Assembly: GCA_046327815.1 (NCBI GenBank) | Contig: JAXLXR010000015.1 | Coordinates: forward strand, 28,073-92,072 | DNA: 64,000 nt | Source of the DNA: Candidatus Eiseniibacteriota bacterium | Lineage (GTDB): Bacteria > Eisenbacteria > RBG-16-71-46 | Direction of reading: 5' to 3' | Part shown: positions 1-64,000 of the stretch, piece after piece | Layout of the letters: each line of letters starts with the position of its first letter | How positions within the stretch are numbered: position 1 is the first letter of the stretch | Notes under the pieces: model-generated | Databases searched by the model: none | What the model saw: the letters and a program-made list of their open reading frames with translations, nothing else | Told to the model about the DNA's origin: nothing | Program-made: the position numbers and the translations under genes

Positions 1-463
1 CCGCCCAGATGTTGCCGGTCTTGGTCATGGCGACGCCCGAGCCCCAACCCCCGGTCTCGGGAGCGGCGCCGATGACTTCGAAGGTCATCCACGACGGGAT
101 CGAGTGGTCGGAGATCACGATGTCCTGCGCGGGCAGCCAGCCGTCCGCGTGCACGTTCGTGTCGAACGACCACCACACGATTTCGCCGGAACCGTTGAAG
201 AACAGCGGCGTGTTGCTGTTCGGGTAGCTCTCCGACCAGCCCGCGACCGCGACCTTGGCGAAGTACGTGCCGGCGCCGACCGACGCGGCCACGTTGCCGG
301 TCCACACGCCGGCGGTGTTGCTGAGGGCGCACGACGGGTCGCCGGGCGTCCAGTTCGGGGTCACGTAGTCACCGGGGGCGTAGAACGGGCCGGGGCCGGA
401 CGCGAAGGCCGAGACGGCCGACACGAGCAGCAGCGCAGCGGTGAGAGTAGCGATCTTCTTCAT
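1..463 (-). CDS. Secreted hypothetical protein, N-terminal portion only; the 3' end runs off the window start
   Basis: ATG at 463..461 preceded by an AGGAGG-like Shine-Dalgarno. N-terminus MKKIATLTAALLLVSAVSAFA is a classic signal peptide. The frame stays open to position 1 and is W/G/N-rich and protein-like. Absent from the ORF track because there is no in-window stop. Confidence 0.5.
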   Translation of the reverse strand, partial: MKKIATLTAALLLVSAVSAFASGPGPFYAPGDYVTPNWTPGDPSCALSNTAGVWTGNVAASVGAGTYFAKVAVAGWSESYPNSNTPLFFNGSGEIVWWSFDTNVHADGWLPAQDIVISDHSIPSWMTFEVIGAAPETGGWGSGVAMTKTGNIWA

Positions 464-593
464 GGGGAAAGGTCCTCCTGCAGGAGCGAGTTGCGATGTC
501 CCGGCGGCGCCGGGGGTTCGGGACCAACTGTCGGGGCGGACCCCGGACACTGCGCCCGGGGCGGGCGTCGTCCGCCCGCCCCGGGAGATTCGG

Positions 594-3059
594 CTAGTTC
601 GTCAGAATCAGGCGGCGCGTGACGCGGTTGCCGCCCATGCTCAGCTCGTAGAGGTACACGCCGCTGCGCAGGCGCCGGCCGTCGTCACCGAGGCCCGCCC
701 ACGTCACGGAGTGCGTGCCGACCGGCAGCGTCGCGTCCATCAGCTTCGCGACGCGGCGGCCGGTGACGTCGTACACGCGGAGCGCCACGTGACCGGCGCG
801 GTGCAGTTCGAACGAGAAGTTCGCGCGGCGCGAGACCGGGTTCGGCATGACCGGCCGGAGCGACGCGAAGCCCGCGCGATCCGCGGGGGCGTCGGGCCCG
901 ACGCCGGCGACGTCGGAGCACACGCCGTACACGTTCATCACGCGCACGATCGGCGTGGCCGACGTGTTCGCGACGTCGTCCAGGTACAGCGTGCGGTTGC
1001 CCGCGGCGCCGCACTCGAACGTGCCGTTCAGCCAGTACTTGAACTCGACGTTCTGCGCGCTCGAATCCGGGAACGTGATGGCGCGCGCGTAGAACATGTC
1101 GCCGGCGGCGTTGTCGTACGCGCCACCGTTGTTGAGCAGCAGCACCGAAGGCTCGCGACGGTCCCACGTGAGCGGGAACGCCGTGCCCATGACGGCGAGC
1201 GAGTCGGCCGGCAGCGCGGGCAGCGGCGAGACCGCGTCCATCTGCACCTTGAACACCACGGTCAGCGGCTTGTCGGTCACGCTGCACCGGTCGATGCCGC
1301 GGGCCGGCATGACGATCGGGTTCGCGGAGCTGAAGAGCGCGTCGTTCAGGTACACGTTGCGGTCGTTCTGGCCGAGGCACTCGATGACGCCGTTGTGGTC
1401 CACCTTCCAGTTCACGTTCTTCGGCGAGCAGGCCGGGAACGTGACGCGGGCGGTGTAGATCTTGTCGCCGGCCACGGCGTCCGGAGCGACGCCGTTGTCG
1501 AGCATCGCGGTGCCGGGCTGCGTCCAGTGCAGCGGCGACACGCTGCCGAGCACGGTGAACACGTCACCGGGCGCCGGCGAGATCCGCGACGCGTCCACCT
1601 GGAAGATCACGTCCACCGCACGGGTCGTGTAGTTCGCCGGGTCGTCGTTGTTCCACGACTCGGTGATCGTGGCCGCGGCGCCGTTGTCGCTCGTCAGGTG
1701 GTAGTTGCGGTTGCTGCCGAGCGGCTCCCACACCGTGCACTTGGCGGTGAACTTCCACTCGAGGTCCGCTTCGCCCTTGCCCGTGGCCTTGTTGACCGGC
1801 AGGCAGAACGGCACGACCACCGTGTACACCGAGTCGGTGTTCGCGTCGGTCATCAGCGAGTTGTCGCACTGCAGGAACGTGAGCGGCGGCACGCTGCCTT
1901 CGACCGAGAACGTGTCCGCGGCCGTGAAGGCGCCGGAGCACATGCCGACCTTGAAGTTGCCGTTGAACGTCACGTTCTGGAGGAAGAACGAGCCGACGTT
2001 CGTGTCGCCGTTGTTCACGATCGTGTTGAGCGCATTGTCCTTCACGTTCTGCACGGTGACGTTGTACTGCGCCGCCTGCGCGTTGATCACGCCCGACAGC
2101 GTCAGGTGCACCACGTTGGTCGCGGCCGCGTCACGCACCGCGCCGATCACGGAGCGGGTCACGGGGCCCGTGAGCACGTAGTTCGCCGTCGTCTGCGCCG
2201 ACGCCAGCTGCACGGGCTCGCTGAACGTGACGTCCACCTTGTTCGTGACGAGCGCGAACTGGCGGTTCGCCTGCAGCGTGTAGCCGACGGCCTGCACGTT
2301 GGTCACGACCGGGGGCGTGTTGTCGGAGAACGCCTGCACGGTGTACGGCACCATCGAGGTCATCTGCACAACGGCCGCGGTGTCGTAAGTCGTGCTCGCG
2401 AAGCGCGACATCTGCACGTCGTCGCTGGCGAACGCGTCGAGCGGGCCCTTGGTGGTGCCTTCCTGCGTGACCCAGAACTCGAGGTGCAGCGGGGTGCCGG
2501 CGCTCACGCCGAGCACGCTGAGCGGGATCTTCAGCTCGCGGAAGCTGGTGCTGTCGATGATCCCGAGGCCGTTCGAGCCCGAGCCCCACGCCGGGTTCAC
2601 GAGCGTCGAGCGGTTCACCCAGGTGCCGACGGTGTCCTTGTAGAGCACTTCGTAATTGAAGGTGTTGCAGTTCGTCGGGGTGACGTCGTAGACGATCCAG
2701 TCCGGCTTGAACGCCACGTTGCTCCAGCCGATCTTGCGGCCGAACGGATCCGTGGTGCCGCCGCCGGCGGTGTTCACGTCGATCGCCATGCCCACGTTCA
2801 TGTCGCAGTAGCAGGACTTGGCGAACTCGAAGCCGACGTAGAGGAAGTTCGCATCGTTGGTGACGTAGACCTTGCCGACGTCCATCGGGAAGATGCCGGC
2901 GCCACAGTTCGACTGGGTATCCTGCGCATCGTCCCCGAGCAGGTTGCTCGGATCGAAGTCGTTCACGCCGTCCACGGTGATGGTCTGCGGAACGGCCGCA
3001 TGCGCCGGAGCGGCCCCGAGTGCGACGAGGGCCAGCAGGACGAGAAGCAATCGCTTCAT
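594..3059 (-). CDS. Large secreted multidomain protein (~821 aa) with a CBM9/DOMON-like N-terminal module, Ig-like beta repeats and a C-terminal T9SS-type (FlgD-Ig-like) sorting domain
   Basis: Track ORF 594..4580 has a low-complexity R/A/G N-terminal extension. The real start is MKRLLLVLLALVALGAAPAHA (signal peptide) at 3059..3057, in frame with the stop at 594. N-terminal motif ITVDGVNDFDP...KVYVTNDANFLYVGFEF resembles CBM9-like modules. The C-terminal ~70 aa (VALRVYDVTGRRVAKLMDATLPVGTHSVTWAGLGDDGRRLRSGVYLYELSMGGNRVTRRLILTN) match the T9SS type A / FlgD-Ig-like sorting-domain pattern. Confidence 0.75.
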   Translation of the reverse strand: MKRLLLVLLALVALGAAPAHAAVPQTITVDGVNDFDPSNLLGDDAQDTQSNCGAGIFPMDVGKVYVTNDANFLYVGFEFAKSCYCDMNVGMAIDVNTAGGGTTDPFGRKIGWSNVAFKPDWIVYDVTPTNCNTFNYEVLYKDTVGTWVNRSTLVNPAWGSGSNGLGIIDSTSFRELKIPLSVLGVSAGTPLHLEFWVTQEGTTKGPLDAFASDDVQMSRFASTTYDTAAVVQMTSMVPYTVQAFSDNTPPVVTNVQAVGYTLQANRQFALVTNKVDVTFSEPVQLASAQTTANYVLTGPVTRSVIGAVRDAAATNVVHLTLSGVINAQAAQYNVTVQNVKDNALNTIVNNGDTNVGSFFLQNVTFNGNFKVGMCSGAFTAADTFSVEGSVPPLTFLQCDNSLMTDANTDSVYTVVVPFCLPVNKATGKGEADLEWKFTAKCTVWEPLGSNRNYHLTSDNGAAATITESWNNDDPANYTTRAVDVIFQVDASRISPAPGDVFTVLGSVSPLHWTQPGTAMLDNGVAPDAVAGDKIYTARVTFPACSPKNVNWKVDHNGVIECLGQNDRNVYLNDALFSSANPIVMPARGIDRCSVTDKPLTVVFKVQMDAVSPLPALPADSLAVMGTAFPLTWDRREPSVLLLNNGGAYDNAAGDMFYARAITFPDSSAQNVEFKYWLNGTFECGAAGNRTLYLDDVANTSATPIVRVMNVYGVCSDVAGVGPDAPADRAGFASLRPVMPNPVSRRANFSFELHRAGHVALRVYDVTGRRVAKLMDATLPVGTHSVTWAGLGDDGRRLRSGVYLYELSMGGNRVTRRLILTN

Positions 3060-3389
3060 GAGGGTGCTCTCCAGCCGGGTCGGGGTGCGTGATTGCAGAG
3101 AAGAGCGGCAGGCTGGACCCGGTGCAGCCCGCGTCCCGGTCGCTCGGACCGGAAACCCGGAATTTCGACGCGTCAATGGTAGGTGTTCCGGCGGACGTAG
3201 TGCAATGCCGCGGGCCCACCGGAATGCACATTTTTTCGGGGTCGAAAGTGTCGTCCAACGCACGGCCCGCGTTGCCGAAAGCCGTGGCCCTCCGGACTCC
3301 TTGACCCACCCCCGTGCGGGTCGCACTATGCGGCCGTCCACGCCTGCATTCCGCACGGCGCCACCCACGACTCTCCCTTCGGCACCCCC
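3060..3389. promoter_or_regulatory. 330-bp divergent intergenic region between two secreted-protein genes; presumed bidirectional promoter region
   Basis: Non-coding gap between divergently transcribed genes 594..3059(-) and 3390..4667(+). No convincing ORF. Promoter elements not individually resolved. Confidence 0.3.
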
Positions 3390-4667
3390 GTGAAAAGACC
3401 CGCATTCCTCGCGGCCGCACTGGTCCTCGCCGTGCTCGCCGCGCCGTCCTTCGGCGCGACCGCGCGCAATCTCGGCAGCGTGATCCAGATCGACGGCTAC
3501 GCCAGCGAGTACAGCCCCGACGACTCGGTGTTCGTCCTGAACGAGACCTCGCTCACGCTCGAGGAGCCGTGGGCCGACTCGAAATGGGGCGTGAACAACG
3601 ACGTCAACCAGATCTTCGTGACCTGGGACGCGAAGTACCTCTACTTCGCGGTCAACGGCATCACCTGGGACAACAACATGGTGCTGCTGATCGACTCCAC
3701 GCCCGGCCGCGGCCTCGAGTCCATGCTGAACATCAACTCGTGGAAGCGCCGGTTCGTGTTCGACACCACCGGTTCGGCGGCGGGCACCGGGTTCGCGCCC
3801 GACCTGTTCGGCGCCACGTGGGACGGCAACACCAGCCCGCACCTGATCATCCAGCAGAGCGGCAACACCGTGATCGACGCCATCGTCGGGCCGTTGTTCC
3901 GCGCCTCGGCCTCGTTCTCGAAGGGCAGCACCGGCCGGGCCATGGAGTTCGCGGTCCCGTGGCAGCAGGTGTTCCTGTCGTCCGCGCAGCCCGCGATCGG
4001 CACCAAGGACACGATCATCACGGTCGGCGGCGTGACGGATTCCATCCACGTGTTCCCGAAGGGCGCGAAGCTCAAGCTGGTGGCGGTGGTGACGGCCGGC
4101 GGCGACGACACCGGCGGCCCCGATACGGCGCCCGACATCCTCGGCGAGATCACCGACCAGTCGTCGGCGCAGGTGTACGTGGACAACTGGGTGATCGTGG
4201 ACCTCGACCGCAACGACGACACCGGCCTCGGGCACGGCGGCCCCGACGGCGTCGCCGACTGGGGCGTGTCCCCGCACTCGCGCGTCTCGTTCCGCGTGCG
4301 GCCGCCGTTCGTGAGCAAGCAGTTCTCGGCGTCGCGCATCCATTTCGACCGGCCGGCGTTCCGGCCCGACGCGGGCGAGCGCCTGCGCTACACGTTCGAC
4401 CTGAACGAGTACGTGGACCCGAACGACCCCGTGGACGACTTCCGCAAGGTCAAGGTGACCGCCAAGATCTTCGACATCCGAGGTCGCGTCGTGCGCACGT
4501 TCCCCGAATCCTCGCGCACCGCGCGCCACCCGCTGGACCCTGAAGTGGACCAGTGGGACGGCCGTGACGACACGGGACACATCGTGGACGGCGGCATCTA
4601 CGTGCTGCGGCTCACGGTGTCCGGCAGCCTCGAGCGCGCCACGCGCTCGTTCGTGGTGGTCCGATGA
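3390..4667 (+). CDS. Secreted protein with a CBM9/DOMON-like N-terminal module and a C-terminal T9SS-type (FlgD-Ig-like) sorting domain
   Basis: GTG start. Signal peptide MKRPAFLAAALVLAVLAAPSFGA. N-terminal motif IQIDGYASEYSPDD...WDAKYLYFAVNG (CBM9-like). C-terminal tail ...VKVTAKIFDIRGRVVRTFPE...DGGIYVLRLTVSGSLERATRSFVVVR matches the same sorting-domain family as 594..3059 and 24629..26305. Confidence 0.7.
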   Translation: MKRPAFLAAALVLAVLAAPSFGATARNLGSVIQIDGYASEYSPDDSVFVLNETSLTLEEPWADSKWGVNNDVNQIFVTWDAKYLYFAVNGITWDNNMVLLIDSTPGRGLESMLNINSWKRRFVFDTTGSAAGTGFAPDLFGATWDGNTSPHLIIQQSGNTVIDAIVGPLFRASASFSKGSTGRAMEFAVPWQQVFLSSAQPAIGTKDTIITVGGVTDSIHVFPKGAKLKLVAVVTAGGDDTGGPDTAPDILGEITDQSSAQVYVDNWVIVDLDRNDDTGLGHGGPDGVADWGVSPHSRVSFRVRPPFVSKQFSASRIHFDRPAFRPDAGERLRYTFDLNEYVDPNDPVDDFRKVKVTAKIFDIRGRVVRTFPESSRTARHPLDPEVDQWDGRDDTGHIVDGGIYVLRLTVSGSLERATRSFVVVR

Positions 4668-5587
4668 GCCGCCGCCTCGCCTTGCTCGCCCTGCTGCTGC
4701 TGCTCCCCCGCCCCGCGGCGGCCTACTTCGAAGACGTCCGCACCGGCTCGCGCGGTCTGGCGATCGGGCCTTCGGCGATCGCCGTGGTGACCGACGCCTC
4801 GTCCTACTACTGGAATCCCGCCGGCCTCGCCGAGCTGCCGAAGACCGAAGTGACCGCGGACTGGATCTCGATGTACGGCCTGTCCGAGCTGAGCTCGGGC
4901 GCGGTCGCGGCCGCCACGCGCGTGCGCGGCACGTCGTTCGGGGTCGCGTGGCACCACCTCGGGCTCGAGAACGTCTATGCCGAGGACCAGCTCTGCGCCG
5001 CCGCCGCGCGGCGCGTGCTCACCACCGGCAGCGGTCACCGGCTGTCGGCGGGCCTGACGTTCAAGTTCAGCCGCGCCGCGTTCGAACCGTTCGCGGTGAG
5101 CGGCGGCGGCATCGCCGACTACGGCGCGATCTCGCGCGGCTCGTTCGACGCCGGCCTGCGGCTGCAGACGCCGTGGCGCACGGACGTCGCGTACGTCGTG
5201 CGCGACGTGTTCCGGCCGCGCTACGAGTTCGTCGAGGGCTCCGGCGGTCACCAGCAGGCGCGGCGCAGCGAACTCGCCGCGGCGTTCCGCTGGAACCGCG
5301 AGTCCACGTTCTCGGTCGGCTGGTCGCAGCTCGGCGACGGGCGCTCCACGCTGAGCACCGGGCTCGAGATCAACTTCTACGACGTGTTCGCGATCCGCAC
5401 CGGACTGTCGAACCTCGCCACCGTCTACCGCTCGTACGGCCTGCCCGAGAACATCCAGTACGAGGGCGGGTTCGGCGTCTACCACCACGGCTACCACGTG
5501 GACGCCGTGGCGAGCACGACGCGCGAACTCGGCGCGTCGTACCGGGTCACGGTCCGCGTGCCCGTCTCGATCGGAGGCCAGCCGTGA
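4664..5587 (+). CDS. PorV/PorQ-like outer-membrane protein (putative T9SS-associated)
   Basis: Signal peptide MSRRLALLALLLLLPRPAAA. Motif GSRGLAIGPSAIAVVTDASSYYWNPAGLAEL resembles the conserved N-terminal G.RA.AMGGA...ADDASA.YWNPAGLA block of the PorV/PorQ family. Start overlaps the upstream stop (ATGA) and lies next to cargo genes with T9SS-type tails. The family call is by motif memory only. Confidence 0.45.
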   Translation: MSRRLALLALLLLLPRPAAAYFEDVRTGSRGLAIGPSAIAVVTDASSYYWNPAGLAELPKTEVTADWISMYGLSELSSGAVAAATRVRGTSFGVAWHHLGLENVYAEDQLCAAAARRVLTTGSGHRLSAGLTFKFSRAAFEPFAVSGGGIADYGAISRGSFDAGLRLQTPWRTDVAYVVRDVFRPRYEFVEGSGGHQQARRSELAAAFRWNRESTFSVGWSQLGDGRSTLSTGLEINFYDVFAIRTGLSNLATVYRSYGLPENIQYEGGFGVYHHGYHVDAVASTTRELGASYRVTVRVPVSIGGQP

Positions 5588-7212
5588 GCGCGCGCCGCCT
5601 GCTGACCCTGCTGCCCGCGCTCGGCCTGCTGCTCGGCGCGACGCCGGTCCACGCCGTCACCAAGCTCGAGGGCGAGTACCAGCTCATGCTCGAGCTGCGC
5701 AAGAGCGCCTTCAACCGCAACTTCCGCTGGGACTGGAACTCGAACGAGTACGACACCTACAACAACGCGCAGCTGCGGCTCTTCTCCACGCCGCGCGCGG
5801 GAGTCGAGTCGTTCGTGAAGGTCGAGGCGGCGTACCGCCCGAACGGCGAGAACGACGGCCCGCGGCCCGAGTTCAAGTACCGCGAGATGCACCTGCGCTT
5901 CCGCCGGCAGTTCGGCAAGCGCGAGTGGGACACCTACCTGTTCTCGCGCCAGGACCGCTTCTGGACCGACCCGTACCAGGTGCAGAGCTTCGACGCGAAC
6001 GTGCACGGCTTCAAACTCGAGCCGCTCGTGTACGGCCGCGGGGACTGGCAGGGCATCCGCACGGAGTACAAGGGCGACCGCGGGCTCAACCTGGTGTTCG
6101 TGGTCGGCGACCGCAGCAACCAGGTGGATCCGGGCAACTACTCGGGCCTGTTCGGCACGTCGCCGCTCGACTCGCTGAACGCCGCGCACGCCCTGCGCAC
6201 GGACGACCTCTACCTGTTCCGCGCCCGCCGTGACTTCCTCAAGGACTCGCGGCTCAAGCTCGGCCTGCTGCTCGTGCGCACGGAGAACTGGAACGGCGCC
6301 GACAGCCTGAACTCGAACGGCCGCCTGCCCAAGGAACCCGGACGCGGCGTGTGGGCCGTGGACGGCCACCTGCGCGTGCTCGGCTCGGACGTGAACATGG
6401 TGTACTCCGAGGCCTACCCGCACTTCGGCTCCGGCAACGGCACGCGATCGGAAGTCACGATCGGCAAGCGCTCGACCGGCCTGCAGCTGCCGGACGCCGC
6501 GATCCTCGAGGGCGAGATCCGCAGCATCCGGTTCGGAACGGCGCGCACGGGCTTCGTGAACGTGGTGCCGATCTGGTTCTCGCGCGGACCGCGCTGGTAC
6601 AACCCGGCCGGCCCTCCCGGCGCGAACCAGACGGGCTACCTGATCCAGTCCTACTACCTCATGCCCGAGCGCGCGATCACGCTCTCGCACAACTTCGGCT
6701 GGAGCAGCGACGGCTACGACCGGCGGCTCGGCTCGAAGATGACGTACGACGACATGTACGTGGAGTTCGTGAACGGCTTCACGGGCAAGCTCGCGTACCG
6801 CACGGTCGAGTCGTACTCGTACGACTTCCGTGGCGACCTGCAGGGCGTCAAGCACGACGACCTGATCGCCGAGGTGCAGGTCGAAAGCCGGCTCGCGTGG
6901 CTGCGCGTGCAGGCCAAGGCCGCCGACGTCGGCAATCCGGCGGCGAAGCAGCTGTTCGTGGTCGAGCAGTCCATCAACGTCACGCCGAAGGCGAAGTTCT
7001 ACAACCGGTTCGCGTTCGGCAACGATCCCGACAAGCTCCGCAAGGCCATCTTCACGCAGTTCCAGTACCGCCCGACCGGAAGCATGGAGATGTTCCTGCA
7101 GTACGGCCCGGACTACATCGGCGGCGGCAGCATGCCCGTGGACGAGTGGTCCCTCAACGGTGGCGGCGACCAGATCGACCAGGTCAAGTTCATCCTCAAG
7201 GGGTTCTTCTGA
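5584..7212 (+). CDS. Hypothetical outer-membrane beta-barrel protein
   Basis: GTG at 5584 overlaps the upstream stop (GTGA). Signal peptide VSARRLLTLLPALGLLLGATPVHA. Alternating amphipathic beta-strand pattern rich in Y/W/F/N/D. The C-terminus ends ...FILKGFF with a terminal Phe typical of OM beta-barrels. Confidence 0.55.
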   Translation: MSARRLLTLLPALGLLLGATPVHAVTKLEGEYQLMLELRKSAFNRNFRWDWNSNEYDTYNNAQLRLFSTPRAGVESFVKVEAAYRPNGENDGPRPEFKYREMHLRFRRQFGKREWDTYLFSRQDRFWTDPYQVQSFDANVHGFKLEPLVYGRGDWQGIRTEYKGDRGLNLVFVVGDRSNQVDPGNYSGLFGTSPLDSLNAAHALRTDDLYLFRARRDFLKDSRLKLGLLLVRTENWNGADSLNSNGRLPKEPGRGVWAVDGHLRVLGSDVNMVYSEAYPHFGSGNGTRSEVTIGKRSTGLQLPDAAILEGEIRSIRFGTARTGFVNVVPIWFSRGPRWYNPAGPPGANQTGYLIQSYYLMPERAITLSHNFGWSSDGYDRRLGSKMTYDDMYVEFVNGFTGKLAYRTVESYSYDFRGDLQGVKHDDLIAEVQVESRLAWLRVQAKAADVGNPAAKQLFVVEQSINVTPKAKFYNRFAFGNDPDKLRKAIFTQFQYRPTGSMEMFLQYGPDYIGGGSMPVDEWSLNGGGDQIDQVKFILKGFF

Positions 7213-9458
7213 TGCGCGCGCGTTCGATCACTTCCGCTCTCCTGCTGGCCGCGACGCTCGCCCTTTCGGCGGCGACCGCGGCGTTCGCCGCGCCCGAGAA
7301 GGTCGCCGGCGGCATCCGCTTCACGTACAAGGACGGCAACGCCTCGAACGTGTCGTGGGCCGGCGCGTTCAACAACTGGAACGGCACGGCGAACCCCATG
7401 ACCAAGGACGCGAACGGCGTCTGGACGGTCGTGATCGCGCTGCCCGCCGGCGAACAGCAGTACAAGTTCGTCGTGGACGGCAACTGGGTCGCCGATCCCG
7501 ACAACGGCGCCACGGCCGGCGACTTCGGCAACAGCGTCGTGCGCATCGGCAATGCCGGCGAGCTGCTCAAGGTCGCCGCCACGTCGAACACGCCCTACAA
7601 CCCCAAGATCAACATGGGCGGCCGGGCGATCGGCCTGTACCGGAGCACGTGGAGCGACGTGGAATACGCGCGCTACGAGCTCGAGCGGCCCGAACTCGAC
7701 ATGGACCTCGGCTTCGACATCCGCATGTCCGACGCGCTCATGACGAAGTTCCTGCTCAACGTGAATCCGCGCCACGAGAACGTGCAGGACTACAAGAGCC
7801 GGCTGAACTTCAAGCGCGGCTCCATGACGCTCACCCAGCCCAGCTTCACGCTCACGATGTTCGACAGCGAGCCGCTCGGCACGTGGGACGATCCGCTGCA
7901 CCTGGTCGGCGCCGAAGGCGTGTACGCGCACCCGTTCGGCTACGAGCGCGCCGGCTTCCGGCTCAAGACGCCGAAGTACGGCTTCGACACCGAAGTGCTG
8001 TACACGGACAACACCGCTCCCGGCGGCGTGAGCTCGCCGGGCTTCGGCTCGTTCGTCACCGGCAACCGCGCCATCGCGGTCGAACCCTCGGGCGCGGGCT
8101 GGCGGCTGGTGCACGGCGCGGTCTCGAAGGCCACCGCCACCGACGTCGGCGACAACCACGGCGTGTACGGCTACGGCGACGGGGACGCGGACCTCATGGC
8201 CGCGCGCATCCGCCGCCGCGTGCGCGACGACCTCACGGTCGGCGTGCTCGGCCGCAGCGACCGCGGCTTCCACTTCGGCACGATCGACCTGCTGCAGGCC
8301 ACCGGCGACAGCTCGTACGTGCGCTGGCAGGGCAACGACTACCAGCAGTCGTTCGGCGCCGGCCTCGACGCGCAGTGGTCGCCGCGCGCGAACGTCTCGG
8401 TCGAGGCCGAGTTCGCGATGGGCGGCCGGCGCCTGGTGCTGACCGACGGCGCCACCCGCAAGGACGGCAAGGTCGCCACCGCGACCGAGACCGAGGTGAC
8501 CGCCACCGAGACGACGACCGACGGGGCCGGCGCGCACTTCTCGCTCGACGAGAGCAGCCGCTGGGTGCTGCGCGGGCACTGGACGTTCGCGCAGGGCGAC
8601 GTCGCGCTGCACGCCGGCGTCGAGCGCCAGGACCACACCTACCCGGCGTGGTCGCAGGAGCCGATCACCCCGGCCGGCACGCCCTCGATCTACCACCAGC
8701 GCCAGCTGAACGTGGAGTACCAGCGCGGCGACTACCTCGACGACGCCGAGCTCGAGAACCACATGACCGAGTGGAATCTCGTGTGGGACCGCAACTGGCG
8801 CTACTACCTCGGCCGCCCGGTCCGCACCTCGCTCGGCGTGACGTGGACGAACTTCCGCTACGACGCGCGCACCGCGTGGGAGCACCAGCTCTGGTTCCCG
8901 AACGGCAACTTCTGGCTGTCCCCGGGCCAGCACGTGGTGTCGGTCGCGCGCATGACGCTGCTCGGCGAGCCGCAGGCGATCGAGCTGCGGCCCACGATCG
9001 AGTACCCGATCCGCCGCGCGAACGCCATGAGCCTCACGCTGACCGGCCACTACGCCACCACGCGGCTCGACAAGAAGCCGCGCTTCGCCGAGACCATCGC
9101 GCGCTTCGGCTTCGACGCGAACCGCGCGGTGCGCCTGCAGACCGACTGGCGCTGGGCGCGCTACGACGTGCCGGCGCTCGACCTGCAGCGCGGCTACCTG
9201 TCGCAGTTCACCGAGGCGATCTACCGCTTCGGCGACGAGGCCTCCGTGTCGCTGGGCTTCGGCGTGGATCCCTACGTCGTGGACCGCGTCACCAACGAAT
9301 ACGCGTACGTCGGCCGCGAGATGTTCCTCGAGGACCTGAACGCGAACGGCTGGGTCGCCGAGTCGAACTGGTTCAGCCTCGCGCCGCAGCTGTCGGCCGC
9401 GGAGAAGAGCCTGCAGAACACGAAGCGCATCCAGCTCAAGGCCGTGGTGCACTTCTAG
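7212..9458 (+). CDS. Outer-membrane protein: N-terminal CBM48 (glycogen/starch-binding, E-set) module fused to a large beta-barrel-like domain
   Basis: ATG at 7212 overlaps the upstream stop by 1 nt. Signal peptide MRARSITSALLLAATLALSAATAAFA. Residues ~30-110 FTYKDGNASNVSWAGAFNNWNGTANPMTKDANGVWTVVIALPAGEQQYKFVVDGNWVADPDN fit the CBM48/AMPK-beta glycogen-binding pattern (W..W...M....W.....G.Y.YKF.VDG.W..DP). The remaining ~630 aa show a beta-strand pattern and end ...KAVVHF with a terminal Phe. Confidence 0.65.
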   Translation: MRARSITSALLLAATLALSAATAAFAAPEKVAGGIRFTYKDGNASNVSWAGAFNNWNGTANPMTKDANGVWTVVIALPAGEQQYKFVVDGNWVADPDNGATAGDFGNSVVRIGNAGELLKVAATSNTPYNPKINMGGRAIGLYRSTWSDVEYARYELERPELDMDLGFDIRMSDALMTKFLLNVNPRHENVQDYKSRLNFKRGSMTLTQPSFTLTMFDSEPLGTWDDPLHLVGAEGVYAHPFGYERAGFRLKTPKYGFDTEVLYTDNTAPGGVSSPGFGSFVTGNRAIAVEPSGAGWRLVHGAVSKATATDVGDNHGVYGYGDGDADLMAARIRRRVRDDLTVGVLGRSDRGFHFGTIDLLQATGDSSYVRWQGNDYQQSFGAGLDAQWSPRANVSVEAEFAMGGRRLVLTDGATRKDGKVATATETEVTATETTTDGAGAHFSLDESSRWVLRGHWTFAQGDVALHAGVERQDHTYPAWSQEPITPAGTPSIYHQRQLNVEYQRGDYLDDAELENHMTEWNLVWDRNWRYYLGRPVRTSLGVTWTNFRYDARTAWEHQLWFPNGNFWLSPGQHVVSVARMTLLGEPQAIELRPTIEYPIRRANAMSLTLTGHYATTRLDKKPRFAETIARFGFDANRAVRLQTDWRWARYDVPALDLQRGYLSQFTEAIYRFGDEASVSLGFGVDPYVVDRVTNEYAYVGREMFLEDLNANGWVAESNWFSLAPQLSAAEKSLQNTKRIQLKAVVHF

Positions 9459-9472
9459 GAGGACACTCACCC

Positions 9473-9877
9473 ATGCGCCGAATCTCCCTCCTGCTCGTGC
9501 TCGCCGCGCTGGCGCTCGTCGCGCTCGCCGGCTGCAGCACCCTGACGTTCGTGAAGCGCCGCCTGCCGCCGCCCACCGTGGGCGCAGACGGCGTGCTGTT
9601 CCGCTTCTACGCCCCGTCCGCGAAGGCCGTGCAGCTCGCGGGCAACTGGCCCGAGAACAACTGGCTCAGCGGCCAGGCGCAGTCGGGCGGGCTCAACATC
9701 GGGCTCATGAACGACGACGACCACGACGGAATCTGGACGCGCACCGAGAAGCTCCCGCCCGGCCGCTACCAGTACAAGTTCGTCGTGGACCAGGTGAACT
9801 GGAAGGAAGACCCGAACAACCCGAACCGCACCAACGACGGCTACGGCGGCAACAACTCGGTGCTGGACGTCCGATGA
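9473..9877 (+). CDS. Small lipoprotein consisting of a single CBM48 glycogen/starch-binding module
   Basis: Lipobox LAGC (MRRISLLLVLAALALVALAGCS). Then VLFRFYAPSAKAVQLAGNWPENNW...GIWTRTEKLPPGRYQYKFVVDQVNWKEDPNNP, a CBM48-type module. Shine-Dalgarno GGAGG upstream. Confidence 0.7.
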   Translation: MRRISLLLVLAALALVALAGCSTLTFVKRRLPPPTVGADGVLFRFYAPSAKAVQLAGNWPENNWLSGQAQSGGLNIGLMNDDDHDGIWTRTEKLPPGRYQYKFVVDQVNWKEDPNNPNRTNDGYGGNNSVLDVR

Positions 9878-10728
9878 ACGCACTGCGACGGCTGCTCCCG
9901 CTCCTGTGTCTCGCCGGCCTCGTACTGCTCGCCGGCTGCGGCAAGAACCTGCCCACGAGTTCGATCGTCCCGACCGGCTACCGCCCGGGCACGCCTCCCG
10001 GCGCGATCGCCGGCTCGATCCTGTACGACACGACGACCTACGACATGCCCGGCGCACCCTACCCGCCCGTGCGCATCGAACTGCACACGTTCCACCACGA
10101 CACGCTCGGGCCGCTGGTCGCGTCGAGCAGCAGCGGCGGCGCGAACCGCGGTTTCGCGTTCACCGGGCTCATGCCCGACAGCTACATGGTGCAGCTCAAG
10201 GCGCACGGCTTCGCCGCGCGCGACTTCGGGCCGTTCCGCGTCGAACTCGACCCCATCGCGGCCGGCGCGGTGTTCCTGCCCGCGCAGTCCGAATCGCTGC
10301 CCGCGATCACGTTCGTGATCGGCACCATGCCGGGATTCTCGGTGGACGACGCGTTCGGCACCTTCGCGACGAGCATGTACCAGGATCCGCTCGGCCTGTG
10401 GAAGTACCCGGACTTCCTGTTCGGCTACACGTCCATCGCCGCGGGCACGTACCGCTTCAAGTTCGTCACCGACTTCTCCTCCACCCCGACGCACCTGATC
10501 GGCTGGGGCGGTGATTCCACGATCACCTACGTGGCGCCCGTGACGAACCAGCCGGTGCGCTTCGCCTCCGGCCCCGCCGAGGACATCAAGGTCACGTTCC
10601 CCTCGTCCGGCAACTGGGACTTCCAGTTCGACGAACGCCGGCTCACCTTCAGCATCACGCCCGCCCCGCCCGTGCCCGCGCTCGCGGCACGTACGGCCCG
10701 TGCGGTGCGCACGAGGATCGTCCGATGA
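9874..10728 (+). CDS. Lipoprotein with a CarboxypepD_reg-like N-terminal domain and a CBM-like C-terminal half; SusE/SusF-like in organisation only
   Basis: ATGA overlap with the upstream gene. Lipobox LLAGCG. Segment GAIAGSILYDT...VRIELHT...FAFTGLMPDSYMVQLKAHGFAARD resembles carboxypeptidase-regulatory-like domains. The C-terminal GTYRFKFVTDF...LIGWGGD is reminiscent of starch-binding modules. Function is inferred from context. Confidence 0.55.
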   Translation: MNALRRLLPLLCLAGLVLLAGCGKNLPTSSIVPTGYRPGTPPGAIAGSILYDTTTYDMPGAPYPPVRIELHTFHHDTLGPLVASSSSGGANRGFAFTGLMPDSYMVQLKAHGFAARDFGPFRVELDPIAAGAVFLPAQSESLPAITFVIGTMPGFSVDDAFGTFATSMYQDPLGLWKYPDFLFGYTSIAAGTYRFKFVTDFSSTPTHLIGWGGDSTITYVAPVTNQPVRFASGPAEDIKVTFPSSGNWDFQFDERRLTFSITPAPPVPALAARTARAVRTRIVR

Positions 10729-12140
10729 AGATCACGCTCCGTACCCTCTGTGCCCTGCTCCTCACCACCGCGCTCAGCGGCTGCGCCGGCGGCTGGCGTG
10801 GTGGCGTGGCCCCCGCGGCGTGGGACACCGCAGCGCCCGTGGCGGCGGCCGCGCCCGCCGCGAAGGCGAAGGCGAACGGCAAGGCGACCGCGGTCACCGA
10901 GTCCGGTGTGCAGTTCGTGTACGCGGGCGAGGCGTCCAGCGTGAACGTGGCCGGTGAGTTCAACAGCTGGTCCACGTCGGCCGACCCCATGCAGAAGCAG
11001 GCGAACGGCACGTGGACGCTGACCAAGGCGCTCGCGCCGGGCCGCTACCAGTACAAGTTCGTGCTCAACGGCGGCGACTGGAAGGCGGACGACAACGCGC
11101 CCGAGTTCGCGGACGACGGCTACGGCGGCAAGAACTCGCTCGTCGTGGTGACCGGCGCCGCGGTCGCGGCTGCGGCGGCGAAGCCCGCGGCGGCGGGCGG
11201 TCCGGCGGTGAGCGGCGACGGCGTCACGTTCCGCTACACGGGCACGGGCGGCAGCGTGAACGTGGCCGGCGAGTTCAACAGCTGGTCCACCAGCGCCGAC
11301 CCCATGAAGAAGCAGGCCGACGGCACGTGGACGCTGACCAAGGCGCTCGCCCCCGGCCGTTACCAGTACAAGTTCGTCGTGGACGGCACCAACTGGAAGC
11401 AGGACGACGCCGCGGCCGAGTTCGTGGACGACGGTTACGGCGGCAAGAACTCGCTCGTCGTGGTCGGCGGCACCGCGGCGGCGGCTCCGGCGGCTCCTGC
11501 CGCGGCGGCCGCGCCCGCCGCGAGCGGCGACGGCGTCACGTTCCGCTACAAGGGCCCGGGCGGCAGCGTGAACCTGGCCGGCGAGTTCAACAGCTGGTCC
11601 ACCAGCGCCGACCCCATGAAGAAGCAGGCCGACGGCACGTGGACGCTCACCAAGGCGCTCGCGCCCGGCCGCTACCCGTACAAGTTCGTCGTGGACGGCA
11701 CCAACTGGAAGTCCGACGACGCGGCCACCGAGTTCGTGGACGACGGCTACGGCGGCAAGAACTCGGTCGTCGTGGTCGGCGGCGGCGCGGCCGCCGCACC
11801 CGCGGCTTCCGCCGCCAGGCCCGCCGGTGCGGTGAAGCCGCTCGCCGCGGGCGTGAAGCCGCAGGCGCCTCGCGTCACCGCCGCCGGCGTGGTGTTCACG
11901 TTCGCGGGCAGCGCGCGCACCGGTGTGTCGGTGTGCGGCGACTTCAACAGCTGGGGCGTCACGGTGAACAAGATGACGCAGAACGCCGACGGCTCGTGGA
12001 CCGCGACGGTCAAGATGCCGCCCGGCAGCTACGCGTACAAGTTCCTCGTGGACGGCACCACCTGGAAGCAGGACGAAGGCAATCCCGCCACGGCCGACGA
12101 CGGCTTCGGCGGCAAGAACTCGATCATCGTCGTGAAGTGA
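10725..12140 (+). CDS. Lipoprotein with four tandem CBM48 glycogen/starch-binding modules
   Basis: Lipobox LSGCAG. Four ~100-aa repeats each read ...V.F.Y.G.GGSVNVAGEFNSWSTSADPM.KQADGTWTLTKALAPGRYQYKFVVDG.NWK.DDAA.EFVDDGYGGKNS.VVV. Repeats 2 and 3 are nearly identical. Repeats are separated by Ala/Pro-rich linkers. Confidence 0.75.
   Translation: MKITLRTLCALLLTTALSGCAGGWRGGVAPAAWDTAAPVAAAAPAAKAKANGKATAVTESGVQFVYAGEASSVNVAGEFNSWSTSADPMQKQANGTWTLTKALAPGRYQYKFVLNGGDWKADDNAPEFADDGYGGKNSLVVVTGAAVAAAAAKPAAAGGPAVSGDGVTFRYTGTGGSVNVAGEFNSWSTSADPMKKQADGTWTLTKALAPGRYQYKFVVDGTNWKQDDAAAEFVDDGYGGKNSLVVVGGTAAAAPAAPAAAAAPAASGDGVTFRYKGPGGSVNLAGEFNSWSTSADPMKKQADGTWTLTKALAPGRYPYKFVVDGTNWKSDDAATEFVDDGYGGKNSVVVVGGGAAAAPAASAARPAGAVKPLAAGVKPQAPRVTAAGVVFTFAGSARTGVSVCGDFNSWGVTVNKMTQNADGSWTATVKMPPGSYAYKFLVDGTTWKQDEGNPATADDGFGGKNSIIVVK
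10956..11890 (+). repeat. Intragenic tandem DNA repeats, three units of ~312-315 bp, encoding the CBM48 modules of the 4xCBM48 lipoprotein
   Basis: The string gagttcaacagctggtccac... recurs at ~10956, ~11271 and ~11583. Units 2 and 3 are near-identical at DNA level. A fourth, diverged module follows at 11890..12120. Confidence 0.7.
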
Positions 12141-12144
12141 TCCG

Positions 12145-12176
12145 GCGCCGGGGCCCCGCGGCCCCGGCGCTTTTCG
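12145..12176 (+). terminator. Rho-independent terminator after the 4xCBM48 lipoprotein gene
   Basis: Perfect 10-bp GC stem GCGCCGGGGC / GCCCCGGCGC with a 6-nt loop, immediately followed by TTTTCG, 5 nt after the stop codon. Confidence 0.7.
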
Positions 12177-12231
12177 CTGCCCCCCGGCGTCCGGGCCGCA
12201 CCGGCGCCACCGCACAACAGAGGAGAGTGTC

Positions 12232-14886
12232 ATGTCCCTCCGCACGCCCATCGCGCGCGTCGCGCTCGCGGCCACGCTGGCCTGCGCCGCGCTGCTTTCG
12301 GCCGCGCTGCCCGCCTGGGCCACCAAGGTCACGTTCCGCTACCAGCCCGTCATCGGTGGCGTCTCCCGGGTGAGCGTCGCCGGCAGCTTCAACGGCTGGA
12401 AGGCGGACGCCAACCCGATGACGGACCCGGACAAGGACGGCGTCTGGTCCGCGGACATCGAGATCCCGGCGGGCCGGGTGCAGTACAAGTTCGTGGTCAA
12501 CGGCGACCAGTGGATGACCGACGAGAACGCCGCGGAGTTCGAAAGCGACGGGCTCGGCGGCCAGAACAGCGTGCTGGTCGTGACCGACAAGCCGGTGATC
12601 GCGGGTTACGGCACCACCGTGAAGAAGGCTCCGCCGGTGAAGGCCGGGATGCGTCGCGTGACGTTCTCGTTCAAGCCGGACAAGAAGCCCGATGCGCTGT
12701 GCGTGGCCGGCGCGTTCAACGACTGGACCGTGGGCAAGACGCCCATGACCGATCCCGACGGCGACGGCACGTACACGACCACGCTCCTGCTCGCCCCGGG
12801 CAGCTACCCGTACAAGTTCGTGATCGGCTCCAGCGGCTGGACGCAGGACAAGGCCGGGCAGGATTCCGAGATCGACGACGGCTTCGGCGGCAAGAACTCG
12901 ATCCGCGTCGTGGACGAGCGCTTCCCCTCGCTCGAAGTGAAGCGCGGCGACGGCAAGCTGTTCCCGGACGGCATCGAGCACACGCAGAGCGCGAACGAAG
13001 TGAACGCGCTGGGCGGCGGCCGCGTGCAGTTCACCGCGCGCGCGCACCTCGACGACGTGGACGGCGTGGACCTGGTCACGTGGGGTCCGGCCGAGACCAT
13101 CACCACCATGCATCGCGCGAACACGGACAAGGTGTTCGAGTACTTCCGCGCCGAGGTCAAGCTGCCCGCCGGCAACGTGCCGTACGCGTTCCGCTACCGC
13201 GACGGCACGAAGACGTGGTGGCTGGGCGCGAAGGGCGTGACCGAGGCGGCGCCCGAGAAGTTCACGTTCGACCCCGCGCGCTTCCCGGCGTTCACGACGC
13301 CCGACTGGGTGCGCAACGGCGTCATCTACCAGGTGTTCCCGGACCGCTTCCGCAACGGCAACCCGGCGAACGATCCCGACTTCAAGGAGTGGTACTACGA
13401 AGGCAAGCGCACGCTGCCGGCGAGCGGCGTGCTGAACACCGACTTCCAGGAGTACTACCACCTCGTCCGGAACTGGAACGACTACGCGGCGCTCACGCAG
13501 GCGCCCCACACGCCGGACCACCGTGACTGGATGGCGTTCTACGGCGGCGACATCGAGGGCGTGCGCCAGAAGCTCGACTACCTCAAGTCGCTCGGCGTCA
13601 CGATCCTCTACTTCAACCCGATCTTCGAGGCGAAGTCCACGCACAAGTACGACGCCGCGGACTACCGCAAGATCGATCCGCACTTCGGCACGAACGCCGA
13701 GTTCGTCACGTTCGTGAAGGAAGCGCACGCCAAGGGCATCAAGATCATCCTCGACATCGTCTACAACCACTCGGGCAACTCGAACTTCGCGTTCCGCGAC
13801 GCCGTGCAGAACGGCGAATCGAGCCCGTACTGGAAGTGGTACGAGTTCCGCCGCTGGCCGCTTCCCGCCGGCTGGCCGTCGCCCGCGACGAGCTGGAAGC
13901 CCTCCGACTACTACGCGTGCTGGTGGAACTTCGGCGACCTGCCCGACCTCGACTTCGACCTGTCGCGCGACGACAAGGCCGAAATCCCGATCAAGGACGT
14001 CAAGGACGCGCAGCCGAACATCGGGCTCGTGAACTACCTGCTCGACGCGACCACGTACTGGCTGCGCGACGCCGACGTGGACGGCGTGCGCCTCGACGTG
14101 CCGAACGAAGTTCCGTTCTGGTTCTGGAAGCTGTTCAACCAGCGCGTCAAGACTGTGAAGCCCGACGCCTACATCGTGGGCGAACTCTGGGGCAACGCGT
14201 CCGACTACGTCCGCCCGGGCGTGTACGACGCCGTCATGAACTACGCGTTCTTCCGCGACCCGGTACTCAAGTTCCTCGGCATGGGCCAGGGCACGGCCGC
14301 GGAGTTCGACGCCTCGCTCTCGACGGGACGGCTCACCTACCCGATGCAGGCCGTCGAAGTGCAGATGAACCTGATCGACAGCCACGACACGGTGCGGTTC
14401 CTCACGCAGGTCGGCGGCAACACGTCGCGGCTGATGCTCGCGGCGCTGTTCCAGATGACCTACGTGGGCGCGCCGGCGATCTACTACGGCGACGAGATCG
14501 CCATGGAAGGCCAGCGCGATCCCGACTGCCGGCGGCCGTTCGTGTGGGACTGGGAGAAGGACCCGAAGCGCGTCGCGATGCACGCGTGGTACACGAAGCT
14601 CGCGAACCTGCGGCTCGGCCACTCCGCGCTGCGCGCGGGCGAGTTCGTCACGCGCAAGGCCGAGGGCATGACCTACCTGTACTCGCGCACGGGCGGCGGC
14701 GAAGAGTTCCTCGTCGCGATCAACGCCGGGCGTTCGCCGCAGAACGTGGCGCTCGACCTGGGCCCGTGGGGCGGCAAGGTGACCGCCGTGGACGCGCTCG
14801 AGGGCGGCGCGCCGCAGGCCTGGACGGGCACCGCCACGATCACGCTCGCGCCGGAGAGCGGCCGGATCTTCCAGCTGACGCGCTGA
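12232..14886 (+). CDS. GH13-family alpha-amylase / neopullulanase-like glucanase with two N-terminal CBM48 modules
   Basis: Signal peptide MSLRTPIARVALAATLACAALLSAALPAWA. Two CBM48-type modules: VTFRYQP...SVAGSFNGWKADANPM...VQYKFVVNGDQWMTDEN and RVTFSFKPDK...VAGAFNDWTVGKTPM...YPYKFVIGSSGWTQDK. Then GH13 catalytic signatures VIYQVFPDRFRNGN, GGDIEG...LDYLKSLGVTILYFNPIF, KIILDIVYNHSG, DGVRLDVPNEV, IVGELWGN and NLIDSHDTVRF. Confidence 0.9.
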   Translation: MSLRTPIARVALAATLACAALLSAALPAWATKVTFRYQPVIGGVSRVSVAGSFNGWKADANPMTDPDKDGVWSADIEIPAGRVQYKFVVNGDQWMTDENAAEFESDGLGGQNSVLVVTDKPVIAGYGTTVKKAPPVKAGMRRVTFSFKPDKKPDALCVAGAFNDWTVGKTPMTDPDGDGTYTTTLLLAPGSYPYKFVIGSSGWTQDKAGQDSEIDDGFGGKNSIRVVDERFPSLEVKRGDGKLFPDGIEHTQSANEVNALGGGRVQFTARAHLDDVDGVDLVTWGPAETITTMHRANTDKVFEYFRAEVKLPAGNVPYAFRYRDGTKTWWLGAKGVTEAAPEKFTFDPARFPAFTTPDWVRNGVIYQVFPDRFRNGNPANDPDFKEWYYEGKRTLPASGVLNTDFQEYYHLVRNWNDYAALTQAPHTPDHRDWMAFYGGDIEGVRQKLDYLKSLGVTILYFNPIFEAKSTHKYDAADYRKIDPHFGTNAEFVTFVKEAHAKGIKIILDIVYNHSGNSNFAFRDAVQNGESSPYWKWYEFRRWPLPAGWPSPATSWKPSDYYACWWNFGDLPDLDFDLSRDDKAEIPIKDVKDAQPNIGLVNYLLDATTYWLRDADVDGVRLDVPNEVPFWFWKLFNQRVKTVKPDAYIVGELWGNASDYVRPGVYDAVMNYAFFRDPVLKFLGMGQGTAAEFDASLSTGRLTYPMQAVEVQMNLIDSHDTVRFLTQVGGNTSRLMLAALFQMTYVGAPAIYYGDEIAMEGQRDPDCRRPFVWDWEKDPKRVAMHAWYTKLANLRLGHSALRAGEFVTRKAEGMTYLYSRTGGGEEFLVAINAGRSPQNVALDLGPWGGKVTAVDALEGGAPQAWTGTATITLAPESGRIFQLTR

Positions 14887-14928
14887 CCCGGCCGCCGGGG
14901 TGCCGCACCCGCCCGGCGGTACGAAATG

Positions 14929-14960
14929 AAGGCCCCGTCACCTCGCGGTGACGGGGCCTT
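14929..14960. terminator. Bidirectional hairpin terminator between the convergent amylase (+) and MalK-like (-) genes
   Basis: Perfect 11-bp stem GGCCCCGTCAC / GTGACGGGGCC with a 6-nt loop. On the minus strand it is followed by TTCATTTCG; on the plus strand the U-tract (TT) is weak. A second GC hairpin CCGCCGGG...CCCGGCGG at 14892..14919 sits right after the amylase stop. Confidence 0.6.
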
Positions 14961-14987
14961 CGCATGCGTGCGTCCGGGCTGCTTGCT

Positions 14988-16088
<1,101 letters not shown>

Positions 16089-16242
16089 GGTCGTGTCCGG
16101 GCCGGAAAGAGAAGGGCGCGAAGCGTTGCGCGAAGCGCGGCGACCGTACTCCGTCGGAGCGCGCACCCGCAACCCTCCGCACCCCGTCCGGCGGTGCGAC
16201 CATGAAACGATTTTCAGCCCCGCCGGAGACCGACGGCGGCGG

Positions 16243-16884
16243 TCAGTGCGCCGCCTTCTGCGCCTTCTTGCCGAAAAGCGTCACGCCGACGTACAGCGCC
16301 AGCATGACGGCCGCCGCCACGAAGATCAGCAGCAGCTTCGCCTTCAGCGCGTGCACCAGCGCATCCGGGTCCTGCAGGAGTTGCGGCTCGCCGCCGAGCA
16401 CCTCGGCGCCGAACCACGCGAGCACCCACGACCAGAGGAACGACCCGGTCAGCGTGGCGAGCGAGAAGTTGCGGAAGTTCATGCGCGCCGCGCCCGCGGG
16501 CAGCGACACGAGGTGGCGCACCACCGGGAGGAGCCGGGCGAAGAACACGCCGCCGACCGAGAACCGGTTGATCCACTCCTCGGCGAGCAGCCACTTCTTC
16601 TCGGGCACGAACACGAACTTGCCGTACTTCAGGATCAGCGGGCGGCCGAGCCAGCGCGCGACCCAGTACGAGATCGTGGACCCGAACCAGGACCCGAACG
16701 TCGAGGCGAGCACGACCCCCCAGAAGCTCATGTGACCCTGCTGCGCCCAGTACGCGGCGGGCGGCACGACGATCTCGCTCGGCAGCGGGAACACGGTGGA
16801 CTCGACGGCCATCATGAGGAAGACGCCGCCGTAGCCCCAGTCGAGGGAGATCTTCATCCACGTCGCGAACAACTGGTGGAACAT
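16243..16884 (-). CDS. DedA / SNARE-associated (VTT-domain) family inner-membrane protein
   Basis: Real start MFHQLFATWMKISLDWGYGGVFLMMAVESTVFPLPSE is internal to track ORF 16243..17706. Hydrophobic, about five predicted TM segments. Motif ...ESTVFP.PSE.. and F/G/W-rich loops are typical of DedA. Confidence 0.75.
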   Translation of the reverse strand: MFHQLFATWMKISLDWGYGGVFLMMAVESTVFPLPSEIVVPPAAYWAQQGHMSFWGVVLASTFGSWFGSTISYWVARWLGRPLILKYGKFVFVPEKKWLLAEEWINRFSVGGVFFARLLPVVRHLVSLPAGAARMNFRNFSLATLTGSFLWSWVLAWFGAEVLGGEPQLLQDPDALVHALKAKLLLIFVAAAVMLALYVGVTLFGKKAQKAAH

Positions 16885-16904
16885 CGTGGCTCCTGTGGGA
16901 AGGA

Positions 16905-17780
16905 TCAGGCCTCGCCCGCCGCGATGCGGTCGGTCCAGGCGAAGTCGTGGCCCTCGCGCGCGGGACGCGCGAACGCCGTTTCGGGATCGTGCTCGAGACA
17001 GACCCAGGCGTTTTCGGCCGCGGCACGGTCGAGCAACGCACGTTTCTCGGCCATGGTCTCGATCACGGCCATGTCGTAGCCCATCACGAACGGGATGCGC
17101 ACGTGCGCGGCCGTCGGGATCAGGTCGGCCACGTAGTAGACCGCCTGCCCGCCGCCTTCGACGCGCACCAGCTGCTGGCCGCGGGTATGCCCTTCGGCCG
17201 TCAGGATCTCGACGCCGGGCCACGGCCGGTGGGCGCCCTCCCAGAACTCGAGCACCCCGGCCTCGGCCAGCGGATCGAAGTTCTCCCGCAGGTACGAGGC
17301 CCGCTCGCGCGGGTTGGGGTCGTGGGCGTTGTCCCAGTTGCGGCGCTGCACGTACCAGCGCGCGTTCGGCACGCGCGGCACCAGCCGGTCGCCGTCGCGC
17401 TTCGTGGAACCTCCGGCATGGTCGAAATGCAGGTGCGTGAGCACGACGTCGGTCACGGTGTCGATCGGGTGCCCGGCGGCGACGAGCGACGCCTCGAGCA
17501 GGGGCTCGTCCTCGACCCGGAAGATGTCGCGGAACTTCGCGTCGTTCTTGTCGCCCAGCCCCACGTCCACGAGCACCTTGCGGCCGTGGCCCACGAGCAG
17601 CAGGCAGCGCATGGCGAGCCGGATGCGGTTGCGCTCGTCGGGCGGGTTCGTGCGGCTCCAGAGCGGCTTCGGAACGGAGCCGAACATGGCGCCGCCGTCG
17701 AGCCACAGCGCGCCGGATTCGATCGTGTGCAGCGTCCAGTCACCAAGGTTCAGGGTCGGCATGGCGGGCAAGATGCGCAA
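16905..17780 (-). CDS. MBL-fold metallo-hydrolase
   Basis: Motif VVLTHLHFDHAGG (HxHxDH) plus downstream His/Asp ligands. An alternative start MPTLNL lies 18 nt downstream. Confidence 0.8.
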   Translation of the reverse strand: MRILPAMPTLNLGDWTLHTIESGALWLDGGAMFGSVPKPLWSRTNPPDERNRIRLAMRCLLLVGHGRKVLVDVGLGDKNDAKFRDIFRVEDEPLLEASLVAAGHPIDTVTDVVLTHLHFDHAGGSTKRDGDRLVPRVPNARWYVQRRNWDNAHDPNPRERASYLRENFDPLAEAGVLEFWEGAHRPWPGVEILTAEGHTRGQQLVRVEGGGQAVYYVADLIPTAAHVRIPFVMGYDMAVIETMAEKRALLDRAAAENAWVCLEHDPETAFARPAREGHDFAWTDRIAAGEA

Positions 17781-17806
17781 AGGGACGCGGGGCCGTCAAA
17801 CGATCA

Positions 17807-17832
17807 GGCGCCCGGCTCGGAAGCCGGGCGCC
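17807..17832 (-). terminator. Hairpin terminator downstream of the DUF4114-like secreted-protein gene
   Basis: Perfect 11-bp stem GGCGCCCGGCT / AGCCGGGCGCC with a CGGA loop, 45 nt past the stop at 17878. On the minus strand it is followed by TGATCGTTTG, a weak U-tract. Confidence 0.5.
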
Positions 17833-17877
17833 CGTCGAGGCGAGGGGCCTGTGAAGCGCGTCGCGAGCGCCGGAACG

Positions 17878-18645
17878 TCAGCGCGTGCGCTGAGTCTTCA
17901 GCTGGCCGAAGGTCAGCGTGCGGGCCGGCGTGGCGCCCAGCGCGGTGACCTGGAAGACGAGGTCGTTGAAGTCGTTGTCGGTACCCGAGCAGCAGGACGT
18001 CACCGGCGCGCCGGAATCCACGTCCTCGAAGCACACCAGCCAGGTGTTCGGGCCCTTCCACTGCGAGACGTCGAACACGAGCGCCTGGACGTCGCCGTCG
18101 TAGGGCACGTGCAGCGCGGTACCCGACGGGCCCTTGTCGTTGTAGAAGCGGTTCGTCCAGAACAGCTCCGGCTCGGGCGCGTTCGGGGCGCCGAGCGGAC
18201 CGTTCGGGTTCATGTAGAAACCGAACTTGGTCAGGCCGGCCGGGAACGTCACGAGCACGTTCGCGCCGCTGCTCTGGGCACCGTTGAAGATCAGGCCGTC
18301 GTCCACGCCGTCGATGACCGGCTTGGAGCCCGTCTCCTTGTACCAACCGATCGTGTTCTGGTTCGCATTGCCGGCCACTTCGGTGATCAGCAGCGCGGGG
18401 ATCTCACGTCCCACCCAGAACCACGGATCGAGGTCGCCGACGTGCGCGCCGACGTAGTCGGTCTGCACGTGGATGGCGCCCGGAATGCCGATGTAGGCGT
18501 CCACGATGTTCTGCAGCGTCTGGCTGGGAGCATCCCAGGTCGTGCCGAACGCGATCGGAACGGGCGAAGCCGCGTGGGCCGGCGGCACCGCAAGGGGCAG
18601 GGCGCACACGGACACGGCGAGAAACGCGGGAACAAGCCACCTCAT
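17878..18645 (-). CDS. Secreted hypothetical protein with a DUF4114-like C-terminal motif
   Basis: Signal peptide MRWLVPAFLAVSVCALPLAVPPAHA. C-terminal ...CFEDVDSGAPVTSCCSGTDNDFNDLVFQV resembles the D.DFND motif of DUF4114. No catalytic motif recognised. Confidence 0.55.
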   Translation of the reverse strand: MRWLVPAFLAVSVCALPLAVPPAHAASPVPIAFGTTWDAPSQTLQNIVDAYIGIPGAIHVQTDYVGAHVGDLDPWFWVGREIPALLITEVAGNANQNTIGWYKETGSKPVIDGVDDGLIFNGAQSSGANVLVTFPAGLTKFGFYMNPNGPLGAPNAPEPELFWTNRFYNDKGPSGTALHVPYDGDVQALVFDVSQWKGPNTWLVCFEDVDSGAPVTSCCSGTDNDFNDLVFQVTALGATPARTLTFGQLKTQRTR

Positions 18646-18850
18646 CGGCGGGTCTCCTCGGGAGCGAAGCAGAGTTGTCTGTGTCGGGGATACACCGGGG
18701 CAGCCGTGCCACCAGTGGCCTGCGCAGCAAGGGGGGGGCTACAAGGGCGCGCAGACGAACTGCTGTGACTTCACGATGATTAGTCTAGCATTCTCACGCG
18801 GACCGTCCGCAAGAAAAATCTTGCAAGACGAGCGGTGTCTCTTTCCCCAA

Positions 18851-18913
18851 CGGGGCATATGCCCCACATGCGAGCGGGGTCGGCGGCTATGGATGCCCCC
18901 GACCCCGCTCGCG
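18851..18913. other. Pair of GC-rich perfect inverted repeats in the lpdA / downstream-gene intergenic region
   Basis: A 14-bp perfect palindrome GGGGCATATGCCCC lies at ~18851..18866. A 14-bp inverted repeat GCGAGCGGGGTCGG ... CCGACCCCGCTCGC with a 15-nt spacer lies at ~18869..18913, immediately 3' of the lpdA stop at 18927 on the minus strand. No clean U-tract follows. Confidence 0.35.
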
Positions 18914-18926
18914 ATTCCGATTCATT

Positions 18927-20330
18927 TCACATGTGGATCGCGCGCTTCGCCACGGCCAGGGCCGCTTCCTTCACCGCCTCGGGCAGCGTCGGGTGCGCAT
19001 GGAACGAGCGTGCGATGTCTTCCGAGCTCGCGCCCATCTCAAGGGCCAGAACGAGTTCCGCGATCAGGTCGCTCGCGCGCGGCCCCACCACGTGAGCGCC
19101 CAGGATGCGGTCGCTGTGCGCGTCGGCCACGATCTTCACCTGCCCGTCGCGCTCGCCCATGGCCTTCGCACGGCCGTTCGCGAGGAACGGGAACGTGCCC
19201 ACGGCGATCTCGCGGCCCGCGGCCTTCGCGTCCTCTTCGGACAACCCCACCCAGGCCATTTCGGGCCAGGTGTAGACCACGCCGGGCACGCAACCGTACT
19301 CGACGTGGCCGGGCTTGCCCGCCATGCACTCGACGCAGGCGACACCCTCTTCCTCGGCCTTGTGGGCGAGCATGGGCCCCGCGATCACGTCGCCGATCGC
19401 CCAGATCCCGGGCACGCTGGTCTGCCAGTGCGCGTCCACCTCGATCCGGCCGCGGCCGTCGAGCTTGATGCCGGCCTCGGCGCAGCCGAGCCCTTCGGTG
19501 TACGGGCGGCGCCCGACCGCGACGAGCAGCACGTCGCACCGCTCGGTGACGCTCTCGCCGCCGGCGGCCGGTGCGACCTCGACCACGACCTCGTCACCCT
19601 CGACCCGCGCGGACTTCGCCGAGACGCCGAAGCGGAACTTCACGCCCTGGCGTTCGAGCGAACGCTGCAGCACCTTGGCGGTGCCGAGGTCCGAGCCCGG
19701 CACGATGCGATCGAGGTACTCGAGCACCAGCACCTCGGCGCCCAGCCGGCGCCACACCGAGCCCAGCTCGAGCCCGATCGCGCCCGCGCCGATCACGACC
19801 AGCTTCTTCGGCACTTCGGGCAGCGCCAGCGCGTCGGTCGAGTGCACGATGCGCCGCCCGTCGTACGTGATGCCGGGCAGCGAGGCGGGCTTGCTGCCCG
19901 TGGCGACGAGGATGCGCTTCGCGCGCAGCGTGCGCGCGCCCTCGGGTCCCGTCACCTCGATCGTGCCGGGGCCGAGGATGCGGGCGGTGCCCTGCACGCG
20001 GTCGATGCCGTTCTTCTTGAACAGCCCCTCGATGCCGCGCGTGAGCTCGCGCACCACCCCGTCCTTGCGCTTCATCATGGCGGCCAGGTCGAGTTCGACG
20101 CTGGCCTTGATCCCGTGCGCGGCGAAACCGTGCTTCGCCATGTCGAAGTGCTCGCTCGAATCGAGCAGTGCCTTGCTGGGAATGCAGCCGACGTTGAGGC
20201 ACGTGCCCCCCAGCGTCGGGTACTTCTCGATGCACGCGGTCTTCATGCCGAGCTGCGCGGCGCGGATCGCGGCGACGTAGCCGCCGGGTCCGGCACCGAT
20301 GACGACGAGGTCGTACGTGACGTCGCTCAC
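18927..20330 (-). CDS. lpdA: Dihydrolipoyl dehydrogenase (E3 component)
   Basis: N-terminal FAD-binding DLVVIGAGPGGY. Redox-active disulfide GGTCLNVGCIPSK. NAD-binding VVIGAGAIGLE. C-terminal HAHPTLPE dimer-interface His. 467 aa. Confidence 0.95.
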   Translation of the reverse strand: MSDVTYDLVVIGAGPGGYVAAIRAAQLGMKTACIEKYPTLGGTCLNVGCIPSKALLDSSEHFDMAKHGFAAHGIKASVELDLAAMMKRKDGVVRELTRGIEGLFKKNGIDRVQGTARILGPGTIEVTGPEGARTLRAKRILVATGSKPASLPGITYDGRRIVHSTDALALPEVPKKLVVIGAGAIGLELGSVWRRLGAEVLVLEYLDRIVPGSDLGTAKVLQRSLERQGVKFRFGVSAKSARVEGDEVVVEVAPAAGGESVTERCDVLLVAVGRRPYTEGLGCAEAGIKLDGRGRIEVDAHWQTSVPGIWAIGDVIAGPMLAHKAEEEGVACVECMAGKPGHVEYGCVPGVVYTWPEMAWVGLSEEDAKAAGREIAVGTFPFLANGRAKAMGERDGQVKIVADAHSDRILGAHVVGPRASDLIAELVLALEMGASSEDIARSFHAHPTLPEAVKEAALAVAKRAIHM

Positions 20331-20352
20331 GGGGCGCTCCTTCGCGATGGTT

Positions 20353-21570
20353 TCAGACGGCGAGCAGCAGGCGTTCGGGATCCTCGAGGCGCTCCTTCAC
20401 GCGCACGAGGAACGTCACGGCCTGCTCGCCGTCGATGAGGCGATGGTCGTACGAGAGCGCCAGGTACATCATGGGGCGCACGACCACCTGGTCGTCCACC
20501 ACCACGGGGCGCTTCTCGATCTTGTGCATGCCGAGGATACCGCTCTGCGGGGGATTCAGGATCGGCGTGGACAGCAGCGAGCCGAACACGCCGCCGTTCG
20601 TGATCGTGAACGTGCCGCCGGACAGCTCCTGCGGCGACAGCTGGCCGTCGCGGCCGCGCTGCGCGAGGCGCGCGATCTCGCGTTCGATGCCCGCGAAGTC
20701 GAGGCGTTCGGCGTGGCGCACGACCGGCACCACGAGCCCGCGCGGCGTGCTCGCGGCGACGCCGAGGTGCACGTGGTCGTGGTACACGATGTCGGAGCCG
20801 CGGATCTCGGCGTTCACGGCGGGCACGTCGGCGAACGCGAGCACGCAGGCGCGCGCGAAGAAGCTCATGAAGCCGAGCCGCACGCCGTGCTTCTTCTCGA
20901 ACGCGTCCTTGAAGCGCGCGCGCGTCTCCATGACGCGCGACATGTCCACTTCGTTGAACGTGGTCAGGATCGCGGCCGTGTGCTGCGCCTGCACGAGGCG
21001 CTCGGCGATGCGCAGCCGGATGCGGCTCATGGGCACCACGCGTTCGCCCGCGCCGGGCTCGTCCTCGTCGAAAGGCGCCGCCGTGGGCGCGGACGCGGCC
21101 GGTGCGGGCTCGGGCGTCGCGGCCGACTTCACGTGGCGCTCGACGTCCTCCTTGAGCAGCCGGCCACCGGGACCACTGCCCGGCACCGCGGCGGGGTTCA
21201 CGCCCAGTTCGGCGACCACCCGGCGCACCGCGGGCGACAGGTGCGGCGCGGCCGCGTCGGCGGCGGGCGCCGCTGGCGCCGCAGGAGTCGCGGGCGCCGC
21301 GCTCGCCGGGGCTTCGTCCGCGGCGAGCGTGCCGCTGCCCGGCGCCACGGTCGCGAGCAGGTCGCCCACGAGCACCGTCTCGCCCACCTTGCGCGCGTGC
21401 TGCAGCACGCCGGCCGCCGGGGCCACGATCTCGACCGCGGCCTTGTCGGTCTCGAGCGTCGCGACCGGTTCGTCGAGCTTCACGGCCGCGCCGTGCGGGC
21501 GCAGCCATTCCACCAGCGTGGCCTCGGAGATGGACTCGGCGAGGCGCGGGACCTTGATCTCGGTGCTCAT
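20353..21570 (-). CDS. sucB: Dihydrolipoamide succinyltransferase (E2 of the 2-oxoglutarate dehydrogenase complex)
   Basis: Real start [23 protein letters not shown] is internal to track ORF 20353..23064. Single lipoyl domain with LETDKA. E3-binding segment. Catalytic domain ends ...[10 protein letters not shown] (DHR active site). The stop overlaps the lpdA-proximal gap. The ATGA junction with sucA is at 21567..21570. Confidence 0.9.
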
Positions 21571-24332
21571 CGGCTCCCTCCGCGCGCCGCCTTGCGGCCG
21601 GCGCGTGCGGGCGCTTCCGCCTTCGGCCCGAAGGCCTCGGCGATCAGCGCCTGTTCCTGCTGCTGGTGCATGCCGTAGAAACCGCTCGCGGGCGTGGACG
21701 CGTCCTGCCGCGCGGCGACGCGCAGCGTGCGCCCGTCGGGCAGCGCACCCTCGAAGCGGTGGCGCAGGTGCCGCCACGCGCCCATGTTCTCGGGTTCTTC
21801 CTGCACCCAGCAGACGTCCGTGGCCTTCGCGAACCGCTCGAGCGTGCCGCGCACGTCGTCGCCCGGGAACGGGTACATCTGCTCGACGCGCACGATGGCC
21901 GTGTCGTCGGCTCCCTGCGAGGCCCGCGCCTCGAGCAGCGTGTAGAAGAACTTGCCGCTCACGAACAGCACGCGCTTCACGCGCGCCGGGTCCGCGGCGT
22001 CGTCGCCGATCAGCGGGCGGAACGCGCCCGCGGTGAACTCGGCGACCGGCGAGACCGCCGCCTTGTGCCGCAGCAGGCTCTTCGGGCTCATGATGATCAG
22101 CGGCTTGCGGAACCGGCGGTGCAGCTGGCGGCGCAGCGCGTGGAACAGCTGGGCGGGCGTGGTGAGGTTGCAGACCTGCATGTTGCCGTCCGCGCACAGC
22201 TCGAGGAAGCGCTCGAGGCGCGCGCTCGAATGCTCGGGCCCCTGCCCCTCGTAGCCGTGCGGCAGCAGCAGCGTGAGGCCCGACATGCGGCCCCACTTGG
22301 TCTCGCCGCTGGCGATGAACTGGTCGGTGTAGACCTGCGCCACGTTCGCGAAATCGCCGAACTGCGCCTCCCAGATCGTGAGCGTGTTCGGGTCCGCGGT
22401 GCTGTAGCCGTACTCGAACCCGAGCACGGCGGCCTCGCTCAGCATGGTGTCCACCACCTCGAAGCGCCCCTGTTCGGGCGCCAGCGTGGTGAGCGGCACG
22501 TAGCGCATGCCCGACTCCATGTCGTGGAGCGCGGCGTGGCGGTGCGTGAACGTGCCGCGGCCGGCGTCCTGCCCGGTCAGTCGCACGTTGCGGCCCTCGA
22601 GCAGCAGCGAGCCGTACGCCAGCGTTTCGCCGAGCGACCAGTCGAGACGGTCCTCGAGGAACATGCGGCGGCGGTCGGCCGACAGCTGCACGATCTTGCG
22701 GTGCGGGCGGAAGTCGGCGGGCAGTTCGGTGACGCGGTGCAGGATGCGCTCGAGCGTGTCGCGCCCGACCGCGGTGTGCGCGGACCAGTCCTCGCCCGCC
22801 CACTCGAGCCCGCGCCACAGGCCGGTCGGGGCGTGGCGGGTCTCGGGCGACACGTCGGCCACGGCCTGGCGGTGCGCGGCGCGGAACGACGTGTCGAGTT
22901 CGGTCTCGAGCTTGTCGAGCCCGGCGGCGTCGAGCACGCCCTCGGCCACCAGCTTCTCGGCGTAGCGCCGCGCGGCCGGCACGTGCGAGGAGATCTTCCG
23001 GTACATGACCGGCTGCGTGAACGTCGGGTCGTCCATCTCGTTGTGCCCGTGCTTGCGGTAGCACACCAGGTCGATGAACACGTCACGCTTGAAGCGCATG
23101 CGGTACTCGAGCGCGATGGACATGGCGCGCACGCACGATTCGGGATCGTCGCCGTTCACGTGCAGCACGGGCGCGTCCACCGCGCGCGCGATCGTGGTCG
23201 GGTAGCGCGTCGGGCGCGAGAAGTGCGGCGACGTGGTGAAGCCGACCTGGTTGTTCACGATCACGTGGATCGTGCCGCCCGTGACGTACGCCGGCAGCTG
23301 CGACAGCGCCAGCGTCTCGGCCACGATGCCTTCGCCCGCGAACGCCGCGTCGCCGTGGATCAGCACAGGCACGCCGCGATCGCGCGTATAGTCGCCGGCG
23401 GCTTCCTGACGCGCGTGCAACGAACCCAGCACGACCGGGTTCACGAACTCGAGGTGGCTCGGGTTGTACTGCAGCGTGAGTACGATCGAGCGGCCGCCAC
23501 CCAGCTGCTGCGTGCTCGAATACCCGAGGTGGTACTTCACGTCGCCGTGGCCCTGCACGTCCTCGGAGGCGAAGCTCGACTCGAACTCGCCGAAGATGCG
23601 CTCGAGCGGCTTCTTCATGATGTTCGCGAGGAAGTTCAGGCGGCCGCGATGCGGCATGCCGATCTGCAGCTGCTCGACGCCGCGCTGCCCGGCCTCGAGC
23701 ATGAGCGTCTCGGCCATGGGAATGAGGCTGGCGCCGCCCTCGAGCGAGAAGCGCTTCTGCCCGGTGTAGCGGGCATGCAGGAACTGCTCGAACCCGTCGG
23801 CCGCGAGCAGCGCGCGCAGGATGCGCACGCGCTCGGCCGCCGCCGGGGTCACGCGCGGGCGCGTGCGCTCGACCTGCTCGGCCAGCCACTCGCGCTGGTC
23901 CTGGTCGGAGATGTCCATGTACTCGACCGCGAGCGTGCCGCAGTACGTCTCGCGCAGGCGGTCGAGCAGCTGGCGCAGGGTGCCGTGGAAGTCGCCCTTG
24001 AAAGGCGCCGCCTCGACCTCCCGATCGAGATCGCCCTCGCCCAGCCCGAAGTTGCCCAGCTCGAGCAGCGGATGGTTCCACTGGCGCTCGCCGAGCGGAT
24101 CGAGGTCGGCGATCAGGTGCCCGAACTCCCGGTACGCGTGCACGAGGGCGTACACGCCGCCGGTGGGCCGGGCGCCGGGGGCATCCATTCTCCCGTCGGA
24201 GGCCGCCTCGACCCCGGCGAAGAAAAGCGCCCAGTCCTCACCCACCGAGGCGGGGTCGGCGAGCCACTTGCGGTGCTGCTCGTCAATGAAATCGGCGTTG
24301 GCGCGCAGTACGAAGTCGAGCCGGCGAGACAT
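21567..24332 (-). CDS. sucA: 2-oxoglutarate dehydrogenase E1 component
   Basis: Real start [24 protein letters not shown] is internal to track ORF 21567..25340. 921 aa. ThDP-binding GDAAFAGEG / HGHNE motifs. Conserved blocks [24 protein letters not shown] and MGAWRHL. Coding is co-linear with sucB and lpdA. Confidence 0.95.
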
Positions 24333-24575
24333 GGTTTCCTCGGTGGTCAACGCGGTCGGACCGCGATTGACGCGGCTTCGCGCGTCATGCGGGGTCGGAA
24401 TGGGCGCGCAAGTTAGCACGAAGTCCCGGACCGGGGCATGCCGGGCGCGATTTTCTCCCCAACGGGAGAACAGAGAGACCGCCGCAGGTGCTTTTCGGCC
24501 GCAGGAGCCCCCGACTTGCGCCTCAGATGCACTTCGCCCGCCCGCGGACTCACCCTCTCCCACCGCCGGAAAACC

Positions 24576-24612
24576 GCTCGGCCCGCCCCCCGAAGCGGGA
24601 GGCGGGCCGAGC
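24576..24612 (-). terminator. Strong rho-independent terminator downstream of the metalloprotease gene
   Basis: 12-bp perfect stem GCTCGGCCCGCC / GGCGGGCCGAGC at 24576..24587 and 24601..24612. The 13-nt loop itself folds (CCCG-AAG-CGGG). On the minus strand it is followed by CGGUUUUCCGG. It lies 14 nt past the stop at 24629. Confidence 0.65.
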
Positions 24613-24628
24613 GGGTCAGGCTCGAGGC

Positions 24629-26305
24629 TCAGCGCACGATCGTCAGCGTGCGCTTCTCGTTCAGCGTCGGCGTCCGCAGGCGGTAGTGGTACACGCCCGG
24701 CGGCACCCGGCGGCCGCCCGAGTCGGTGCCGTCCCAGGTGAGCGAATGCCGGCCCTGGGTCATCGGGCCGGTCGCCAGCCGCGCCACTTCGCGCCCGATG
24801 ATGTCGTAGACGCGCAGGTCCACGGCTTCGTCCCGCGCCAGCGTCCACGCGATCAGTGCGGTCGAGACCATGGGATTCGGCGCGCTGGGTTCGAGCGCGG
24901 CGGGCCGCGGCGTGACCGGCACGTCGAGCGCGCCGGTGAACCAGCCGATGTCCGCGAACGCGCTGCGCGTGAGGTCGATGTTCGACGAGAGTCCCGTGGT
25001 GATCGCGGGCTCCATGAGCACGCTGGGTTCGAGCGAAGTGTCGAAGTGCGACACCGAAGAGCCCGACGTGAACGTGCTCGGCGAGTACATGAACACGCGA
25101 CCGGCGCCGTCGGTACCCGCACGCTTGGTGGGGTCGGAGAGCAGGGTGGCCGTGAGGCCGTTGCCGAGCTGCGCACGCAGCAGGTTGCCGTCGGCGAGCG
25201 TGATGCGCACCGAGGGAATCGTGATCGTGGGGTCGGCGCCGCCCATGCCGGCGGGCGGGCAGCCCGCGATCGAATCGGCAACGATCACGCCGATCGCGCC
25301 GGCGTTCTGCGCGTTCTTCACCTTGATCGGGAACGAACACGTGCCGCGGTCGATGAACGCGATCTTGCCGGTGAGGTTGTTGGTGATCGACTCGCAGCCG
25401 TTGGTCGGGTTGCCGAAGTTGTCCGACACGAGCACGACCGGGCCGCTGACGCCGGCGCCGGTCAGCGCCGCGCCGAACGTGGCGGTGCCCACTTCATACT
25501 CGCCCGCGATGCCCGCGGGCGCGGTCACGCGCACGAGCGGCTTGTCGCCCAGGAAGTCACCGCGGTGCGCCACGACCTGCGCGCCGTCCCATTCCAACTT
25601 GGTGCAGCCGACCGCCGAGGCGACGCGCTGGGCGTTCGACATGGACGCCGAGTCCCAGTGCAGGCCCGTCACCGGGTCGTAGAGGAACTTGTCGAAGATG
25701 GACGGGAAACTGGTGTTCCACGCGCCGGACGAGCCGCTGGTCAGCGTGCTGAACCCGAGCCCGTGCCCGAGTTCGTGCAGCACCACGGGCAGCAGTTCGA
25801 TCTGCGAGCCCTCGTTGCCGTCGAAGCCGAGGTACCAGCCCGCCGTCAGGCACGTGGCACCGCCGACCGCCGAGTTGAACGTGGCGTTGATCTCGTAGCT
25901 CGCACCGTTGAGGTCGGTGTTGTTGAGCTTGTTCGCGAGCGCGATGTGGTACCAGTGCCCGCTCACGGGCGCGCCGGCGAAGTCGCGCGACGCCGTCACC
26001 GGACCGGCGCTGCCGAGCACGCCGCTCGTGGCGTTGCAGCTCAGCGGGTTGAACTGGGCGTTCACCTTGATCTCGATGTTCGACGGCAGCGCCGCGCCCC
26101 AGATGTCGGCGGCGTGCTGGAACACGTTCAGGCGCTGCTGGCCGAGCGTCGCGCCGTTGTTGCCGCCGACGGGTGCGGCAGCCGTGGGATCGTTGAATCC
26201 CTCACCGGCGCCATCGTTGTTGACGATCGTGATCACGGCCGCATGGGCCGTCGTGGCGCAGGCGAGCAGGGCGGCCACACCGACTGCACGGAGGAAGCGC
26301 TTCAT
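24629..26305 (-). CDS. Secreted zinc metalloprotease (HExxH) with an internal PA (protease-associated) domain and a C-terminal T9SS-type (FlgD-Ig-like) sorting domain
   Basis: Signal peptide MKRFLRAVGVAALLACATTAHA. Zinc motif VVLHELGHGLGF. PA-domain-like segment GKIAFIDRGTCSFPIKVKNAQNAGAIGVIVAD. C-terminal VDLRVYDIIGREVARLATGPM...GRRVPPGVYHYRLRTPTLNEKRTLTIVR matches the same tail family as 594..3059 and 3390..4667. Confidence 0.8.
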   Translation of the reverse strand: MKRFLRAVGVAALLACATTAHAAVITIVNNDGAGEGFNDPTAAAPVGGNNGATLGQQRLNVFQHAADIWGAALPSNIEIKVNAQFNPLSCNATSGVLGSAGPVTASRDFAGAPVSGHWYHIALANKLNNTDLNGASYEINATFNSAVGGATCLTAGWYLGFDGNEGSQIELLPVVLHELGHGLGFSTLTSGSSGAWNTSFPSIFDKFLYDPVTGLHWDSASMSNAQRVASAVGCTKLEWDGAQVVAHRGDFLGDKPLVRVTAPAGIAGEYEVGTATFGAALTGAGVSGPVVLVSDNFGNPTNGCESITNNLTGKIAFIDRGTCSFPIKVKNAQNAGAIGVIVADSIAGCPPAGMGGADPTITIPSVRITLADGNLLRAQLGNGLTATLLSDPTKRAGTDGAGRVFMYSPSTFTSGSSVSHFDTSLEPSVLMEPAITTGLSSNIDLTRSAFADIGWFTGALDVPVTPRPAALEPSAPNPMVSTALIAWTLARDEAVDLRVYDIIGREVARLATGPMTQGRHSLTWDGTDSGGRRVPPGVYHYRLRTPTLNEKRTLTIVR

Positions 26306-26306
26306 G

Positions 26307-26807
26307 TCAGCGGTCCTCCAGCACGGTGGGCTGCGGCGCGGGCGCCAGCGTGCCGCGCAGCGCCTGGCGCACCGCGGCGAGGTCGGACAGGCACTCGAAC
26401 GTGATCTTGCCGTCGGCGCCGATGCGCGCGACCGAGAACTCCTGGAAGCGGCCCTGCAGGTCGAGCAGCACGGTGCCGTCGGCGAGGCGCGTTTCGCGCA
26501 GGCCCTCGGTCGAACGGCTGAGCATCTGCTCTTCCGAACGGGTCAGCACGACGGAACGGGACAGCGCCGCGGCCTGCTCGGGGCTCGGCAGGCCGAGCAT
26601 GCCCGACTCCGGATCGAGCGCGACGATCATGCCCATGAGCCCGGGTAGGAACAGCTGGGGCCGCGCGGGAGCCGGGGAGGCCGCGACCGGGACGGTGGGA
26701 ATGGTTCGCGTGCCGGCAGGCGAAGGCGATTGCGCGCTCGAGAGACCGGGCACCGCGGCGAGGATCGCCAGGGCGACCGGAAGCGCGCGAACGAAGGAAC
26801 GGCGCAT
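26307..26807 (-). CDS. Hypothetical secreted protein
   Basis: Preferred start MRRSFVRALPVALAILAAVPGLSSAQS (signal peptide) at 26807. The track ORF begins 75 nt further upstream. Ends 2 nt before the protease start, so probably co-transcribed. No recognisable domain. Confidence 0.5.
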   Translation of the reverse strand: MRRSFVRALPVALAILAAVPGLSSAQSPSPAGTRTIPTVPVAASPAPARPQLFLPGLMGMIVALDPESGMLGLPSPEQAAALSRSVVLTRSEEQMLSRSTEGLRETRLADGTVLLDLQGRFQEFSVARIGADGKITFECLSDLAAVRQALRGTLAPAPQPTVLEDR

Positions 26808-26989
26808 GCGAGACTCCGGGGTGAGGGGTCGTGTGGCGGCCGGGAAGGCCGGGATGGTCGCGTTCGGGTCCAAAACGATCAAGCACGAACTGCTCCGCCG
26901 AGAACCACGGCGCCGGCCACGCAGTGGGAATCAGTTACGGGTGAACGCCCGCCCCCGGGTCGTGCATTCCGGCATGCTAGATTGCCGAC

Positions 26990-28531
26990 ATGCACGACTC
27001 CCCCGTGCCACCTGCGCCAGCAGCGCCGGCGGCCGCCACGGCGGCGATCGCGCGGCTCGGCTGGCCGATGCGCCTGGCACTGGCCGCGCCGGCGGCGCTG
27101 CTGTACGCCGCGCTCGCGCCGCGCGTCGTGGGTGAAGGCGATTCCGCCGAGCTGACGCTGGCGCTGGTGCAGTGCGGCGTCCCGCACCCGCCCGGCTACC
27201 CGCTCTGGACGCTCGCGGGCTCGGCGTTCGTCCACGCACTCCATGCGGTGGGCGTCGCGTGGGCGCACGCCGCCAACCTGTGGAGCGCCGCCTCGGCGAG
27301 CCTCGCCGTGTTGTTCGCGATCTCACTCGCGGACGAACTCGTGGACGTCGCACTCCCCCGGGCCGCGCGTGCGTGCCTGCTCGCGGCGGTGCCGCTCGTG
27401 CTGGTGGCGCTGCCCACGTTCCTGCGCGCCGCGACCCAGGCCGAGGTCTACGCGTTCGAAGCCGCGTGGACGGCCGTCATCGCCTGGCATGCGCTGCGCA
27501 CGCTGCGCGGCGTCGAATCCGCGAAGCCGTTCCGGCGGCGCGATGCCCTCGGCTGGGGGCTGCTCGCGGGCGTCGCGCTGGCGCACCGGCCCACCATGCT
27601 CGCCACCGCGGTGCCCCTCGCGCTGGCGCTGCTGCGGGTGCTTCACCGCCGGGGCACGCTGCGCGTGGACCGGATCGCCGTCGCGATCGCGGGCGCGCTC
27701 GTGCCCGCGGCGACCTACGCCCTGGTCCTGTGGCGTGCGCGGCATCCCGCGGCGTTCCAGTGGCCGCTGCTCGAGCCCGGCCTGGCCGGGCTGCTGCGAC
27801 ACGCCTCGGGGGGCGTGTACGCCGGCTACCTCGTGCAGCGCGACACCGGCGGCGCCGGCGCCGCGCTGTTCACCGGCACGCTCGCCCCGGTGCTCGCGCT
27901 CGGGCTGGCGGGCGCGCTGGCCAGCTGGCGAGGGCTCGATCGCACGACGCGCACGTTCGCGACCGCGCTCGCCGCGAGCGGCCTGCTCCAGTGCCTGTTC
28001 GCCGCGCTCTACGGCGTGACCGACTTCGACTTCTTCCTGCTGCCCGTGGTCGTCTTCGCGGTGCTCGCGCTGGTGCGCGGCGCCGCGGAGCAGCTCCGGC
28101 GGGCGGCCGATCCGCTCGCACCCGCGGCCCTTCTGCTCACCGCCCTGGCGTTCGTCGCGGCGCTGCCCGTCGCACGCGAAGTCTCGAGGCTGCGCGTGCT
28201 GGCGGACGTGGACGCGAGCGTGCGCGAGGCGTTCCTCGCGCTGCCGTTCGACGAGGGCATCGTCGTGTGGAACACCGACTCGCACGCCCGCCTCGTGGCG
28301 CTCCAGCAGCTCGAGGGCCACAAGCCGCGCGTGGTGGTGCTCGACGGGCGCATGCTCACGTGGCCCCGCCCGCGCGCGGAAGCCGCGCGCCGGCTCGGGT
28401 TCGATCCGCTCGGGGGTCTCGAGCTGCGCACGGACGCGGACCTCGAACAGCTCGCGCCTTCGCTGGCCGCACGGTCCGGACGATCCGTGGCCGAGTTCGG
28501 CACCTGGTGGGCCAACCGACCGCGGCGCTGA
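26990..28531 (+). CDS. DUF2723-family polytopic membrane protein (PMT/ArnT-like putative glycosyltransferase)
   Basis: Motif GDSAELTLALVQCGVPHPPGYPLW matches the conserved GxxHPPGYPL block of DUF2723/TMEM260-like proteins. Many TM helices in the N-terminal two-thirds and a soluble C-terminal third. Confidence 0.6.
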   Translation: MHDSPVPPAPAAPAAATAAIARLGWPMRLALAAPAALLYAALAPRVVGEGDSAELTLALVQCGVPHPPGYPLWTLAGSAFVHALHAVGVAWAHAANLWSAASASLAVLFAISLADELVDVALPRAARACLLAAVPLVLVALPTFLRAATQAEVYAFEAAWTAVIAWHALRTLRGVESAKPFRRRDALGWGLLAGVALAHRPTMLATAVPLALALLRVLHRRGTLRVDRIAVAIAGALVPAATYALVLWRARHPAAFQWPLLEPGLAGLLRHASGGVYAGYLVQRDTGGAGAALFTGTLAPVLALGLAGALASWRGLDRTTRTFATALAASGLLQCLFAALYGVTDFDFFLLPVVVFAVLALVRGAAEQLRRAADPLAPAALLLTALAFVAALPVAREVSRLRVLADVDASVREAFLALPFDEGIVVWNTDSHARLVALQQLEGHKPRVVVLDGRMLTWPRPRAEAARRLGFDPLGGLELRTDADLEQLAPSLAARSGRSVAEFGTWWANRPRR

Positions 28532-28535
28532 TGCC

Positions 28536-31256
28536 TCAGCGCCGCGGCATGAGCGAGCGGAAGTTGGTCACGACCTCGAGCTTCGTTCCACTCGCCACCA
28601 TGGCCGTGCGCCGCACGGCCAGGAAGCGCTCCCCGGACGCGTCCACGTCCCAGGTGCAGTTCTCGGGATTCTGTGAGGACAGGGGCAGCGCGAACAGCGC
28701 CTTCGGCATGCCGGCATGGAAGCTCGTGCCGGCGTCGATGTCCACCGACATGACGTGCCCGTCGCTGGCCTCGAACAGCAGTTCCCGGCCGCCCTTGGTC
28801 CAGCGGGGCTGCATCGAGCGGGGCGAGCCCACCAGCCAGCGGCCGGGCTCCCCGCCCAGCGAAGTGACGTAGATCGCGAAGTTCGACGACTGGCCTTCGA
28901 CCGACGCCACGAAGCGGCCGTCGGGCGACACCACCGCGTGCCCGCGCATCGAGGTGCTGTCCACCAGTGCGCGGACCAGCGGCGGGTTCGCGTTCATGTC
29001 GATCCGCCAACCGACGTAGCGGCTCGTCTCGTGGGCGAGGATCGTGTTGCTGCCCGCGTGCCACTGAGTCAGGTAGTAGCCGCGCGAGTCCAGCACGAGC
29101 GAATCCTGCTGCCCCATGCCGTCCGCCGGGGCCGTGCGGAGCACGGTGGGCCTGCCGGGAACGACCTGCGTGTACGCGAAGCGGCGGCCGTCGGGCGACC
29201 AGACGGGCCTGAGCGCCGATCCGCCGGTGAACGAAAGCTGCGTCTCGGCCGAGCGCGCCAGGTCGAGCAGCGCGATCTCGCCGCCGGAGTTGAGGGACGA
29301 GGCGCGGCGTTCGACCAGCACGCGCTCGCCGTCCGGCGAGAGCCGCGGGTTCGCGAACACTCCGGACGCGAGCGGCGTGTCCGGAGTGGTGTGCCCCTGC
29401 CGATCGAGCCGGACGAGCTGGAGGTTGTCCGTGCCGGTGTCCGAGATCAGCGCCAGCGAGCCGTCGCGCGCGGTGGAGAAGTGCCCGCGCGCCGCCCCGA
29501 TGCGCAGGCGGTCCACGAGCGTGACGCGATCGCCCACGAGCTTGCCGGCACGCAGGTCGAGTTTCTGCGCCACGAGGCTGTTGCCGCGCACGTAGGCGAT
29601 CCAGCCTTCCCCGAGGTACTCCGCGCGGCCATTCACGTCGGCGAGGTACCTCGATTCGAGCGAGCCGAGCTTGCCGAGTCGCAGGTGGCCTTCCTCCGGC
29701 GACACCACACCCTCGAACAGGAAGTGCTCGCCGTCGGGCAGGAAGCTGGGCCAGGCCGCGCCGATCTCGTGCCTCGCGCGATCGATGGTCGAGGCAGGCG
29801 CCAGTTCACCGCCCCGCGCCGACACGACGCGCAACGAGTCGGTGGACGCGCCGTCGAGCAGGATCATGCCCTTCGTGCTCCACGAGAGGTCGGCGCCGCC
29901 GGGGGCGGGACACACGAGATCGGGCACGCCGCCGGCGACCGGCAGGCGGAACAGCCGGCCGTCGCGCGTGAACGCGATGTCGTGCCCGTCGGGCGACCAC
30001 ACGAATCGATTCGCGCCCTCGGCTCCGGGAATCGGGTGCGCGTCGGGCTCACCGAAGCGCTGCAGGTAGGGGATGTTGCGGTTCGCCGAGTCGCGCGTGG
30101 TGAACGCGATCGCGCGCCCGTCGGGCGACAGCCGCGGCCAGTAGGACTCGACCGCGCCGGGGACCGCCGACGGCACGGCGAAGCGATAGACGGGTGGAGC
30201 GGCGGTGAGCTTCGGCCACGCCCACGCACCGAACCCGAGCAGCGCCGCCGCGAAGACGCCCGCGACGATCCAGCCCGCGCGGCCGCCGCGCGCCGCGGCC
30301 GTGCGCACGACCGGCTGCGCCTGCACCGCCGACAGCGTGCTCACCGGCGCCATGCCGAGCCCCTCGGCCAGCCACTGCAGCTGCAGCTTGGCGTCGTGCG
30401 CGGTCTGGATGCGCTCCTCGGGATCCTTCGCGAGGCACGCGCGCACGAGCTTGTCGAGACCGGCGGGCGGCGCGCTCGGGAGCCCCGACGCCGAGATGCT
30501 CTCGCCGATCGGCGCGGGTTCGCGCTCGAGAATGGCGGCGATCAGCGACGCCTGGCTGCGGCCTTCGAACGCGCGGCGGCCGGTGGCCATTTCGTACAGC
30601 ACGCAGCCGAACGCCCAGAGGTCGCTGCGCGTGTCGGCCTCGCGGCCCTCGAGCTGCTCGGGCGACATGTACTGGAACGTGCCGACGATCGCGCCCTCGA
30701 CCGTGAGCGGCGACGCCACCGTCGGGTGCTGCGTGAGGGCGCCCATCGTGGCGCCGCTGGCGCTGACCGGTCCCGCGCCGGCGACCGCGCGCGCGAGCCC
30801 GAAGTCCATGAGCTTCGCGCCCGAGCGCGTCACCATGACGTTGCCGGGCTTCAGGTCGCGGTGTACCACGCCCGCGCGGTGCGCGCGATCGAGCGCGTCG
30901 GCGATCTGCACGCCGAAGCGCACCAGTTCGGCCGCCGCCAGCGGGCCGCGGCGCAGGCGCTCGGCGAGCGTCTCGCCTTCGACCAGTTCCATCACGAGGT
31001 AGTCGGTCTCGCCCTCGCGCCCGACGTCGAACAACGTGCAGATGTTCGGGTGGTTGAGCCCCGAGACGGTCTTCGCCTCGCGCTCGAAGCGCGCGCGCAC
31101 TTCGGCGTTCGCCGAAAGGTGCGCGGGCAGCACCTTGATCGCGACCTCGCGGCCGAGCCGCGTGTCGCGCGCGCGATAGACCTCGCCCATGCCGCCCGCG
31201 CCGAGCGGGGCGACGATTTCGTAGGGACCGAGCCGGGTGCCGGGTTCGAGCGTCAT
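28536..31256 (-). CDS. Ser/Thr protein kinase (Hanks-type) with a TM helix and a C-terminal TolB/PD40-type beta-propeller ectodomain
   Basis: Start MTLEPGTRLGPYEIVAPLGAGGMGEVYRARD at 31256, making an ATGA overlap with the upstream kinase. VAIK, HRDLKPGNV, DFGLA, SPEQ motifs. TM segment AGWIVAGVFAAALLGFGAWAW. The C-terminal ~500 aa are PD40/TolB-like propeller repeats (SPDG...R.AF motifs). Confidence 0.9.
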   Translation of the reverse strand: MTLEPGTRLGPYEIVAPLGAGGMGEVYRARDTRLGREVAIKVLPAHLSANAEVRARFEREAKTVSGLNHPNICTLFDVGREGETDYLVMELVEGETLAERLRRGPLAAAELVRFGVQIADALDRAHRAGVVHRDLKPGNVMVTRSGAKLMDFGLARAVAGAGPVSASGATMGALTQHPTVASPLTVEGAIVGTFQYMSPEQLEGREADTRSDLWAFGCVLYEMATGRRAFEGRSQASLIAAILEREPAPIGESISASGLPSAPPAGLDKLVRACLAKDPEERIQTAHDAKLQLQWLAEGLGMAPVSTLSAVQAQPVVRTAAARGGRAGWIVAGVFAAALLGFGAWAWPKLTAAPPVYRFAVPSAVPGAVESYWPRLSPDGRAIAFTTRDSANRNIPYLQRFGEPDAHPIPGAEGANRFVWSPDGHDIAFTRDGRLFRLPVAGGVPDLVCPAPGGADLSWSTKGMILLDGASTDSLRVVSARGGELAPASTIDRARHEIGAAWPSFLPDGEHFLFEGVVSPEEGHLRLGKLGSLESRYLADVNGRAEYLGEGWIAYVRGNSLVAQKLDLRAGKLVGDRVTLVDRLRIGAARGHFSTARDGSLALISDTGTDNLQLVRLDRQGHTTPDTPLASGVFANPRLSPDGERVLVERRASSLNSGGEIALLDLARSAETQLSFTGGSALRPVWSPDGRRFAYTQVVPGRPTVLRTAPADGMGQQDSLVLDSRGYYLTQWHAGSNTILAHETSRYVGWRIDMNANPPLVRALVDSTSMRGHAVVSPDGRFVASVEGQSSNFAIYVTSLGGEPGRWLVGSPRSMQPRWTKGGRELLFEASDGHVMSVDIDAGTSFHAGMPKALFALPLSSQNPENCTWDVDASGERFLAVRRTAMVASGTKLEVVTNFRSLMPRR

Positions 31257-33934
31257 TTCCTCTCCGTCTTCTCGTTCTGCCATCCGGTGACCACGGTGAG
31301 ACTGCGCTGGTAGGAGCCTTCCGGCGCCAGCGCGAGCATGCGACCGTCGGCGAGCAGGCACACCGCGCTCACTTCACGCGGAATCGTGCACACGACGCGC
31401 GGCGCTCCGACCGACGGCGAGGGCGTGAGGTTCACGTCCACCGCCATGAGCTGGTAGCCGTCACCACCGACGTAATACAGGCGGCGATCGTCGGCGCGCC
31501 ACGCCACCGCCGCCAGCGGCCCTTGCAGCGTCGAGTTCGCGGGACCGACCCGCACGGCCTGCGTGTGCGCCGGGAAGCCGTCCACGTACAGCTCGTTCCG
31601 TCCCGAGGCGTCGCTCACGTACGCGAGCGCGCGTCCGTCGTGCGACAGCGTGGACATGCTCTCGGCGGCCTTCGTCGCGAGCCACGGCACGGGCCGGGCG
31701 CCCGGCTTCCACGGGAGCACCTGGATGTCCATGCGCGCGCCCTCGGTGGTCGCGTCCATCACGAGCGTGCCGCCGTCGGGCGTCCAGCTCGACCCCACGC
31801 GCCAGACGTTGTCACCCAGCTCGACGCTGCTGTCGGCGCCGGACGCGGGGTCCAGCTGCCGCACGCCCGAGATCGTCGCGCCGACGAGGCGGTTGCCCGC
31901 GGGCGTCCAGATCGGGAACTGCACGCCCTTGCCGGACGGAGCGACCTGCGCCACTTCGCCCGTCTCGAGATCGCCGATCCAGTTGGCGAAGTTGTTCGCG
32001 TCCGTCACGGCGATCGCGATACGCCGGCCGTCGGGCGAGAGTGCGCACACGCCCGAAGGAATCGGGAAGCGCACGCGCGTCGGGGTGAGCCGGCCGTCGT
32101 CCTCGACCCAGCTCACGCCCGAAGGACGCTGGTCGCGCGACACGTACACCAGCCGGCCGTCGAGTGAACTGCTCACGGGGGGAGCCAGCTGGACGCCGCC
32201 CTGCAGCTCCGGCTGGTCCTCGAGCAGCCGCGGCTCGCCGATCGGCCGGCACGCGCGCAGGTCCACGCGTTGCACGAGCAGCGCGCGGTCGCGCGTGAAC
32301 ACGACGAGGTCGGGCGCCGCGAACGCCACCGCGTTGCTGCTCTCCAGGAGCGCGCGGGTCGGCGCGCCGTCGGCCGTCCCCATGCGGATCTCGGCGGTCT
32401 GGCCGCTGGTCACGCTGTTGACCGCGAAAAGGAAGTGTTTGCCGTCGGGAAGGAACACGGGGAAGCGGTGTGACATGTCGCCCCGCGCGGTGTTCGGCCA
32501 CGTGACCTGGCGCGGCGCGCCGCCCGCCGCGGCGACCACCCAGAGTCCGCCGCGCGCGTCGGGCGCGAAGACGATCCGGCCTTCCGCGCCCCAGGCGCCA
32601 CCGCGGCCGTTCGACGCCTCGCACACCGTCAGCACGGCGCCACCGGCCGCGGCGATCTTACGCAGCCGGCCGTCGGAAAAGAACCCGACCTGTCGCGAGT
32701 CGGGCGACCAGAACGGCCACGTCGCGCCCTCGGTGCCGTCGAGCCGCCGCGCTTCGGTGTCACCGAGACCGCGCACGTAGAGGCGCACGGTGCTCGAGCT
32801 GTCGCTCATGGAGAACACGAGCGTGCGGCCGTCCGGCGAAATCGCGTACGAGCCGATGTCGCCGAGCTCGCCGTCCTGCTCCGTGGGAAGCAGCGAGAGC
32901 CGCGTGACGTCGCCGTCGTTCGCGGAACGGCGCAGTGGCAGGAGCACGCCCAGGGCGAGACCGGCGAGCGCGACGGCGACGAGCGCGAGTCCGTGGCGCC
33001 AGCCGGCTCGGCGTGGCGCCGGCGCGCTCGCGGGCGCGGTCGCCTCGGGCGCGAAGCCGGCGGGCTCGGCGGGCGCCATCCCGCTCGCGAGCACGATGCG
33101 CGCCTCGCCGATGTCGCGCAGGCGCGCGCGCGCGTCCTTGGTGAGGCAGCGCTTGAGCAGCGCCTTGACGTGCGCCGGTGTGTTGGCCGGCAACGCGCTC
33201 CACTCGGGGTCGCGCTCGAGGATACGCGCGACCATGTCGCTCACGGTCTCGCCCTCGATCATGCGCCTGCCGCAGAGGCACTCGTACAGCACGCAACCGA
33301 ACGACCAGATGTCCGTGCGGCGGTCCACGTGCTTGCCGCGCGCCTGCTCGGGGCTCATGTAGGCGGCGGTGCCGAGGATCACGCCGACTCCGGTCGCCGC
33401 GTAGGTCATGGTCGGCGACGCGCTCAGGTCGCCAGCGGGCGCCGCGCCGTCGGGGGCACTGGACTTCGCGAGCCCGAAGTCGAGCACCTTCACCGTGCCG
33501 TCGCTCTTCAGCATGACGTTGCCGGGCTTGAGGTCGCGGTGGATCACCCCGGCCTCGTGCGCCGCTTCGAGCGCGGTCGCGATTTGGGCGCACACCTCGA
33601 GCGCCTCGCCGGCCGGCAGCGCTCCGCGCGAAAGTCGCATCTGCAGCGTCTCGCCTTCGATGAACTCGAGCACGAGGTGACGCCGGCCCTCGACCACCTC
33701 GAGCCCGAAGATGCTGCCGATGTTCGTGTGCTGCAGCGAAGCGAGCAGCTTGGCCTCGCGCTCGAAGCGCGCGACGCGCTCGGCGTCGTTCTCGAAGCCC
33801 TCGGGCAGCGCCTTGATCGCCACGTCGCGGCCGAGGCGTGTGTCGCGCGCGCGGTACACCTCGCCCATGCCGCCCGCGCCGAGCGGGGCGACGATTTCGT
33901 AGGGACCGAGCCGGGTGCCGGGTTCGAGCGTCAC
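31253..33934 (-). CDS. Ser/Thr protein kinase with a TM helix and a C-terminal TolB/PD40-type beta-propeller ectodomain
   Basis: GTG start (GTGA overlap with the upstream gene). MTLEPGTRLGPYEIVAPLGAGGMGEVYRARDTRLGRDVAIKAL, HRDLKPGNVM, DFGLAK. TM segment GLALVAVALAGLALGVLLPL. Propeller repeats (SPDGR..A, SPDSR..GF). Confidence 0.9.
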   Translation of the reverse strand: MTLEPGTRLGPYEIVAPLGAGGMGEVYRARDTRLGRDVAIKALPEGFENDAERVARFEREAKLLASLQHTNIGSIFGLEVVEGRRHLVLEFIEGETLQMRLSRGALPAGEALEVCAQIATALEAAHEAGVIHRDLKPGNVMLKSDGTVKVLDFGLAKSSAPDGAAPAGDLSASPTMTYAATGVGVILGTAAYMSPEQARGKHVDRRTDIWSFGCVLYECLCGRRMIEGETVSDMVARILERDPEWSALPANTPAHVKALLKRCLTKDARARLRDIGEARIVLASGMAPAEPAGFAPEATAPASAPAPRRAGWRHGLALVAVALAGLALGVLLPLRRSANDGDVTRLSLLPTEQDGELGDIGSYAISPDGRTLVFSMSDSSSTVRLYVRGLGDTEARRLDGTEGATWPFWSPDSRQVGFFSDGRLRKIAAAGGAVLTVCEASNGRGGAWGAEGRIVFAPDARGGLWVVAAAGGAPRQVTWPNTARGDMSHRFPVFLPDGKHFLFAVNSVTSGQTAEIRMGTADGAPTRALLESSNAVAFAAPDLVVFTRDRALLVQRVDLRACRPIGEPRLLEDQPELQGGVQLAPPVSSSLDGRLVYVSRDQRPSGVSWVEDDGRLTPTRVRFPIPSGVCALSPDGRRIAIAVTDANNFANWIGDLETGEVAQVAPSGKGVQFPIWTPAGNRLVGATISGVRQLDPASGADSSVELGDNVWRVGSSWTPDGGTLVMDATTEGARMDIQVLPWKPGARPVPWLATKAAESMSTLSHDGRALAYVSDASGRNELYVDGFPAHTQAVRVGPANSTLQGPLAAVAWRADDRRLYYVGGDGYQLMAVDVNLTPSPSVGAPRVVCTIPREVSAVCLLADGRMLALAPEGSYQRSLTVVTGWQNEKTERK

Positions 33935-36630
33935 TTGCGCATCAGTCCTTCCCAGTGCTGGACCAGCAGGATCGCCGTACCGTTGGAGGGATCCTTGTCG
34001 CGAGCGACGAGGAAGCGCTCGCCGTCAGCGGTCGTGAGGCTGTTGAACCCCGAAGGGACTTCGAACAGCCGCGCGGGCGTGCCCGCACGCGGGCCATTCG
34101 CGCCGAGTTCGAGGGGTACGCTCATGACGCGGTACTCGGCGTCCACGTAGATGAGCTCGTCGCCGCCGCGTCCCCAGAAGAGGAAATCGTCCTTCAACGC
34201 CGCGCCCGAGAAGACCTGGAACCGCTGCCCGGGCCGCGGCCACGAATCCACGATCAGGTCCAGGCGGCCCTGGGCACGCCCCATGTACGCGACCCAGCGG
34301 CCATCGGCGGACAGTGCGCTCCGGCGCTCGAGGAACGCCGAGTCCGTGTAGCGCTCGGGCTCGGCCCCGGCGGCCGGAACGCGCCACAGGTCCCAACTGC
34401 TCTGCGCCCCGGTGCCGGACGCGACGAGCGCCGAGACGAGCAACGAGCCGTCCGGCGCCCAACCGGCGGCTTCCTGGAACACGGCGCCCTTCACGCCCGA
34501 GGCTTCGCGCGCGCCGCCGCCTCCGACGTTCATGAGCACGACGTCCTCGCGCCCGTCCTGCTTCGCCGTGGCCGCCACGCGGCGACCGTCGGGCGAGAAC
34601 ACCGCCATCTCGACCGGATCCACGTGGTCGAGCAGGCGCGTCGGCACGCCGCGCTCGAGGTCCACCTGCCAGAGCGCCGAGTTCCCGGTCACGAGCGCCG
34701 TGCGCCCGTCCTGCGACACCGAACGCACGATCCAGTCCGACTCCGGAACCGGCACCGTCCCCACCGGAGCGCCCCGGCGATCGAGCCACTCGAGCCGCGA
34801 AATCGGCGTCGGCAGCCAGGGCAGTACCAGCTTGCCGTCCGCCGATGCGCTCGCGGGTAGTTCGCCGTCCATGTCGCCCGGCGGGGAGGCGTCGCCGATG
34901 GTGACGGGAGCGCCGCGAGTCTTCAACGCGCGCAGGTCGAAGTCCTGCGCCATGAGCTTGCCGCCACGCACGAAGAGCAGCCGGCCCGAAGGCGTGCAGA
35001 GCGCGCCGCTCTCGGCGCGCAGCACTTCGTGGGAGCTCGTCGAGCGGATCGAGCCCACGTGGATCGGAAAGCCCTCCGGCCCCGCCGGCAGCACCGTGAA
35101 GAGGAAGTGTTCGCCGTCCGGCAGGAAGCTCGGGAAGCGGTGCGAGACTTCGCCGCGGGTGGAATCGAGCACCGTCGCCGGCCTCACGGCCCCACCGTTC
35201 GCGGCGACCTGCGAGAGTCCGCCCGTCGGAGTGGGCGCGAACACGATCACACCCTGCTTGCCCCACGTCAGGCCGCGCGGGTCCACGAACGGGCACAGCC
35301 GCGCCGGCGCCCCGCCCGCGACCGAGACGGTCGAGACCAGCTTCTGGCGCGTGTCGAAGTACGCGAGCGAGCGACCGTCCGGAGACCAGCAGGGCTGCAT
35401 GCCCCCCGCCGTCTGCGGCAGCGCCGAGGGCGCCACGCGCTCGAGCGGCAACAGCCAGAGCTGCTGCAGGGTGGCCTCGTCGCTCGCGGACACCGCGACG
35501 ACCGTGCGTCCGTCCGGCGAGATCGCTCCGACGGTCCAGTAGTCCGGAAGGCGCATGCCCTTGGGCAGCGGCACCTGCGTGGTCGTCGTCGCCTCGGGCG
35601 CGCGGAACCACCGCGAGCCCACGAGCGCGCCAGCCGCGAGCGCCAGCAACGCGAGCGCGGGCAGCACCCACGCGGGCGCGCCGGCGCGGCGCGCGCCGGC
35701 GGCGACCGAAGCAGCGCCCGCCGCGCTCACACCCGACGCCACTTGCGAACCCGCTTCACCCATCCACCCCAGCTGCAGCCTCACGTCGTGCGCGGTCTGG
35801 ATGCGGTCGTCGGCGTCCTTGGCGAGCAGCGCGTTCACCAGCCGCTCGAGCGCAGGCGGGCTCATCGGCGCGAGCGAGACGAGCGGCGCGGGCTGGCTGC
35901 CCATGATCGCGGTGATCAGCGAGGCCTGGCTGCGGCCCTCGAACGCACGCCGGCCGGTGGCCATTTCGTACAGCACGCAGCCCAGCGCCCAGAGGTCGCT
36001 GCGGGTGTCGGCCTCGCGGCCCTCGAGCTGCTCGGGCGACATGTACTGGAACGTGCCGACGATCGCGCCTTCGGCCGTCAGTGGCGACGCCACCGTCGGG
36101 TGCTGCGTGAGCGCGGCCATGGTGGCGCCGCTGCCGCTCACCGGGCCGGCGGCCGCCGTCGCGCGCGCGAGCCCGAAGTCCATGAGCTTCGCGCCCGAGC
36201 GCGTCACCATGACGTTGCCGGGCTTCAGGTCTCGATGCACCACGCCCGCGCGATGCGCGCGGTCGAGCGCGTCGGCGATCTGCGCGCCCAGCCGCAGCAC
36301 GTCCGCGATCGGCAGCGCGCCCTTGAGCAGCCGCTGCGAGAGCGTCTCGCCCTCGACCAGCTCCATCACGAGGTAGTCGGTCTCGCCCTCGCGGCCGACG
36401 TCGAACAGCGTGCAGATGTTCGGGTGGTTGAGCGAGCTGACCGTCCTCGCTTCGCGTTCGAAGCGCGCGCGCACCTCGGCGTTCGCCGAGAGGTGCTGCG
36501 GCAGCACCTTGATCGCCACGTCGCGGCCGAGCCTCGTGTCGCGCGCGCGGTACACCTCGCCCATGCCGCCCGCGCCGAGCGGGGCGACGATCTCGTAGGG
36601 ACCGAGCTTCGTGCCGGGCGCGAGCGTCAC
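33931..36630 (-). CDS. Ser/Thr protein kinase with a TM helix and a C-terminal TolB/PD40-type beta-propeller ectodomain
   Basis: GTG start VTLAPGTKLGPYEIVAPLGAGGMGEVYRARD at 36630 (GTGA overlap). The track's 117-aa N-terminal extension is rejected as R/P/A low-complexity. Kinase motifs conserved. TM PAWVLPALALLALAAGALVG. Confidence 0.85.
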   Translation of the reverse strand: MTLAPGTKLGPYEIVAPLGAGGMGEVYRARDTRLGRDVAIKVLPQHLSANAEVRARFEREARTVSSLNHPNICTLFDVGREGETDYLVMELVEGETLSQRLLKGALPIADVLRLGAQIADALDRAHRAGVVHRDLKPGNVMVTRSGAKLMDFGLARATAAAGPVSGSGATMAALTQHPTVASPLTAEGAIVGTFQYMSPEQLEGREADTRSDLWALGCVLYEMATGRRAFEGRSQASLITAIMGSQPAPLVSLAPMSPPALERLVNALLAKDADDRIQTAHDVRLQLGWMGEAGSQVASGVSAAGAASVAAGARRAGAPAWVLPALALLALAAGALVGSRWFRAPEATTTTQVPLPKGMRLPDYWTVGAISPDGRTVVAVSASDEATLQQLWLLPLERVAPSALPQTAGGMQPCWSPDGRSLAYFDTRQKLVSTVSVAGGAPARLCPFVDPRGLTWGKQGVIVFAPTPTGGLSQVAANGGAVRPATVLDSTRGEVSHRFPSFLPDGEHFLFTVLPAGPEGFPIHVGSIRSTSSHEVLRAESGALCTPSGRLLFVRGGKLMAQDFDLRALKTRGAPVTIGDASPPGDMDGELPASASADGKLVLPWLPTPISRLEWLDRRGAPVGTVPVPESDWIVRSVSQDGRTALVTGNSALWQVDLERGVPTRLLDHVDPVEMAVFSPDGRRVAATAKQDGREDVVLMNVGGGGAREASGVKGAVFQEAAGWAPDGSLLVSALVASGTGAQSSWDLWRVPAAGAEPERYTDSAFLERRSALSADGRWVAYMGRAQGRLDLIVDSWPRPGQRFQVFSGAALKDDFLFWGRGGDELIYVDAEYRVMSVPLELGANGPRAGTPARLFEVPSGFNSLTTADGERFLVARDKDPSNGTAILLVQHWEGLMRK

Positions 36631-39320
36631 TTGCCCGTCTCCAGCATGCGCGGCCAGTTCGCCAGCAGCGTGGCGACCGAGCGGCCCTCCTCCTCGCGCG
36701 TGATCGAGAGCACGAACCGGTTGAAGTCCTTGCCCACGGCGATGTCCGCGACGGCGTTCGCGATCCGGAACAGCGGCCGCGGCGCGCCGAACTGCGGCGG
36801 GTCGCCCGGCGTCACGTCCACGATCATCAGCGTGTGGGCGTCGGGGCCGCAGTACAGGAGCTGGCGGCCGTCGCGCCGCCACACGGGCAGGCCGATGCGG
36901 CTCTGCGCCGCGGGGTCGCACCAGGCGCCACGGCTCACCACGGTGCCGCCGCTCGCCGCTCCCCACGGACGCACGCGGCACTCGTAGGCGCCCGACTCGT
37001 CGGAGACGTAGGCGAACCAGCGGCCGTCGGGAGAAATCGCACCCACGGGCTCGTTGAAGTTCGTGGCCGCCACCGGCCGGATCTTCGCCGAATCGCCGCT
37101 CATGTCCACGAACAGCAGGTCCTGCCGCGTGTCCGTGCCCTGTGAACGCACGAGCACACCGCGGCCGTCCGGGGCGAACTGCAGCGAGGTCGTGAAGCGG
37201 GTCGGGGCGTGCAGCACGAGGCGGGGATTGGCACCCGAGGCCTCCATCACCCAGACGTCCTGGTTGCCGTTGTCCACCGAGCGCGTCATCCCGATCCAGC
37301 GGTCGTCGGGCGAATAGACCGGGTTGTACGTGTCGTGCTCGAGCGTCAGCGGCTGCAGTGCGCCGCGGTCGATCTCACCGCCCCAGAGCTGCGCGTGGCC
37401 CGTCTGCGGGTTCGTGTACTCGAACGCCACATGACGGCCGTCGTGCGACAACACGCCCCGCATGAACGTGCCCTCGGGCGCGGGAATCTCGCCGACCGCA
37501 TGGCCGGCGCCGTCCACGACGGCGAGCCGCTGCGGCAGGTCGCTGGCTGCACGCTGCAGGAGCAGCCCGTTGTCCGACGCCGAGACGATCGGCGAACCGT
37601 TCGCCGACGGCGAGACGGCGCGCAGCCCGGGCACGACGAGCGCAGGCCCGACGAGCCGGAGCGTGCGCAGGTCGAGCCGCTGCGCCTTGACGGCGCCTTC
37701 GCGCGCGGAGATCAGCCAGTCCGGCGCCGCGAACGTGACGCCGGTGGAAGTGAAGGTCGGATACAGCCTCGTGAGCTTCGGCTTGCCGAGTGTGCCGACC
37801 GCGACCTGGTTGTCGCTGTTGCCGAGCACGGCCGTCACGAAGTGCTTCCCGTCGGGCAGGAACTGCGGGAAGCGATGCCCCGCGTCGCCCACGGCGCTGT
37901 CCACCGCGGTCGCCACCTCGGGCGTACCGCCTTCCGGCGAGATGCGCCACAGCGGCCCGAGCGAGCGCGGCTGGTAGAGGATCACGCCACGCCCCCAAGC
38001 GCCGCCGCGCGGCAGCGGCGCGTCGGCGAGCACGCTGACCGCACCGGTCGAGACGTTGACGATCTTGAGCTTGTCGTCCGCGAAGAACCCGACGCGCTTG
38101 CCGTCGGGCGACCAGAACGGGTACGACGGGTTCGCCGTCTGCTCGAGCGCGCGGGCGCCGTCGCGATCGAGGTCGCGCACCCACAGCCGCGCGCCCGAGA
38201 GCGAATCGCTGCCCACGAACACCACGCGGTCGCCCTGCGGCGAGAGCACGACGTCGGTCGCGTTGACGCCGAAGCTGAGCCCGACGGGCGCGGTCAGCTT
38301 GAGCGCCATGGCGAGCCGTTCGGGCTTCGGCAGCAGCCGTGAGAGCGCCAGGCCGAGCGCGAGCACCACGAGCGCGCCCACGGCCAGCGCCCATGCGGGC
38401 AGCCCGCGCCGGGTGGGTGCGGCCGCCGTCGGGGCGGAGCCCTCGCCCGTCTCACCCGCCGCGATCGCGTCGAGTTCGAGCTTCACGTCGCCGATGTCGC
38501 GCTGGCGCAGCTTGGCGTCCTTGGTCAGGCAGCGCCGCAGCAGCGCCACCAGCCGCGGCGGCGTGCCCGCGGGCAGCGCGCTCCACTCGGGATCGCGCTC
38601 GAGGATGCGCGCCACCATGTCGCTCACCGTCTCGCCGTCGTACGCGCGGCGCCCGGTCAGCATCTCGAACAGCACGCAGCCGAACGACCAGATGTCCGTG
38701 CGGCGGTCCACCGCCTTGCCGCGCGCCTGCTCGGGGCTCATGTACGCCGCGGTGCCGAGGATCATGCCCGCCTCGGTGCCGTGGTACGTCATGGTCGGCG
38801 ACGCCGACAGCCTGGGATCGGAGCTCGCGCTGCGCTGCCCACCGCCACCCTTGGCGAGCCCGAAGTCGAGCACCTTCACCACGCCGCCACCCGTCAGCAT
38901 GACGTTGCCGGGCTTCAGGTCGCGATGCACCACGCCGGCTTCGTGCGCGGCCTCGACGCCCGCCGCGACCTGCCGCGCCACGTCGAGCACGTCGGCCAGC
39001 GGCAGCGGGCCGCCGCGCAGCGCGGCTTCGAGCGTCTCGCCGTCCACGAACTCGAGCACCAGGTAGCGCGCGCCGTCCACGTCCTCGATGCCGTGGATGC
39101 CGGCGACGTTCGGGTGGTTGAGCGAGGCGAGCAGCTTGGCCTCGCGCTCGAACCGCGCGAGCCGTTCGGGATCCTGCGCGAACGCCGCCGGCAGCGCCTT
39201 GATCGCCACGTCGCGGCCGAGCCGCGTGTCGCGCGCGCGGTGCACTTCACCCATGCCGCCCGCGCCGAGCGGCGCGACGATTTCGTAGGGTCCGAGTCTG
39301 GTGCCGGGAGCGAGCGTCAT
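36627..39320 (-). CDS. Ser/Thr protein kinase with a TM helix and a C-terminal TolB/PD40-type beta-propeller ectodomain
   Basis: Real start MTLAPGTRLGPYEIVAPLGAGGMGEVHRARD at 39320 (ATGA overlap). The track's ~490-aa upstream extension is rejected. TM LPAWALAVGALVVLALGLALS. The N-terminal ~285 aa are nearly identical to those of the next paralog. Confidence 0.85.
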   Translation of the reverse strand: MTLAPGTRLGPYEIVAPLGAGGMGEVHRARDTRLGRDVAIKALPAAFAQDPERLARFEREAKLLASLNHPNVAGIHGIEDVDGARYLVLEFVDGETLEAALRGGPLPLADVLDVARQVAAGVEAAHEAGVVHRDLKPGNVMLTGGGVVKVLDFGLAKGGGGQRSASSDPRLSASPTMTYHGTEAGMILGTAAYMSPEQARGKAVDRRTDIWSFGCVLFEMLTGRRAYDGETVSDMVARILERDPEWSALPAGTPPRLVALLRRCLTKDAKLRQRDIGDVKLELDAIAAGETGEGSAPTAAAPTRRGLPAWALAVGALVVLALGLALSRLLPKPERLAMALKLTAPVGLSFGVNATDVVLSPQGDRVVFVGSDSLSGARLWVRDLDRDGARALEQTANPSYPFWSPDGKRVGFFADDKLKIVNVSTGAVSVLADAPLPRGGAWGRGVILYQPRSLGPLWRISPEGGTPEVATAVDSAVGDAGHRFPQFLPDGKHFVTAVLGNSDNQVAVGTLGKPKLTRLYPTFTSTGVTFAAPDWLISAREGAVKAQRLDLRTLRLVGPALVVPGLRAVSPSANGSPIVSASDNGLLLQRAASDLPQRLAVVDGAGHAVGEIPAPEGTFMRGVLSHDGRHVAFEYTNPQTGHAQLWGGEIDRGALQPLTLEHDTYNPVYSPDDRWIGMTRSVDNGNQDVWVMEASGANPRLVLHAPTRFTTSLQFAPDGRGVLVRSQGTDTRQDLLFVDMSGDSAKIRPVAATNFNEPVGAISPDGRWFAYVSDESGAYECRVRPWGAASGGTVVSRGAWCDPAAQSRIGLPVWRRDGRQLLYCGPDAHTLMIVDVTPGDPPQFGAPRPLFRIANAVADIAVGKDFNRFVLSITREEEGRSVATLLANWPRMLETGK
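38452..39310 (-). repeat. Copy 1 of an ~859-bp near-identical direct repeat (kinase-domain coding sequence)
   Basis: Aligns with 41124..41982 at a constant offset of 2672 bp. Only about six mismatches were seen by eye, for example gggatcg/ggggtcg, tgtacgcc/tgtatgcc, gccacc/gccgcc twice, ccgttcg/ccgctcg and gatttcg/gagttcg. Confidence 0.8.
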
Positions 39321-41992
39321 TTGTGCGTGAGCCTCGTGGTCCATCGGGACAGCAACAGGATCGGGGTCTCCGTGCTGTCGGGCGGCTGCGTGCTGAGCAG
39401 CAGGCGATTCGGGTCCGGACCCGGATCGAACCATGGAATCGACATGGGTGGCCGCTTCTGGAACAGGGGTGTCACGGTGCCCATCTCGAAACCGCCGCCG
39501 GCGCCGGTACGCACCTGCACGGCGATGATCCGGTTGTCCGCGTCCGCGTAGAACAGCTCGCGACCGTCGCCCCCCCAGCGCGGGAAATCCCCGCCGTCGC
39601 TCGAGACCTGCCATTTCGCGCCGCTCATCGGCCACGTGGTCACGTAAACCTCGGAGCGTCCGTCGTGATCCTGCGAGTAGGCGAGCCAGCGCCCGTCGGA
39701 GCAGAGGTGTGCGGAGTTCACGCGTCCGGTCACCAGTCGCACCGTCGAATCGGGTCCGCCACGCTGGGACGCGTAGAGCCCCGGGTCGTCCGCCGTATTG
39801 CTGTAGATGAGCGTCCGCCCGTCGGGCGTCACGCTGAGCGGCCAGAGCACGCCGCGCGGACTCGTGAACACCGCACCCGGAACACCGTCGAGCGATTGCA
39901 CCAGGAAGCCCGACTTGCGCAGGCCATTCCAGCCGCCGTTCACCACGATCTCGCGTCCGTCGGGCATCCAGCAGGCCCCCGGGTGATCGCCGTCGTCCAT
40001 GGTCACGCGGCGCTTGCGGCCCGTCGCGACGTCCAGGTACCAGGCGTTCGAGGCGCCCGTGACGGTGTCGAGGATCGTCATGAGCACGCTGCGCCCGTCG
40101 GGCGAAATCTGCGGCTGGCCGCCGTACGTGTACTGCTCGAGTTCCCCGAGGGTGCCGAGCGAGCGCCCGGAGCGATCGAACCACTCGAGCCGCGTGCGCA
40201 GTTCGTTGGAGCCGAGGAACGCCACGAGTACGCCGTTCGGCGACGCCGCCCAGCTGCCGCGGCTGTAGCGCTCCTCCCAGTTCACGCCGGAAACCACCGC
40301 GAGCGCCCGGCCGCTCACGCGCAGCGAGCGCGGATCGAACGGCTGCGCGAACAACACGCCGTCGCGCACGAACAGCAGGTGGCCGTCCGAGTACGCCATG
40401 CTCGAGGCGACTTCGAGCACGGGTACGCGCTTCGTGCTGCCGAGCGCCTGCGCGTAGAGCATCGGCTTGCGGCCCTTGCCCGCCGAGCCCGAGCGAGCGA
40501 GAAAGAGGTAGTGCCGCCCGTCCGGCAGGAAGTGCGGGAACCGGTGGGTGTCCTCGTTCGCCGTGGTGTCCAGCTCCGTCGCGTGCGTGACCGGCCCGCC
40601 CGTGGCGAGCACGCGCATCAGCGGGCCGTAGGAATCGCCCGAGAACAACAGCACGTCGTCGCGCCCCCACGTCACGCCCCGGCCATCGGGTGCATCCGCG
40701 AGCACGGCGGGCGATCCGCCCGCCAGGTCCACGCGCTTGAGCTTGCCGTTCGCGAAGAACGCGATCGCGTGGTCGTCGAACGAGAAGCACGGTCCGCGAC
40801 CATCCTCGGTGCCGGGAATGGCACGCGCGGTTTCGGAGCCCAGCTCACGCAGGAACAGCCTTGCACGCCCCTCCCCCTCGAACGCGGAGTAGACGACGAA
40901 CCGCCCGTCGTGGGACAGCGCGAGCGGCTGCGGCACCTGGAGCCCGAGCGCGAAGTGATGCCCCACGGGCGGCAGCAGGTACGCCTCCACCGCCGGCGAC
41001 GCAGCCCGCGGCTTCATCGCCACGAACGCCGCCACCACGGCGGCCGCCACCGCGAGCGCGGCGATCGCCCAGGGCAACGCGTTCGCGCGCGCCACTCGCG
41101 GGGACGCCGGCGCCTGGCCTTCGTCACCCGCCGCGATCGCGTCGAGTTCGAGCTTCACGTCGCCGATGTCGCGCTGGCGCAGCTTGGCGTCCTTGGTCAG
41201 GCAGCGCCGCAGCAGCGCCACCAGCCGCGGCGGCGTGCCCGCGGGCAGCGCGCTCCACTCGGGGTCGCGCTCGAGGATGCGCGCCACCATGTCGCTCACC
41301 GTCTCGCCGTCGTACGCGCGGCGCCCGGTCAGCATCTCGAACAGCACGCAGCCGAACGACCAGATGTCCGTGCGGCGGTCCACCGCCTTGCCGCGCGCCT
41401 GCTCGGGGCTCATGTATGCCGCGGTGCCGAGGATCATGCCCGCCTCGGTGCCGTGGTACGTCATGGTCGGCGACGCCGACAGCCTGGGATCGGAGCTCGC
41501 GCTGCGCTGCCCACCGCCGCCCTTGGCGAGCCCGAAGTCGAGCACCTTCACCACGCCGCCGCCCGTCAGCATGACGTTGCCGGGCTTCAGGTCGCGATGC
41601 ACCACGCCGGCTTCGTGCGCGGCCTCGACGCCCGCCGCGACCTGCCGCGCCACGTCGAGCACGTCGGCCAGCGGCAGCGGGCCGCCGCGCAGCGCGGCTT
41701 CGAGCGTCTCGCCGTCCACGAACTCGAGCACCAGGTAGCGCGCGCCGTCCACGTCCTCGATGCCGTGGATGCCGGCGACGTTCGGGTGGTTGAGCGAGGC
41801 GAGCAGCTTGGCCTCGCGCTCGAACCGCGCGAGCCGCTCGGGATCCTGCGCGAACGCCGCCGGCAGCGCCTTGATCGCCACGTCGCGGCCGAGCCGCGTG
41901 TCGCGCGCGCGGTGCACTTCACCCATGCCGCCCGCGCCGAGCGGCGCGACGAGTTCGTAGGGTCCGAGTCTGGTGCCGGGAGTCAGGGGCAT
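39317..41992 (-). CDS. Ser/Thr protein kinase with a TM helix and a C-terminal TolB/PD40-type beta-propeller ectodomain
   Basis: Start MPLTPGTRLGPYELVAPLGAGGMGEVHRARD at 41992. The 27-aa track extension is rejected. TM LPWAIAALAVAAAVVAAFVAM. The propeller region differs from that of 36627..39320 despite the near-identical kinase domains. Confidence 0.85.
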   Translation of the reverse strand: MPLTPGTRLGPYELVAPLGAGGMGEVHRARDTRLGRDVAIKALPAAFAQDPERLARFEREAKLLASLNHPNVAGIHGIEDVDGARYLVLEFVDGETLEAALRGGPLPLADVLDVARQVAAGVEAAHEAGVVHRDLKPGNVMLTGGGVVKVLDFGLAKGGGGQRSASSDPRLSASPTMTYHGTEAGMILGTAAYMSPEQARGKAVDRRTDIWSFGCVLFEMLTGRRAYDGETVSDMVARILERDPEWSALPAGTPPRLVALLRRCLTKDAKLRQRDIGDVKLELDAIAAGDEGQAPASPRVARANALPWAIAALAVAAAVVAAFVAMKPRAASPAVEAYLLPPVGHHFALGLQVPQPLALSHDGRFVVYSAFEGEGRARLFLRELGSETARAIPGTEDGRGPCFSFDDHAIAFFANGKLKRVDLAGGSPAVLADAPDGRGVTWGRDDVLLFSGDSYGPLMRVLATGGPVTHATELDTTANEDTHRFPHFLPDGRHYLFLARSGSAGKGRKPMLYAQALGSTKRVPVLEVASSMAYSDGHLLFVRDGVLFAQPFDPRSLRVSGRALAVVSGVNWEERYSRGSWAASPNGVLVAFLGSNELRTRLEWFDRSGRSLGTLGELEQYTYGGQPQISPDGRSVLMTILDTVTGASNAWYLDVATGRKRRVTMDDGDHPGACWMPDGREIVVNGGWNGLRKSGFLVQSLDGVPGAVFTSPRGVLWPLSVTPDGRTLIYSNTADDPGLYASQRGGPDSTVRLVTGRVNSAHLCSDGRWLAYSQDHDGRSEVYVTTWPMSGAKWQVSSDGGDFPRWGGDGRELFYADADNRIIAVQVRTGAGGGFEMGTVTPLFQKRPPMSIPWFDPGPDPNRLLLSTQPPDSTETPILLLSRWTTRLTHK
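41124..41982 (-). repeat. Copy 2 of the ~859-bp near-identical direct repeat (kinase-domain coding sequence)
   Basis: See copy 1 (38452..39310). Same strand and same reading frame, within adjacent paralogous kinase genes. Confidence 0.8.
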
Positions 41993-42297
41993 GCGGCCGT
42001 CGGGGTGGATGTCGTGTGGGTCGGGCCACGGCGGGGGCCGGGCCTGCAGCAGGGAACCAGTACGTCTCGCCAACGAGAATCGAGGTCGCTTTCGAGAAGT
42101 GGTGGGCCGACTGACACATCACCCATCCTCGCGCGCAGGGGCGTGCGCACGGGTCCGCCGCTCCGGGCGAGCACCGGGTGCGGAAGGCCCGCCGACACTA
42201 CCCGAGCGGCGCAGGTGGCGACACGAAAATCTGCGGCGCCGGCCGCCTCGACGAATGACTTTGCGCTCGCGCGCCACTGCCCTATCGTGCCGCGCGC

Positions 42298-44586
42298 ATG
42301 TCGCGCCTCGCTCCCGGCACCCGGCTCGGTCCCTACGCCATCGTCGCGCCCCTCGGCGCGGGCGGCATGGGCGAGGTGTACCGCGCGACCGACTCCCGGC
42401 TCGGCCGCGACGTGGCGCTCAAGGTGCTGCCCGAGACCGTGGCCGCCGACGCCGAACGGCTCGCGCGCTTCGAGCGCGAGGCCCGCACGGTGGCGCTGCT
42501 CAACCATCCGAACATCGTGACGCTGCACTCGATCGAGGAGGCCGCCGGCGTGCGGTTCCTCACCATGGAGCTGGTCGAGGGCGACAGCCTCGCGGAGCGC
42601 ATCGCGACCGGCGGCCTCGAGCCGCTCACCGCGCTCAAGTGGGCCGTCGCGCTGGCGGACGCGCTCGGCGCCGCGCACGAGCGCGGGGTCGTGCATCGCG
42701 ACCTCAAGCCGGCGAACGTGATGATCTCGCGCGAGGGCCGGGTCAAGGTGCTCGACTTCGGGCTCGCCAAGACGGCCGACGACGACGCCGGCGGGCCGGC
42801 GCCCGACGGCGACCTGCAGACGCAGGCGATGACGGTGCAGGCACCGCTCTCGCGCGACGGCCAGGTCATGGGCACGACCGCCTACATGGCGCCCGAGCAG
42901 GTGCGCGGCGACAAGGTGGACGCGCGCACGGACCTGTTCGCGTTCGGCATCGTGATGTACGAGATGCTCACCGGGCAGCGCCCGTTCACGGGCCGCACGA
43001 GCGCGGACGTCTCGACCGCGATCCTGCGCGACCTGCCCCCCGCGCTGAAGTCGGTGCGCACCGAGCTGCCGCCGGCACTCGACCGCATCGTCGGGCGTTG
43101 CCTCGAGAAGGATCCCGCGCGGCGGTTCGCGACGGCGTCCGAACTGCGCGCCGAACTCGCGGCCGCGAGGCGCGAGCTGGAGTCGCGCACGCACACCAGT
43201 TCGGCCGGTGCGGCGGCCGCCGCGGCCGCCGTGGCGCCGTCGCTCGCCGTGCTGCCGTTCGCGAACATGAGCGCCGATCCCGAGAACGAGTTCTTCTCCG
43301 ACGGCCTCGCCGAGGAACTGCTCAACGTGCTCGCCCGCAACGCCGGCCTGCGCGTCGTGGGCCGCACGTCGAGCTTCGCGTTCAAGGGCAAGCAGGAGGA
43401 CCTGCGCGAAATCGGCCAGAAGCTCGGCGTGGCCACGCTGCTCGAAGGCAGCGTGCGCAAGGCGGGCCACCGCGTGCGCATCAACGTCAAGCTCGTGAAG
43501 GTGTCGGACGGCTTCCAGCTCTGGGGCGAGACGTTCGACCGCGTGCTCGACGACGTGTTCGCCGTGCAGGACGAGATCGCGAACAGCGTGGCGCTGGCGA
43601 TGAACGTGACGCTCCTCGGCACGCCCTCCGCGGCCCCCGCGCCGCAGAAGGTCGAGACGTTCGAGCTGCTGCTGCACGCGCACCACCTCGCGCAGCAGCA
43701 GAGCGGCGAATCGGTCGCCCGCGCGATCGAGCTGTATCGCGAGGCGATCGCCAAGGCGCCGGACGACGCGCGCGCGTGGGCGGGGCTCGCGTGGTGCCAC
43801 ACGTCGCAGTACTGGCGTGGCGAACTGGCCGGGCATCCGGAGGTCCACACGCGCGCCCGCGAGGCGGCGGACAAGGCCATCGCGCTGGACCCGAACCTCG
43901 CGACGGCGTGGGAAACGCACAGCATGATCCTGGGGCCGATCGAGTTCCGCTGGGCCGAGTCGCACGACGCCATCCGCAAGGCGCACGCGCTCGCGCCGGG
44001 CAGCGGCACGATCCTCATGGGGCTCGCGATCATCGAGGCGGTGCTGGGCGACGTGAAGACGGGGCTCGAGCTGAGCGAGCGGGCGCTCGCGCTCGACCCT
44101 CTGTCACCGAACAACGTGCTCAACCGCGGCCGGCTGCTGGCGTGGACGGGACACCACGCCGAAGCCGAACGCACCATCCGCCGCGCGCTCGAGCTGAGTC
44201 CCGGCATTCCGAGCGCCTGGGCACAGCTCGCGTGGACGCTCTACTACCAGGGCCGCAAGGAAGAGTCCGCGGCCACGGCGCGCCACGAGGCGCGGACGGG
44301 CTACCGGGCGTGGTACGAGGCCTCCGTGCACCACCTCGAAGGCGATCGGGCGGCCTCCGACCGTGCGCTCGCGGAGCTGGTGGCGCTGGGTGAGAGCTGG
44401 GGCTTCCAGATCGCCATGGTCCACGCCGTGCGCGGTGAGAAGGACGACGCATTCCGTTGGCTCGAGCGCTCGTACGAGCTGCGCGACGCCGGGCTTTCGA
44501 TCGGCACGCTCTGCCCGCAGCTCGCTCCGCTGCACGACGACCCGCGCTGGCTGCCGTTCCAGCGCCGGATCGGGCTGCGCCACTAG
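42298..44586 (+). CDS. Ser/Thr protein kinase with a C-terminal TolB-N-like alpha/beta module and TPR repeats
   Basis: MSRLAPGTRLGPYAIVAPLGAGGMGEVYRATD, VALKVL, HRDLKPANVMI, DFGLAK, APEQ. After the kinase domain comes LAVLPFANMSADPENEFFSDGLAEELLNVLAR..GLRVVGRTSSFAFKG, a block typical of TolB-N-terminal-like sensor modules. This is followed by Ala/Leu-rich TPR-like helices (AWAGLAWCH..., ATAWETHSM...). Confidence 0.85.
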   Translation: MSRLAPGTRLGPYAIVAPLGAGGMGEVYRATDSRLGRDVALKVLPETVAADAERLARFEREARTVALLNHPNIVTLHSIEEAAGVRFLTMELVEGDSLAERIATGGLEPLTALKWAVALADALGAAHERGVVHRDLKPANVMISREGRVKVLDFGLAKTADDDAGGPAPDGDLQTQAMTVQAPLSRDGQVMGTTAYMAPEQVRGDKVDARTDLFAFGIVMYEMLTGQRPFTGRTSADVSTAILRDLPPALKSVRTELPPALDRIVGRCLEKDPARRFATASELRAELAAARRELESRTHTSSAGAAAAAAAVAPSLAVLPFANMSADPENEFFSDGLAEELLNVLARNAGLRVVGRTSSFAFKGKQEDLREIGQKLGVATLLEGSVRKAGHRVRINVKLVKVSDGFQLWGETFDRVLDDVFAVQDEIANSVALAMNVTLLGTPSAAPAPQKVETFELLLHAHHLAQQQSGESVARAIELYREAIAKAPDDARAWAGLAWCHTSQYWRGELAGHPEVHTRAREAADKAIALDPNLATAWETHSMILGPIEFRWAESHDAIRKAHALAPGSGTILMGLAIIEAVLGDVKTGLELSERALALDPLSPNNVLNRGRLLAWTGHHAEAERTIRRALELSPGIPSAWAQLAWTLYYQGRKEESAATARHEARTGYRAWYEASVHHLEGDRAASDRALAELVALGESWGFQIAMVHAVRGEKDDAFRWLERSYELRDAGLSIGTLCPQLAPLHDDPRWLPFQRRIGLRH

Positions 44587-44640
44587 CCGGCGCCGGTTTC
44601 GCCGCACGTTTTCTGCTGCGCCGCGCGACCCCGCGCCGCT

Positions 44641-47409
44641 ATGGTGCCGCCCATGCCCTATTGCTCGCAGTGCGCTCAGGCGTTGTCCGACGCCGCGAAG
44701 TTCTGTCCCGCCTGCGGCGCCGCCGTGGTGCCGCCGACCGCGGTGCCCGCGCCGCACGCGGCCACGAAGCCCGCGCCCACGCGCGCGGCCTCCGACGCGC
44801 CGGTCACGGCCGACCTCACGCGCACCTCCGACCCGAACGCCGCGCCGAGCCTGCCGCCCACCTCGGGCGATCACGGCCGCTTCGAGCCGGGCACGCGGCT
44901 CGGCACGCGCTGGCGCATCGTCGGCCTGCTCGGCCGCGGCGGCATGGGCGAAGTCTATCGCGCCGACGACCTCGAGCTGGGCCAGTCGGTCGCGCTCAAG
45001 TTCCTGCCCGCATCCGTGGCGAACGACTCGCGCGAGCTCGCGCGCTTCCGCAACGAAGTGCGGGTCGCGCGGCAGATCGCGCACCCGAACGTCTGCCGCG
45101 TGTACGACATCGGCGAAGTGGACGGGCACGTATTCCTGTCCATGGAGTACATCGACGGCGAGGACCTCGCCTCGGTGCTGCGCCGCATGGGCCGGCCGAC
45201 CGAGGACAAGGCGGTCGAGATCGCACGCCAGGTCTGCCTCGGGCTCGCGGCCGCGCACGAAGCCGGCATGCTGCACCGCGACCTGAAGCCCGCGAACATC
45301 ATGATCGACGGCCGCGGCCGCGCGCGCATCACCGACTTCGGGCTCGCGGGGCTCGCGAGCGAGCTGGCGCGCGGCGGGCAGGTCGCGGGCACGCCCGCGT
45401 ACATGGCGCCCGAACAGCTCGCCGACGGCACCGTGAGCGTGCGCAGCGACGTCTATTCCCTCGGGCTCGTGCTGTACGAACTGTTCACGGGCAAGCGCGT
45501 GTTCGAGGCGAAGAGCATCGCCGAACTGCGCCAGCAGCACGACTCCAGCTCGATCACCTCGCCCAGTTCGCTCGCGCGCGGCATCACGCCGGCCGTCGAG
45601 CGACTGATCCTGCACTGCCTCGAGCGCGACGTGGACCTGCGCCCGCCGTCGGCGTACGCCGTGCTCGGTGCGCTGCCGGGCGGCGATCCGCTCGCCGCGG
45701 CGATGGCCGCCGGCGAGACGCCGTCGCCCGAACTCGTCGCGAACGCGGCCGAACGCGGCGGGCTCTCGCCACTTCACGCGCTGGCGCTGCTCGTCGTGCT
45801 CGCCGGCGCCCTCGCGGGGCTCGGCGCCATGCTCGGACCGGAGTTCCGGCCGCTCAAGCAGCCCGCCGCCAAGCTCGAGGTGCGCGCGGAGGAAGTGTTG
45901 CGCAAGACCGGCGCGTTCGACGAGCTGCCTGCGCACACCGCCGGCACGTTCTCGCAGAACGACGCCTACCTCGAACATCTCATGAAGGAGAAGCGCGCGC
46001 GCGCCGGCGAGTACGGCACGGCCTTCTACTGGCAGCGCTGGGCGCCGCGGCTGATCGAGAATCCGCGCCTGCACGCCGAGGTCCCGAACCCGGTCGCGCC
46101 CGCGACGCTCGGCAACAGTTCGGCGATCGTGCTGCTCGACCCGAACGGCCGCCTGGTCGGGCTGCGCGCCGAGCCGCCGGACACCGTGAAGGCCCGCAAC
46201 GGCGGGCGGCCGGACTGGAACGGCTGGTTCGCGGCCTTCGGAATGGACAGCAATGCCTACACGCCGGTGCCACTCGTACGCCCCGTGCCCGCGCTCTGCG
46301 ACACCGCGATGGCGTGGCACGGGCCGTCGCCGTGGACCGGAGGCGACACGGCCACGGTACAGATGGGCGCCTCCCGTGGACGGCTGACGCATTTCACGGT
46401 GGTGAGCGACTGGGGCGTGACGAATACGCCGGTGGACGAGCTCGCCCCCGTCACCACGGGACCGTTCGATTTCCTGCTCGAGCTGTTCCTCGACGTGCTG
46501 CCGTACGTGCTCTCGGTCTATTTCGCGTGGCGGAACCTGAAGCTCGGACGCGGCGACTGGCGAGGCGCCACGCGCATCGCGGTGTTCGTGTTCTTCATGA
46601 ACATCGGCGAAGCCGTGTTCTCGAACCGGCTGTCCGAAGTGGGCGTGACCGGCCTGCTCGGCGACCTGTTCAGCGGACGAGCGCAGGGCCACTCGTTGAT
46701 CCACGCGATGGGCATGTGGTTCGCCTACGTGGCGCTGGAGCCCTACGTGCGCCGGTTGTGGCCTCGGCTGCTCGTGTCGTGGACGCGGCTGCTGTCGGGC
46801 CGCTTCCGCGACCCGCTCGTGGGCCGCGACCTGCTCGTGGGCGCCGCGCTCGGCGCGGCCGTGTCCGCACTCTCGATCGCGAACTACGCGATCGCGCCCA
46901 AGCTCGGGCTCGGCTGGGTGCCCGCGCTGGCCTCGTTCTCGCAGTTCGAGGCGCTCACGCCCGGCTACCTGTCGGTCGGGCTCTGCTACTCCGGCTCGAT
47001 CTGCGTGCTGAACGTGCTGCAGGCGCTCTTCGTCCTGCTCATGCTGCGCCTGCTGCTGCGCCACACCGGCATCGCGCTCGCGGCGTGCTTCACGCTGTTC
47101 GCGCTGTCGAACGCCTCGGGTGCCGCGCCGCAGATCGGCTGGAAGCTGGCGCTGCTCGTCGGGATCTGGGGATCGCTGAGCTTCGTGCTGATCCTGCGCG
47201 TGGGCCTGCTCGCCACGGTCGTGGCGGCGTGGACGGGGCTCGTGCTCTCCTATGTGGCCGCGACGCTCGACTTCGGCTCGTGGTACGGCGGGATCGCGCT
47301 GCTGCCGATGGCGCTCGTGTTCGGCATCGCCTCCTGGGGCGCGGTGAACGCGCTCGCGGGCAAGTCGATCCTCGGAGATCCGCTGGAGGAAGCCCCGCGC
47401 GCGAAGTGA
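44641..47409 (+). CDS. Ser/Thr protein kinase with an N-terminal zinc-ribbon and a C-terminal polytopic membrane domain
   Basis: N-terminal CSQCAQ...CPACG zinc-ribbon. Kinase domain LGRGGMGEVYRADD...VALKFL...HRDLKPANIMI...DFGLAG...APEQ. TM LHALALLVVLAGALAGLGAML. Then a ~330-aa region, and a C-terminal cluster of at least six hydrophobic helices (LSVYFAW..., IAVFVFFM..., LALLVGIWGSLSFVLIL..., ALLPMALVFGIASW). Confidence 0.8.
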   Translation: MVPPMPYCSQCAQALSDAAKFCPACGAAVVPPTAVPAPHAATKPAPTRAASDAPVTADLTRTSDPNAAPSLPPTSGDHGRFEPGTRLGTRWRIVGLLGRGGMGEVYRADDLELGQSVALKFLPASVANDSRELARFRNEVRVARQIAHPNVCRVYDIGEVDGHVFLSMEYIDGEDLASVLRRMGRPTEDKAVEIARQVCLGLAAAHEAGMLHRDLKPANIMIDGRGRARITDFGLAGLASELARGGQVAGTPAYMAPEQLADGTVSVRSDVYSLGLVLYELFTGKRVFEAKSIAELRQQHDSSSITSPSSLARGITPAVERLILHCLERDVDLRPPSAYAVLGALPGGDPLAAAMAAGETPSPELVANAAERGGLSPLHALALLVVLAGALAGLGAMLGPEFRPLKQPAAKLEVRAEEVLRKTGAFDELPAHTAGTFSQNDAYLEHLMKEKRARAGEYGTAFYWQRWAPRLIENPRLHAEVPNPVAPATLGNSSAIVLLDPNGRLVGLRAEPPDTVKARNGGRPDWNGWFAAFGMDSNAYTPVPLVRPVPALCDTAMAWHGPSPWTGGDTATVQMGASRGRLTHFTVVSDWGVTNTPVDELAPVTTGPFDFLLELFLDVLPYVLSVYFAWRNLKLGRGDWRGATRIAVFVFFMNIGEAVFSNRLSEVGVTGLLGDLFSGRAQGHSLIHAMGMWFAYVALEPYVRRLWPRLLVSWTRLLSGRFRDPLVGRDLLVGAALGAAVSALSIANYAIAPKLGLGWVPALASFSQFEALTPGYLSVGLCYSGSICVLNVLQALFVLLMLRLLLRHTGIALAACFTLFALSNASGAAPQIGWKLALLVGIWGSLSFVLILRVGLLATVVAAWTGLVLSYVAATLDFGSWYGGIALLPMALVFGIASWGAVNALAGKSILGDPLEEAPRAK

Positions 47410-47419
47410 CGCGCGCGGG

Positions 47420-50128
47420 CTACTTCGCCTTCAGTCCGCGCTTCCAGTCCGAGACCAAAACCACGGGCGCCGCGCCTTCGGAGGCGAGCGCGTTGACCAG
47501 GATGTGCTCGCCGTCCGGCGAAACCGCGAAGCTGCGGCTGGTCGGTCGCACGATCGCGCGGAACAGCACGCCTTCCTCTCCCGCGTGGCCGTCGCGCCGG
47601 TCGAACGGCACCGAGCACACCGCGCCGTCGGCGCGTACGTAGACCAGTTCGCGATCGTCCAGGCCCCAGCACGGGATCGCGCCTCCGTGGAACGTGGCCT
47701 GCACCCGCGGACCGTCGACTCCGCCGATCGCCCACGACGCCGGGCGCACGTACACCTCGGGATTGCCCGAGTCGTGCGACGCGGAATACGCGAACCAGCG
47801 CCCGTCGTGAGAGAAGCGCCCGAACGTCACGCCCCCCGGAATCGCGGCGATCGGCCGCGACGCCGAGCCGTCCACGGGCACGAACAGCAGGGAGTCGCCC
47901 ACGTAGCTCGCGGCCGATCCGAGCACCGCGACGACGCCGCTGCCGTCGGGCGCCCAGTCGAGCGCCCACGCGTCGCGCGGCGACACCCGCACGAGCCGCG
48001 GCGGCACGCTGCCGTCGAGCGGCACGAACACGGGCGAGTACGGGCCGAAACGTGACGCGGGCTGGCGCGCGAACGTGACCCAGCGGCCGTCGCGGCTCGC
48101 GATCGGCATGTTGTCGTCGTCCTCGCCGGTCGTGATCGGGCGCACGGTGCCACGCGCGAAGTCGAACTGGTAGACGTCGGCATTCGGCTTCTCGGCCCAC
48201 GCGAACAGGAAGCTGCGCCCGTCGGGCATGAACTCGACGTCGAAGAAGTTGCCGCTCCTCGGCACGGTCGTCGTGCGGTGGCCGGTGCGGTCGTAGAGCC
48301 ACACGCGGCTGCCCTGGTCGCCACCGTTCGCCTGGTACGCCAGCAGCCCGCCGGCCGCGGAGAAGTTCATCTTCCACGTGGACAGGTCGAACTGCACGCG
48401 TTCGGCCGTCGGGTACGAGTCGCCTTGGAGCCGCCGCGAGCCCGCATCGAACGGCTGCGCCATGAGCACGCTGTCGCGCACGAAGAACAGGCGCCCCTCG
48501 GCATAGACCGCGTCGGTGAGGTTGTCGAACAGCCGGCGGTTCTCGCGGCCGTCCACCGACGCGACCCAGACCGAGTTGTTCGGGCCCGCCGGCGCGTCGT
48601 GCGATCCGGCGAAGTACAGGAAGTGCTTGCCGTCGGGAAGCAGGGACGGCCAGCGCAGCGTGGTGAAACGCGTCGTGTCGAGCGGCACCGCGAGCTGCGG
48701 CGTGCCGCCGCTCGCCTTCACGCGGTAGATCGCCGACTGGTAGTAAGGCGAAAAGAGGATTTCGTCGTCCTTCGCCCACGTCCCGCCCCGCCCCGCCTGC
48801 GCTTCGCAGATCGCGAGCACCTGCCCCGTCGCGAGGTCCACGCGCCGCAGCTTGAGACCGGCGAAGAATCCCAGCGAGCGGCCGTCGTACGACCAGAACG
48901 GGAACGTCGCGTTCTCGGTCCCCGGCAGCGGCCGCGCGACCAGCTCGTCCACGTCGCGCACCCACAACCGCGCGCCGACCTCGTTGTCCACCGCGACGAA
49001 CGCCAGCCGCGTGCCGTCGGGCGACAGCACGGGCGGTCCGGCGTTGTCGCCCGTGAACAGGAACACCGCGTTCGGCGGCGGGTTCACCACCGCGCGCAGT
49101 GCCGTGCGCGAGGGCGCCGGGCGCCACGTGGCGAACGCACCCCAGCCGAGCGCGGCCACCGCGAGCGCCGCCAGGGCGGGCACCGTCCACGCACTCGCGC
49201 GACGCGGCGTGACTGCGGCGGAAGGCGCGCCGGCCTGCGAGCCGCCGCCGCCCTCGCCCAGCCACTGCAGCTGCAGCCGCACGTCGTGCGCGGTCTGGAT
49301 GCGCTCGTCGGGCTCCTTGGCGAGCAGAGCGGTCACGAGGCGCGCGAGCGGCGGCGGGCTCATCGGCGCGAGCTCGGCGAGCGGTCGCGGCGTGTCGCGC
49401 ATGATCGCGCTGATGAGCGACGCCTGCGTGCGGCCTTCGTACGCGCGCACGCCCGTGATCATCTCGTACAGCACGCAACCGAACGCCCACAGGTCGCTGC
49501 GCGCGTCGGCCTCGCGGCCTTCGAGCTGCTCGGGCGCCATGTACTGGAACGTGCCGACGATCGCGCCTTCGGCGGTGAGCGGCGACGCCACGGTCGGGTG
49601 CTGCGTGAGCGCGGTCATGGTGGCGCCGCTGCCGCTCACGGGCCCGGCGGCGGCCGTGGCGCGCGCGAGGCCGAAATCCATGAGCTTGGCGCCCGAGCGC
49701 GTCACCATGACGTTGCCGGGCTTGAGATCGCGGTGCACCACGCCCGCGCGGTGCGCGCGGTCGAGCGCGTCGGCGATCTGCGCGCCGAGCCGCAGCACGT
49801 CGGCGAGCGGGAGCGCGCCACGGCGCAGCCGGGCCGCGAGCGTCTCGCCCTCGACCAGCTCCATCACGAGGAAGTCGGTCTCGCCTTCGCGCCCGACGTC
49901 GTGCAGCACGCAGATGTTCGGGTGGTTCAGCCCCGAGATGGTCTTCGCCTCGCGCTCGAAGCGTGCCCGCACCTCGGGGTGCGCGCTCAGGTGCTGCGGC
50001 AGGACCTTGATGGCGACCTCGCGGCCGAGCCGTGCGTCGCGGGCGCGGTACACCTCGCCCATGCCGCCGGCGCCGAGCGGCGCGACGATTTCGTAGGGGC
50101 CGAGCTTCGTACCCGCGGCCAGCGTCAT
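47420..50128 (-). CDS. Ser/Thr protein kinase with a TM helix and a C-terminal TolB/PD40-type beta-propeller ectodomain
   Basis: MTLAAGTKLGPYEIVAPLGAGGMGEVYRARDARLGREVAIKVL. Kinase motifs conserved. TM AWTVPALAALAVAALGWGAFA. Propeller repeats (SPDGTRLAF, SYDGRSLGF, LPDGKHFLYF). Convergent with 44641..47409, with only ~10 nt between the stops. Confidence 0.9.
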   Translation of the reverse strand: MTLAAGTKLGPYEIVAPLGAGGMGEVYRARDARLGREVAIKVLPQHLSAHPEVRARFEREAKTISGLNHPNICVLHDVGREGETDFLVMELVEGETLAARLRRGALPLADVLRLGAQIADALDRAHRAGVVHRDLKPGNVMVTRSGAKLMDFGLARATAAAGPVSGSGATMTALTQHPTVASPLTAEGAIVGTFQYMAPEQLEGREADARSDLWAFGCVLYEMITGVRAYEGRTQASLISAIMRDTPRPLAELAPMSPPPLARLVTALLAKEPDERIQTAHDVRLQLQWLGEGGGGSQAGAPSAAVTPRRASAWTVPALAALAVAALGWGAFATWRPAPSRTALRAVVNPPPNAVFLFTGDNAGPPVLSPDGTRLAFVAVDNEVGARLWVRDVDELVARPLPGTENATFPFWSYDGRSLGFFAGLKLRRVDLATGQVLAICEAQAGRGGTWAKDDEILFSPYYQSAIYRVKASGGTPQLAVPLDTTRFTTLRWPSLLPDGKHFLYFAGSHDAPAGPNNSVWVASVDGRENRRLFDNLTDAVYAEGRLFFVRDSVLMAQPFDAGSRRLQGDSYPTAERVQFDLSTWKMNFSAAGGLLAYQANGGDQGSRVWLYDRTGHRTTTVPRSGNFFDVEFMPDGRSFLFAWAEKPNADVYQFDFARGTVRPITTGEDDDNMPIASRDGRWVTFARQPASRFGPYSPVFVPLDGSVPPRLVRVSPRDAWALDWAPDGSGVVAVLGSAASYVGDSLLFVPVDGSASRPIAAIPGGVTFGRFSHDGRWFAYSASHDSGNPEVYVRPASWAIGGVDGPRVQATFHGGAIPCWGLDDRELVYVRADGAVCSVPFDRRDGHAGEEGVLFRAIVRPTSRSFAVSPDGEHILVNALASEGAAPVVLVSDWKRGLKAK

Positions 50129-52380
50129 GGCTTCACCCTCCCGAACACCTCACGCACGCGTGGATCCGCGAGCAGGTCGTCGAAGAACGGCATGTGCGGG
50201 GCGACGACGAAGATCGAGTCGCGCTCCTCGTAGCCGCGCTCGGTCCATGCGAGCGCCTCGTCGGCGAGCCCCGCCGCGCACGCCGCCTTGGCGATCATGA
50301 GCGGCGAGAGCACTTCCCAGCGCGCACGTGCCGTCATCTCGTCGTGGATCGCGCGCGCATCTTCCGGCCGCCCGAGCTTGCCCGCGAGCCACGCGAGCGC
50401 GCCGAGGATCCAGGGATGCCGCCCGCTCGACGCCAGCCGGCGGCGCCCGAACGCCTCGGCCTCCTCGTGCGCTCCCGCCCACGACAGCGCGCGCACCAGG
50501 TTCCACTGCGCGAACGTCGAGTCCTCGTCCTTCGCGGCCGCACGACGTGCGACGGCGAGTGATTCGGCGTGGTACCCCGCATGACCGACCACGAACGAGT
50601 GCATGCCCAGCGCCCACGAGTTCTCGGGGTCGGCGGCGACGGTGGCCTCGGCTTCGCGCAGGGCTTCGTCGATCGGCACCGTGCCGAGCGCCCAGCCCCA
50701 GAGCGCGCGCTCGAGCCGCGCACGCGTGTGGCGCGGGTCGAGCGCGAGCGTACGCTGCCACAGCGCCTCGGCTTCGGCCGGCTTCCACTCGTACTGCGCC
50801 TCGATGTCGGCGAGCGTCGCGAGCGCCTCGGGCAGGTGCGGCTGCAGCGCCAGCGCGCGCTGGGCGAGTGCCTTGGCCTTCGGGTACAGCTCTCGCGGGT
50901 GCCCGACGCCGAACGTGCCGAGCAGGCGCCACGAGTCGGCGAGCCACGCGAGCGCCTCGGCGTACCCGGGATCGAGCGCGACCGCCTGCTCGAACAGGTC
51001 GATCGCATCCATCAGGTAGCGGCCGCGGCGCAGCTGCAGCGCTCGGCCCTTGAGGAACAGTTCGTACGCGCGCACGTTCTTCGTGCCGTGGCGCGACGCC
51101 TCGCTCCCGCCGAGCGACAGCCGGAGCTTCTCGGAGATCGCCGCGGCGATCTCGTCCTGCACCGCGAACACGTCGGTCAGTTCGCGATCGTAGCGTTCGG
51201 ACCACAGCGTGAGACCGTCGTTCACGTTCACGAGCTGCACCGTCACGCGCAGCCGCGCGCCGGCGCGGCGCACGGTGCCTTCGAGCACGGTCTGCACGCC
51301 GAGCTTCGCGCCCACCGTGCGCGGGTCCTCGCGACGGCCCTTGAACGCGAAGCTCGACGAACGTGCGGCTACGCGCAGGCCCTTGAGCTGCGCGAGCGCG
51401 TTGAGGATCTCGTCGCTCATGCCGTCGGCGAAGTACTCGTCGTCGGCGCCGCCCTGGTTCTCGAACGGCAGCACCGCGAGCGAATGCGCGGCCTCGGCTC
51501 CGGCGCCGGCCGCCGGTCGCGACGCGGCCTCCGCCAGTTCAAGCCGCACGTCGCGAATGTCGCGCGGGCGTTCGTCGGCGTTCTTGCGCAGGCAGCGGCG
51601 CAGCAGTTCGGTCACCCGCGGCGGCGTGGCCGCCGGCAGCGCGGCCCAGTCGGGTTCGCGCTCGAGGATGCGCGCGAGCAGGTCGGTCACCGTCTCGCCT
51701 TCGAACGGCGGACGGCCCGCGAGGCACTCGTAGAGCACGCAGCCGAACGACCACACGTCGCTGCGGCGGTCCACCGCGCGGCCGCGCGCCTGCTCGGGGC
51801 TCATGTACGCCGCGGTACCCAGGATCACGCCGGCCTCGGTCGGCGAGGCCGAAATGCTGCGCGTGACGTCGTCGTGCGAAGCCGTGCGCGGCGGCTCGGC
51901 GAGCTCGGACTTGGCGAGCCCGAAGTCGAGCACCTTGGCGATGCCCGACGACGTCACCATGACGTTGCCCGGCTTGAGATCGCGATGCACGAGGCTGCGC
52001 TCGTGCGCGGCCTCGACGGCGGCGGCGACCTGCCCGGCGAGCGCGAGCGCCTCGCCCACCGGCAGCGCACCGCGGCCCAGCCGCGCGGCCAGCGTTTCGC
52101 CTTCGACCAGCTCGAGCACGAGGCAGGGCGCTTCGCCCGACTCCTCGAGCCCGTAGATCGCCGCGACGTTCGGGTGGTTGAGCGCGGCCAGCGCCATGGC
52201 TTCGCGCCGGAAGCGTGCGAGCCGCTCGGCGTCGCGCGAGAAGGCGGCCGGCAGCACCTTGAGCGCCACGTCGCGGCCCAGCCGCGTGTCGCGGGCGCGA
52301 TACACCTCGCCCATGCCGCCGGCGCCCAGGGGCGCGACGACTTCGTAGGGGCCGAGGCGGGTGCCGGGGGTCAGTGGCAT
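50125..52380 (-). CDS. Ser/Thr protein kinase with a C-terminal TolB-N-like alpha/beta module and TPR repeats
   Basis: MPLTPGTRLGPYEVVAPLGAGGMGEVYRARD, HRDLKPGNVMV, DFGLAK. Followed by LAVLPFENQGGADDEYFADGMSDEILNALAQLKGLRVAARSSSFAFKG (the same module as in 42298..44586) and TPR-like helices to the C-terminus. The stop makes an ATGA overlap with the start of 47420..50128. Confidence 0.85.
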   Translation of the reverse strand: MPLTPGTRLGPYEVVAPLGAGGMGEVYRARDTRLGRDVALKVLPAAFSRDAERLARFRREAMALAALNHPNVAAIYGLEESGEAPCLVLELVEGETLAARLGRGALPVGEALALAGQVAAAVEAAHERSLVHRDLKPGNVMVTSSGIAKVLDFGLAKSELAEPPRTASHDDVTRSISASPTEAGVILGTAAYMSPEQARGRAVDRRSDVWSFGCVLYECLAGRPPFEGETVTDLLARILEREPDWAALPAATPPRVTELLRRCLRKNADERPRDIRDVRLELAEAASRPAAGAGAEAAHSLAVLPFENQGGADDEYFADGMSDEILNALAQLKGLRVAARSSSFAFKGRREDPRTVGAKLGVQTVLEGTVRRAGARLRVTVQLVNVNDGLTLWSERYDRELTDVFAVQDEIAAAISEKLRLSLGGSEASRHGTKNVRAYELFLKGRALQLRRGRYLMDAIDLFEQAVALDPGYAEALAWLADSWRLLGTFGVGHPRELYPKAKALAQRALALQPHLPEALATLADIEAQYEWKPAEAEALWQRTLALDPRHTRARLERALWGWALGTVPIDEALREAEATVAADPENSWALGMHSFVVGHAGYHAESLAVARRAAAKDEDSTFAQWNLVRALSWAGAHEEAEAFGRRRLASSGRHPWILGALAWLAGKLGRPEDARAIHDEMTARARWEVLSPLMIAKAACAAGLADEALAWTERGYEERDSIFVVAPHMPFFDDLLADPRVREVFGRVKP

Positions 52381-52441
52381 CCGCGCACGCTACCCAAGAA
52401 CGCGCTCCGCCGATACCGGAAAGCGGGCGGCAGTGGCGACC

Positions 52442-53236
52442 TCAGAAGCGCGTCCGCACGCGCGCGACGGCACCCCCGCGCGCCGGCCAGATCGCGGCCG
52501 CCACGCCCGCGGGCAACGCCCGCTGTGCCCAGCGATCGGTCGCGAACGCCACGCCGGTGCCGATCGCCGCGCCGGCGGCCACGTCGCTCGGCCAGTGCAC
52601 GTGGTCGTGGACGCGCGACCAGCCGGTGGCCGCCGCCAGCGGGTACGCGATCGCCGGCACCCAGTGCGAACGCGTCTCCGCGTCGAGCGCACCGGCGAGC
52701 GAGAACGCCATGGTCGTGTGCCCGGACGGGAAGCTGTCGTGCCCCGAGAACGGCTCGAAACGCCGGGGATCGGCGTCCTCGTGCGGGCGCCAGCGTCCCG
52801 CGGCGTTCTTGAGCGCCAGCGTGACGAGTCCCGCGCTCGCGCAGGAGAGCGCCACGCGCTCGGTCGCCGCGGCGAGCCGCGGCCGTCCCGCCAGCCGCGC
52901 GCCGGCGTCCACGGCGAGCAGCGCCGGCGCGACCGCGAGGTGGTTGCCGAACTGCTTCGCCACGCGCGCCGCGTCGCGGGCGCCGTCGCCGCCGGACGCC
53001 GCCAGCGCCCGCGACCAGCGCGCGTCGTTCGCGGCGCAGAGCGCGATCGCGGCCGTGCTTCCCGCCGCGAACGCCAGCACGGCGCGGCGCGACGGCAGCG
53101 GCAGCACGTCCGTCGCGGCGGCGGGCCCCGGCTCGGCGTGAACGCCGCACGGCGCGCCCGCGAGCGCGACCGCGAGCACGAGGGCACAGCCGAGCGCGCG
53201 GCGCACGAGGACGCGCGCGCGCCCCCGCGTGCTCAC
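52442..53236 (-). CDS. PAP2-family (type 2 phosphatidic-acid-phosphatase-like) membrane/periplasmic phosphatase
   Basis: GTG start VSTRGRARVLVRRALGCALVLAVALAGAPCGVHA (signal-like) at 53236, making a GTGA overlap with the upstream PP2C gene. PAP2 motifs KNAAGRWRP (KxxxxxxRP), PSGH and SRVHDHVHWPSD (SRxxxxxHxxxD). The track's 380-aa N-terminal extension is rejected. Confidence 0.7.
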   Translation of the reverse strand: MSTRGRARVLVRRALGCALVLAVALAGAPCGVHAEPGPAAATDVLPLPSRRAVLAFAAGSTAAIALCAANDARWSRALAASGGDGARDAARVAKQFGNHLAVAPALLAVDAGARLAGRPRLAAATERVALSCASAGLVTLALKNAAGRWRPHEDADPRRFEPFSGHDSFPSGHTTMAFSLAGALDAETRSHWVPAIAYPLAAATGWSRVHDHVHWPSDVAAGAAIGTGVAFATDRWAQRALPAGVAAAIWPARGGAVARVRTRF

Positions 53237-54852
53237 GCGCGCCGCACCATCACCAGCGTGATGTCGTCCGCGCGCGGCGTGCCGGCCGCGAACGCGTCCA
53301 CGGCGGTGATCACGTCGCGCGTGGCGGCGTCGAGATCGGGCGCGGCGGACGCCTTCGCGAGCACGTCGGCCAGGCGGTCGTCGCCGAAGAAGTCCTCGCC
53401 GCACATGGCCTCGGGAATGCCGTCGCTGTACAGCGCGAGCGTCTCGCCCGGCGCGAGCGTGGTGTGCGCGGCCGTGAACGGGAAGCTCTCCATCATGGCG
53501 ACGGGAATGCCGGTGGCCTCGAGTTCGCGCTTGCCGCCGGGCCCGATCACGTAGGGCGCGTTGTGTCCCGCGTTGCAGTAGTGCAGCTCGCCGGTCTGCG
53601 GGTCGAGGCAGCCGACGAACAGCGTCACGAACCGGCCCGCTTCGGTGGAGCGGAACAGCACGTCGTTCAGGCGCGTGACGAGTTCGGCCGGATCGGTCGT
53701 CGCGTTGTAGAGCACGCGCGCGCTGGTCACCGTGGACGACATGAGCAGTGCGGCGCCCATGCCCTTGCCCGACACGTCGCCGACCACGATCACCCAGCGG
53801 CCGTCCGAACGCGGGAAGAAGTCGTACAGGTCGCCGCCGACCTCGAAGCAGGTCTCGATGCGCGCGGCGAGCTGCCAGCCGGGCAGCGGCGGCGCGGGCG
53901 GCAGCAGCGAGCGCTGGATGCGCGTCGCCGTGGCGAGCTCCTGCGCCATGCGCTGGCGGTGCGCCTCGGACTCGAGCAGGCGGGCATTGCTGATCTTCAC
54001 GGCGGCCATGTTCGCCAGCACCGTGAACACTTCGAGGTGGTCTTCGTTGTACTCGACGCGCAGGTCGGTCGTGTCGGCGTAGAGCACGCCGAGCACCTTC
54101 TCGTTGTCGAAGAGCGGCACGGCCATGGCCGAGCGGATCGCCTGCGTCATGATGCTCTCGTGCGCGGAGAACCGCGGGTCCTCGGAGGCGTCCTTGGTGA
54201 CCACCGACTCGCACTCGTCGAGCACCGTGCGCAGGATCGTGCTGGAAAGCGCGAGCGGTTCGCGCGTGGGCACGCCGAGGTGCCGCACGGCGATCTGCTG
54301 CGGCTCCTCGCCCGGCTTGTCGCGCAGCAGGATCACCAGCCGGCGCGCGGGCACGGCGCGCTCGACCACGCGCAGCACTTCCTCGCACGTCTCGCGCAGC
54401 GGCCGCGGCAGCACGAGCATCTGCCCGGCTTCGGCCAGCAGCGCCACGAGGCGCGAGCTTTCGGAGCTCCTGCTGGCCGCCTTGTGGATGATGTCCTTGG
54501 CGCCCTTGCGCACGGCCGAGCCCAGCCCGGTGGACTCGCTGAAGCGCGTCGCGTCGGTCTTCGCCTCGAGCTCGAAGCGCGACTGGATCTGCCCGAACTC
54601 GACCATGTCGCCGGGGCGCAGTTTGACCGTGTCGTGCACGTCGGTGCCGTTCAGGCGCGTGCCGTTGCGGCTGCCGAGGTCGCGCAGCGTCCAGCCGTTC
54701 AGGTCGAACGCCAGTTCGGCGTGCTCCTTGGAGACGGTCGGGTCGGCGATCTGGATGTCGCAGCGCGACGAGCGCCCGACCCGGTAAAGTTCACCGTCCA
54801 GCGGCCAGGATTTGCGCAGTCCTTCGACGGTGACCGTGATCTGGAAACCCAT
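53233..54852 (-). CDS. FHA-domain / GAF-domain / PP2C-type (SpoIIE-like PPM) protein phosphatase
   Basis: Real start MGFQITVTVEG at 54852. N-terminal FHA (YRVGRSSRCDIQIADPTVSKEHAEL...GSRNGTRLNG). Central GAF-like region. C-terminal PPM motifs GGDLYDF, VVGDVSGKGMGAALLMS, GHNAPY and ALYSDGIPEA. The track's 468-aa N-terminal extension is rejected. Confidence 0.85.
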   Translation of the reverse strand: MGFQITVTVEGLRKSWPLDGELYRVGRSSRCDIQIADPTVSKEHAELAFDLNGWTLRDLGSRNGTRLNGTDVHDTVKLRPGDMVEFGQIQSRFELEAKTDATRFSESTGLGSAVRKGAKDIIHKAASRSSESSRLVALLAEAGQMLVLPRPLRETCEEVLRVVERAVPARRLVILLRDKPGEEPQQIAVRHLGVPTREPLALSSTILRTVLDECESVVTKDASEDPRFSAHESIMTQAIRSAMAVPLFDNEKVLGVLYADTTDLRVEYNEDHLEVFTVLANMAAVKISNARLLESEAHRQRMAQELATATRIQRSLLPPAPPLPGWQLAARIETCFEVGGDLYDFFPRSDGRWVIVVGDVSGKGMGAALLMSSTVTSARVLYNATTDPAELVTRLNDVLFRSTEAGRFVTLFVGCLDPQTGELHYCNAGHNAPYVIGPGGKRELEATGIPVAMMESFPFTAAHTTLAPGETLALYSDGIPEAMCGEDFFGDDRLADVLAKASAAPDLDAATRDVITAVDAFAAGTPRADDITLVMVRRA

Positions 54853-55050
54853 GACTCTCCCCGGGCGAGCGTGACGTCTTCGGCAATGGGCAGCCGGCAC
54901 GAGCCCGCACTGTAGCCGAGCGGGACCGGTCCCCGACACCCGAAAAGCGCCGCGCGGCGACCCTGCCGCGTTAGGACTTCCCCGCGCGAGCGTAGGTGGG
55001 GGGACGACCCGCCATCCGGCGGCGCCCCACTTCCTCGCACGGAGACCCCG

Positions 55051-55932
55051 ATGACGCCCCGCGCCCTGCCCGTGTTCGCACTTGCGCTCCTGTTCGCGTC
55101 GGCCCTGGCCGTCACCCGCCCCGCGGGGGCGGTGAACCTGGTCCCGAACCCGAGCTTCGAGACGTACACGACCTGCCCGCCCGGCTGGGGCCAGCTCAAC
55201 GTGCTCGCGCCGTGGGACACGCCCAACACCGGCACGTCGGACGCGTTCCACGCGTGCGCCCCGAACGTGTTTCCCAGCGTCAGCGTGCCGCAGAACCAGA
55301 TCGGCTGGCAGGCCGCGAACTCGGGCTCGGGCTACGCCGGCCTGATCCCCTACTCGGCCGCGCCCGACTACCGCGAGTACCTGTCGGCGCCGCTCACCCA
55401 GCCTCTGCTGCCGGGCATGCCGTACACGTTCACGTTCCACGTCTCGCTCGCCGACAGCGCCATGCTCGCGCTGGACCGGCTCGGCGCGTACTTCTCGGTG
55501 GGTCCGGTCGGGCCGCTCAACAACTACGCCGCACTGCCGTTCACGCCGCAGGTCGAGAGCGCCGCGAACGTGTTCCTCACGAACGCCGCCGGCTGGACCG
55601 CGATCACCGGCACGTTCGTCGCGGCGGGCGGCGAGAACTGGATCACGATCGGCAACTTCCACGACGACGCGAGCACGAACCTCACGCCCGGCCCGGGCAC
55701 GTGGCCCGGCGGCTCGTACTACTACGTGGACGACGTGAGCGTCGAACCGGCGCTGCCGACCGAGCAGGCGTGCTGCCTCGGCGACGGCTCGTGCTCGATG
55801 CAGTTCCCGGGCGAATGCTCGCTGCTGGGCGGCACGCCCGCGGGCCCCGGCACGACGTGCGCGGGCGGCGCGTGCACGCCGACGAACACGCGGCGCGGCA
55901 CGTGGGGCGCGCTCAAGGCGTACTACCGGTAA
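55051..55932 (+). CDS. Secreted protein with a CBM4_9-like N-terminal beta-sandwich and a Cys-rich C-terminal tail
   Basis: Signal peptide MTPRALPVFALALLFASALAVTRPAGA. Start of the mature protein VNLVPNPSFE...GW resembles the opening strand of CBM4_9 carbohydrate-binding modules. C-terminal CCLGDGSCSMQFPGECSLLGGTPAGPGTTCAGGACTPTNTRRGTWGALKAYYR. Confidence 0.55.
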   Translation: MTPRALPVFALALLFASALAVTRPAGAVNLVPNPSFETYTTCPPGWGQLNVLAPWDTPNTGTSDAFHACAPNVFPSVSVPQNQIGWQAANSGSGYAGLIPYSAAPDYREYLSAPLTQPLLPGMPYTFTFHVSLADSAMLALDRLGAYFSVGPVGPLNNYAALPFTPQVESAANVFLTNAAGWTAITGTFVAAGGENWITIGNFHDDASTNLTPGPGTWPGGSYYYVDDVSVEPALPTEQACCLGDGSCSMQFPGECSLLGGTPAGPGTTCAGGACTPTNTRRGTWGALKAYYR

Positions 55933-56016
55933 GAACCCGACCTCGGTCGCGACCGCGTGGATCGCGGGCGCGGCGAGCGCGGGACGCCGTCGGACCGGGC
56001 GTGTAACCTGCGCCGC

Positions 56017-56705
56017 ATGCTTCCCTGGATCACGCTCGACCGCGCCGAGGTTCCCGGCGAACGCGAACCGCTCGTGCTGCTGCAGCGCGGGCACGAGTTC
56101 GTGATCCGCGTGGGGCACACCCCGCTCATGGGAAGCGGGCAGCACGGCTCGGAGGAGGCGCTCGCCGAGCGGGCGTCGCCTGCGCCCGGTTCGCGGCGTT
56201 CGCGGACGCGCGCGTGCTGATCGGCGGGCTCGGCATGGGCTACACGCTGGCCGCCGCACTGCGCGTGCTCGCCGCGGGCGCGCACGTCGAGGTGGCCGAG
56301 CTCATGCCGGCCGTGATCGCGTGGAACCGCGGCCCGCTCGCCCACCTGGCCGGACGCCCGCTCGACGATCCTCGCGCCCACGTGCGCGCCGCCGACGTGG
56401 CGGCCGCGTACGGCGACGCTCCCGCGTGGGACGCGATCCTGCTCGACGTGGACAACGGCCCCGACGGACTCACCCGGGCGGGCAACGACGCGCTGTACAC
56501 GCTCGAGGGCCTGCGCCGCGCGCAGCGGGCGCTGCGCCCCGGCGGCGTGCTCGGCGTGTGGTCGGTGGCTCCGGACGAAGCCTTCACACGGCGGTTCGGG
56601 CAGGCCGGGTTCGTCGTCGAAACGCACGTCGTCCGCGCCCGGCGCGGCAAGGGCGGCCGGCACACGCTCTGGCTGGGCGAAAAGCCCGCGTCCCGGAAAC
56701 GCTGA
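56017..56705 (+). pseudogene. Spermidine-synthase-like (class I SAM-dependent aminopropyltransferase/methyltransferase-like) gene with an apparent frameshift near 56170..56180
   Basis: Frame 1 (ATG 56017) reads MLPWITLDRAEVPGEREPLVLLQRGHEFVIRVGHTPLMGSGQHGSEEALAER... and hits a stop at 56220. A second frame (track ORF 56214..56705) begins VLIGGLGMGYTLAAAL..., a GxGxG SAM-binding Rossmann start with no N-terminal domain. Read back, that second frame gives ...ACARFAAFADARVLIGGLGMGY, which continues frame 1 sensibly. A 1- or 2-nt indel at ~56172..56178 would fuse them. Confidence 0.45.
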
Positions 56706-56892
56706 CGCCGTTCGTCCCCCGGATCGCGCCGTTCGTCGGTGCGAACGCGTCGTACGACGAACGCACGCAACCCTTCGGGGGCATTCGCGTATCTCATCGC
56801 GCAGGAACGGAGCCGCGCCTCCCATGACCGGGCGGGCCCGCCAATGCGGCGGCGCCACGCGCGGCCCGTTCCGAAAGCGAAGGAGGAACGCC

Positions 56893-57606
56893 ATGACGAT
56901 GCTGCGAAATCTGTCGGTGCTCGTGATCTCCCTCGGCCTGTCCGCCGCGGCGACCGCGGCGCCCGCGCAGCCGCTCGAAGGACGCACGCTCCCCGCGCTG
57001 CGGCTGGCGTACTCCGGCGAACTCACCGCGCAGCGCGAATACGCCGCGTGTGCGGTGCGCGCCGAGGAAGAAGGCTGGCTGGGCGTGCGCGACCTGTACC
57101 TCGCGCTCGCCGACGCCGAAGCGCGCCACGCCGAACGGCATGCGCGCATGCTCGAAGCCATGGGCGAGACGCCCGGCACCGACGTGCCGGCGCCGGTCGT
57201 CGGCACGACGCGCGAGAACCTCGCGCGCGCGTTCTCGGCCGAGCGCGCGGAACGCCGCGTGCGCTACACGAAGCTGGCCGACGCCGTGCGGCCCGACCTC
57301 GCGTACGACGTGCTCGCGTCGCTCAACTGGTGCGCGGCGGCCGAAGCGACCCACGCGCGGGCGCTGGCACAGGTCCACGAGTCGCTCGCGGACTACGCGG
57401 CGCCGCACCGCTGGTACGTCTGCGCCGACTGCGGCTGCGTGCACGGCTCGAAGACGGACGGGCACTGTGCGTGCGGCACGTCGGGCGAGCATGCCGTGGC
57501 GATCGGCGGCGACGAAGCGAGCGATCGCCAACCGCAGCCGGTGGCCGCGCCGCTGGTCGCGTGGGACGAGGACGAAATCGCGAAGGCGTTCGCCCTGATG
57601 CCGTAG
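56893..57606 (+). CDS. Rubrerythrin-like ferritin-family diiron protein with a C-terminal Cys cluster and a predicted N-terminal signal peptide
   Basis: AGGAGG 6 nt upstream of ATG 56893. MTMLRNLSVLVISLGLSAAATAAPAQP is a signal peptide with an AxA site. Two E...ExxH diiron motifs (ELTAQREY...EARHAERH and ...EATHARAL). C-terminal YVCADCGCVHG...GHCACG is a rubredoxin-like metal site. The 23-aa track extension is rejected. Confidence 0.7.
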   Translation: MTMLRNLSVLVISLGLSAAATAAPAQPLEGRTLPALRLAYSGELTAQREYAACAVRAEEEGWLGVRDLYLALADAEARHAERHARMLEAMGETPGTDVPAPVVGTTRENLARAFSAERAERRVRYTKLADAVRPDLAYDVLASLNWCAAAEATHARALAQVHESLADYAAPHRWYVCADCGCVHGSKTDGHCACGTSGEHAVAIGGDEASDRQPQPVAAPLVAWDEDEIAKAFALMP

Positions 57607-57667
57607 AGGGAACGGCGTGAGGAACGAACGGCCCGGGCGGCCCGCGCAGGTGGCGGGCCGCCCGGTT

Positions 57668-58009
57668 TCATGACGGCGGCAGGGACGGCGGAGGCGGCGC
57701 CGGCGGCGCCGGGCCGCTCGAAGCGCCCGGCCGGTCCCCCTTCCCCCGCGTGGCGATCCACACCGCCATGGTCCACGTGGGGACCAGGTCCACGCCCGGC
57801 GTGAGTTCGGCGATCGCCGCGGGCAGGAACGCCCAGTGCCAGCCGAGCCGCCAGACGAGGAACGCGCTCACCACGAAGTCGAGCCCCGCCTCGAACGGCG
57901 AGAACCCGCCCGGCGCGAACGCCGGCAGCAGCCACCACTGCACGACGTCGGCGGCCACCGCGACCAGCCAGGGGGCCCGGTGGGCGCGACCCATCGGAAA
58001 GCGCGGCAT
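57668..58009 (-). CDS. Small hypothetical membrane protein (~113 aa) with a Pro-rich C-terminal tail
   Basis: Track ORF 57668..58156 is trimmed to the internal ATG at 58009 (MPRFPMGRAHRAPWLVAVAADVVQWWLLPAF...) because the upstream part overlaps tRNA-Leu. GGAGA Shine-Dalgarno 7 nt upstream. Two W-rich hydrophobic helices. Tail ...GPAPPAPPPPSLPPS. Confidence 0.4.
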   Translation of the reverse strand: MPRFPMGRAHRAPWLVAVAADVVQWWLLPAFAPGGFSPFEAGLDFVVSAFLVWRLGWHWAFLPAAIAELTPGVDLVPTWTMAVWIATRGKGDRPGASSGPAPPAPPPPSLPPS

Positions 58010-58036
58010 GCGGTCTCCTTCCTGTGCTGCAACGGC

Positions 58037-58123
58037 TGGCGCCGGGACCGGGAATCGAACCCGGACGGGATTGCTCCCAGCGGATTTTAAGTCCGCTGCG
58101 TCTGCCAGTTTCGCCATCCCGGC
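58037..58123 (-). tRNA. tRNA-Leu (anticodon UAA), type II with a long variable arm, CCA encoded
   Basis: Reverse complement reads GCCGGGATGGCGAAACTGGCAGACGCAGCGGACTTAAAATCCGCTGGGAGCAATCCCGTCCGGGTTCGATTCCCGGTCCCGGCGCCA. The 7-bp acceptor stem is GCCGGGA/TCCCGGC. The anticodon stem-loop is GCGGA-CTTAAAA-TCCGC with TAA at loop positions 3-5. T-loop TTCGATT. 87 nt. Confidence 0.85.
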
Positions 58124-58222
58124 ACTGCGTGCCTGCCCACCGGACCCGCGGCGCAAAGCGAAGCGCCCGGGAACTCTCGTGCGAGAGGTCCCGGGCGCCG
58201 GTGCGCGTGCGTCGCGTACGGA

Positions 58223-59479
58223 TCAGTGCCCGTGGCCGCCCGCACCCTCTAACACGTCCACCACGCGGACCACCGGGTATCGCGCGAGGAAGTTCTGCAC
58301 CGCGAAGCCGAACAGGCCCACGAAGCCCAGCGTCACACCGATCTCCGGCAGGCCGACCCACACCTGCTCGGCGTTCAGCGACGGCATCACCAGCACGTGG
58401 CGCTCGACCCAGATGCCGACCATCGCGATGATCGCGAACGTCGAGAGCAGCGCGGGATTGGTCTTGCTGGTCTTGTTCAGCATGCCGAGGAACGGAATCA
58501 CGAAGATGAGCGTGAACGCGACGAACGACAGCGTCCGCCACGGCTCCTCGAAGCGCACGAACACCCACCACGTCTCTTCCGGCATGTTCGCGTACCAGAT
58601 CGGCAGGTACTGCGACCAGAACAGGTAGCCCCAGAACACGCACCAGGCGAACAGCACCTTGCCGATGTCCCAGAACATGTTCGACGTGATGTAGGCCTCG
58701 AGCTTGTAGCGCGCGCGCAGCTGCGTCGCGAGCAGGCTGGTCATGGCGACGGCCGTGATGAACGCGCCCGCGTACACCCACCAGCCGAACAGGCCCGACA
58801 CCCAGTTGGGCGTGAGCGCCATGATGAAGTCCCACGCCATCACCGAGAACAGCACCACGAACAGCAGCGCGAGCTGAGGCGCGAGGTGCGCGGACTCGTG
58901 GCGCGCCCACTCCATCTCGGCCTGGTCGCCCTTCCAGTTCGCGGTCTGCTTCTCGTAGTCGGCCTTCAGCGCACCGTCCACGTACGGCTTGATCGCCTGC
59001 AGGTCGCGGCGCATGGACACGTGCACCAGCTTCTTCGCGAGCACCCAGAACAGCAGCAGGCCGCCGAGCGTACGCACGTACAGGAACGGAACGTTGAGGA
59101 ACGGCGCCTGGCGCGGCTCGACGTGCTTGATCCACGGCAGGTACGTCCAGATGCCGGCGAACAGCAGCACGGCCATGGTCGCGATGCCGAACGGCAGGTA
59201 CGCCGAGAACGATTCGGCGATGCGCATGATCGGTCCGCCCCACCGGCCGTTGGCCAGCCGGATGGCGCACGCGAGCGCGATGCCGCCCATGGCGATGCCG
59301 AGGAAGTAGAGCGTGTTGATCGTCCACGCGCCCCACGCCCGCAGCGGGTTGGTCATGAACAGGTAGCCGAAGGCGGCGAGCCCGACCACGATCAGCGCGA
59401 TCCAGATCTGTCGCTTCTGGGCGCTCGGCTGGACCGGCAGCTTGCCGGCGATATCCCGGAGAACGGCCTCGTGGCTCAT
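58223..59479 (-). CDS. actF: Alternative complex III subunit F (NrfD/PsrC-like polytopic membrane subunit)
   Basis: Start MSHEAVLRDIAGK at 59479, making an ATGA overlap with the actE stop. About ten hydrophobic helices. W/Y-rich NrfD-like protein encoded downstream of actBCDE. Confidence 0.7.
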   Translation of the reverse strand: MSHEAVLRDIAGKLPVQPSAQKRQIWIALIVVGLAAFGYLFMTNPLRAWGAWTINTLYFLGIAMGGIALACAIRLANGRWGGPIMRIAESFSAYLPFGIATMAVLLFAGIWTYLPWIKHVEPRQAPFLNVPFLYVRTLGGLLLFWVLAKKLVHVSMRRDLQAIKPYVDGALKADYEKQTANWKGDQAEMEWARHESAHLAPQLALLFVVLFSVMAWDFIMALTPNWVSGLFGWWVYAGAFITAVAMTSLLATQLRARYKLEAYITSNMFWDIGKVLFAWCVFWGYLFWSQYLPIWYANMPEETWWVFVRFEEPWRTLSFVAFTLIFVIPFLGMLNKTSKTNPALLSTFAIIAMVGIWVERHVLVMPSLNAEQVWVGLPEIGVTLGFVGLFGFAVQNFLARYPVVRVVDVLEGAGGHGH

Positions 59480-60045
59480 CGCGGACTGACCTTCTGCTGT
59501 TGGCGGATGTAGTGGATCAGGTCCCACGCGTCGTGGGCGGAGAGCGCGTTGCCGAACGAGGGCATCACGACGCCGCCGTGCCGCATGTAGGAGTAGATGA
59601 ACCCGTCCGTACGTTCACGGGTGGACTGCGCCAGCAGGTCGGGCGGGGGCATGAACTGCGCGGCCACCGGACCGTCGCCCGCCATGGTCTTGCCGTGGCA
59701 CGTCCAGCAGATCGTGTGGAACAGCGTGTCGCCCCGCACGATCGAAGCCTCGTCGGACGGGAAGGGCTCGCGGATCACGAGCGTCGCCGCCGGATCGTAG
59801 GGCGCCTCGCCGATGTACAGGTCCCGGCCGATGCCGGCGACGGCGAGCGAATCCGGTCCGCGGAACGTGGTGACCTTGGGATTCAGCGGGTCGCCGCGCT
59901 GCGGGTCGATCGCGATCGTCTGCCGCATGTCGCGGATCGGGTAGTACGACCAGTGCGTGAGCGACTTGGTCACGTCCTGGCAGCCCTGCTGGAACGACAC
60001 GGACCACAGCGCGATCACGCCGATGAGGAGCTTGGCCTTAAGCAT
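59476..60045 (-). CDS. actE: Alternative complex III subunit E (monoheme cytochrome c lipoprotein)
   Basis: Signal/lipobox MLKAKLLIGVIALWSVSFQQGCQ. Single CxxCH heme motif CWTCHGK. ~189 aa. Positioned between actD and actF. Confidence 0.7.
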   Translation of the reverse strand: MLKAKLLIGVIALWSVSFQQGCQDVTKSLTHWSYYPIRDMRQTIAIDPQRGDPLNPKVTTFRGPDSLAVAGIGRDLYIGEAPYDPAATLVIREPFPSDEASIVRGDTLFHTICWTCHGKTMAGDGPVAAQFMPPPDLLAQSTRERTDGFIYSYMRHGGVVMPSFGNALSAHDAWDLIHYIRQQQKVSPR

Positions 60046-60586
60046 GGACCTGCACCTCCTCGGCCGCGTGGCCCTTCATGAGCTGCTCGATCTTGGCGGC
60101 CTCGGCGGCGGAACACGGCACCCAGATGCCGATGCGGTCTTCCTGGAAGCGCGGATCGTAGGGCGCGACCTGCTTGATCTGCGGCAGGCGGCCCAGCGCG
60201 AGCATGCCGAGCAGGTTCGAGAGCCCGGCGATCAGGATCATGGACTCGTAGCCGATGACCGTCATGGGCGGAACCGAGAACAGTTCCTTGCCGCCGATCA
60301 CGAGCGGCCACGAGGCGATCGAGTAGAAGCAGAGCGCGAAGCCGCCCGTGGCGCCGAGGAAGCCGCCGACCGCGGTCACCCAGCGCACCAGCGAGGGCCC
60401 CTGCTCCAGCGCGTGCTCGATCTCGTGGTGCGGCACGGGCGAGAACACGTTGAGCTGCTTGTGCCCCGCGCCCCGCAGCGTCTTCACGGCGTCGGCCGCG
60501 TCGTCCACGTAGTACCAGATGCCCATCACGCCGTGGAACTTCGGCGCGGGCGGGTTCAGGAGTCCGTCGATCATCTTGAGGATCAT
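60038..60586 (-). CDS. actD: Alternative complex III subunit D (DUF3341-like small membrane subunit)
   Basis: Real start MILKMIDGLLNPPAPKFHGVMGIWYYVDD at 60586 (ATGA overlap with the actC stop). The track's upstream extension is rejected. ~182 aa with two central TM helices (WVTAVGGFLGATGGFALCFY..., MILIAGLSNLLGMLALG). Confidence 0.65.
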   Translation of the reverse strand: MILKMIDGLLNPPAPKFHGVMGIWYYVDDAADAVKTLRGAGHKQLNVFSPVPHHEIEHALEQGPSLVRWVTAVGGFLGATGGFALCFYSIASWPLVIGGKELFSVPPMTVIGYESMILIAGLSNLLGMLALGRLPQIKQVAPYDPRFQEDRIGIWVPCSAAEAAKIEQLMKGHAAEEVQVHA

Positions 60587-61959
60587 CAGTGCGCCCTCCT
60601 CTTCGGCATCGGGAGGGTCTCCTTGATCTCGGCGATCGAGAAGGCCGGCAGGACGCGGATGAACACGAGGAAGAACATGAAGAACCACGCGAACGATCCG
60701 ATGATCAGCGCGAGTTCGCTGATCGAGATGCGGTAGTAGAACCAGTTCGCGGGATTGAACGCGCGCGTGAGCGACGTGACGATGATCACGAAGCGCTCGA
60801 ACCACATGCCGATGTTCACGAAGATGCTCAGCACGAGCAGCGCCGTCATGTTCCGGCGCACGCTCTTGAACCAGAGCGACATCGGGAAGATCACGTTGCA
60901 CGAGAACATGATCCAGAACGCCCACCAGTAGTGCCCGGTGGCGCGGAACCAGAACAGGTCGCGCTCGGCCTTGCTCGGGCCGTACCACGCCATGAAGAAC
61001 TCGGTCAGGTACGAGTACCCGACCATGCAGCTCGTGAGCAGCACGAGCTTCGCGAGCTTCTCCATGTGGTCGATCGTGACCAGGTGCTGCAGGCCGAAGC
61101 CCTTGCGGATCACAACCAGCAGGAAGATCACCATGCCGACGCCGGAGAAGATCGCGCCCGCGACGAAGTACGGGGCGAACAGCGTCGAGTGCCAGCCGGG
61201 CGTCTGCGCCATCGCGAAGTCCCACGACACGACGCTGTGCACGGAGAACACGAGCGGGGTCGCGAGCGCGGCGAAGAACAGGTACGCGCCGTAGAAGTGC
61301 TTCCACTGGTAGTTCGCGCCGGTCCAGCCGAACGAGAAGATCGTGTAGATGAGCTTCAGGATCGGGTGCTTGGCCCGGTCACGCGCCGCGGCGCAGTCCG
61401 GGATCAGGCCGACGAGGAAGAAGATGCTCGACACGGTGAGGTACGTGTTCACGGCGAACACGTCCCACTCGAGCGGCGAGCGGATGTTGGTCCAGAGCTG
61501 GCGCTGGTTCGGGTACGGGAACAGCCAGTAGTCGAACCACGGACGGCCCGTGTGGATCGCGGGGAACATCGCGGCGGTCAGCACCCCGAACACGGTCATC
61601 GCTTCGGCGATGCGGTACACCGCGCGCCGGAAGTGCGACCGGAACAGGAAGAGCACGGCGGACACGAGCGTGCCGCAGTGCGCGATGCCGACCCAGAACA
61701 CGAAGTTCGTGATGTCCACGGCCCACATGACCGGCCGCATGAAGCCCGACACGCCCCAACCGTGCACGATCAGGTTGCGGACGGCCGCCAGGGCCACACC
61801 CAGGACGAGAAGGTCGAACAGGAACAGCGCCCACCAGACCTTGCCCGGCCAGCCGACCATGCTCAGCACGTCGTCGTTCAGCGACTTCTGCGTGACCGGC
61901 CGGTCCGGCGCGTCGTTGACGCCGTCCACGGCGATGTTCTTCAGAGTGGTGGTGCTCAC
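60586..61959 (-). CDS. actC: Alternative complex III subunit C (NrfD/PsrC-like quinol-interacting membrane subunit)
   Basis: 457 aa. About ten TM helices. NrfD-like W/F-rich motifs (WGVSGF, FVFWVGIAHCGT, WFERFVIIV). Stop/start overlaps with actB and actD. Confidence 0.8.
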   Translation of the reverse strand: MSTTTLKNIAVDGVNDAPDRPVTQKSLNDDVLSMVGWPGKVWWALFLFDLLVLGVALAAVRNLIVHGWGVSGFMRPVMWAVDITNFVFWVGIAHCGTLVSAVLFLFRSHFRRAVYRIAEAMTVFGVLTAAMFPAIHTGRPWFDYWLFPYPNQRQLWTNIRSPLEWDVFAVNTYLTVSSIFFLVGLIPDCAAARDRAKHPILKLIYTIFSFGWTGANYQWKHFYGAYLFFAALATPLVFSVHSVVSWDFAMAQTPGWHSTLFAPYFVAGAIFSGVGMVIFLLVVIRKGFGLQHLVTIDHMEKLAKLVLLTSCMVGYSYLTEFFMAWYGPSKAERDLFWFRATGHYWWAFWIMFSCNVIFPMSLWFKSVRRNMTALLVLSIFVNIGMWFERFVIIVTSLTRAFNPANWFYYRISISELALIIGSFAWFFMFFLVFIRVLPAFSIAEIKETLPMPKRRAH

Positions 61960-64000
61960 GCGCGGCCCTCGCTCGTGGTTTCACGCTGGATCTTCTGCAG
62001 GTAGGTGACGCCCGGACGCGTGTGGAGCTCCTCGAGCACCCAGTACTTGCGCTCGCCGTAGCTCTTCCTGGCCACTTCGCTCGCCGGGTCCATGAGGTCG
62101 CCGAACGTGATGGCCTGCGTCGGGCAGCTCTGCGAACAGGCGGTCTGGATCTCGCCGTCGTGGAGCTCGCGCTTCTCGTCGCGCGCGTTGCCCTTGCCTT
62201 CGAGGATGCGCTGGATGCACATCGTGCACTTCTCCATGACGCCCTTGGAGCGCACGGTGACATCCGGGTTGAGCTGCCAGTTCAGCGGCTCGGGGAAGGC
62301 GAAGGTCGTCTTCTCCGGCGCGGAGTAGTCGAACCAGTTGAACGCGCGCGCCTTGTACGGGCAGTTGTTCGAGCAGTACCGCGTACCGACGCAGCGGTTG
62401 TAGACCTGCCCGTTGAGCCCTTCGGACGTGTGGTACGTCGCGTACACGGGGCACACCATTTCGCACGGCGCGTCGCTGCAGTGCTGGCACATGCTCGGCA
62501 GGAAGCGCACGTCGTTCGCGCCGCCCGAGAGCTTGTCCTCGAACCGGTCGATGCGGATCCACGCCATCTCGCGGCCCTTCTGGATCAGCTCGGGGCCGAC
62601 GACCGGGATGTTGTTCTCGGCGTAGCAGGCGACCACGCACGCCGCGCAACCGTTGCAGGCGTTCAGGTCCACCGCGAGCGCCCAGCGGTGCTTGGCGCCC
62701 TTGTAGCTGCCGACGTTGACCGGCTCGCTCTTCGGGTGACGCACCTTCTCCTTCGGCTCGAACGCCGAGATCGAATGCGCCGGCGCCTTCCAGCCTTCGG
62801 GGCGCGCGAGCGGCTCGGTGAACTTGCCGGGCTTGTTCTGCACTTCCTCGGAGAGGATGCCGCCCTTCTCGGTCAGGCGGCCCAGCGAGTGGCCTTCGTG
62901 CGCACCGCCTTCGCCGTGACCGGCGAGCAGCGCGGCGACCGGGATCACCTGCGCGATCTCGCGATCGTGCTGGTTCTTCTCGGCCTGCTGCAGGTACAGG
63001 CCCATCGCCTTCGAGCCGCGCGAGAGCTTGGCGCCGGCGCCCTGGTACGCGAGCGCACCGGACGCCTCGTCCATGCCCTGCGGCACCAGCGCGAGCGCGT
63101 TCACGCCGCGGCCCATCGCGTAGCGGCCGTACTGCGTGTGGCCCTGCCCCAGCGACAGCGCGACGGCGTCCTTGCGGATGCCCGAATACAGGTAGGCCGG
63201 AACCTCGACCTTGCCCGCGCCGGTCTCGACCACGAGCGCGTCGCCGTTCTTGACGCCGAGCTTCTTCGCGGTCTCGGGGTGCACTTCGGCCCACGAGCCC
63301 CACACGGCCTTCGAGGTCATGTCGGGCAGTTCCTGCAGCCACGGCTTGTTCGCGCCACGGCCGTCGTAGAAGTTGTTCGACGGCGTCACGAGCAGCGTGT
63401 ACTCGCCGGCGGCCGCCGCGGGCGCGGCGAAGCTCGGCGTGCCGGTCCAGCGCACCGCCGTGTTCGCAGCCGGCTCCCACACACCGCCGTCCTTGAGCGA
63501 GTCGATCCAGAACTGCTCGAACGACCGCCCCGCACCGAAGCGCGCGTGCACCGCCTTCCAGCGGGCCTGCAGGTCGTCGAACGCGGTCGCGCCCCAGCCG
63601 CCCGTGATGCTCGCGGCGGTCGCGAGACCGATCAGCGTGTCGCCCACCGGGCGCGCGTCGAACATCGGCAGCGGGCGCATCGCCGGCTGCTGCAGCGACC
63701 ACACACCCTTGGCGGTCTGCGCGTCGCCCCACGTCTCGAGCGCGTGCGTCGAAGGCAGGATCACGTCGCAGAGCGCCGTGGTCTCGTCCATGACACCCGA
63801 GAGCGAAACCTTGAAGCCCACCTTGCCGAACGCGTCGGCGAAGCCGGCCCACGCGGGCGTGGCGTACGCCGGGTTCGTGCCGTGCACGAACGCCACGTCG
63901 AACGCGCCTTCGCCCATCTGCTTCACGAGCGCCGTGAACTCCGCGAAGGTCGCGAGACCGTCGAGGTTCAGCGGACGGTCGAACAGCACCGTGTTGCCAA
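61956..64000 (-). CDS. actB: Alternative complex III subunit B (molybdopterin-oxidoreductase-like domain fused to a 4Fe-4S ferredoxin domain), 3' portion only; the N-terminus lies beyond the window end
   Basis: Open frame reaches the window edge. The C-terminal half carries Cys clusters CNGCAACVVACYAENN, CQHCSDAPCEMVCP, CVGTRYCSNNCPYKAR and CTMCIQR...CSQSCP, typical of the PsrB-like module. The upstream part shows molybdopterin-oxidoreductase-like blocks with no Mo-ligand context assessed. Confidence 0.85.
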   Translation of the reverse strand, partial: GNTVLFDRPLNLDGLATFAEFTALVKQMGEGAFDVAFVHGTNPAYATPAWAGFADAFGKVGFKVSLSGVMDETTALCDVILPSTHALETWGDAQTAKGVWSLQQPAMRPLPMFDARPVGDTLIGLATAASITGGWGATAFDDLQARWKAVHARFGAGRSFEQFWIDSLKDGGVWEPAANTAVRWTGTPSFAAPAAAAGEYTLLVTPSNNFYDGRGANKPWLQELPDMTSKAVWGSWAEVHPETAKKLGVKNGDALVVETGAGKVEVPAYLYSGIRKDAVALSLGQGHTQYGRYAMGRGVNALALVPQGMDEASGALAYQGAGAKLSRGSKAMGLYLQQAEKNQHDREIAQVIPVAALLAGHGEGGAHEGHSLGRLTEKGGILSEEVQNKPGKFTEPLARPEGWKAPAHSISAFEPKEKVRHPKSEPVNVGSYKGAKHRWALAVDLNACNGCAACVVACYAENNIPVVGPELIQKGREMAWIRIDRFEDKLSGGANDVRFLPSMCQHCSDAPCEMVCPVYATYHTSEGLNGQVYNRCVGTRYCSNNCPYKARAFNWFDYSAPEKTTFAFPEPLNWQLNPDVTVRSKGVMEKCTMCIQRILEGKGNARDEKRELHDGEIQTACSQSCPTQAITFGDLMDPASEVARKSYGERKYWVLEELHTRPGVTYLQKIQRETTSEGRA

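Follow-up and report, generated by a model that had tools for sequence, protein, structure and literature searches.

The 64-kb stretch of DNA analysed here, which we call the window, contains near its start a compact group of genes for secreted, outer-membrane and glucan-related proteins, together with a more distant gene for a secreted protein, D:

594..3059, minus strand: protein A, 821 aa, with a signal peptide, an N-terminal module, a Big_5 domain, three choice-of-anchor X repeats and a sorting domain
3060..3389, no strand: divergent intergenic region of 330 bp between A and the B operon
3390..4667, plus strand: protein B, 425 aa, with a signal peptide, a predicted CBM74/CBM9-like beta-sandwich and a divergent FlgD-Ig-like C-terminal domain
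4664..5587, plus strand: predicted PorV-like outer-membrane barrel of 14 beta-strands, 307 aa, with a signal peptide and an N-terminal helical plug that contains YYWNPAGLA
5584..7212, plus strand: protein C, 542 aa, an orphan putative outer-membrane protein (OMP) that has a signal peptide and whose C-terminal beta-signal has Phe as its last residue
7212..9458, plus strand: protein E, 748 aa, with a signal peptide, an N-terminal CBM48 and an orphan domain of ~630 aa
9473..9877, plus strand: 134-aa lipoprotein with a single CBM48-like domain and an LAGC lipobox, the fifth core member
9874..10728, plus strand: 284-aa lipoprotein with no family match (the orthologue in the related locus L002 has a faint CarboxypepD_reg match)
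10725..12140, plus strand: 471-aa lipoprotein with four CBM48 repeats (AMPK1_CBM, 183.8 bits, 4 stretches) and an LSGC lipobox
12232..14886, plus strand: secreted GH13 enzyme of the alpha-amylase/neopullulanase type, 884 aa, with two CBM48 modules at the N-terminus (Alpha-amylase, 215 bits)
14988..16088, minus strand: MalK-type ABC transporter ATPase (ABC_tran, OB_MalK, TOBE_2), convergent with the operon
24629..26305, minus strand: protein D, 558 aa, with a signal peptide, an HExxH metalloprotease-like region, a PA domain and an A-type sorting-like domain

A sequence-only reading of the window had recognized a high-GC, non-Bacteroidota genome, and this is what it is: GC content is ~70% across the window, and the source is an uncultured Candidatus Eisenbacteria MAG, in which protein B and the PorV-like protein have 100% identical entries (U0704_14220 in NCBI protein and U0704_14225, respectively). 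Eisenbacteria are an FCB-group lineage (FCB superphylum). A T9SS has already been proposed for several non-Bacteroidota phyla of this superphylum (PMC11285876) and, therefore, T9SS-type signals in Eisenbacteria are less surprising than that reading implied.

The genes that it flagged make up the first half of an operon for starch/glycogen utilisation that is conserved. The operon core consists of five translationally coupled genes, i.e. B, the PorV-like barrel, C, E and the 134-aa CBM48 lipoprotein, with overlapping stop and start codons at B/PorV-like (ATGA), PorV-like/C (GTGA) and C/E (TGATG); protein A, further CBM48 lipoproteins, the secreted GH13 amylase and MalK are Eisenbacteria additions to this core. 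CBM48 occurs in four proteins of the locus, which together with GH13 and MalK counts for a glucan-related function. The best NCBIfam match of the GH13 enzyme is maltodextrin glucosidase (E=2e-104, under the model cut-off), the L002 orthologue of the 134-aa lipoprotein is annotated AMPK1_CBM, and the position of MalK is kept in related loci, L002 also having a sugar-binding protein and two permeases of the maltose type nearby. The order A(-), B-PorV-like-C-E-CBM48 lipoprotein-lipoprotein-CBM48 lipoproteins in varying number-GH13 (+), MalK(-) is kept in 32 of 32 GTDB Eisenbacteria loci where the contig is long enough, with PorV-like identity down to 36% and the PorV-like gene always between B and the OMPs C and E; GH13 is coupled to the core wherever the contig reaches, and MalK as well on nine loci. 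This conserved order with CBM48, GH13 and MalK genes bears out the earlier suggestion that the cargo-like neighbours belong to the adjacent glucan locus. The five-gene core also occurs in the same order, at 25–29% full-length identity, on Latescibacterota/Krumholzibacteriia-like contigs, an assignment that rests on the labels of C-family relatives, and the 134-aa lipoprotein stays 3' of E in the Latescibacterota-like loci as in Eisenbacteria. These distant cores come without A, GH13 and MalK, and in one of them the operon includes a gene for an MFS transporter. At least three FCB candidate lineages share the five core genes; the missing adjacent amylase in Latescibacterota-like loci counts against the interpretation that we favour below.

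A and B lie head-to-head across exactly 330 bp, as had been proposed, and A is divergent from B in every Eisenbacteria locus long enough to show it. A scan of this region (3060–3389) found no consensus sigma-70 site; by eye only, we picked a candidate TTGACC-N17-CACTAT ~60 nt upstream of B.

Proteins A, B and D each start with a Sec-type signal peptide, in agreement with the three secreted ORFs initially described. They had been thought to end in the same ~70-aa sorting domain, which holds for A and D (45% identity over 75 aa, E=9e-16) but not for B, whose tail is divergent. Among the six-frame ORFs of the window, an HMM of the A and D tails matches three and no others, namely D, A and, weakly, B. 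The tail of A (residues ~737–821; window 597–851) passes TIGR04183 (30.7 bits; cut-off 23) and FlgD_ig (32.2; cut-off 27) and is below the cut-off of PF18962 (20.1; cut-off 27). TIGR04183 is matched by 21 of 22 A orthologues and choice_anch_X by all 22, the Big_5 Ig-like domain of A is weak, and the best PDB match of the A family profile is the C-terminal domain of PorU (E=4e-6). We regard A as a glucan-binding-like protein whose sorting tail is genuinely of a T9SS type A-like kind. In D (residues ~476–558; window 24632–24880), the sorting-like domain passes FlgD_ig (41.2; cut-off 27) while falling 3 bits short of TIGR04183 (20.0; cut-off 23), and the PA domain scores 68 bits; D lies outside the glucan locus, at a distance of 19 kb and among unrelated genes, and is likely cargo.

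The C-terminal domain of B (residues ~310–425; window 4317–4664) has no TIGR04183 match and misses every curated sorting-domain cut-off, and by sequence it is closest in the PDB to FlgD rather than to a T9SS CTD, both of which count against the favoured interpretation. Because its identity to the A and D tails is 23–33% (pairwise E ~2–3e-5), its FlgD_ig score is 15.5 bits (cut-off 27) and TIGR04183 is without a match, we consider it only a distant relative of the A/D tails. Among 45 B orthologues, 14 match FlgD_ig and none matches Por_Secre_tail. Profile–profile comparison of the A and B family tails (E=1.7e-8, 95% probability, last 68 residues) shows them to be homologous. A CBM9/DOMON-like N-terminus had been suggested for both A and B. 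Neither protein has a CBM9 or DOMON match in Pfam or NCBIfam, and comparing their N-terminal profiles gives no significant similarity (12% probability, E=0.0024); the predicted fold supports a CBM9-like module in B only. The AF2 model of B (pLDDT 90), with its sandwich module at residues ~25–300, has as its top Foldseek match the starch-binding BIg-CBM74-BIg region of Sas6 from the Ruminococcus bromii amylosome (PDB 7UWV; E=5e-7), the core of which is CBM9-like (bioRxiv 10.1101/2022.11.20.514607); PorU, PorZ and FlgD are also among the matches. In both the B model and Sas6, a large CBM9-like sandwich precedes an Ig domain, and both proteins belong to a starch-degrading context, but identity is 10–14%, B has no CBM74 sequence-family match, and Sas6 uses a dockerin as its anchor and comes from a Gram-positive organism, whereas B, from a diderm, carries a FlgD/CTD-like tail. 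The TM of ~0.3 is low, which counts against our interpretation and which we ascribe to the multi-domain alignment.

The PorV-like protein had been described as carrying both a YWNPAGLA block and a barrel with a terminal Phe. The motif is present (YYWNPAGLA, residues 47–55 of ORF 4664..5587; W50 and N51 invariant among 43 orthologues), but the two features belong to separate genes: the PorV-like protein ends in GGQP, and the Phe end (KGFF) is that of protein C. A long ORF, 4564..7212, was rejected as a single gene, its part upstream of 5584 being a high-GC artefact. PorV_fam (NF033709; 36.3 bits, cut-off 90) and PorV2 (NF052325; 38.8 bits, cut-off 325) are the only family matches, in 43 of 43 orthologues; hence, the predicted relationship to PorV/PorQ stands as best family match and not at the level of the cut-offs, and the PorV_fam alignment is limited to the N-terminal ~90 residues, i.e. 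the N-terminal third; the low scores and the short alignment both count against our interpretation. The PorV or PorQ equivalog models are touched by only 2–4 of the 43 orthologues (E~2e-4), one orthologue carries the UniRef name 'PorV/PorQ family protein', and Pfam, Toluene_X included, gives no match to the window protein. In the AF2 model (pLDDT 86) 14 strands are predicted, and the top Foldseek match is PorV of F. johnsoniae in the substrate-bound T9SS translocon (8gl6_F, TMq 0.75), ahead of FadL proteins (0.53–0.61). These models suggest that the 307-aa protein is a PorV/FadL-fold barrel. Neither the window nor the recovered loci contain another PorV-like gene.

Protein C has no Pfam match even at E<=1, no NCBIfam match and no PDB sequence match, and it matches only 74 clusters (50% identity) among 1.84 billion proteins; its F542 is invariant in 28 orthologues. 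Protein E has an N-terminal glycogen/starch-binding module (AMPK1_CBM, 50 bits; CBM_48, 39.6 bits), its PDB profile matches are to the AMPK beta CBM only, and its C-terminal part, without a Pfam match at E<=1, ends in an alternating hydrophobic strand and an invariant Phe (F748). C and E are not homologous to each other; based on their signal peptides and terminal beta-signals, both are putative outer-membrane barrels.

Our working hypothesis, to which we give about an even chance, is that window 594–16088 constitutes a conserved locus for the use of alpha-glucan (starch/glycogen), with the PorV-like barrel as its dedicated carrier or anchor. As read directly from signal peptides and lipoboxes, all components are exported by Sec. 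A, and probably B, would then be brought to the cell surface via a T9SS-like pathway; the ~40 genes of the window include none of the T9SS core genes porK/L/M/N, sprA and porU, which counts against this step. The barrel, as a locus-dedicated paralogue rather than a general T9SS shuttle, would bind the C-terminal Ig domain of B and hold B at the outer membrane beside C and E, as suggested by invariant adjacency and fold and, for the B–barrel contact, by synteny. Dedicated barrel–cargo pairs have precedents in the PorQ–PorZ, PorV–PorU and PorP/SprF-type B pairs of Bacteroidota, where the C-terminal domain is retained (PMC9143113, PMC12618676, PMC10947112). As in these pairs, the gene for a cargo-like protein whose C-terminal Ig domain is atypical and conserved lies directly upstream of that for its own small outer-membrane barrel, and the role, by analogy, may be permanent anchoring rather than release. 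Unlike in those systems, the B tail is FlgD-like and by HMM neither a type A nor a type B CTD, the B–barrel interaction is putative, and the window barrel is on the PorV/PorQ side with no match to PorP/SprF models. Finally, judging from domain content, the CBM48 and CBM74-like modules would capture alpha-glucan, GH13 would cut it, and the oligosaccharides would cross the outer membrane via C and/or E and enter the cell via a MalK-energised ABC system or, in one relative, the MFS transporter.

We also considered that the operon may function without a T9SS, with the barrel as a FadL-superfamily channel or as one structural component of an outer-membrane hetero-oligomer that also includes C and E, the B tail as a generic FlgD-type Ig for protein–protein or glycan contacts, and B, the CBM48 of E and the lipoproteins possibly facing the periplasm. 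The WNPA plug motif is a FadL-superfamily feature rather than PorV-specific and, like the 14-strand barrel, is common to FadL/TodX hydrophobic-substrate channels, the second-best structural matches; one Latescibacterota-like homologue has a faint Toluene_X (FadL) match; both points count against our working hypothesis, and the FlgD-like B tail, the lack of T9SS core genes in the window and the core without A in other phyla also fit this alternative. On the other hand, PorV ranks above FadL by TM-score and HMM, the window protein lacks a Pfam Toluene_X match, the tail of B is homologous to that of A, which passes TIGR04183, PorU and PorZ, which bear CTDs, are among the structural matches of B, and the tight B–barrel adjacency resembles known cargo–carrier gene pairs (PMC12618676). 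We regard this alternative as possible but unlikely. The window protein also differs from the FadL/TodX channels in genomic context, which here is carbohydrate and not lipid or aromatic metabolism. It is improbable that A, B and D represent normal T9SS cargo, with the barrel as a housekeeping PorV/PorQ that serves as general shuttle or attachment-complex subunit and lies next to the glucan locus by chance. With PorV (LptO), the type A carrier of Bacteroidota (PDB 6H3I/8GL6 chain F), the barrel shares the FadL-superfamily fold with N-terminal WNPA plug, the best structural and HMM family matches and a location beside CTD-like-tailed proteins; the passing A tail, the UniRef name and the lack of another PorV-like gene in the window also agree with a housekeeping role. 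However, identity is only 13%, the scores are far below cut-off with few equivalog matches, and the barrel is ~95 residues shorter with shorter loops and, therefore, the CTD-binding loops of PorV may be absent, which counts against our working hypothesis as well. Moreover, its gene is never outside this operon position (32 Eisenbacteria loci and the Latescibacterota/Krumholzibacteriia-like loci) and is translationally coupled to B and C in a catabolic operon, whereas PorV is encoded with porU or alone; the organism does not belong to Bacteroidota, the window shows no SprA partner, and the likely cargo D is distant. Lastly, the five-gene core might serve an alpha-glucan made by the cell itself, with export or anchoring of a glycogen-like polymer at the surface or in the periplasm instead of import of external starch. 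This would agree with Latescibacterota-like cores that lack an adjoining amylase or ABC importer and are flanked by PPDK, DUF362, STAS and VWA genes, and with N-terminal domains of barrel proteins being periplasmic as a rule, but is very improbable given the coupling to GH13 and MalK in Eisenbacteria, the maltose-type genes in L002, the MFS importer in one distant operon and the lack of any glycosyltransferase or polymer synthase in the locus by Pfam and NCBIfam profiles.

In our working hypothesis, the locus resembles SusCDEFG and other PULs of Bacteroidota in its co-transcribed OMPs, surface/lipoprotein glycan binders and amylase and in the theme of alpha-glucan capture, cutting and import; unlike SusCDEFG, it lacks a SusC TonB-dependent transporter, SusD and SusR and instead combines a PorV-fold barrel with two families of orphan OMPs, lipoproteins rich in CBM48 and import by ABC/MalK. 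We consider the finding moderately interesting and no breakthrough: we read the PorV-like protein as a dedicated carrier or anchor within an alpha-glucan capture and uptake apparatus and not as a housekeeping PorV.

The segment from 594 to 16088 is an alpha-glucan utilisation locus, the core of which is an outer-membrane module with a barrel of predicted PorV fold as a fixed component. Because GC content is ~70% from end to end of the window, spurious long ORFs are plentiful; genes were called with a codon-position GC filter and checked against translations.

Genes of the locus, and the third gene of the window that encodes a C-terminal Ig-like tail
594..3059, - strand: A, 821 aa, tail-bearing
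3060-3389: gap of 330 bp between the divergent genes A and B
3390..4667, + strand: B, 425 aa, tail-bearing
4664..5587, + strand: PorV-like gene, 307 aa
5584..7212, + strand: C, 542 aa, orphan putative outer-membrane protein
7212..9458, + strand: E, 748 aa, CBM48 at the N-terminus (Pfam/NCBIfam)
9473..9877, 9874..10728 and 10725..12140, + strand: three lipoprotein genes of the operon
12232..14886, + strand: GH13 gene with two CBM48 modules (Pfam/NCBIfam)
14988..16088, - strand: MalK gene (Pfam/NCBIfam), convergent with the operon
24629..26305, - strand: D, third tail-bearing protein, among 2-oxoglutarate dehydrogenase genes

Stop and start codons overlap at the junctions of B with the 307-aa gene, of the 307-aa gene with C, and of C with E (ATGA, GTGA and TGATG, respectively). 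In Pfam and NCBIfam scans, two of the lipoproteins carry CBM48, one as a single module and one as four, and the hallmarks of a SusC/SusD-type PUL (TonB-dependent receptor, plug, SusD) were absent from every gene of the locus. A scan of the locus for sigma-70 promoters and terminators gave nothing exceeding shuffled expectation. B is identical to U0704_14220 and the 307-aa protein to U0704_14225 of a Candidatus Eisenbacteria MAG; exact look-up placed the PorV-like protein on a Logan contig of 1.6 kb and nowhere else, and returned no record for protein A. Directly downstream of A, and cut by the window edge (2-463), lies a gene for a secreted protein of no known family. Many Eisenbacteria loci retain this gene in the same place, at 48-79% identity, and it gave no hit for the C-terminal domain (CTD) of A, B and D.

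The sequence-only reading had placed a single PorV-like barrel ending in Phe immediately behind B. The gene calls divide this protein into two, because it is the 307-aa protein, ending in GGQP, that contains the YYWNPAGLA motif, and the terminal Phe belongs to C. The true PorV block is thus inside the 307-aa gene, in a different reading frame from C. An ORF at 4564..7212 was rejected as a gene, its part upstream of 5584 being out-of-frame read-through, and so was the WYNPAG of C (residues ~338-343) as a PorV block, given that only N340 is invariant there.

The 307-aa protein has no Pfam match at E<=0.01, Toluene_X (PF03349) included, and its only NCBIfam matches are to NF033709 PorV_fam (36.3 bits versus a cut-off of 90, with residues 22-109 only aligned) and to NF052325 'PorV2' (38.8 bits versus a cut-off of 325, residues 22-61), a family for which we found no description in the literature. 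The same pattern was obtained for 43/43 orthologues tested; the PorV equivalog (NF033710) was touched by two of these and the PorQ equivalog (NF033711) by four, at E~2e-4. An AF2 model built from the 43-sequence alignment (pLDDT 86, pTM 0.81) has N-terminal helices followed by 14 strands. Its first-ranked Foldseek match is 8GL6 chain F (TMq 0.75, rmsd 4.9 A), which a sequence search identified as PorV of F. johnsoniae, and FadL and TodX come next in the list with TMq 0.52-0.61; as modeled, the protein is a FadL-type 14-strand barrel with an N-terminal plug that is nearer PorV than FadL. It is ~95 residues shorter than PorV. Together, the structural match and the sub-threshold HMM scores identify the 307-aa protein as a predicted PorV-fold barrel and probable distant relative of the PorV/PorQ family, lying under the curated family threshold. 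The original PorV/PorQ-like assignment is therefore upheld for the fold but not by the family cut-off.

The main rival explanation, which we consider rather unlikely, leaves T9SS out and makes the barrel simply a subunit or channel of the FadL superfamily. The WNPA block is a plug feature of the FadL superfamily, a 'delta NPA' FadL mutant being present among the Foldseek matches, and the motif by itself therefore does not identify PorV; moreover, one Latescibacterota-like homologue has a precomputed 'faint' Toluene_X hit. On the other side stands the closer structural match to PorV than to FadL and TodX. Membership in PorP/SprF was dismissed, as no such Pfam or NCBIfam model matched the protein or its 43 orthologues. 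Neither the window nor ~500 kb of related loci yielded a second PorV-like gene.

C and E, the two genes that follow the predicted PorV-fold barrel, both encode signal peptides, and the last strand of each protein has alternating hydrophobic residues and closes with an invariant Phe. Pfam at E<=1 and PDB sequences gave no match for full-length C or for E after its CBM48, and neither BLASTP nor hhalign detected homology between C and E. In a HMMER search of 1.84 billion representative proteins, the C family comprised 74 clusters (50% identity), 13 of them at E<=1e-30; its named members are all 'hypothetical protein', and the distant ones include entries from Latescibacterota- and Krumholzibacteriia-labelled records. 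The position of C, with the PorV-like gene on one side and E on the other, never varies. In E, the N-terminal CBM48 (glycogen/starch-binding) is fused to a ~630-aa family-less domain with a classic OMP beta-signal, and we know of no earlier description of such a fusion between a carbohydrate-binding module and an outer-membrane-barrel-like protein. A hydrophobic-moment score was discarded as beta-barrel evidence because it did not separate the modeled barrel from soluble controls.

A, B and D all have signal-peptide-like N-termini, as read from the sequence, and tails that run to the stop codon. The tails of A and D share 45% identity (E=9e-16), and when an HMM made from these two was run against the six-frame ORFs of the window, exactly three matched, strongly in the case of D and A and at E=1e-4 in that of B. 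The tail of A passes TIGR04183 (30.7 bits, cut-off 23) and FlgD_ig (32.2 bits, cut-off 27) and is below the cut-off for PF18962 (20.1, cut-off 27); that of D passes FlgD_ig (41.2 bits, cut-off 27) and is below the cut-off for TIGR04183 (20.0, cut-off 23); and that of B is below the cut-off for FlgD_ig (15.5 bits, cut-off 27), with neither TIGR04183 nor PF18962 giving any match. Among orthologues of A, TIGR04183 matched 21/22 and choice-of-anchor X 22/22; among those of B, FlgD_ig matched 14/45 and Por_Secre_tail 0/45. Profile-profile comparison found the A-family and B-family tails homologous over the last 68 residues (95% probability, E=1.7e-8). Among PDB sequences, the PorU C-terminal domain comes closest to the A-family profile (4e-6), with FlgD second, and FlgD comes closest to the B-family profile (0.003). 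By scores, orthologue counts and profile comparisons, the tail of A reads as a bona fide type A-like signal by TIGR04183, though below the PF18962 cut-off, that of D as a borderline type A sorting domain, and that of B as a distinct, conserved, FlgD-like variant. The three shared T9SS type A tails initially proposed thus reduce to A, with D falling just short and B dropping out.

Several Eisenbacteria loci (L015 3-1781, L023 1-1548, L006 3-1661 and others) encode, ~8 kb upstream of B, one more protein whose tail matches the A/D type strongly (E 1e-13 to 1e-19), so that the tail is in repeated use in the phylum. D, a protease-like protein with a T9SS-like tail, has as its immediate upstream neighbour, co-oriented and 1 bp away, a 109-aa gene (26307-26636) that passes the NCBIfam post-PEP-CTERM-1 domain model with 61 bits (cut-off 28), which hints that the genome may also use PEP-CTERM/exosortase-type sorting.

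In the PDB, the AF2 model of B (pLDDT 90) best matches Sas6, a starch-adherence protein of R. bromii, over its BIg-CBM74-BIg region (E=5e-7), with a TM of only ~0.3 because several domains are aligned together; further matches were PorU, PorZ, FlgD and, weakly, the DOMON-like subunit 2ivf_C. According to the Sas6 paper, the CBM74 core resembles CBM9 most (bioRxiv 10.1101/2022.11.20.514607). The match thus supports a CBM9-like fold for B in the model and would fit a role in starch binding. A CBM9-like N-terminus had been suggested as common to A and B; this guess is backed for B at the fold level but not as a shared module, the N-termini of A and B giving a non-significant 12% probability in hhalign. 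No Pfam or NCBIfam model matched a CBM9/DOMON module in either protein.

From GTDB species genomes, 32 loci with the 307-aa family were recovered, and those with a named organism are Candidatus Eisenbacteria. In tblastn searches with the window proteins, gene order was identical in every one of these loci that was long enough to judge: A on the - strand, divergent from B, PorV-like gene, C, E, CBM48 lipoprotein, lipoprotein, CBM48 repeats and GH13 on the + strand, followed by MalK on the - strand. Identity of the PorV-like protein falls as low as 36% across these loci. On an independently annotated contig of 1.16 Mb, genes for a sugar-binding protein and two ABC permeases lie close by as well, as does a second GH13. 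In one locus from a long-read Eisenbacteria assembly (L033 8719-14392), tblastn breaks each of the genes B, PorV-like, C and E into two pieces, owing either to assembly frameshifts or to decay of this operon copy.

Contigs of distant C members carry a five-gene core in unchanged order with 25-29% full-length identity, consisting of a B-like protein, a ~300-aa PorV-like barrel, a C-like protein, an E-like protein with CBM48 and a small CBM48 lipoprotein. The Latescibacterota/Krumholzibacteriia-like loci lack A, GH13 and MalK nearby, and their cores are flanked by genes for pyruvate phosphate dikinase, PatA_N, DUF362, STAS and VWA proteins.

Amylase-free core loci of Latescibacterota/Krumholzibacteriia-like contigs
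L035, 6131-12461
L038, 7844-14238
L040, 455-4387

One JGI contig has an MFS transporter inside the operon, between E and the CBM48 lipoprotein. That the five-gene order is kept over such divergent lineages is strong evidence that the five products act jointly.

Pfam and NCBIfam scans of the ~40 genes of the window found none for SprA/Sov, PorK/L/M/N or PorU. We take Eisenbacteria to be a member of the FCB group, and T9SS-type tails in a genome of this group are expected and in themselves no surprise, because such signals have already been reported outside Bacteroidota and inside the FCB group. Specifically, several non-Bacteroidota FCB phyla have been proposed to have a T9SS (PMC11285876); we found no paper joining Eisenbacteria or Latescibacteria with T9SS.

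Elsewhere in the window, 28536-52380 is filled by nine consecutive paralogues of a large Ser/Thr protein kinase (750-920 aa), the C-terminal regions of which are of PD40 beta-propeller or TPR type. After them come a PAP2 phosphatase and an FHA-GAF-SpoIIE (PP2C) phosphatase at 52442-54852, and together these genes make up a striking island of signalling functions. Rubrerythrin is encoded at 56917-57606, and at 58223-63998 an Alternative Complex III-like operon encodes ActD, a membrane subunit of NrfD type, a subunit with molybdopterin/4Fe-4S and a cytochrome c.

In Bacteroidota, PorQ holds PorZ and PorV holds PorU through retained C-terminal domains, and PorP/SprF-like barrels hold neighbouring type B cargo in the same manner (PMC9143113, PMC12618676, PMC10947112). 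By analogy with these pairs, and set beside the observed gene order, domain content, family scores and predicted folds of two proteins, the most economical mechanism would be that the PorV-like barrel anchors B by the conserved FlgD/CTD-like tail of B, beside the putative channels C and E; the invariant adjacency of the two genes supports this suggestion. Surface export would proceed by a T9SS, and we infer both the channel function of C and E and the direction of transport. As a tentative proposal, which we hold with considerable doubt, the five-gene core may constitute an undescribed SusC/D-independent machine for glycan capture and import at the outer membrane, in which a T9SS carrier fold is co-opted as a permanent anchoring subunit, and which is common to Eisenbacteria, Latescibacterota and Krumholzibacteria (FCB candidate phyla). 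Such a machine might work without any canonical T9SS translocon.

What is new here is a dedicated barrel of predicted PorV fold in a glucan operon that is conserved, lacks SusC/D and centres on two families of orphan OMPs. If the model holds, the principle that a dedicated barrel holds a retained C-terminal domain, which derives from the PorQ-PorZ and PorP/SprF pairs of Bacteroidota, would reach into uncultured FCB phyla and would cover nutrient acquisition too. It would also mean an architecture for starch uptake that uses neither SusC/D nor maltoporin and is built from two protein families wholly without annotation, one of them the family of 74 clusters. Eisenbacteria are common in soils and sediments and, to our knowledge, have no cultured member, so the conserved locus offers a concrete, testable handle on their diet.

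What the first reader, a model, noticed from the sequence alone, without database searches (positions are those of the whole stretch)
7212..9458. Outer-membrane beta-barrel fused to an N-terminal CBM48 starch/glycogen-binding module
One polypeptide combines a signal peptide, a clean CBM48-type module (W..W...M....W....YKF.VDG.W) and ~630 aa with beta-barrel character ending in a terminal Phe. A carbohydrate-binding module covalently attached to a barrel suggests a glycan-capturing porin or a surface anchor for the rest of the locus. This is not the architecture of SusC, LamB maltoporin or CymA.
Basis: inference. Interest (0 to 1): 0.7.

Follow-up and report, generated by a model that had tools for sequence, protein, structure and literature searches.

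The report
Starch-binding module fused to outer-membrane barrel
This gene from an uncultured Eisenbacteria bacterium encodes a large outer-membrane barrel with a starch/glycogen-binding module attached, and it sits in a conserved, undescribed gene cluster that probably captures and imports starch-like sugars differently from the known bacterial systems.

Summary
Window 7212-9458 (+) is a real 748-aa gene: Sec signal peptide, a significant CBM48/AMPK-type glycogen-binding module (res ~29-112), a ~19-aa linker, then ~620 aa that AlphaFold2 folds confidently (pLDDT 86) into a large beta-barrel. All top structural matches are transmembrane outer-membrane barrels, and the protein ends in a classical beta-signal (…LKAVVHF).

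The barrel has no Pfam family and no sequence relative in the PDB. A barrel-only profile found 296 representatives among 1.84 billion. All 76 full-length members tested carry 1-3 N-terminal starch-binding modules (CBM48; once CBM20).

The gene is the fourth in a conserved cassette found in Eisenbacteria and Krumholzibacteriia:
- A: a surface protein with a T9SS-type C-terminal domain
- B: a PorV/PorQ-like barrel
- C: a second large, usher-like barrel
- D: this protein
- E: a highly conserved CBM48 lipoprotein

In the main clade this is followed by multi-CBM48 lipoproteins, a GH13 enzyme (19/19 assessable genomes) and MalK.

Best reading: an outer-membrane component of a non-SusCD, plug-less alpha-glucan capture/uptake apparatus. 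Not settled: whether the CBM48 faces the periplasm (default topology) or the surface, and whether glycan actually passes through this barrel.

The parts
594..3035 (-). Divergently transcribed secreted protein (813 aa) with a T9SS-type C-terminal sorting domain. Probably a surface-exposed partner of the locus.
   Evidence: FlgD_ig E 1e-7; Por_Secre_tail (TIGR04183) 30.8 bits, above its cut-off of 23. The frame plot shows the real minus-strand gene ends near 3035. Conserved upstream of the cassette in Eisenbacteria loci at 49-78% identity.
3390..4667 (+). Gene A: 425-aa secreted protein. The ~340-aa N-terminal part is unknown; the C-terminal part is a FlgD-Ig/T9SS-CTD-like domain.
   Evidence: Signal peptide by sequence. 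C-terminus matches the PorU C-terminal region (NCBIfam E 3e-5). FlgD_ig found in 11/26 orthologues; the profile hits FlgD and weakly PorU 6za2. Orthologues elsewhere carry Glucodextran_C and CHU_C.
4664..5587 (+). Gene B: 307-aa PorV/PorQ-like small outer-membrane barrel. Its start overlaps the stop of A (ATGA).
   Evidence: NCBIfam PorV_fam 36.3 bits, below the cut-off of 90. 31/31 orthologues hit PorV/PorQ family, best E 7e-19. The profile hits the F. johnsoniae PorV structure 6h3i_F at E 3.9e-7.
5584..7212 (+). Gene C: 542-aa second large outer-membrane barrel ending in GFF. No Pfam family.
7212..7289 (+). D: Sec signal peptide (res 1-26, AFA|AP).
   Evidence: Read from the sequence. A26 and P28 are nearly invariant in 71 homologues.
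7296..7547 (+). D: CBM48 / AMPK-beta-type glycogen-binding module (res ~29-112).
   Evidence: Pfam hits above the gathering cut-offs. Alignment to AMPK beta1 CBM 1z0n. W56, K85, W92 and N107 are invariant in 71 homologues.
7548..7604 (+). D: linker between CBM48 and barrel (res 113-131).
   Evidence: Low pLDDT at res 124-129. The motif ATSNTxYSPKI is conserved within Eisenbacteria.
7605..9458 (+). D: large outer-membrane beta-barrel (res 132-748, roughly 22-26 strands). It has a conserved aromatic loop (W556, Q559, W561, F562, W568), a helical loop at res 701-736 and a C-terminal beta-signal ending in F748.
9473..9877 (+). Gene E: 134-aa lipoprotein consisting of one CBM48. It is the most conserved gene of the cassette.
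   Evidence: Lipobox LAGC. AMPK1_CBM E 1.7e-7. 64-89% identity where D is 37-74%. The mature N-terminus CSxLNF(I/V)KRRLPP is conserved. Always directly downstream of D.
9874..10728 (+). Gene F: 284-aa lipoprotein, no significant family.
   Evidence: Lipobox LAGC. Only a CarboxypepD_reg hint at E 0.13. Present in Eisenbacteria loci at 27-63% identity.
10725..12140 (+). Gene G: 471-aa lipoprotein with four CBM48 modules joined by Ala-rich linkers.
   Evidence: AMPK1_CBM E 6.4e-55, 4 stretches. Lipobox LSGC.
12232..14886 (+). Gene H: 884-aa GH13 enzyme of neopullulanase/cyclomaltodextrinase type with two N-terminal CBM48 modules. It has a Sec signal peptide only, with no lipobox and no T9SS C-terminal domain.
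   Evidence: Alpha-amylase E 2.4e-63, Alpha-amylase_N, Malt_amylase_C. Nearest NCBIfam models are maltodextrin glucosidase and cyclomaltodextrinase, both below cut-off. Sequence.
14988..16172 (-). MalK-type ABC sugar-import ATPase, convergent with the operon.
   Evidence: ABC_tran, OB_MalK, TOBE_2. Conserved at this position in many loci.

Best explanation
The protein (D) is the CBM48-bearing outer-membrane barrel subunit of an alpha-glucan (starch / glycogen / maltodextrin) capture-and-uptake apparatus. The apparatus is specific to Candidatus Eisenbacteria and Krumholzibacteriia.

Proposed working:
1. On the cell surface, proteins with T9SS-type C-terminal domains hold the polymer. These are A, docked on the PorV/PorQ-like barrel B, and the divergently encoded 813-aa protein.
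2. Alpha-glucan chains enter through one or both large plug-less barrels, C and D.
3. The CBM48 tethered to strand 1 of D binds the incoming chain at the channel mouth and prevents back-diffusion, so no TonB energy is needed. It acts with the invariably adjacent CBM48 lipoprotein E and the 4xCBM48 lipoprotein G. By the default outer-membrane-protein topology this mouth is periplasmic, though that is unproven.
4. The Sec-exported GH13 enzyme H, itself carrying 2 CBM48, cuts the chain.
5. A MalK-energised ABC transporter imports the products.

Shown here: the domain architecture, the barrel fold, conservation of the glycan-binding residues, the obligate CBM-barrel fusion, and the conserved gene neighbourhood.

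Inferred: direction of transport, which barrel conducts glycan, the side of the membrane on which the CBM48 sits, and the ratchet mechanism.
For: - CBM48 scores above Pfam cut-offs. The AMPK-beta glycogen-binding motifs align and W56, K85, W92 and N107 are invariant in 71 homologues.
- No plug, TonB-receptor, LamB or autotransporter domain was found.
- A barrel-only profile found 296 relatives in 1.84e9 representatives. 75/76 full-length members scanned have CBM48 and the other has 2xCBM20. The barrel is therefore always fused to a starch-binding module, and the module family can be swapped.
- The A-B-C-D-E cassette is conserved down to 25-27% identity and in Krumholzibacteriia-type loci.
- In 32 Eisenbacteria species the order is kept, with GH13 in 19/19 loci that extend far enough and MalK in many. 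L038 instead has GH57, GDE_C, sugar ABC permeases and a binding protein, so the catabolic alpha-glucan context persists when the enzyme family changes.
- Within the locus, proteins with T9SS-type C-terminal domains lack CBM48, and all CBM48 proteins (D, E, G, H) lack such a domain. This fits two compartments.
Against: - No experiment exists. The organism is uncultured.
- I could not inspect model coordinates or PAE, so the position of CBM48 relative to the barrel, the pore size and the strand count (22-26) are not established.
- A simple hydrophobic-face analysis of the predicted strands was only partly supportive. Several strands are polar on both faces.
- No surface amylase is evident in the locus, so polymer would have to enter uncut or be cut by an enzyme encoded elsewhere.
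- Multi-CBM lipoproteins with long linkers (G) are more typical of cell-surface capture than of periplasmic function.
- Two divergent clades (L002, L037) have the cassette without any glycoside hydrolase within 6-10 kb.
- A glycoside hydrolase next to a barrel also occurs in polysaccharide export operons.
Confidence: 0.6

Rival explanations
1. Surface display / adhesin anchor. The barrel mainly anchors the protein, and the N-terminal CBM48 is threaded to the cell surface in an autotransporter-like way. There it tethers the cell, or the rest of the complex, to starch granules. No glycan passes through D; C or another channel does the transport.
For: - The order passenger-linker-C-terminal barrel is that of type Va autotransporters (established knowledge).
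- Copy number of the N-terminal modules varies from 1 to 3, and CBM20 can replace CBM48, as in surface starch-binding proteins.
- A 19-aa linker with low confidence could span a pore.
- Neighbouring multi-CBM48 lipoproteins resemble SusE/F-type surface binders.
Against: - There is no autotransporter barrel domain.
- The barrel is far larger (~620 aa, matching 22-24-strand barrels) than the 12 strands used for passenger export.
- No known class exports an N-terminal domain through such a barrel.
- Surface proteins of this locus use T9SS-type C-terminal domains, which D lacks.
Confidence: 0.15
2. T9SS-associated scaffold. C, D and E are accessory outer-membrane components that assemble or hold the surface protein A (with B) and the lipoprotein E. 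D's barrel would house a partner, as LptD houses LptE or MtrB houses MtrA. The CBM48 would only position the complex on glycan, and the barrel would not be a glycan channel.
For: - B is a PorV/PorQ-family barrel.
- A carries a CTD-like domain.
- PorP-like proteins anchor adjacent type B CTD cargo (PMC9143113).
- E is unusually conserved, with a conserved lipid-proximal tether. This suggests a tight protein-protein interface.
Against: - All sampled members carry starch-binding modules and sit in alpha-glucan catabolic contexts. This argues for a substrate-specific role, not a general secretion role.
- No homology to known T9SS components was found for C or D.
Confidence: 0.12
3. Export porin for a self-made alpha-glucan (capsule or exopolysaccharide). 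The periplasmic CBM48 would guide the nascent chain into the barrel, as the TPR-barrel proteins BcsC, PgaA and AlgK/AlgE do. GH13 would be the trimming hydrolase typical of such operons.
For: - An N-terminal periplasmic glycan-handling domain plus a C-terminal barrel is the layout of synthase-dependent exporters. AlgE, PelB and PgaA appear among the structural matches.
- Hydrolases are common in export operons (established knowledge).
Against: - No glycosyltransferase or synthase lies in or next to the cassette in the window or in the loci inspected.
- The neighbours are import and catabolic genes: MalK, sugar ABC permeases and binding protein, GH13, GH57, GDE_C.
Confidence: 0.05

Closest known systems
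Bacteroides starch utilisation system (SusC/SusD with SusE, SusF, SusG)
   Same: One locus combines an outer-membrane barrel, lipoproteins made of starch-binding modules, a GH13 enzyme and downstream import. The lineage belongs to the same FCB superphylum.
   Different: D has no plug, TonB box or TonB-receptor domain, and there is no SusD-like partner. The starch-binding module is covalently fused to the barrel. Two further barrels (PorV-like B, usher-like C) are obligatory neighbours. The CBM family is 48 (or 20), not the Sus types.
Maltoporin LamB with the MalEFGK system (and CymA cyclodextrin porin)
   Same: A plug-less, presumably TonB-independent outer-membrane route for alpha-glucans, coupled to a MalK-energised ABC importer. 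D has a conserved aromatic-rich loop that could play the role of a greasy slide (inference).
   Different: There is no sequence similarity. LamB has 18 strands and forms trimers, and CymA has 14 strands. D's barrel is ~620 aa and matches 22-24-strand barrels best. Neither LamB nor CymA carries a CBM.
TonB-dependent transporter barrels (FhuA, FhuE, ZnuD, OprC)
   Different: Identity is 9-10% and TM-scores only 0.3-0.4. There is no plug or TonB box. The N-terminal domain is a carbohydrate-binding beta-sandwich.
CBM48 / AMPK-beta glycogen-binding module
   Same: Significant HMM and PDB matches. The Trp-Lys-Trp-Asn binding residues are aligned and invariant.
   Different: Known CBM48s are attached to GH13 enzymes, kinases or phosphatases, not to membrane barrels.
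Large barrels that enclose a partner (LptD-LptE, MtrB-MtrA/C, chaperone-usher FimD/PapC)
   Same: Comparable barrel size. They appear among the structural matches of C and D. A small, highly conserved lipoprotein (E) is always encoded next to the barrel.
   Different: No sequence homology was found, and no evidence yet that E sits in a barrel.
T9SS anchoring pairs (PorV-PorU, PorQ-PorZ, PorP-like proteins with type B CTD cargo; PMC9143113)
   Same: Genes A (CTD-like C-terminus) and B (PorV/PorQ family) are adjacent and translationally coupled, like the cargo/anchor pairs of Bacteroidota.
   Different: B scores below the curated family cut-off in the window (36 vs 90 bits). The pair is embedded in a glycan-utilisation cassette. 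The phylum is not Bacteroidota.

Membership tests
CBM48 (Pfam PF02922 / PF16561 AMPK1_CBM) | HMM score above the curated gathering cut-off | tested here: met
   AMPK1_CBM 50 bits (cut-off 26.8); CBM_48 39.6 bits (cut-off 22.4).
CBM48 (Pfam PF02922 / PF16561 AMPK1_CBM) | Conserved carbohydrate-contacting residues. In AMPK beta1 these are W100, K126, W133 and N150 (numbering from memory of the published structure). | tested here: met
   FNNW, QYKF and VDGNW align with the same motifs of 1z0n. W56, K85, W92 and N107 are invariant in 71 homologues.
CBM48 (Pfam PF02922 / PF16561 AMPK1_CBM) | Binding of alpha-glucan | not testable with these tools
   Needs a binding assay.
Bacterial outer-membrane beta-barrel protein (generic) | Sec signal peptide and a C-terminal beta-signal ending in an aromatic residue | tested here: met
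   MRAR…AFA|AP at the N-terminus; …RIQLKAVVHF with alternating hydrophobic residues at the C-terminus. F748 is conserved in at least 90% of homologues.
Bacterial outer-membrane beta-barrel protein (generic) | Closed antiparallel barrel fold | tested here: met
Bacterial outer-membrane beta-barrel protein (generic) | Lipid-facing hydrophobic belt | tested here: inconclusive
   Alternation is clear in about 8 strands and weak in others. The mean hydrophobic face is 0.83 on the Kyte-Doolittle scale.
TonB-dependent transporter / SusC | N-terminal plug domain (PF07715) and TonB-dependent receptor barrel (PF00593) | tested here: not met
   No such hit in D at E<=0.01, nor in 66 relatives at E<=0.001.
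TonB-dependent transporter / SusC | Adjacent SusD-like lipoprotein | tested here: not met
   No SusD family among the locus proteins.
Maltoporin LamB (PF02264) | Family HMM match; 18-strand trimeric porin of about 420 aa | tested here: not met
Type V autotransporter | 12-strand C-terminal translocator domain (PF03797) with an intraluminal linker helix | tested here: not met
   No Pfam hit. The barrel is about 620 aa and no autotransporter is among the top structural matches.
T9SS PorV/PorQ family (for neighbour gene B) | NCBIfam NF033709 above its curated cut-off | tested here: inconclusive
   The window protein scores 36.3 bits against a cut-off of 90. However, 31/31 orthologues match at E<=0.01 (best 7e-19), and the profile hits PorV 6h3i_F at E 3.9e-7.

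The most novel reading that the evidence does not exclude
The cassette encodes a previously unrecognised, TonB-independent 'threading' machine for polymeric alpha-glucan. Three different barrels form one outer-membrane complex. The CBM48 occupies the sequence position of a TonB-dependent transporter plug, immediately before strand 1. It would act, possibly together with the ultra-conserved CBM48 lipoprotein E, as a glycan-gated plug and Brownian ratchet that reels long chains into the periplasm for a CBM48-armed GH13. That would be a third solution to outer-membrane glycan import, besides SusCD-type transporters and specific porins.
Probability: 0.2. Interest if true: 0.85.

Novelty: new variant of a known kind. 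Interest (0 to 1): 0.66.

Why it matters
Two ways are well understood for Gram-negative bacteria to move starch-like glycans across the outer membrane. One is TonB-powered SusC/SusD pairs, and the other is small specific porins such as LamB.

This locus shows a third layout, conserved across two uncultured phyla that are common in soils, sediments and wastewater. A large plug-less barrel is permanently fused to a starch-binding module. It is flanked by a second large barrel, a PorV-like barrel with its CTD-bearing surface protein, and a CBM48 lipoprotein.

If it imports polymeric chains, it gives a testable model for TonB-independent uptake of long glycans, and a marker cassette for alpha-glucan use in genomes where SusCD-based PUL prediction finds nothing. 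It also defines a barrel family with no Pfam entry and no solved structure.

Tried and rejected
- Foldseek against AFDB50 was unavailable, so no comparison with predicted structures of annotated proteins was possible.
- The search for related loci with the divergent barrel alignment A4 failed for lack of conserved stretches. It was repeated with the closer alignment A6.
- A barrel-only profile against PDB sequences gave no hit at E<=10.
- hhalign of the D family against the C family gave probability 20%, with only a ~50-column stretch near the C-terminus. Common ancestry of the two barrels is not shown.
- The Kyte-Doolittle two-face analysis of predicted strands was only partly informative, and I do not rely on it.
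- A possible TonB-box-like stretch in the linker (…LLKVAATS…) is not conserved across the family and was dropped.
- By eye, the upstream 813-aa protein seemed to have three CBM20-like repeats. Pfam at E<=5 and a self-BLAST gave nothing, so this is not claimed.
- Pfam at E<=5 found no domain in the N-terminal part of A or in F.
- Five literature searches found no description of this protein family or cassette.
- A soluble beta-sandwich array was rejected on the structural matches.


Full report
**What is there**

The window is 71% G+C. A third-position GC frame plot resolves the many overlapping ORFs listed into one plus-strand operon:
- A: 3390-4667
- B: 4664-5587
- C: 5584-7212
- D: 7212-9458 (the finding)
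- E: 9473-9877
- F: 9874-10728
- G: 10725-12140
- H: 12232-14886

Most junctions overlap by 1-4 nt. A divergent minus-strand gene lies at 594-3035 and a convergent MalK gene at 14988-16172. D is 748 aa and identical to an NCBI protein of a Candidatus Eisenbacteria MAG annotated only as 'glycogen-binding domain-containing protein'.

**Checking the observation**

D starts with a standard Sec signal peptide (MRAR, hydrophobic core, AFA|AP).

Residues ~29-112 match AMPK1_CBM (E 3.5e-13, 50 bits against a cut-off of 26.8) and CBM_48 (39.6 against 22.4). They also match the solved AMPK beta1/beta2 carbohydrate-binding modules (E down to 4e-11). The FNNW, QYKF and VDGxW motifs are in register. In a 71-sequence family alignment, W56, K85, W92 and N107 are invariant. 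From my memory of the AMPK-cyclodextrin structure, these correspond to the sugar-contacting W100, K126, W133 and N150.

The remaining ~620 residues have no Pfam or NCBIfam family and no sequence relative in the PDB, even with a profile at E<=10.

AlphaFold2 with the 71-sequence alignment gives mean pLDDT 86.1 and pTM 0.75. It shows a beta-sandwich, a low-confidence linker, then about 26 long antiparallel strands, with a helical segment (701-736) before the last strand.

The C-terminus (I-x-L-x-A-x-V-x-F) is a textbook beta-signal. A crude hydrophobic-face analysis of the predicted strands was only partly supportive. I take the strand number as roughly 22-26 rather than exactly 26.

**The fusion is obligatory and glycan-specific**

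A profile built from the barrel part only (A4) was searched against 1.84 billion representative proteins. It found 296 relatives at E<=1e-3.

In full-length hits the barrel starts at residue ~110-390. Pfam scans of 10 + 66 such proteins found CBM48/AMPK1_CBM in 75. The remaining one has two CBM20 modules instead. No other Pfam family appeared in the 66-member batch scan.

Members with names come from Eisenbacteria and Krumholzibacteriia. Krumholzibacteriia-type members carry two or three tandem modules.

The query contained no CBM. This therefore shows that the barrel essentially never occurs without a starch-binding module, and that selection acts on alpha-glucan binding as such.

**Genomic context**

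Neighbourhoods of increasingly distant homologues (42%, 27% and ~25% identity, plus the CBM20 variant) all keep the same five genes in order:
- A: ~370-2000 aa, with FlgD_ig, CHU_C or Glucodextran_C hits in some
- B: ~280-320 aa
- C: ~500-530 aa
- D
- E: ~130-150 aa, CBM48

A scan of one genome per GTDB species found 32 loci. All that are named are Candidatus Eisenbacteria.

tblastn with the window's proteins shows the full order kept: T9SS-type protein (-), A, B, C, D, E, F, …, GH13, MalK (-). A GH13 catalytic domain is present in all 19 loci that extend at least ~6 kb beyond the start of D.

Two divergent clades lack a nearby glycoside hydrolase (L002, L037). A third has GH57, a GDE_C enzyme and a sugar ABC transporter instead (L038).

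**The neighbours**

- **B** is a remote PorV/PorQ-family barrel. The window protein scores 36 bits against a cut-off of 90. However, 31/31 orthologues hit the family (best E 7e-19), and their profile hits the Flavobacterium PorV structure at E 3.9e-7.
- **A** ends in a FlgD-Ig-type domain like the CTD of T9SS cargo and PorU. Adjacent CTD-protein/PorP-like pairs are a known way of anchoring T9SS cargo at the surface (PMC9143113).
- **E** is a lipoprotein made of one CBM48 and is the most conserved gene of the locus, at 64-89% identity where D is 37-74%. Its lipid-proximal segment CSxLNF(I/V)KRRLPP is conserved.
- **G** is a lipoprotein with four CBM48 modules.
- **H** is a neopullulanase/cyclomaltodextrinase-type GH13 with two CBM48. 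It has only a Sec signal peptide.

**How it most likely works**

The evidence fits an outer-membrane alpha-glucan capture/uptake complex that replaces SusCD or LamB in these phyla.

Proteins bearing T9SS-type CTDs (A on B, and the 813-aa protein) would be at the surface. None of them has a CBM48. All the CBM48 proteins (D, E, G, H) lack a CTD.

N-terminal extensions of outer-membrane barrels normally stay in the periplasm. Combining this rule with the CTD/CBM48 split, I favour, at roughly 55:45, a periplasmic CBM48 at the inner mouth of the D barrel. There it would act with E and G to trap incoming chains and hand them to H, with products imported by a MalK-type ABC system. The alternative, surface display as in SusE/F, remains fully possible.

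The aromatic-rich invariant loop (W556, Q559, W561, F562, W568) is a candidate sugar-binding constriction, but this is inference only.

Rival readings are listed with the tests that would separate them: an autotransporter-like adhesin anchor, a T9SS-linked scaffold whose barrel houses E, and an export porin.

**Comparison and novelty**

D is a genuine CBM48 carrier and a genuine outer-membrane barrel. It fails the membership tests for TonB-dependent/SusC transporters, LamB and autotransporters.

The barrel family has no Pfam model and no solved relative. Five literature searches found no description of it or of the cassette.

I class it as a new variant of a known kind (glycan-utilisation loci and outer-membrane glycan channels), with an unprecedented domain fusion and a three-barrel cassette. 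Interest is moderately high. The architecture and its strict conservation are surprising and experimentally tractable, but the function is still inferred.

Noticed in passing
window 28536-50128: A tandem array of seven large Ser/Thr protein kinase genes on both strands. Most have C-terminal PD40/TolB-like beta-propeller repeats, one has TPR repeats and one an N-terminal zinc ribbon.
   Followed up: no
window 9473-9877 and orthologues in L001-L038: The small CBM48 lipoprotein E is far more conserved than its neighbours: 64-89% identity against 37-74% for the D barrel. The segment right after the lipidated Cys is nearly invariant and basic (CSxLNF(I/V)KRRLPP). This suggests a tight protein-protein interface, perhaps with one of the barrels.
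   Followed up: partly
window 594-3035 (-): The long ORF 594-4580 listed mechanically is only coding up to about 3035. Its 813-aa product has a T9SS C-terminal domain. By eye it has three ~110-aa modules with a CBM20-like pattern (…G..PL.W……Y…V.FP…V.WK……NR..YL), but Pfam at E<=5 and self-BLAST did not confirm any repeat or CBM.
   Followed up: partly
window 24629-26305 (-): A PA-domain protein with a FlgD_ig-type C-terminal domain. This is another candidate T9SS-type cargo, showing that the FlgD_ig-like CTD is the common surface-sorting tag in this genome.
   Followed up: no
L038 10001-12508 (P0339): A family member in which two CBM20 modules replace CBM48 on the same barrel. It sits in a locus with GH57, GDE_C, Glucodextran_C proteins and a sugar ABC transporter instead of GH13.
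   Followed up: partly
L002 and L037 (divergent clade): The A-B-C-D-E cassette lies next to pyruvate-phosphate dikinase, a PatA_N protein and STAS / anti-sigma-type regulators. No glycoside hydrolase lies within 6-10 kb. The substrate or regulation may differ in this clade.
   Followed up: no
window 21567-25340 (-) and 26990-28531 (+): 2-oxoglutarate dehydrogenase E1 (its real start is later than the listed ORF start, which overlaps the PA-domain gene) and a TMEM260-like protein O-mannosyltransferase.
   Followed up: no

Follow-up and report, generated by a model that had tools for sequence, protein, structure and literature searches.

Old ectodomain lineages and partly recombined kinase domains in a tandem array of nine Hanks-type kinases from Candidatus Eisenbacteria

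We analysed a window of 64 kb from a 93,875-nt contig of a metagenome-assembled genome (MAG) of an uncultured, soil-type Candidatus Eisenbacteria bacterium. From position 28536 to 52380 the window holds nine genes for Hanks-type kinases (K1 to K9) and no other genes; the interval is 98.5% coding, with only 369 of its 23,845 nt non-coding. The count of nine consecutive kinases over ~24 kb given by the original prediction was confirmed by motifs, open reading frames and profile searches. In a six-frame translation of the window, the HRD and the DFG motif each appear nine times and only inside 28.5–52.4 kb, and a kinase-domain HMM gives nine matches, with zero outside the array. Pfam Pkinase is found in all nine proteins (E values of 1e-45 to 1e-55; 155–187 bits against a cut-off of 31.7), and the G-loop, VA[IL]K, alphaC Glu, HRDLKPxN, DFG and [AS]PE motifs are kept in every one, so the proteins are not pseudokinases and, judged by motif, are catalytically complete. 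Eight of the nine protein sequences are identical to NCBI records MFN8588962-67, -69 and -70, each of which bears the name ‘protein kinase’; the number missing from this accession run presumably belongs to K7. As an arithmetic estimate, the chance of nine kinases in a row is ~2e-7 per genome if kinases make up 5% of ~5000 genes, and at most three kinases lie within 22 kb in any of ~160 comparison loci. The N-terminus predicted to be common to every gene is present exactly in seven and slightly altered in K6, while the K7 copy is diverged and lies ~80 residues inside the protein.

The array is arranged in three co-directional units, K5>K4>K3>K2>K1 and K9>K8 on the minus strand and K6>K7 on the plus strand. 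The five-gene run begins with K5 (39317..41992, 891 aa) and continues through K4 (36627..39320, 897 aa), K3 (33931..36630, 899 aa) and K2 (31253..33934, 893 aa; GTG start, 4-nt overlaps with both K3 and K1) to K1 (28536..31256, 906 aa; MFN8588962.1). As predicted for the five same-strand genes, ATGA or GTGA stop/start overlaps are found throughout this run, and they also join the K9>K8 pair. The sixth gene of the same architecture, K8 (47420..50128, minus strand, 902 aa), is convergent with K7. All six match PD40 above the Pfam gathering score and carry one hydrophobic segment each at aa 308–345 (aa 327–345 in K1). A structure model of K5 (pLDDT 88.2) places a transmembrane (TM) helix at aa 307–326 between the kinase (aa 1–290) and an all-beta ectodomain (aa 336–881), for which TolB-type propellers are the best structural matches. 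In six of the proteins, a PknB-like kinase on the cytoplasmic side is thus joined by one TM helix to an extracytoplasmic domain of the all-beta, TolB-like propeller type. A TM helix with a TolB/PD40-type propeller had been proposed for six; the ~46 strands modelled in the ectodomain probably make up two propellers. In the case of the PASTA kinase family (NF033483, PknB/Stk1), scores were 270–304 bits against a cut-off of 450, the kinase part alone aligned, and Pfam found no PASTA repeats.

The remaining three kinases belong to separate families, each conserved at full length in many genomes. K6 (42298..44586, plus strand, 762 aa) and K9 (50125..52380, minus strand, 751 aa; 4-nt overlap with K8) each consist of a kinase, a module containing ‘SLAVLPF’ and a TPR array, with NCBIfam TPR_END_plus above its cut-off in K6. 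In neither protein does any segment have a Kyte-Doolittle mean above 1.6, except within the ‘SLAVLPF’ beta-strand module. K6 and K9 therefore have no TM helix and, on sequence grounds, are soluble kinase-TPR proteins rather than membrane receptors, so that the description of the array as receptor kinases holds for K1–K5, K8 and K7, in which a TM segment is present. A TolB-N-like module followed by TPRs had been proposed for both. The TPRs were found; the TolB-N assignment comes from sub-threshold matches, namely K9 to TolB_N (PF04052; E=0.013, 16.1 bits against a cut-off of 22.4, profile positions 8–103 of 106) and K6 to FlgO (E=0.003, 18 bits against 22.6), and JGI names for homologues (‘TolB-like protein/TPR’) lend it weak support. 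The K9 family comprises more than 120 proteins that are 60–78% identical at full length, and the closest K9 orthologue (78%) is solitary among housekeeping genes. K7 (44641..47409, plus strand, 922 aa; 918 aa from the PGAP start at 44653) has the predicted N-terminal zinc ribbon and polytopic membrane tail: the ribbon is followed by a kinase with a short activation loop, a TM segment (aa 380–398), a PepSY-like extracytoplasmic domain and a polytopic helical membrane domain, with about six further hydrophobic segments. Full-length K7 orthologues occur in four phyla.

Both phosphatase genes that were described as following the array do adjoin it, though they share the strand of K9>K8 and are situated upstream, and so precede these kinases in transcription. 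The gene for a PAP2-family phosphatase (52442..53212, minus strand; start approximate, 53212–53236) lies 61 nt upstream of K9; its product has a signal-peptide/TM-like N-terminus, matches Pfam PAP2 at E=5e-23 and shows weak, sub-cut-off similarity to undecaprenyl-diphosphate phosphatases. Abutting it is a gene for a 539-aa FHA-GAF-SpoIIE (PP2C-type) phosphatase (53233..54852, minus strand), with SpoIIE at E=1e-48 (166 bits) and FHA at E=1e-20 (74 bits) above their gathering scores, and GAF at E=3e-14 (54 bits). This gene is likely the first of a PP2C>PAP2>K9>K8 unit. Between the divergent K5 and K6 lie 305 nt (41993..42297) that we presume to hold the promoters for both units; no sigma-70 consensus match was found in this region. 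The flanks of the array are housekeeping genes (OGDH, amylases), neither a defence island nor a mobile element, and no tol-pal genes lie near it.

As the source is a MAG, the similar kinase domains of dispersed paralogues might have led an assembler or binner to join or collapse them, creating the array or at least the near-identity of K4 and K5 described below. Consistent with such an artefact, K4 and K5 share exact-match runs of 152 and 275 nt, longer than common assembler k-mers; each of the protein-collection clusters of K2–K5 has a single member; and the MAG contains, on another contig of 2.9 kb, a partial K6 almost identical to that of the array, which means that the bin contains strain variants or duplicates. 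Against it, an independent ENA contig is 94.4% identical, without gaps, over K1 and the K2/K1 junction including its 4-nt overlap, and other ENA assemblies from other samples contain a similar three-kinase operon (K4-type > B > K1-type) with 4-nt overlaps. At every overlap junction of the array the reading frame is intact and an AA[A/G]TGACGCT motif is kept, and no part of the region stands out in composition. Since an assembly graph contains only k-mers that were observed, the boundary between the K5 kinase and its ectodomain should be present in real reads, and a collapse would require copies already more than ~95% alike, which would still imply recent homogenisation. We consider an assembly artefact very unlikely. 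In one of the assemblies with the three-kinase operon (L164), the operon is followed by a kinase-less PD40 protein.

The original prediction also held that adjacent genes share a similar kinase and carry diverged ectodomains, and this is borne out: among array neighbours, identity is 50–99% in the kinase and 27–34% in the ectodomain. The divergence is old. Every PD40 ectodomain is closer to orthologues in other genomes than to its array neighbours, and ectodomain lineages remain 46–63% identical across genomes. In an ectodomain tree, K1 groups with a kinase of the L164 operon (L164_C), K4 with L164_A/P0020/32/98 and K8 with P0033, each with bootstrap 100. Compared with orthologues in the independent assembly, omega is 0.18 for the K1 ectodomain and 0.17 for the K2 ectodomain, indicating purifying rather than diversifying selection. 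Judged from these comparisons, the ectodomains are old, distinct and functional lineages under purifying selection. The proposal of a diversified sensor battery thus stands in part: the array is real, its propeller ectodomains are distinct and an FHA-PP2C protein is adjacent, but the grouping with orthologues and an omega of ~0.18 lend no support to local duplication followed by ectodomain diversification.

The content of the locus differs between relatives. One relative has the OGDH-PA flank at 82% nucleotide identity, marking the same chromosomal locus, and its kinase genes there are limited to orthologues of K1 and K7 in divergent orientation, a decayed K8 that lacks residues 163–582, and a K3-like gene adjoining the K8 remnant. 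Such variable content, together with neighbouring ectodomains of low identity and strong kinase-domain matches to the PADLOC PD-T4-6 and mad6 models (PADLOC models have no cut-off), could suggest an immune-like or anti-phage receptor battery in which selection would diversify the ectodomains so that they follow variable targets. We regard this as highly improbable, given the low omega values and cross-genome conservation of the ectodomains and the housekeeping flanks; moreover, the PADLOC and NCBIfam defence matches cover only the generic kinase domain (residues ~5–330). PD-T4-6, MADS Mad6 and BREX PglW were rejected as identities (NCBIfam MAD6, 137–176 bits against 460; PglW, 80–99 bits against 990), and no BREX or MADS partner genes were found in the flanks of the array.

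The clearest sign of exchange between kinase domains lies in K4 and K5. A tract of 859 nt (38452..39310 in K4 and 41124..41982 in K5, both minus strand; codons ~4–289) exactly spans the kinase domain and contains 6 differences (99.3% nucleotide identity), 5 of them synonymous. Directly beyond both tract ends identity drops to ~45–50%, and the two ectodomains are 30% identical. At 4-fold sites the K4 and K5 kinases differ by 0.02, against a plateau of ~0.28 for other kinase pairs. The direction of transfer is suggested by relatives: orthologues of the K4-type ectodomain (61–63% identical) carry kinases 81–87% identical to the K4/K5 kinase, whereas orthologues of the K5-type ectodomain carry kinases just 51–73% identical to it. 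We infer that K5 carries a copy of the K4 kinase domain, with K4 as donor and K5 as recipient by gene conversion. Short identical 5′ runs also connect K1 with K2 and K2 with K3 (p<=0.001), and the first 77 nt of K2 equal those of K1 apart from the start codon.

For K5, K3 and K8 the kinase tree conflicts with the ectodomain tree. In the kinase tree, K4 joins K5 with bootstrap 100, and K3 joins K8 with bootstrap 93 in clade I; the relatives of the K3 ectodomain have clade II kinases, as does P0033, the ectodomain sister of K8. Both are neighbour-joining trees with weak deep support, on which the K3/K8 conflict rests. Of the two processes that the proposed phylogeny was meant to separate, birth-and-death is favoured by the variable locus content and the solitary K9 orthologue, and conversion by the K4/K5 tract. 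The recent signal is confined to K4/K5: synonymous sites of K1, K3 and K8 are near their plateau (0.19–0.28), and seven tandem pairs at other loci show no recent conversion.

Plain tandem duplication under unequal constraint, in which kinases are conserved and ectodomains drift with no recombination, would account for part of these data. Between orthologues the kinase does evolve more slowly than the ectodomain (omega 0.017 versus 0.18; amino acid identity 99% versus 91%), and the near-saturated K1/K3/K8 sites, the tandem pairs elsewhere with similar kinases and divergent tails, the regular unit length (2672–2696 nt) and the conserved junction motif all agree with it. However, protein constraint cannot produce a near-identical nucleotide tract with mostly synonymous differences beside ectodomains as dissimilar as those of K4 and K5; the other kinase clade carried by the ectodomain sisters of K8, K3 and K5 and the direction of the K4/K5 transfer are also left unexplained, and every ectodomain is more closely related to sequences of other genomes than to those of its own. 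Duplication without recombination is, in our judgement, rather unlikely, and recombination accounts for at least part of the close similarity between the kinase domains.

We therefore favour, at a probability of roughly 60% with its sensing model included, a birth-and-death array of old Hanks kinase families overlaid by gene conversion of the kinase domain. Several old kinase families would have accumulated in tandem at one chromosomal locus, where whole gene units would be gained, lost and rearranged, while gene conversion between repeats would overwrite one kinase domain with that of a neighbour and leave the sensor domains untouched. By analogy with the PknB/PknD/PrkC paradigm, each propeller ectodomain may bind a distinct periplasmic or envelope-derived ligand, and binding would lead to kinase dimerisation and autophosphorylation of a long Ser/Thr-rich activation loop. 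The resulting phospho-threonines could recruit FHA proteins, including the adjacent FHA-GAF-PP2C phosphatase, which would reset the system. The [A/G]TGA overlaps may couple translation and hence lead to co-production of the operon members.

The propellers might instead serve as envelope anchors or scaffolds (TolB-like) or as peptide handlers (Tricorn/DPP-IV-like) that position the kinases and do not switch them. Their resemblance to TolB-type propellers would suit such a role, as would precomputed Pfam hits of the ectodomains to Tricorn_N, Tricorn_2nd and DPPIV_N and the kinase-less PD40 protein in L164; the motif HRFPxFLPDG (K5 residues 483–492), nearly invariant in 101 family members, suggests a common rather than a diverse binding site. 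On the other hand, Pfam finds no catalytic peptidase domain attached to the propeller kinases, the equivalog model for TolB of the Tol-Pal system (TIGR02800) gives 47.4–64.5 bits where 343 are required, and the PD40 kinases yielded no match to a TolB N-terminal domain. That the ectodomain lineages are distinct and individually conserved also fits distinct specificities, and we find a purely positional role unlikely. A more ambitious form of the birth-and-death and conversion account holds that kinase homogenisation is selected and not incidental. Near-identical kinases would then stay compatible for back-to-back heterodimerisation and cross-phosphorylation, and differing propeller receptors, made together from one operon with coupled translation, would have one substrate and phosphatase specificity in common, giving a combinatorial sensor operon with many inputs and one output. 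We rate this as rather unlikely and offer it only tentatively, together with its corollary that ‘species-specific clades’ in Pkinase-only phylogenies of kinase-rich bacteria would be partly conversion and not recent duplication. If true, it would make the array a bacterial counterpart of the clustered receptor-kinase families of plants and animals, with an output module maintained through concerted evolution.

In soil phyla, kinase-propeller and kinase-TPR proteins rank with the most abundant classes of signalling protein, with at least 8000 candidates per search. The locus itself is made up of members of common, already catalogued kinase families and is no new kind of system; its kinase architectures, and lineage expansions of this sort, are already known. 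It does bring together in compact form six distinct conserved propeller sensors, two soluble kinase-TPR proteins and their most likely partner phosphatase, and it supplies a case of gene conversion that is bounded, datable and restricted to the kinase domain, with discordant kinase and ectodomain trees. As a consequence, phylogenies built on Pkinase alone, the usual practice, can misread family history and overcount ‘recent duplications’. Tandem kinase duplicates have been reported, with species-specific Pkinase clades attributed to ‘duplication and/or recombination’ (PMC11032199), and Solibacter kinase paralogues were described as old and free of positive selection (PMC3174227). In the literature that we searched, we did not find a report of bounded nucleotide-tract recombination with an inferred direction for bacterial kinases.

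Among known systems, Mycobacterium tuberculosis PknD likewise has a PknB-like Hanks kinase in the cytoplasm that a single TM helix connects to an extracytoplasmic beta-propeller (for the propeller, see PMC2877116, which cites Good et al. 2004). PknD is a single gene with one six-bladed NHL propeller, whereas the array ectodomains are of the PD40/TolB type, with ~550 residues and ~46 strands, and array kinases score 124–164 bits with NCBIfam PknD (NF009651) against a cut-off of 839. Compared with PknB, PrkC and StkP, the array has no PASTA repeats and nine kinases instead of one or two, and their PP2C and FHA partners are here fused with GAF in one protein. [quoted passage not shown] Uabimicrobium amorphum’), Myxobacteria and Acidobacteria. 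Periplasmic WD40/TPR domains are present in those families, whereas the Eisenbacteria array uses propellers of the PD40/TolB type and not WD40; unlike TolB of Tol-Pal, these propellers are linked to a kinase by a TM helix. No accessory domain other than TPR is common to several bacterial kinase families (bioRxiv 10.1101/2025.01.12.632604). K6 and K9 resemble PknG-type proteins in placing TPR repeats after a soluble Hanks kinase, but lack rubredoxin, have the extra ~120-residue ‘SLAVLPF’ module and belong to a different kinase subfamily. For the membrane tail of K7, the comparison is with kinase-partnering membrane proteins of the CPBP/Abi type (SpdC/LyrA; Rce1 fold).

The high G+C content of the window (~72%) makes raw ORF lists noisy, so the kinases were located by motif. 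Nine HRDLKPxN and nine DFG sequences were found in the window, every one within 28.5-52.4 kb, and a kinase-domain HMM gave no tenth kinase anywhere in the 64 kb. With starts set at the conserved N-terminus, the nine genes (K1-K9, numbered by rising coordinate, 28536-52380) leave only 369 non-coding bases between these limits. Eight of the nine proteins are identical to NCBI MFN8588962-67, -69 and -70, each annotated as ‘protein kinase’ in a Candidatus Eisenbacteria MAG, on a contig of 93,875 nt; for K7, the annotated start lies four codons downstream of the one chosen here. By direction, the genes fall into three units. Two of these, K5>K4>K3>K2>K1 and K9>K8, read along the minus strand, and the five junctions inside them are all ATGA or GTGA overlaps within a conserved AA[A/G]TGACGCT motif. 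The third, K6>K7, lies on the plus strand: K6 and K5 diverge, with 305 nt between them, and K7 and K8 converge. A promoter scan of the K5/K6 divergent region returned no sigma-70 match. In all, motif counts, gene models and the HMM search agree with the nine-kinase array of the original prediction: the array is real, unusually large, and built from known kinds of proteins.

Several results support the assembly. An independent ENA contig (L081) matches window positions 28535-32953 at 94.4% identity with no gaps, a stretch that takes in K1, its overlap with K2 and 566 residues of the K2 protein. Other ENA assemblies contain an operon of three kinases joined by the same 4-nt overlaps, and composition is uniform across the array region. 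Caution is called for at the K4/K5 repeat, which includes exact runs of 152 and 275 nt. It is also called for by a 583-residue partial protein (P0128, MFN8589801.1) nearly identical to K6 (window 42298-44586), which sits on a separate 2.9-kb contig of the same accession series and MAG as K6 and represents either a second copy or variant sequence from another strain in the bin.

A Pkinase domain is present in all nine proteins (E 1e-45 to 1e-55) with every catalytic motif kept; among solved structures, M. tuberculosis PknB and PknA are their closest relatives. The activation loops of K1-K6, K8 and K9 are 45-50 residues long, about twice the usual length, and rich in Ser, Thr, Ala and Gly; that of K5 (residues 152-197) is disordered in the structure model, with pLDDT <50 at residues 156-188. 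The K7 loop is normal (27 residues). K6 and K9 have no TM helix, and the label of ‘receptor kinase’ originally given to all nine is thus not appropriate for these two. Both proteins consist of the kinase, a ~120-residue module starting SLAVLPF, and TPRs. The domain annotation bears out the Pkinase and TPR calls, while the proposed TolB_N-like identity of the module is tentative: TolB_N and FlgO matches are both sub-threshold, although JGI calls the homologues ‘TolB-like protein/TPR’. The K9 family comprises >120 proteins with full-length identities of 60-78%. Except for a TPR end-domain model in K6, no curated NCBIfam model reached its cut-off on the kinases scanned. In the PD40/TolB-like propeller ectodomains, which follow the TM helix in K1-K5 and K8, the motif HRFPxFLPDG (K5 residues 483-492, window ~40517-40546) is nearly invariant across an alignment (A2) of 101 otherwise divergent ectodomains, in which W442, G465 and P486 are invariant. 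It could represent a shared site in the first propeller, with a role in binding or in structure.

The kinase domains of K4 and K5 are 98.9% identical, while their ectodomains share 30% identity; the corresponding values for K1, K3 and K8 are 82-87% and 28-32%. Between K4 38452-39310 and K5 41124-41982, 6 of 859 nt differ, five of the six differences being synonymous, and identity falls to ~45-50% immediately beyond both tract ends. The near-identical tract covers codons ~4-289, which make up the kinase domain. Constraint at the protein level cannot explain the difference at 4-fold sites, which is 0.02 for K4/K5 versus ~0.28 for other kinase pairs, and the sequences therefore identify the tract as the product of recent gene conversion or replacement of a segment. 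Its direction follows from comparison with relatives. Where the ectodomain is orthologous to that of K4 (61-63% identity), the attached kinase is 81-87% identical to the one shared by K4 and K5; where it is related to that of K5, the figure is only 51-73%. K4 is therefore inferred to be the donor. We do not generalise this event, since seven tandem pairs from other loci show no recent conversion (4-fold-site differences 0.24-0.58).

The kinase and ectodomain phylogenies that the original prediction proposed to compare (neighbour-joining, 100 bootstraps) disagree for K8, K3 and K5, whose kinases fall in the clade opposite to that found in relatives of their ectodomains. The kinase tree splits deeply into two clades and joins K4 to K5 (bootstrap 100) and K3 to K8 (93) as sisters. 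In the ectodomain tree, K1 groups with P0124 and L164_C, K4 with L164_A, P0020, P0032 and P0098, and K8 with P0033, all external proteins and each at bootstrap 100. The ectodomains thus group with external orthologues, and the idea that they diverged locally finds no support. For K1, K3 and K8 we claim only tree incongruence and no recent conversion, because their synonymous-site differences (0.19-0.28) lie against a plateau near 0.28. Short identical 5′ runs connect K1/K2 and K2/K3 and are the only runs to pass a permutation test, which ignores site-to-site constraint. They are a weaker exchange signal, because codon bias on invariant residues contributes. The very high nucleotide identity of the first ~100 nt in all paralogues is partly due to strong codon bias on invariant residues.

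Comparison with L081 gave an omega of 0.017 for the K1 kinase (dS 0.23), 0.18 for the K1 ectodomain (dS 0.25) and 0.17 for the K2 ectodomain (dS 0.067). At omega 0.17-0.18 these ectodomains are, by their substitution pattern, not diversifying, and the idea of a ‘diversified sensor battery’ is only partly supported. Over the compared segment (window 28535-32953), dS is about four times higher in K1 (0.23-0.25) than in the adjoining K2 ectodomain, which suggests a between-strain recombination breakpoint near the K2/K1 junction.

Gene content at related loci is fluid. In the related MAG GCA_044222365.1 (contig L165), the flank of E2, 2-oxoglutarate dehydrogenase E1 and PA/FlgD_ig genes is shared with the window at 82% nucleotide identity. 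Beyond it lie a K1 orthologue divergent from a K7 orthologue, then, between the latter and a K8 remnant, a methyltransferase gene absent from the window, and the remnant itself (13595-14987, minus strand; homologous to window 47441-48351 and 49656-50135) that keeps residues 1-162 and 583-902 in different reading frames, with 163-582 deleted. A K3-like gene overlaps this remnant by 4 nt, an adjacency that fits the sister status of the K3 and K8 kinase domains; the contig stops inside this gene, and up to that point the locus has no K2, K4, K5 or K6. The nearest K9 orthologue (78%) stands alone among housekeeping genes. In the related assembly L164 the order is K4-type > B (the middle gene) > K1-type. 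Kinases often stand in tandem twos or threes in the ~160 loci used for comparison, where no 22-kb stretch has more than three. Together with the seven tandem pairs, these loci lead us to conclude that the locus is shaped by birth and death of genes, by rearrangement and, now and then, by conversion of a kinase domain, and that the nine-gene array is lineage-specific. After the three-kinase operon of L164 come, at 11368-15891, a PD40/Tricorn_N protein of 700 residues that has a signal peptide but lacks a kinase domain and, behind it, a BNR/Sortilin-type protein; both could be stand-alone relatives of the sensor domain.

The phosphatases said to follow the array are both present, but lie upstream of K9 on its strand: a PAP2-domain phosphatase gene 61 nt upstream of K9, on the minus strand, and, abutting it, an FHA-GAF-SpoIIE(PP2C) gene (53233-54852, minus strand). 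A tRNA gene (58040-58123, minus strand) is the sole Rfam match in the window. The low-coordinate flank is housekeeping: starch/glycogen enzymes, MalK, dihydrolipoamide dehydrogenase, 2-oxoglutarate dehydrogenase E1, a PA/FlgD_ig protein and a TMEM260-like glycosyltransferase. The last gene (GT-C type; 26990-28531, plus strand, convergent with K1) is missing from L081, where K1 is directly followed by a homologue of window ~26150-26660, and its region is only 67.5% identical in L165; the pattern suggests an indel between strains at the edge of the array. In Actinobacteria, a kinase-FHA switch controls 2-oxoglutarate dehydrogenase. Here the genes for this complex (E3, probably E2, and E1; 18927-24400, minus strand) lie ~4 kb from K1 and are still linked to the array in L165, and the FHA domain of the PP2C protein is weakly similar to OdhI/GarA (E=9e-10, below cut-off). 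A tie between the complex and kinase/FHA signalling at the array is speculative.

A probable mechanism can be drawn from the anatomy described above and by analogy with PknB, PknD and PrkC. Each of the six propeller kinases would recognise its own periplasmic or envelope ligand, after which it would dimerise and phosphorylate its own long activation loop. The resulting phospho-threonines would be bound by the FHA domain of the adjoining FHA-GAF-PP2C protein and reset by the phosphatase domain of that protein. K6 and K9 would work in the cytoplasm, using their TPRs for protein contacts. The stop/start overlaps suggest coupled translation and co-production, and the PAP2 enzyme, by weak similarity only, hints at a link to envelope lipid carriers. 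Strong PADLOC matches to PD-T4-6 and mad6 were ruled out as defence systems, as they cover the kinase domain only and have no partner genes; NCBIfam MAD6 and PglW matches were ruled out on the same grounds and score below cut-offs. By their extent, these matches are generic kinase-domain homology.

In the open-access literature we found no study of the family or the mechanism under Eisenbacteria kinases, PD40 kinases or bacterial kinase-domain gene conversion, and neither PD40 nor propellers appear in a recent atlas of bacterial kinases. Kinase-PD40 was listed in 2010 among the commonest bacterial kinase architectures (PMC2877116), and in Solibacter kinase paralogues are old and without positive selection (PMC3174227). 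Myxobacteria and Planctomycetota have expanded membrane kinases with periplasmic WD40 or TPR domains, tandem duplicates are described there too, and species-specific Pkinase clades were attributed to ‘duplication and/or recombination’ (PMC11032199). To this picture the present array adds direct evidence for domain-restricted gene conversion, together with kinase and ectodomain trees that disagree.
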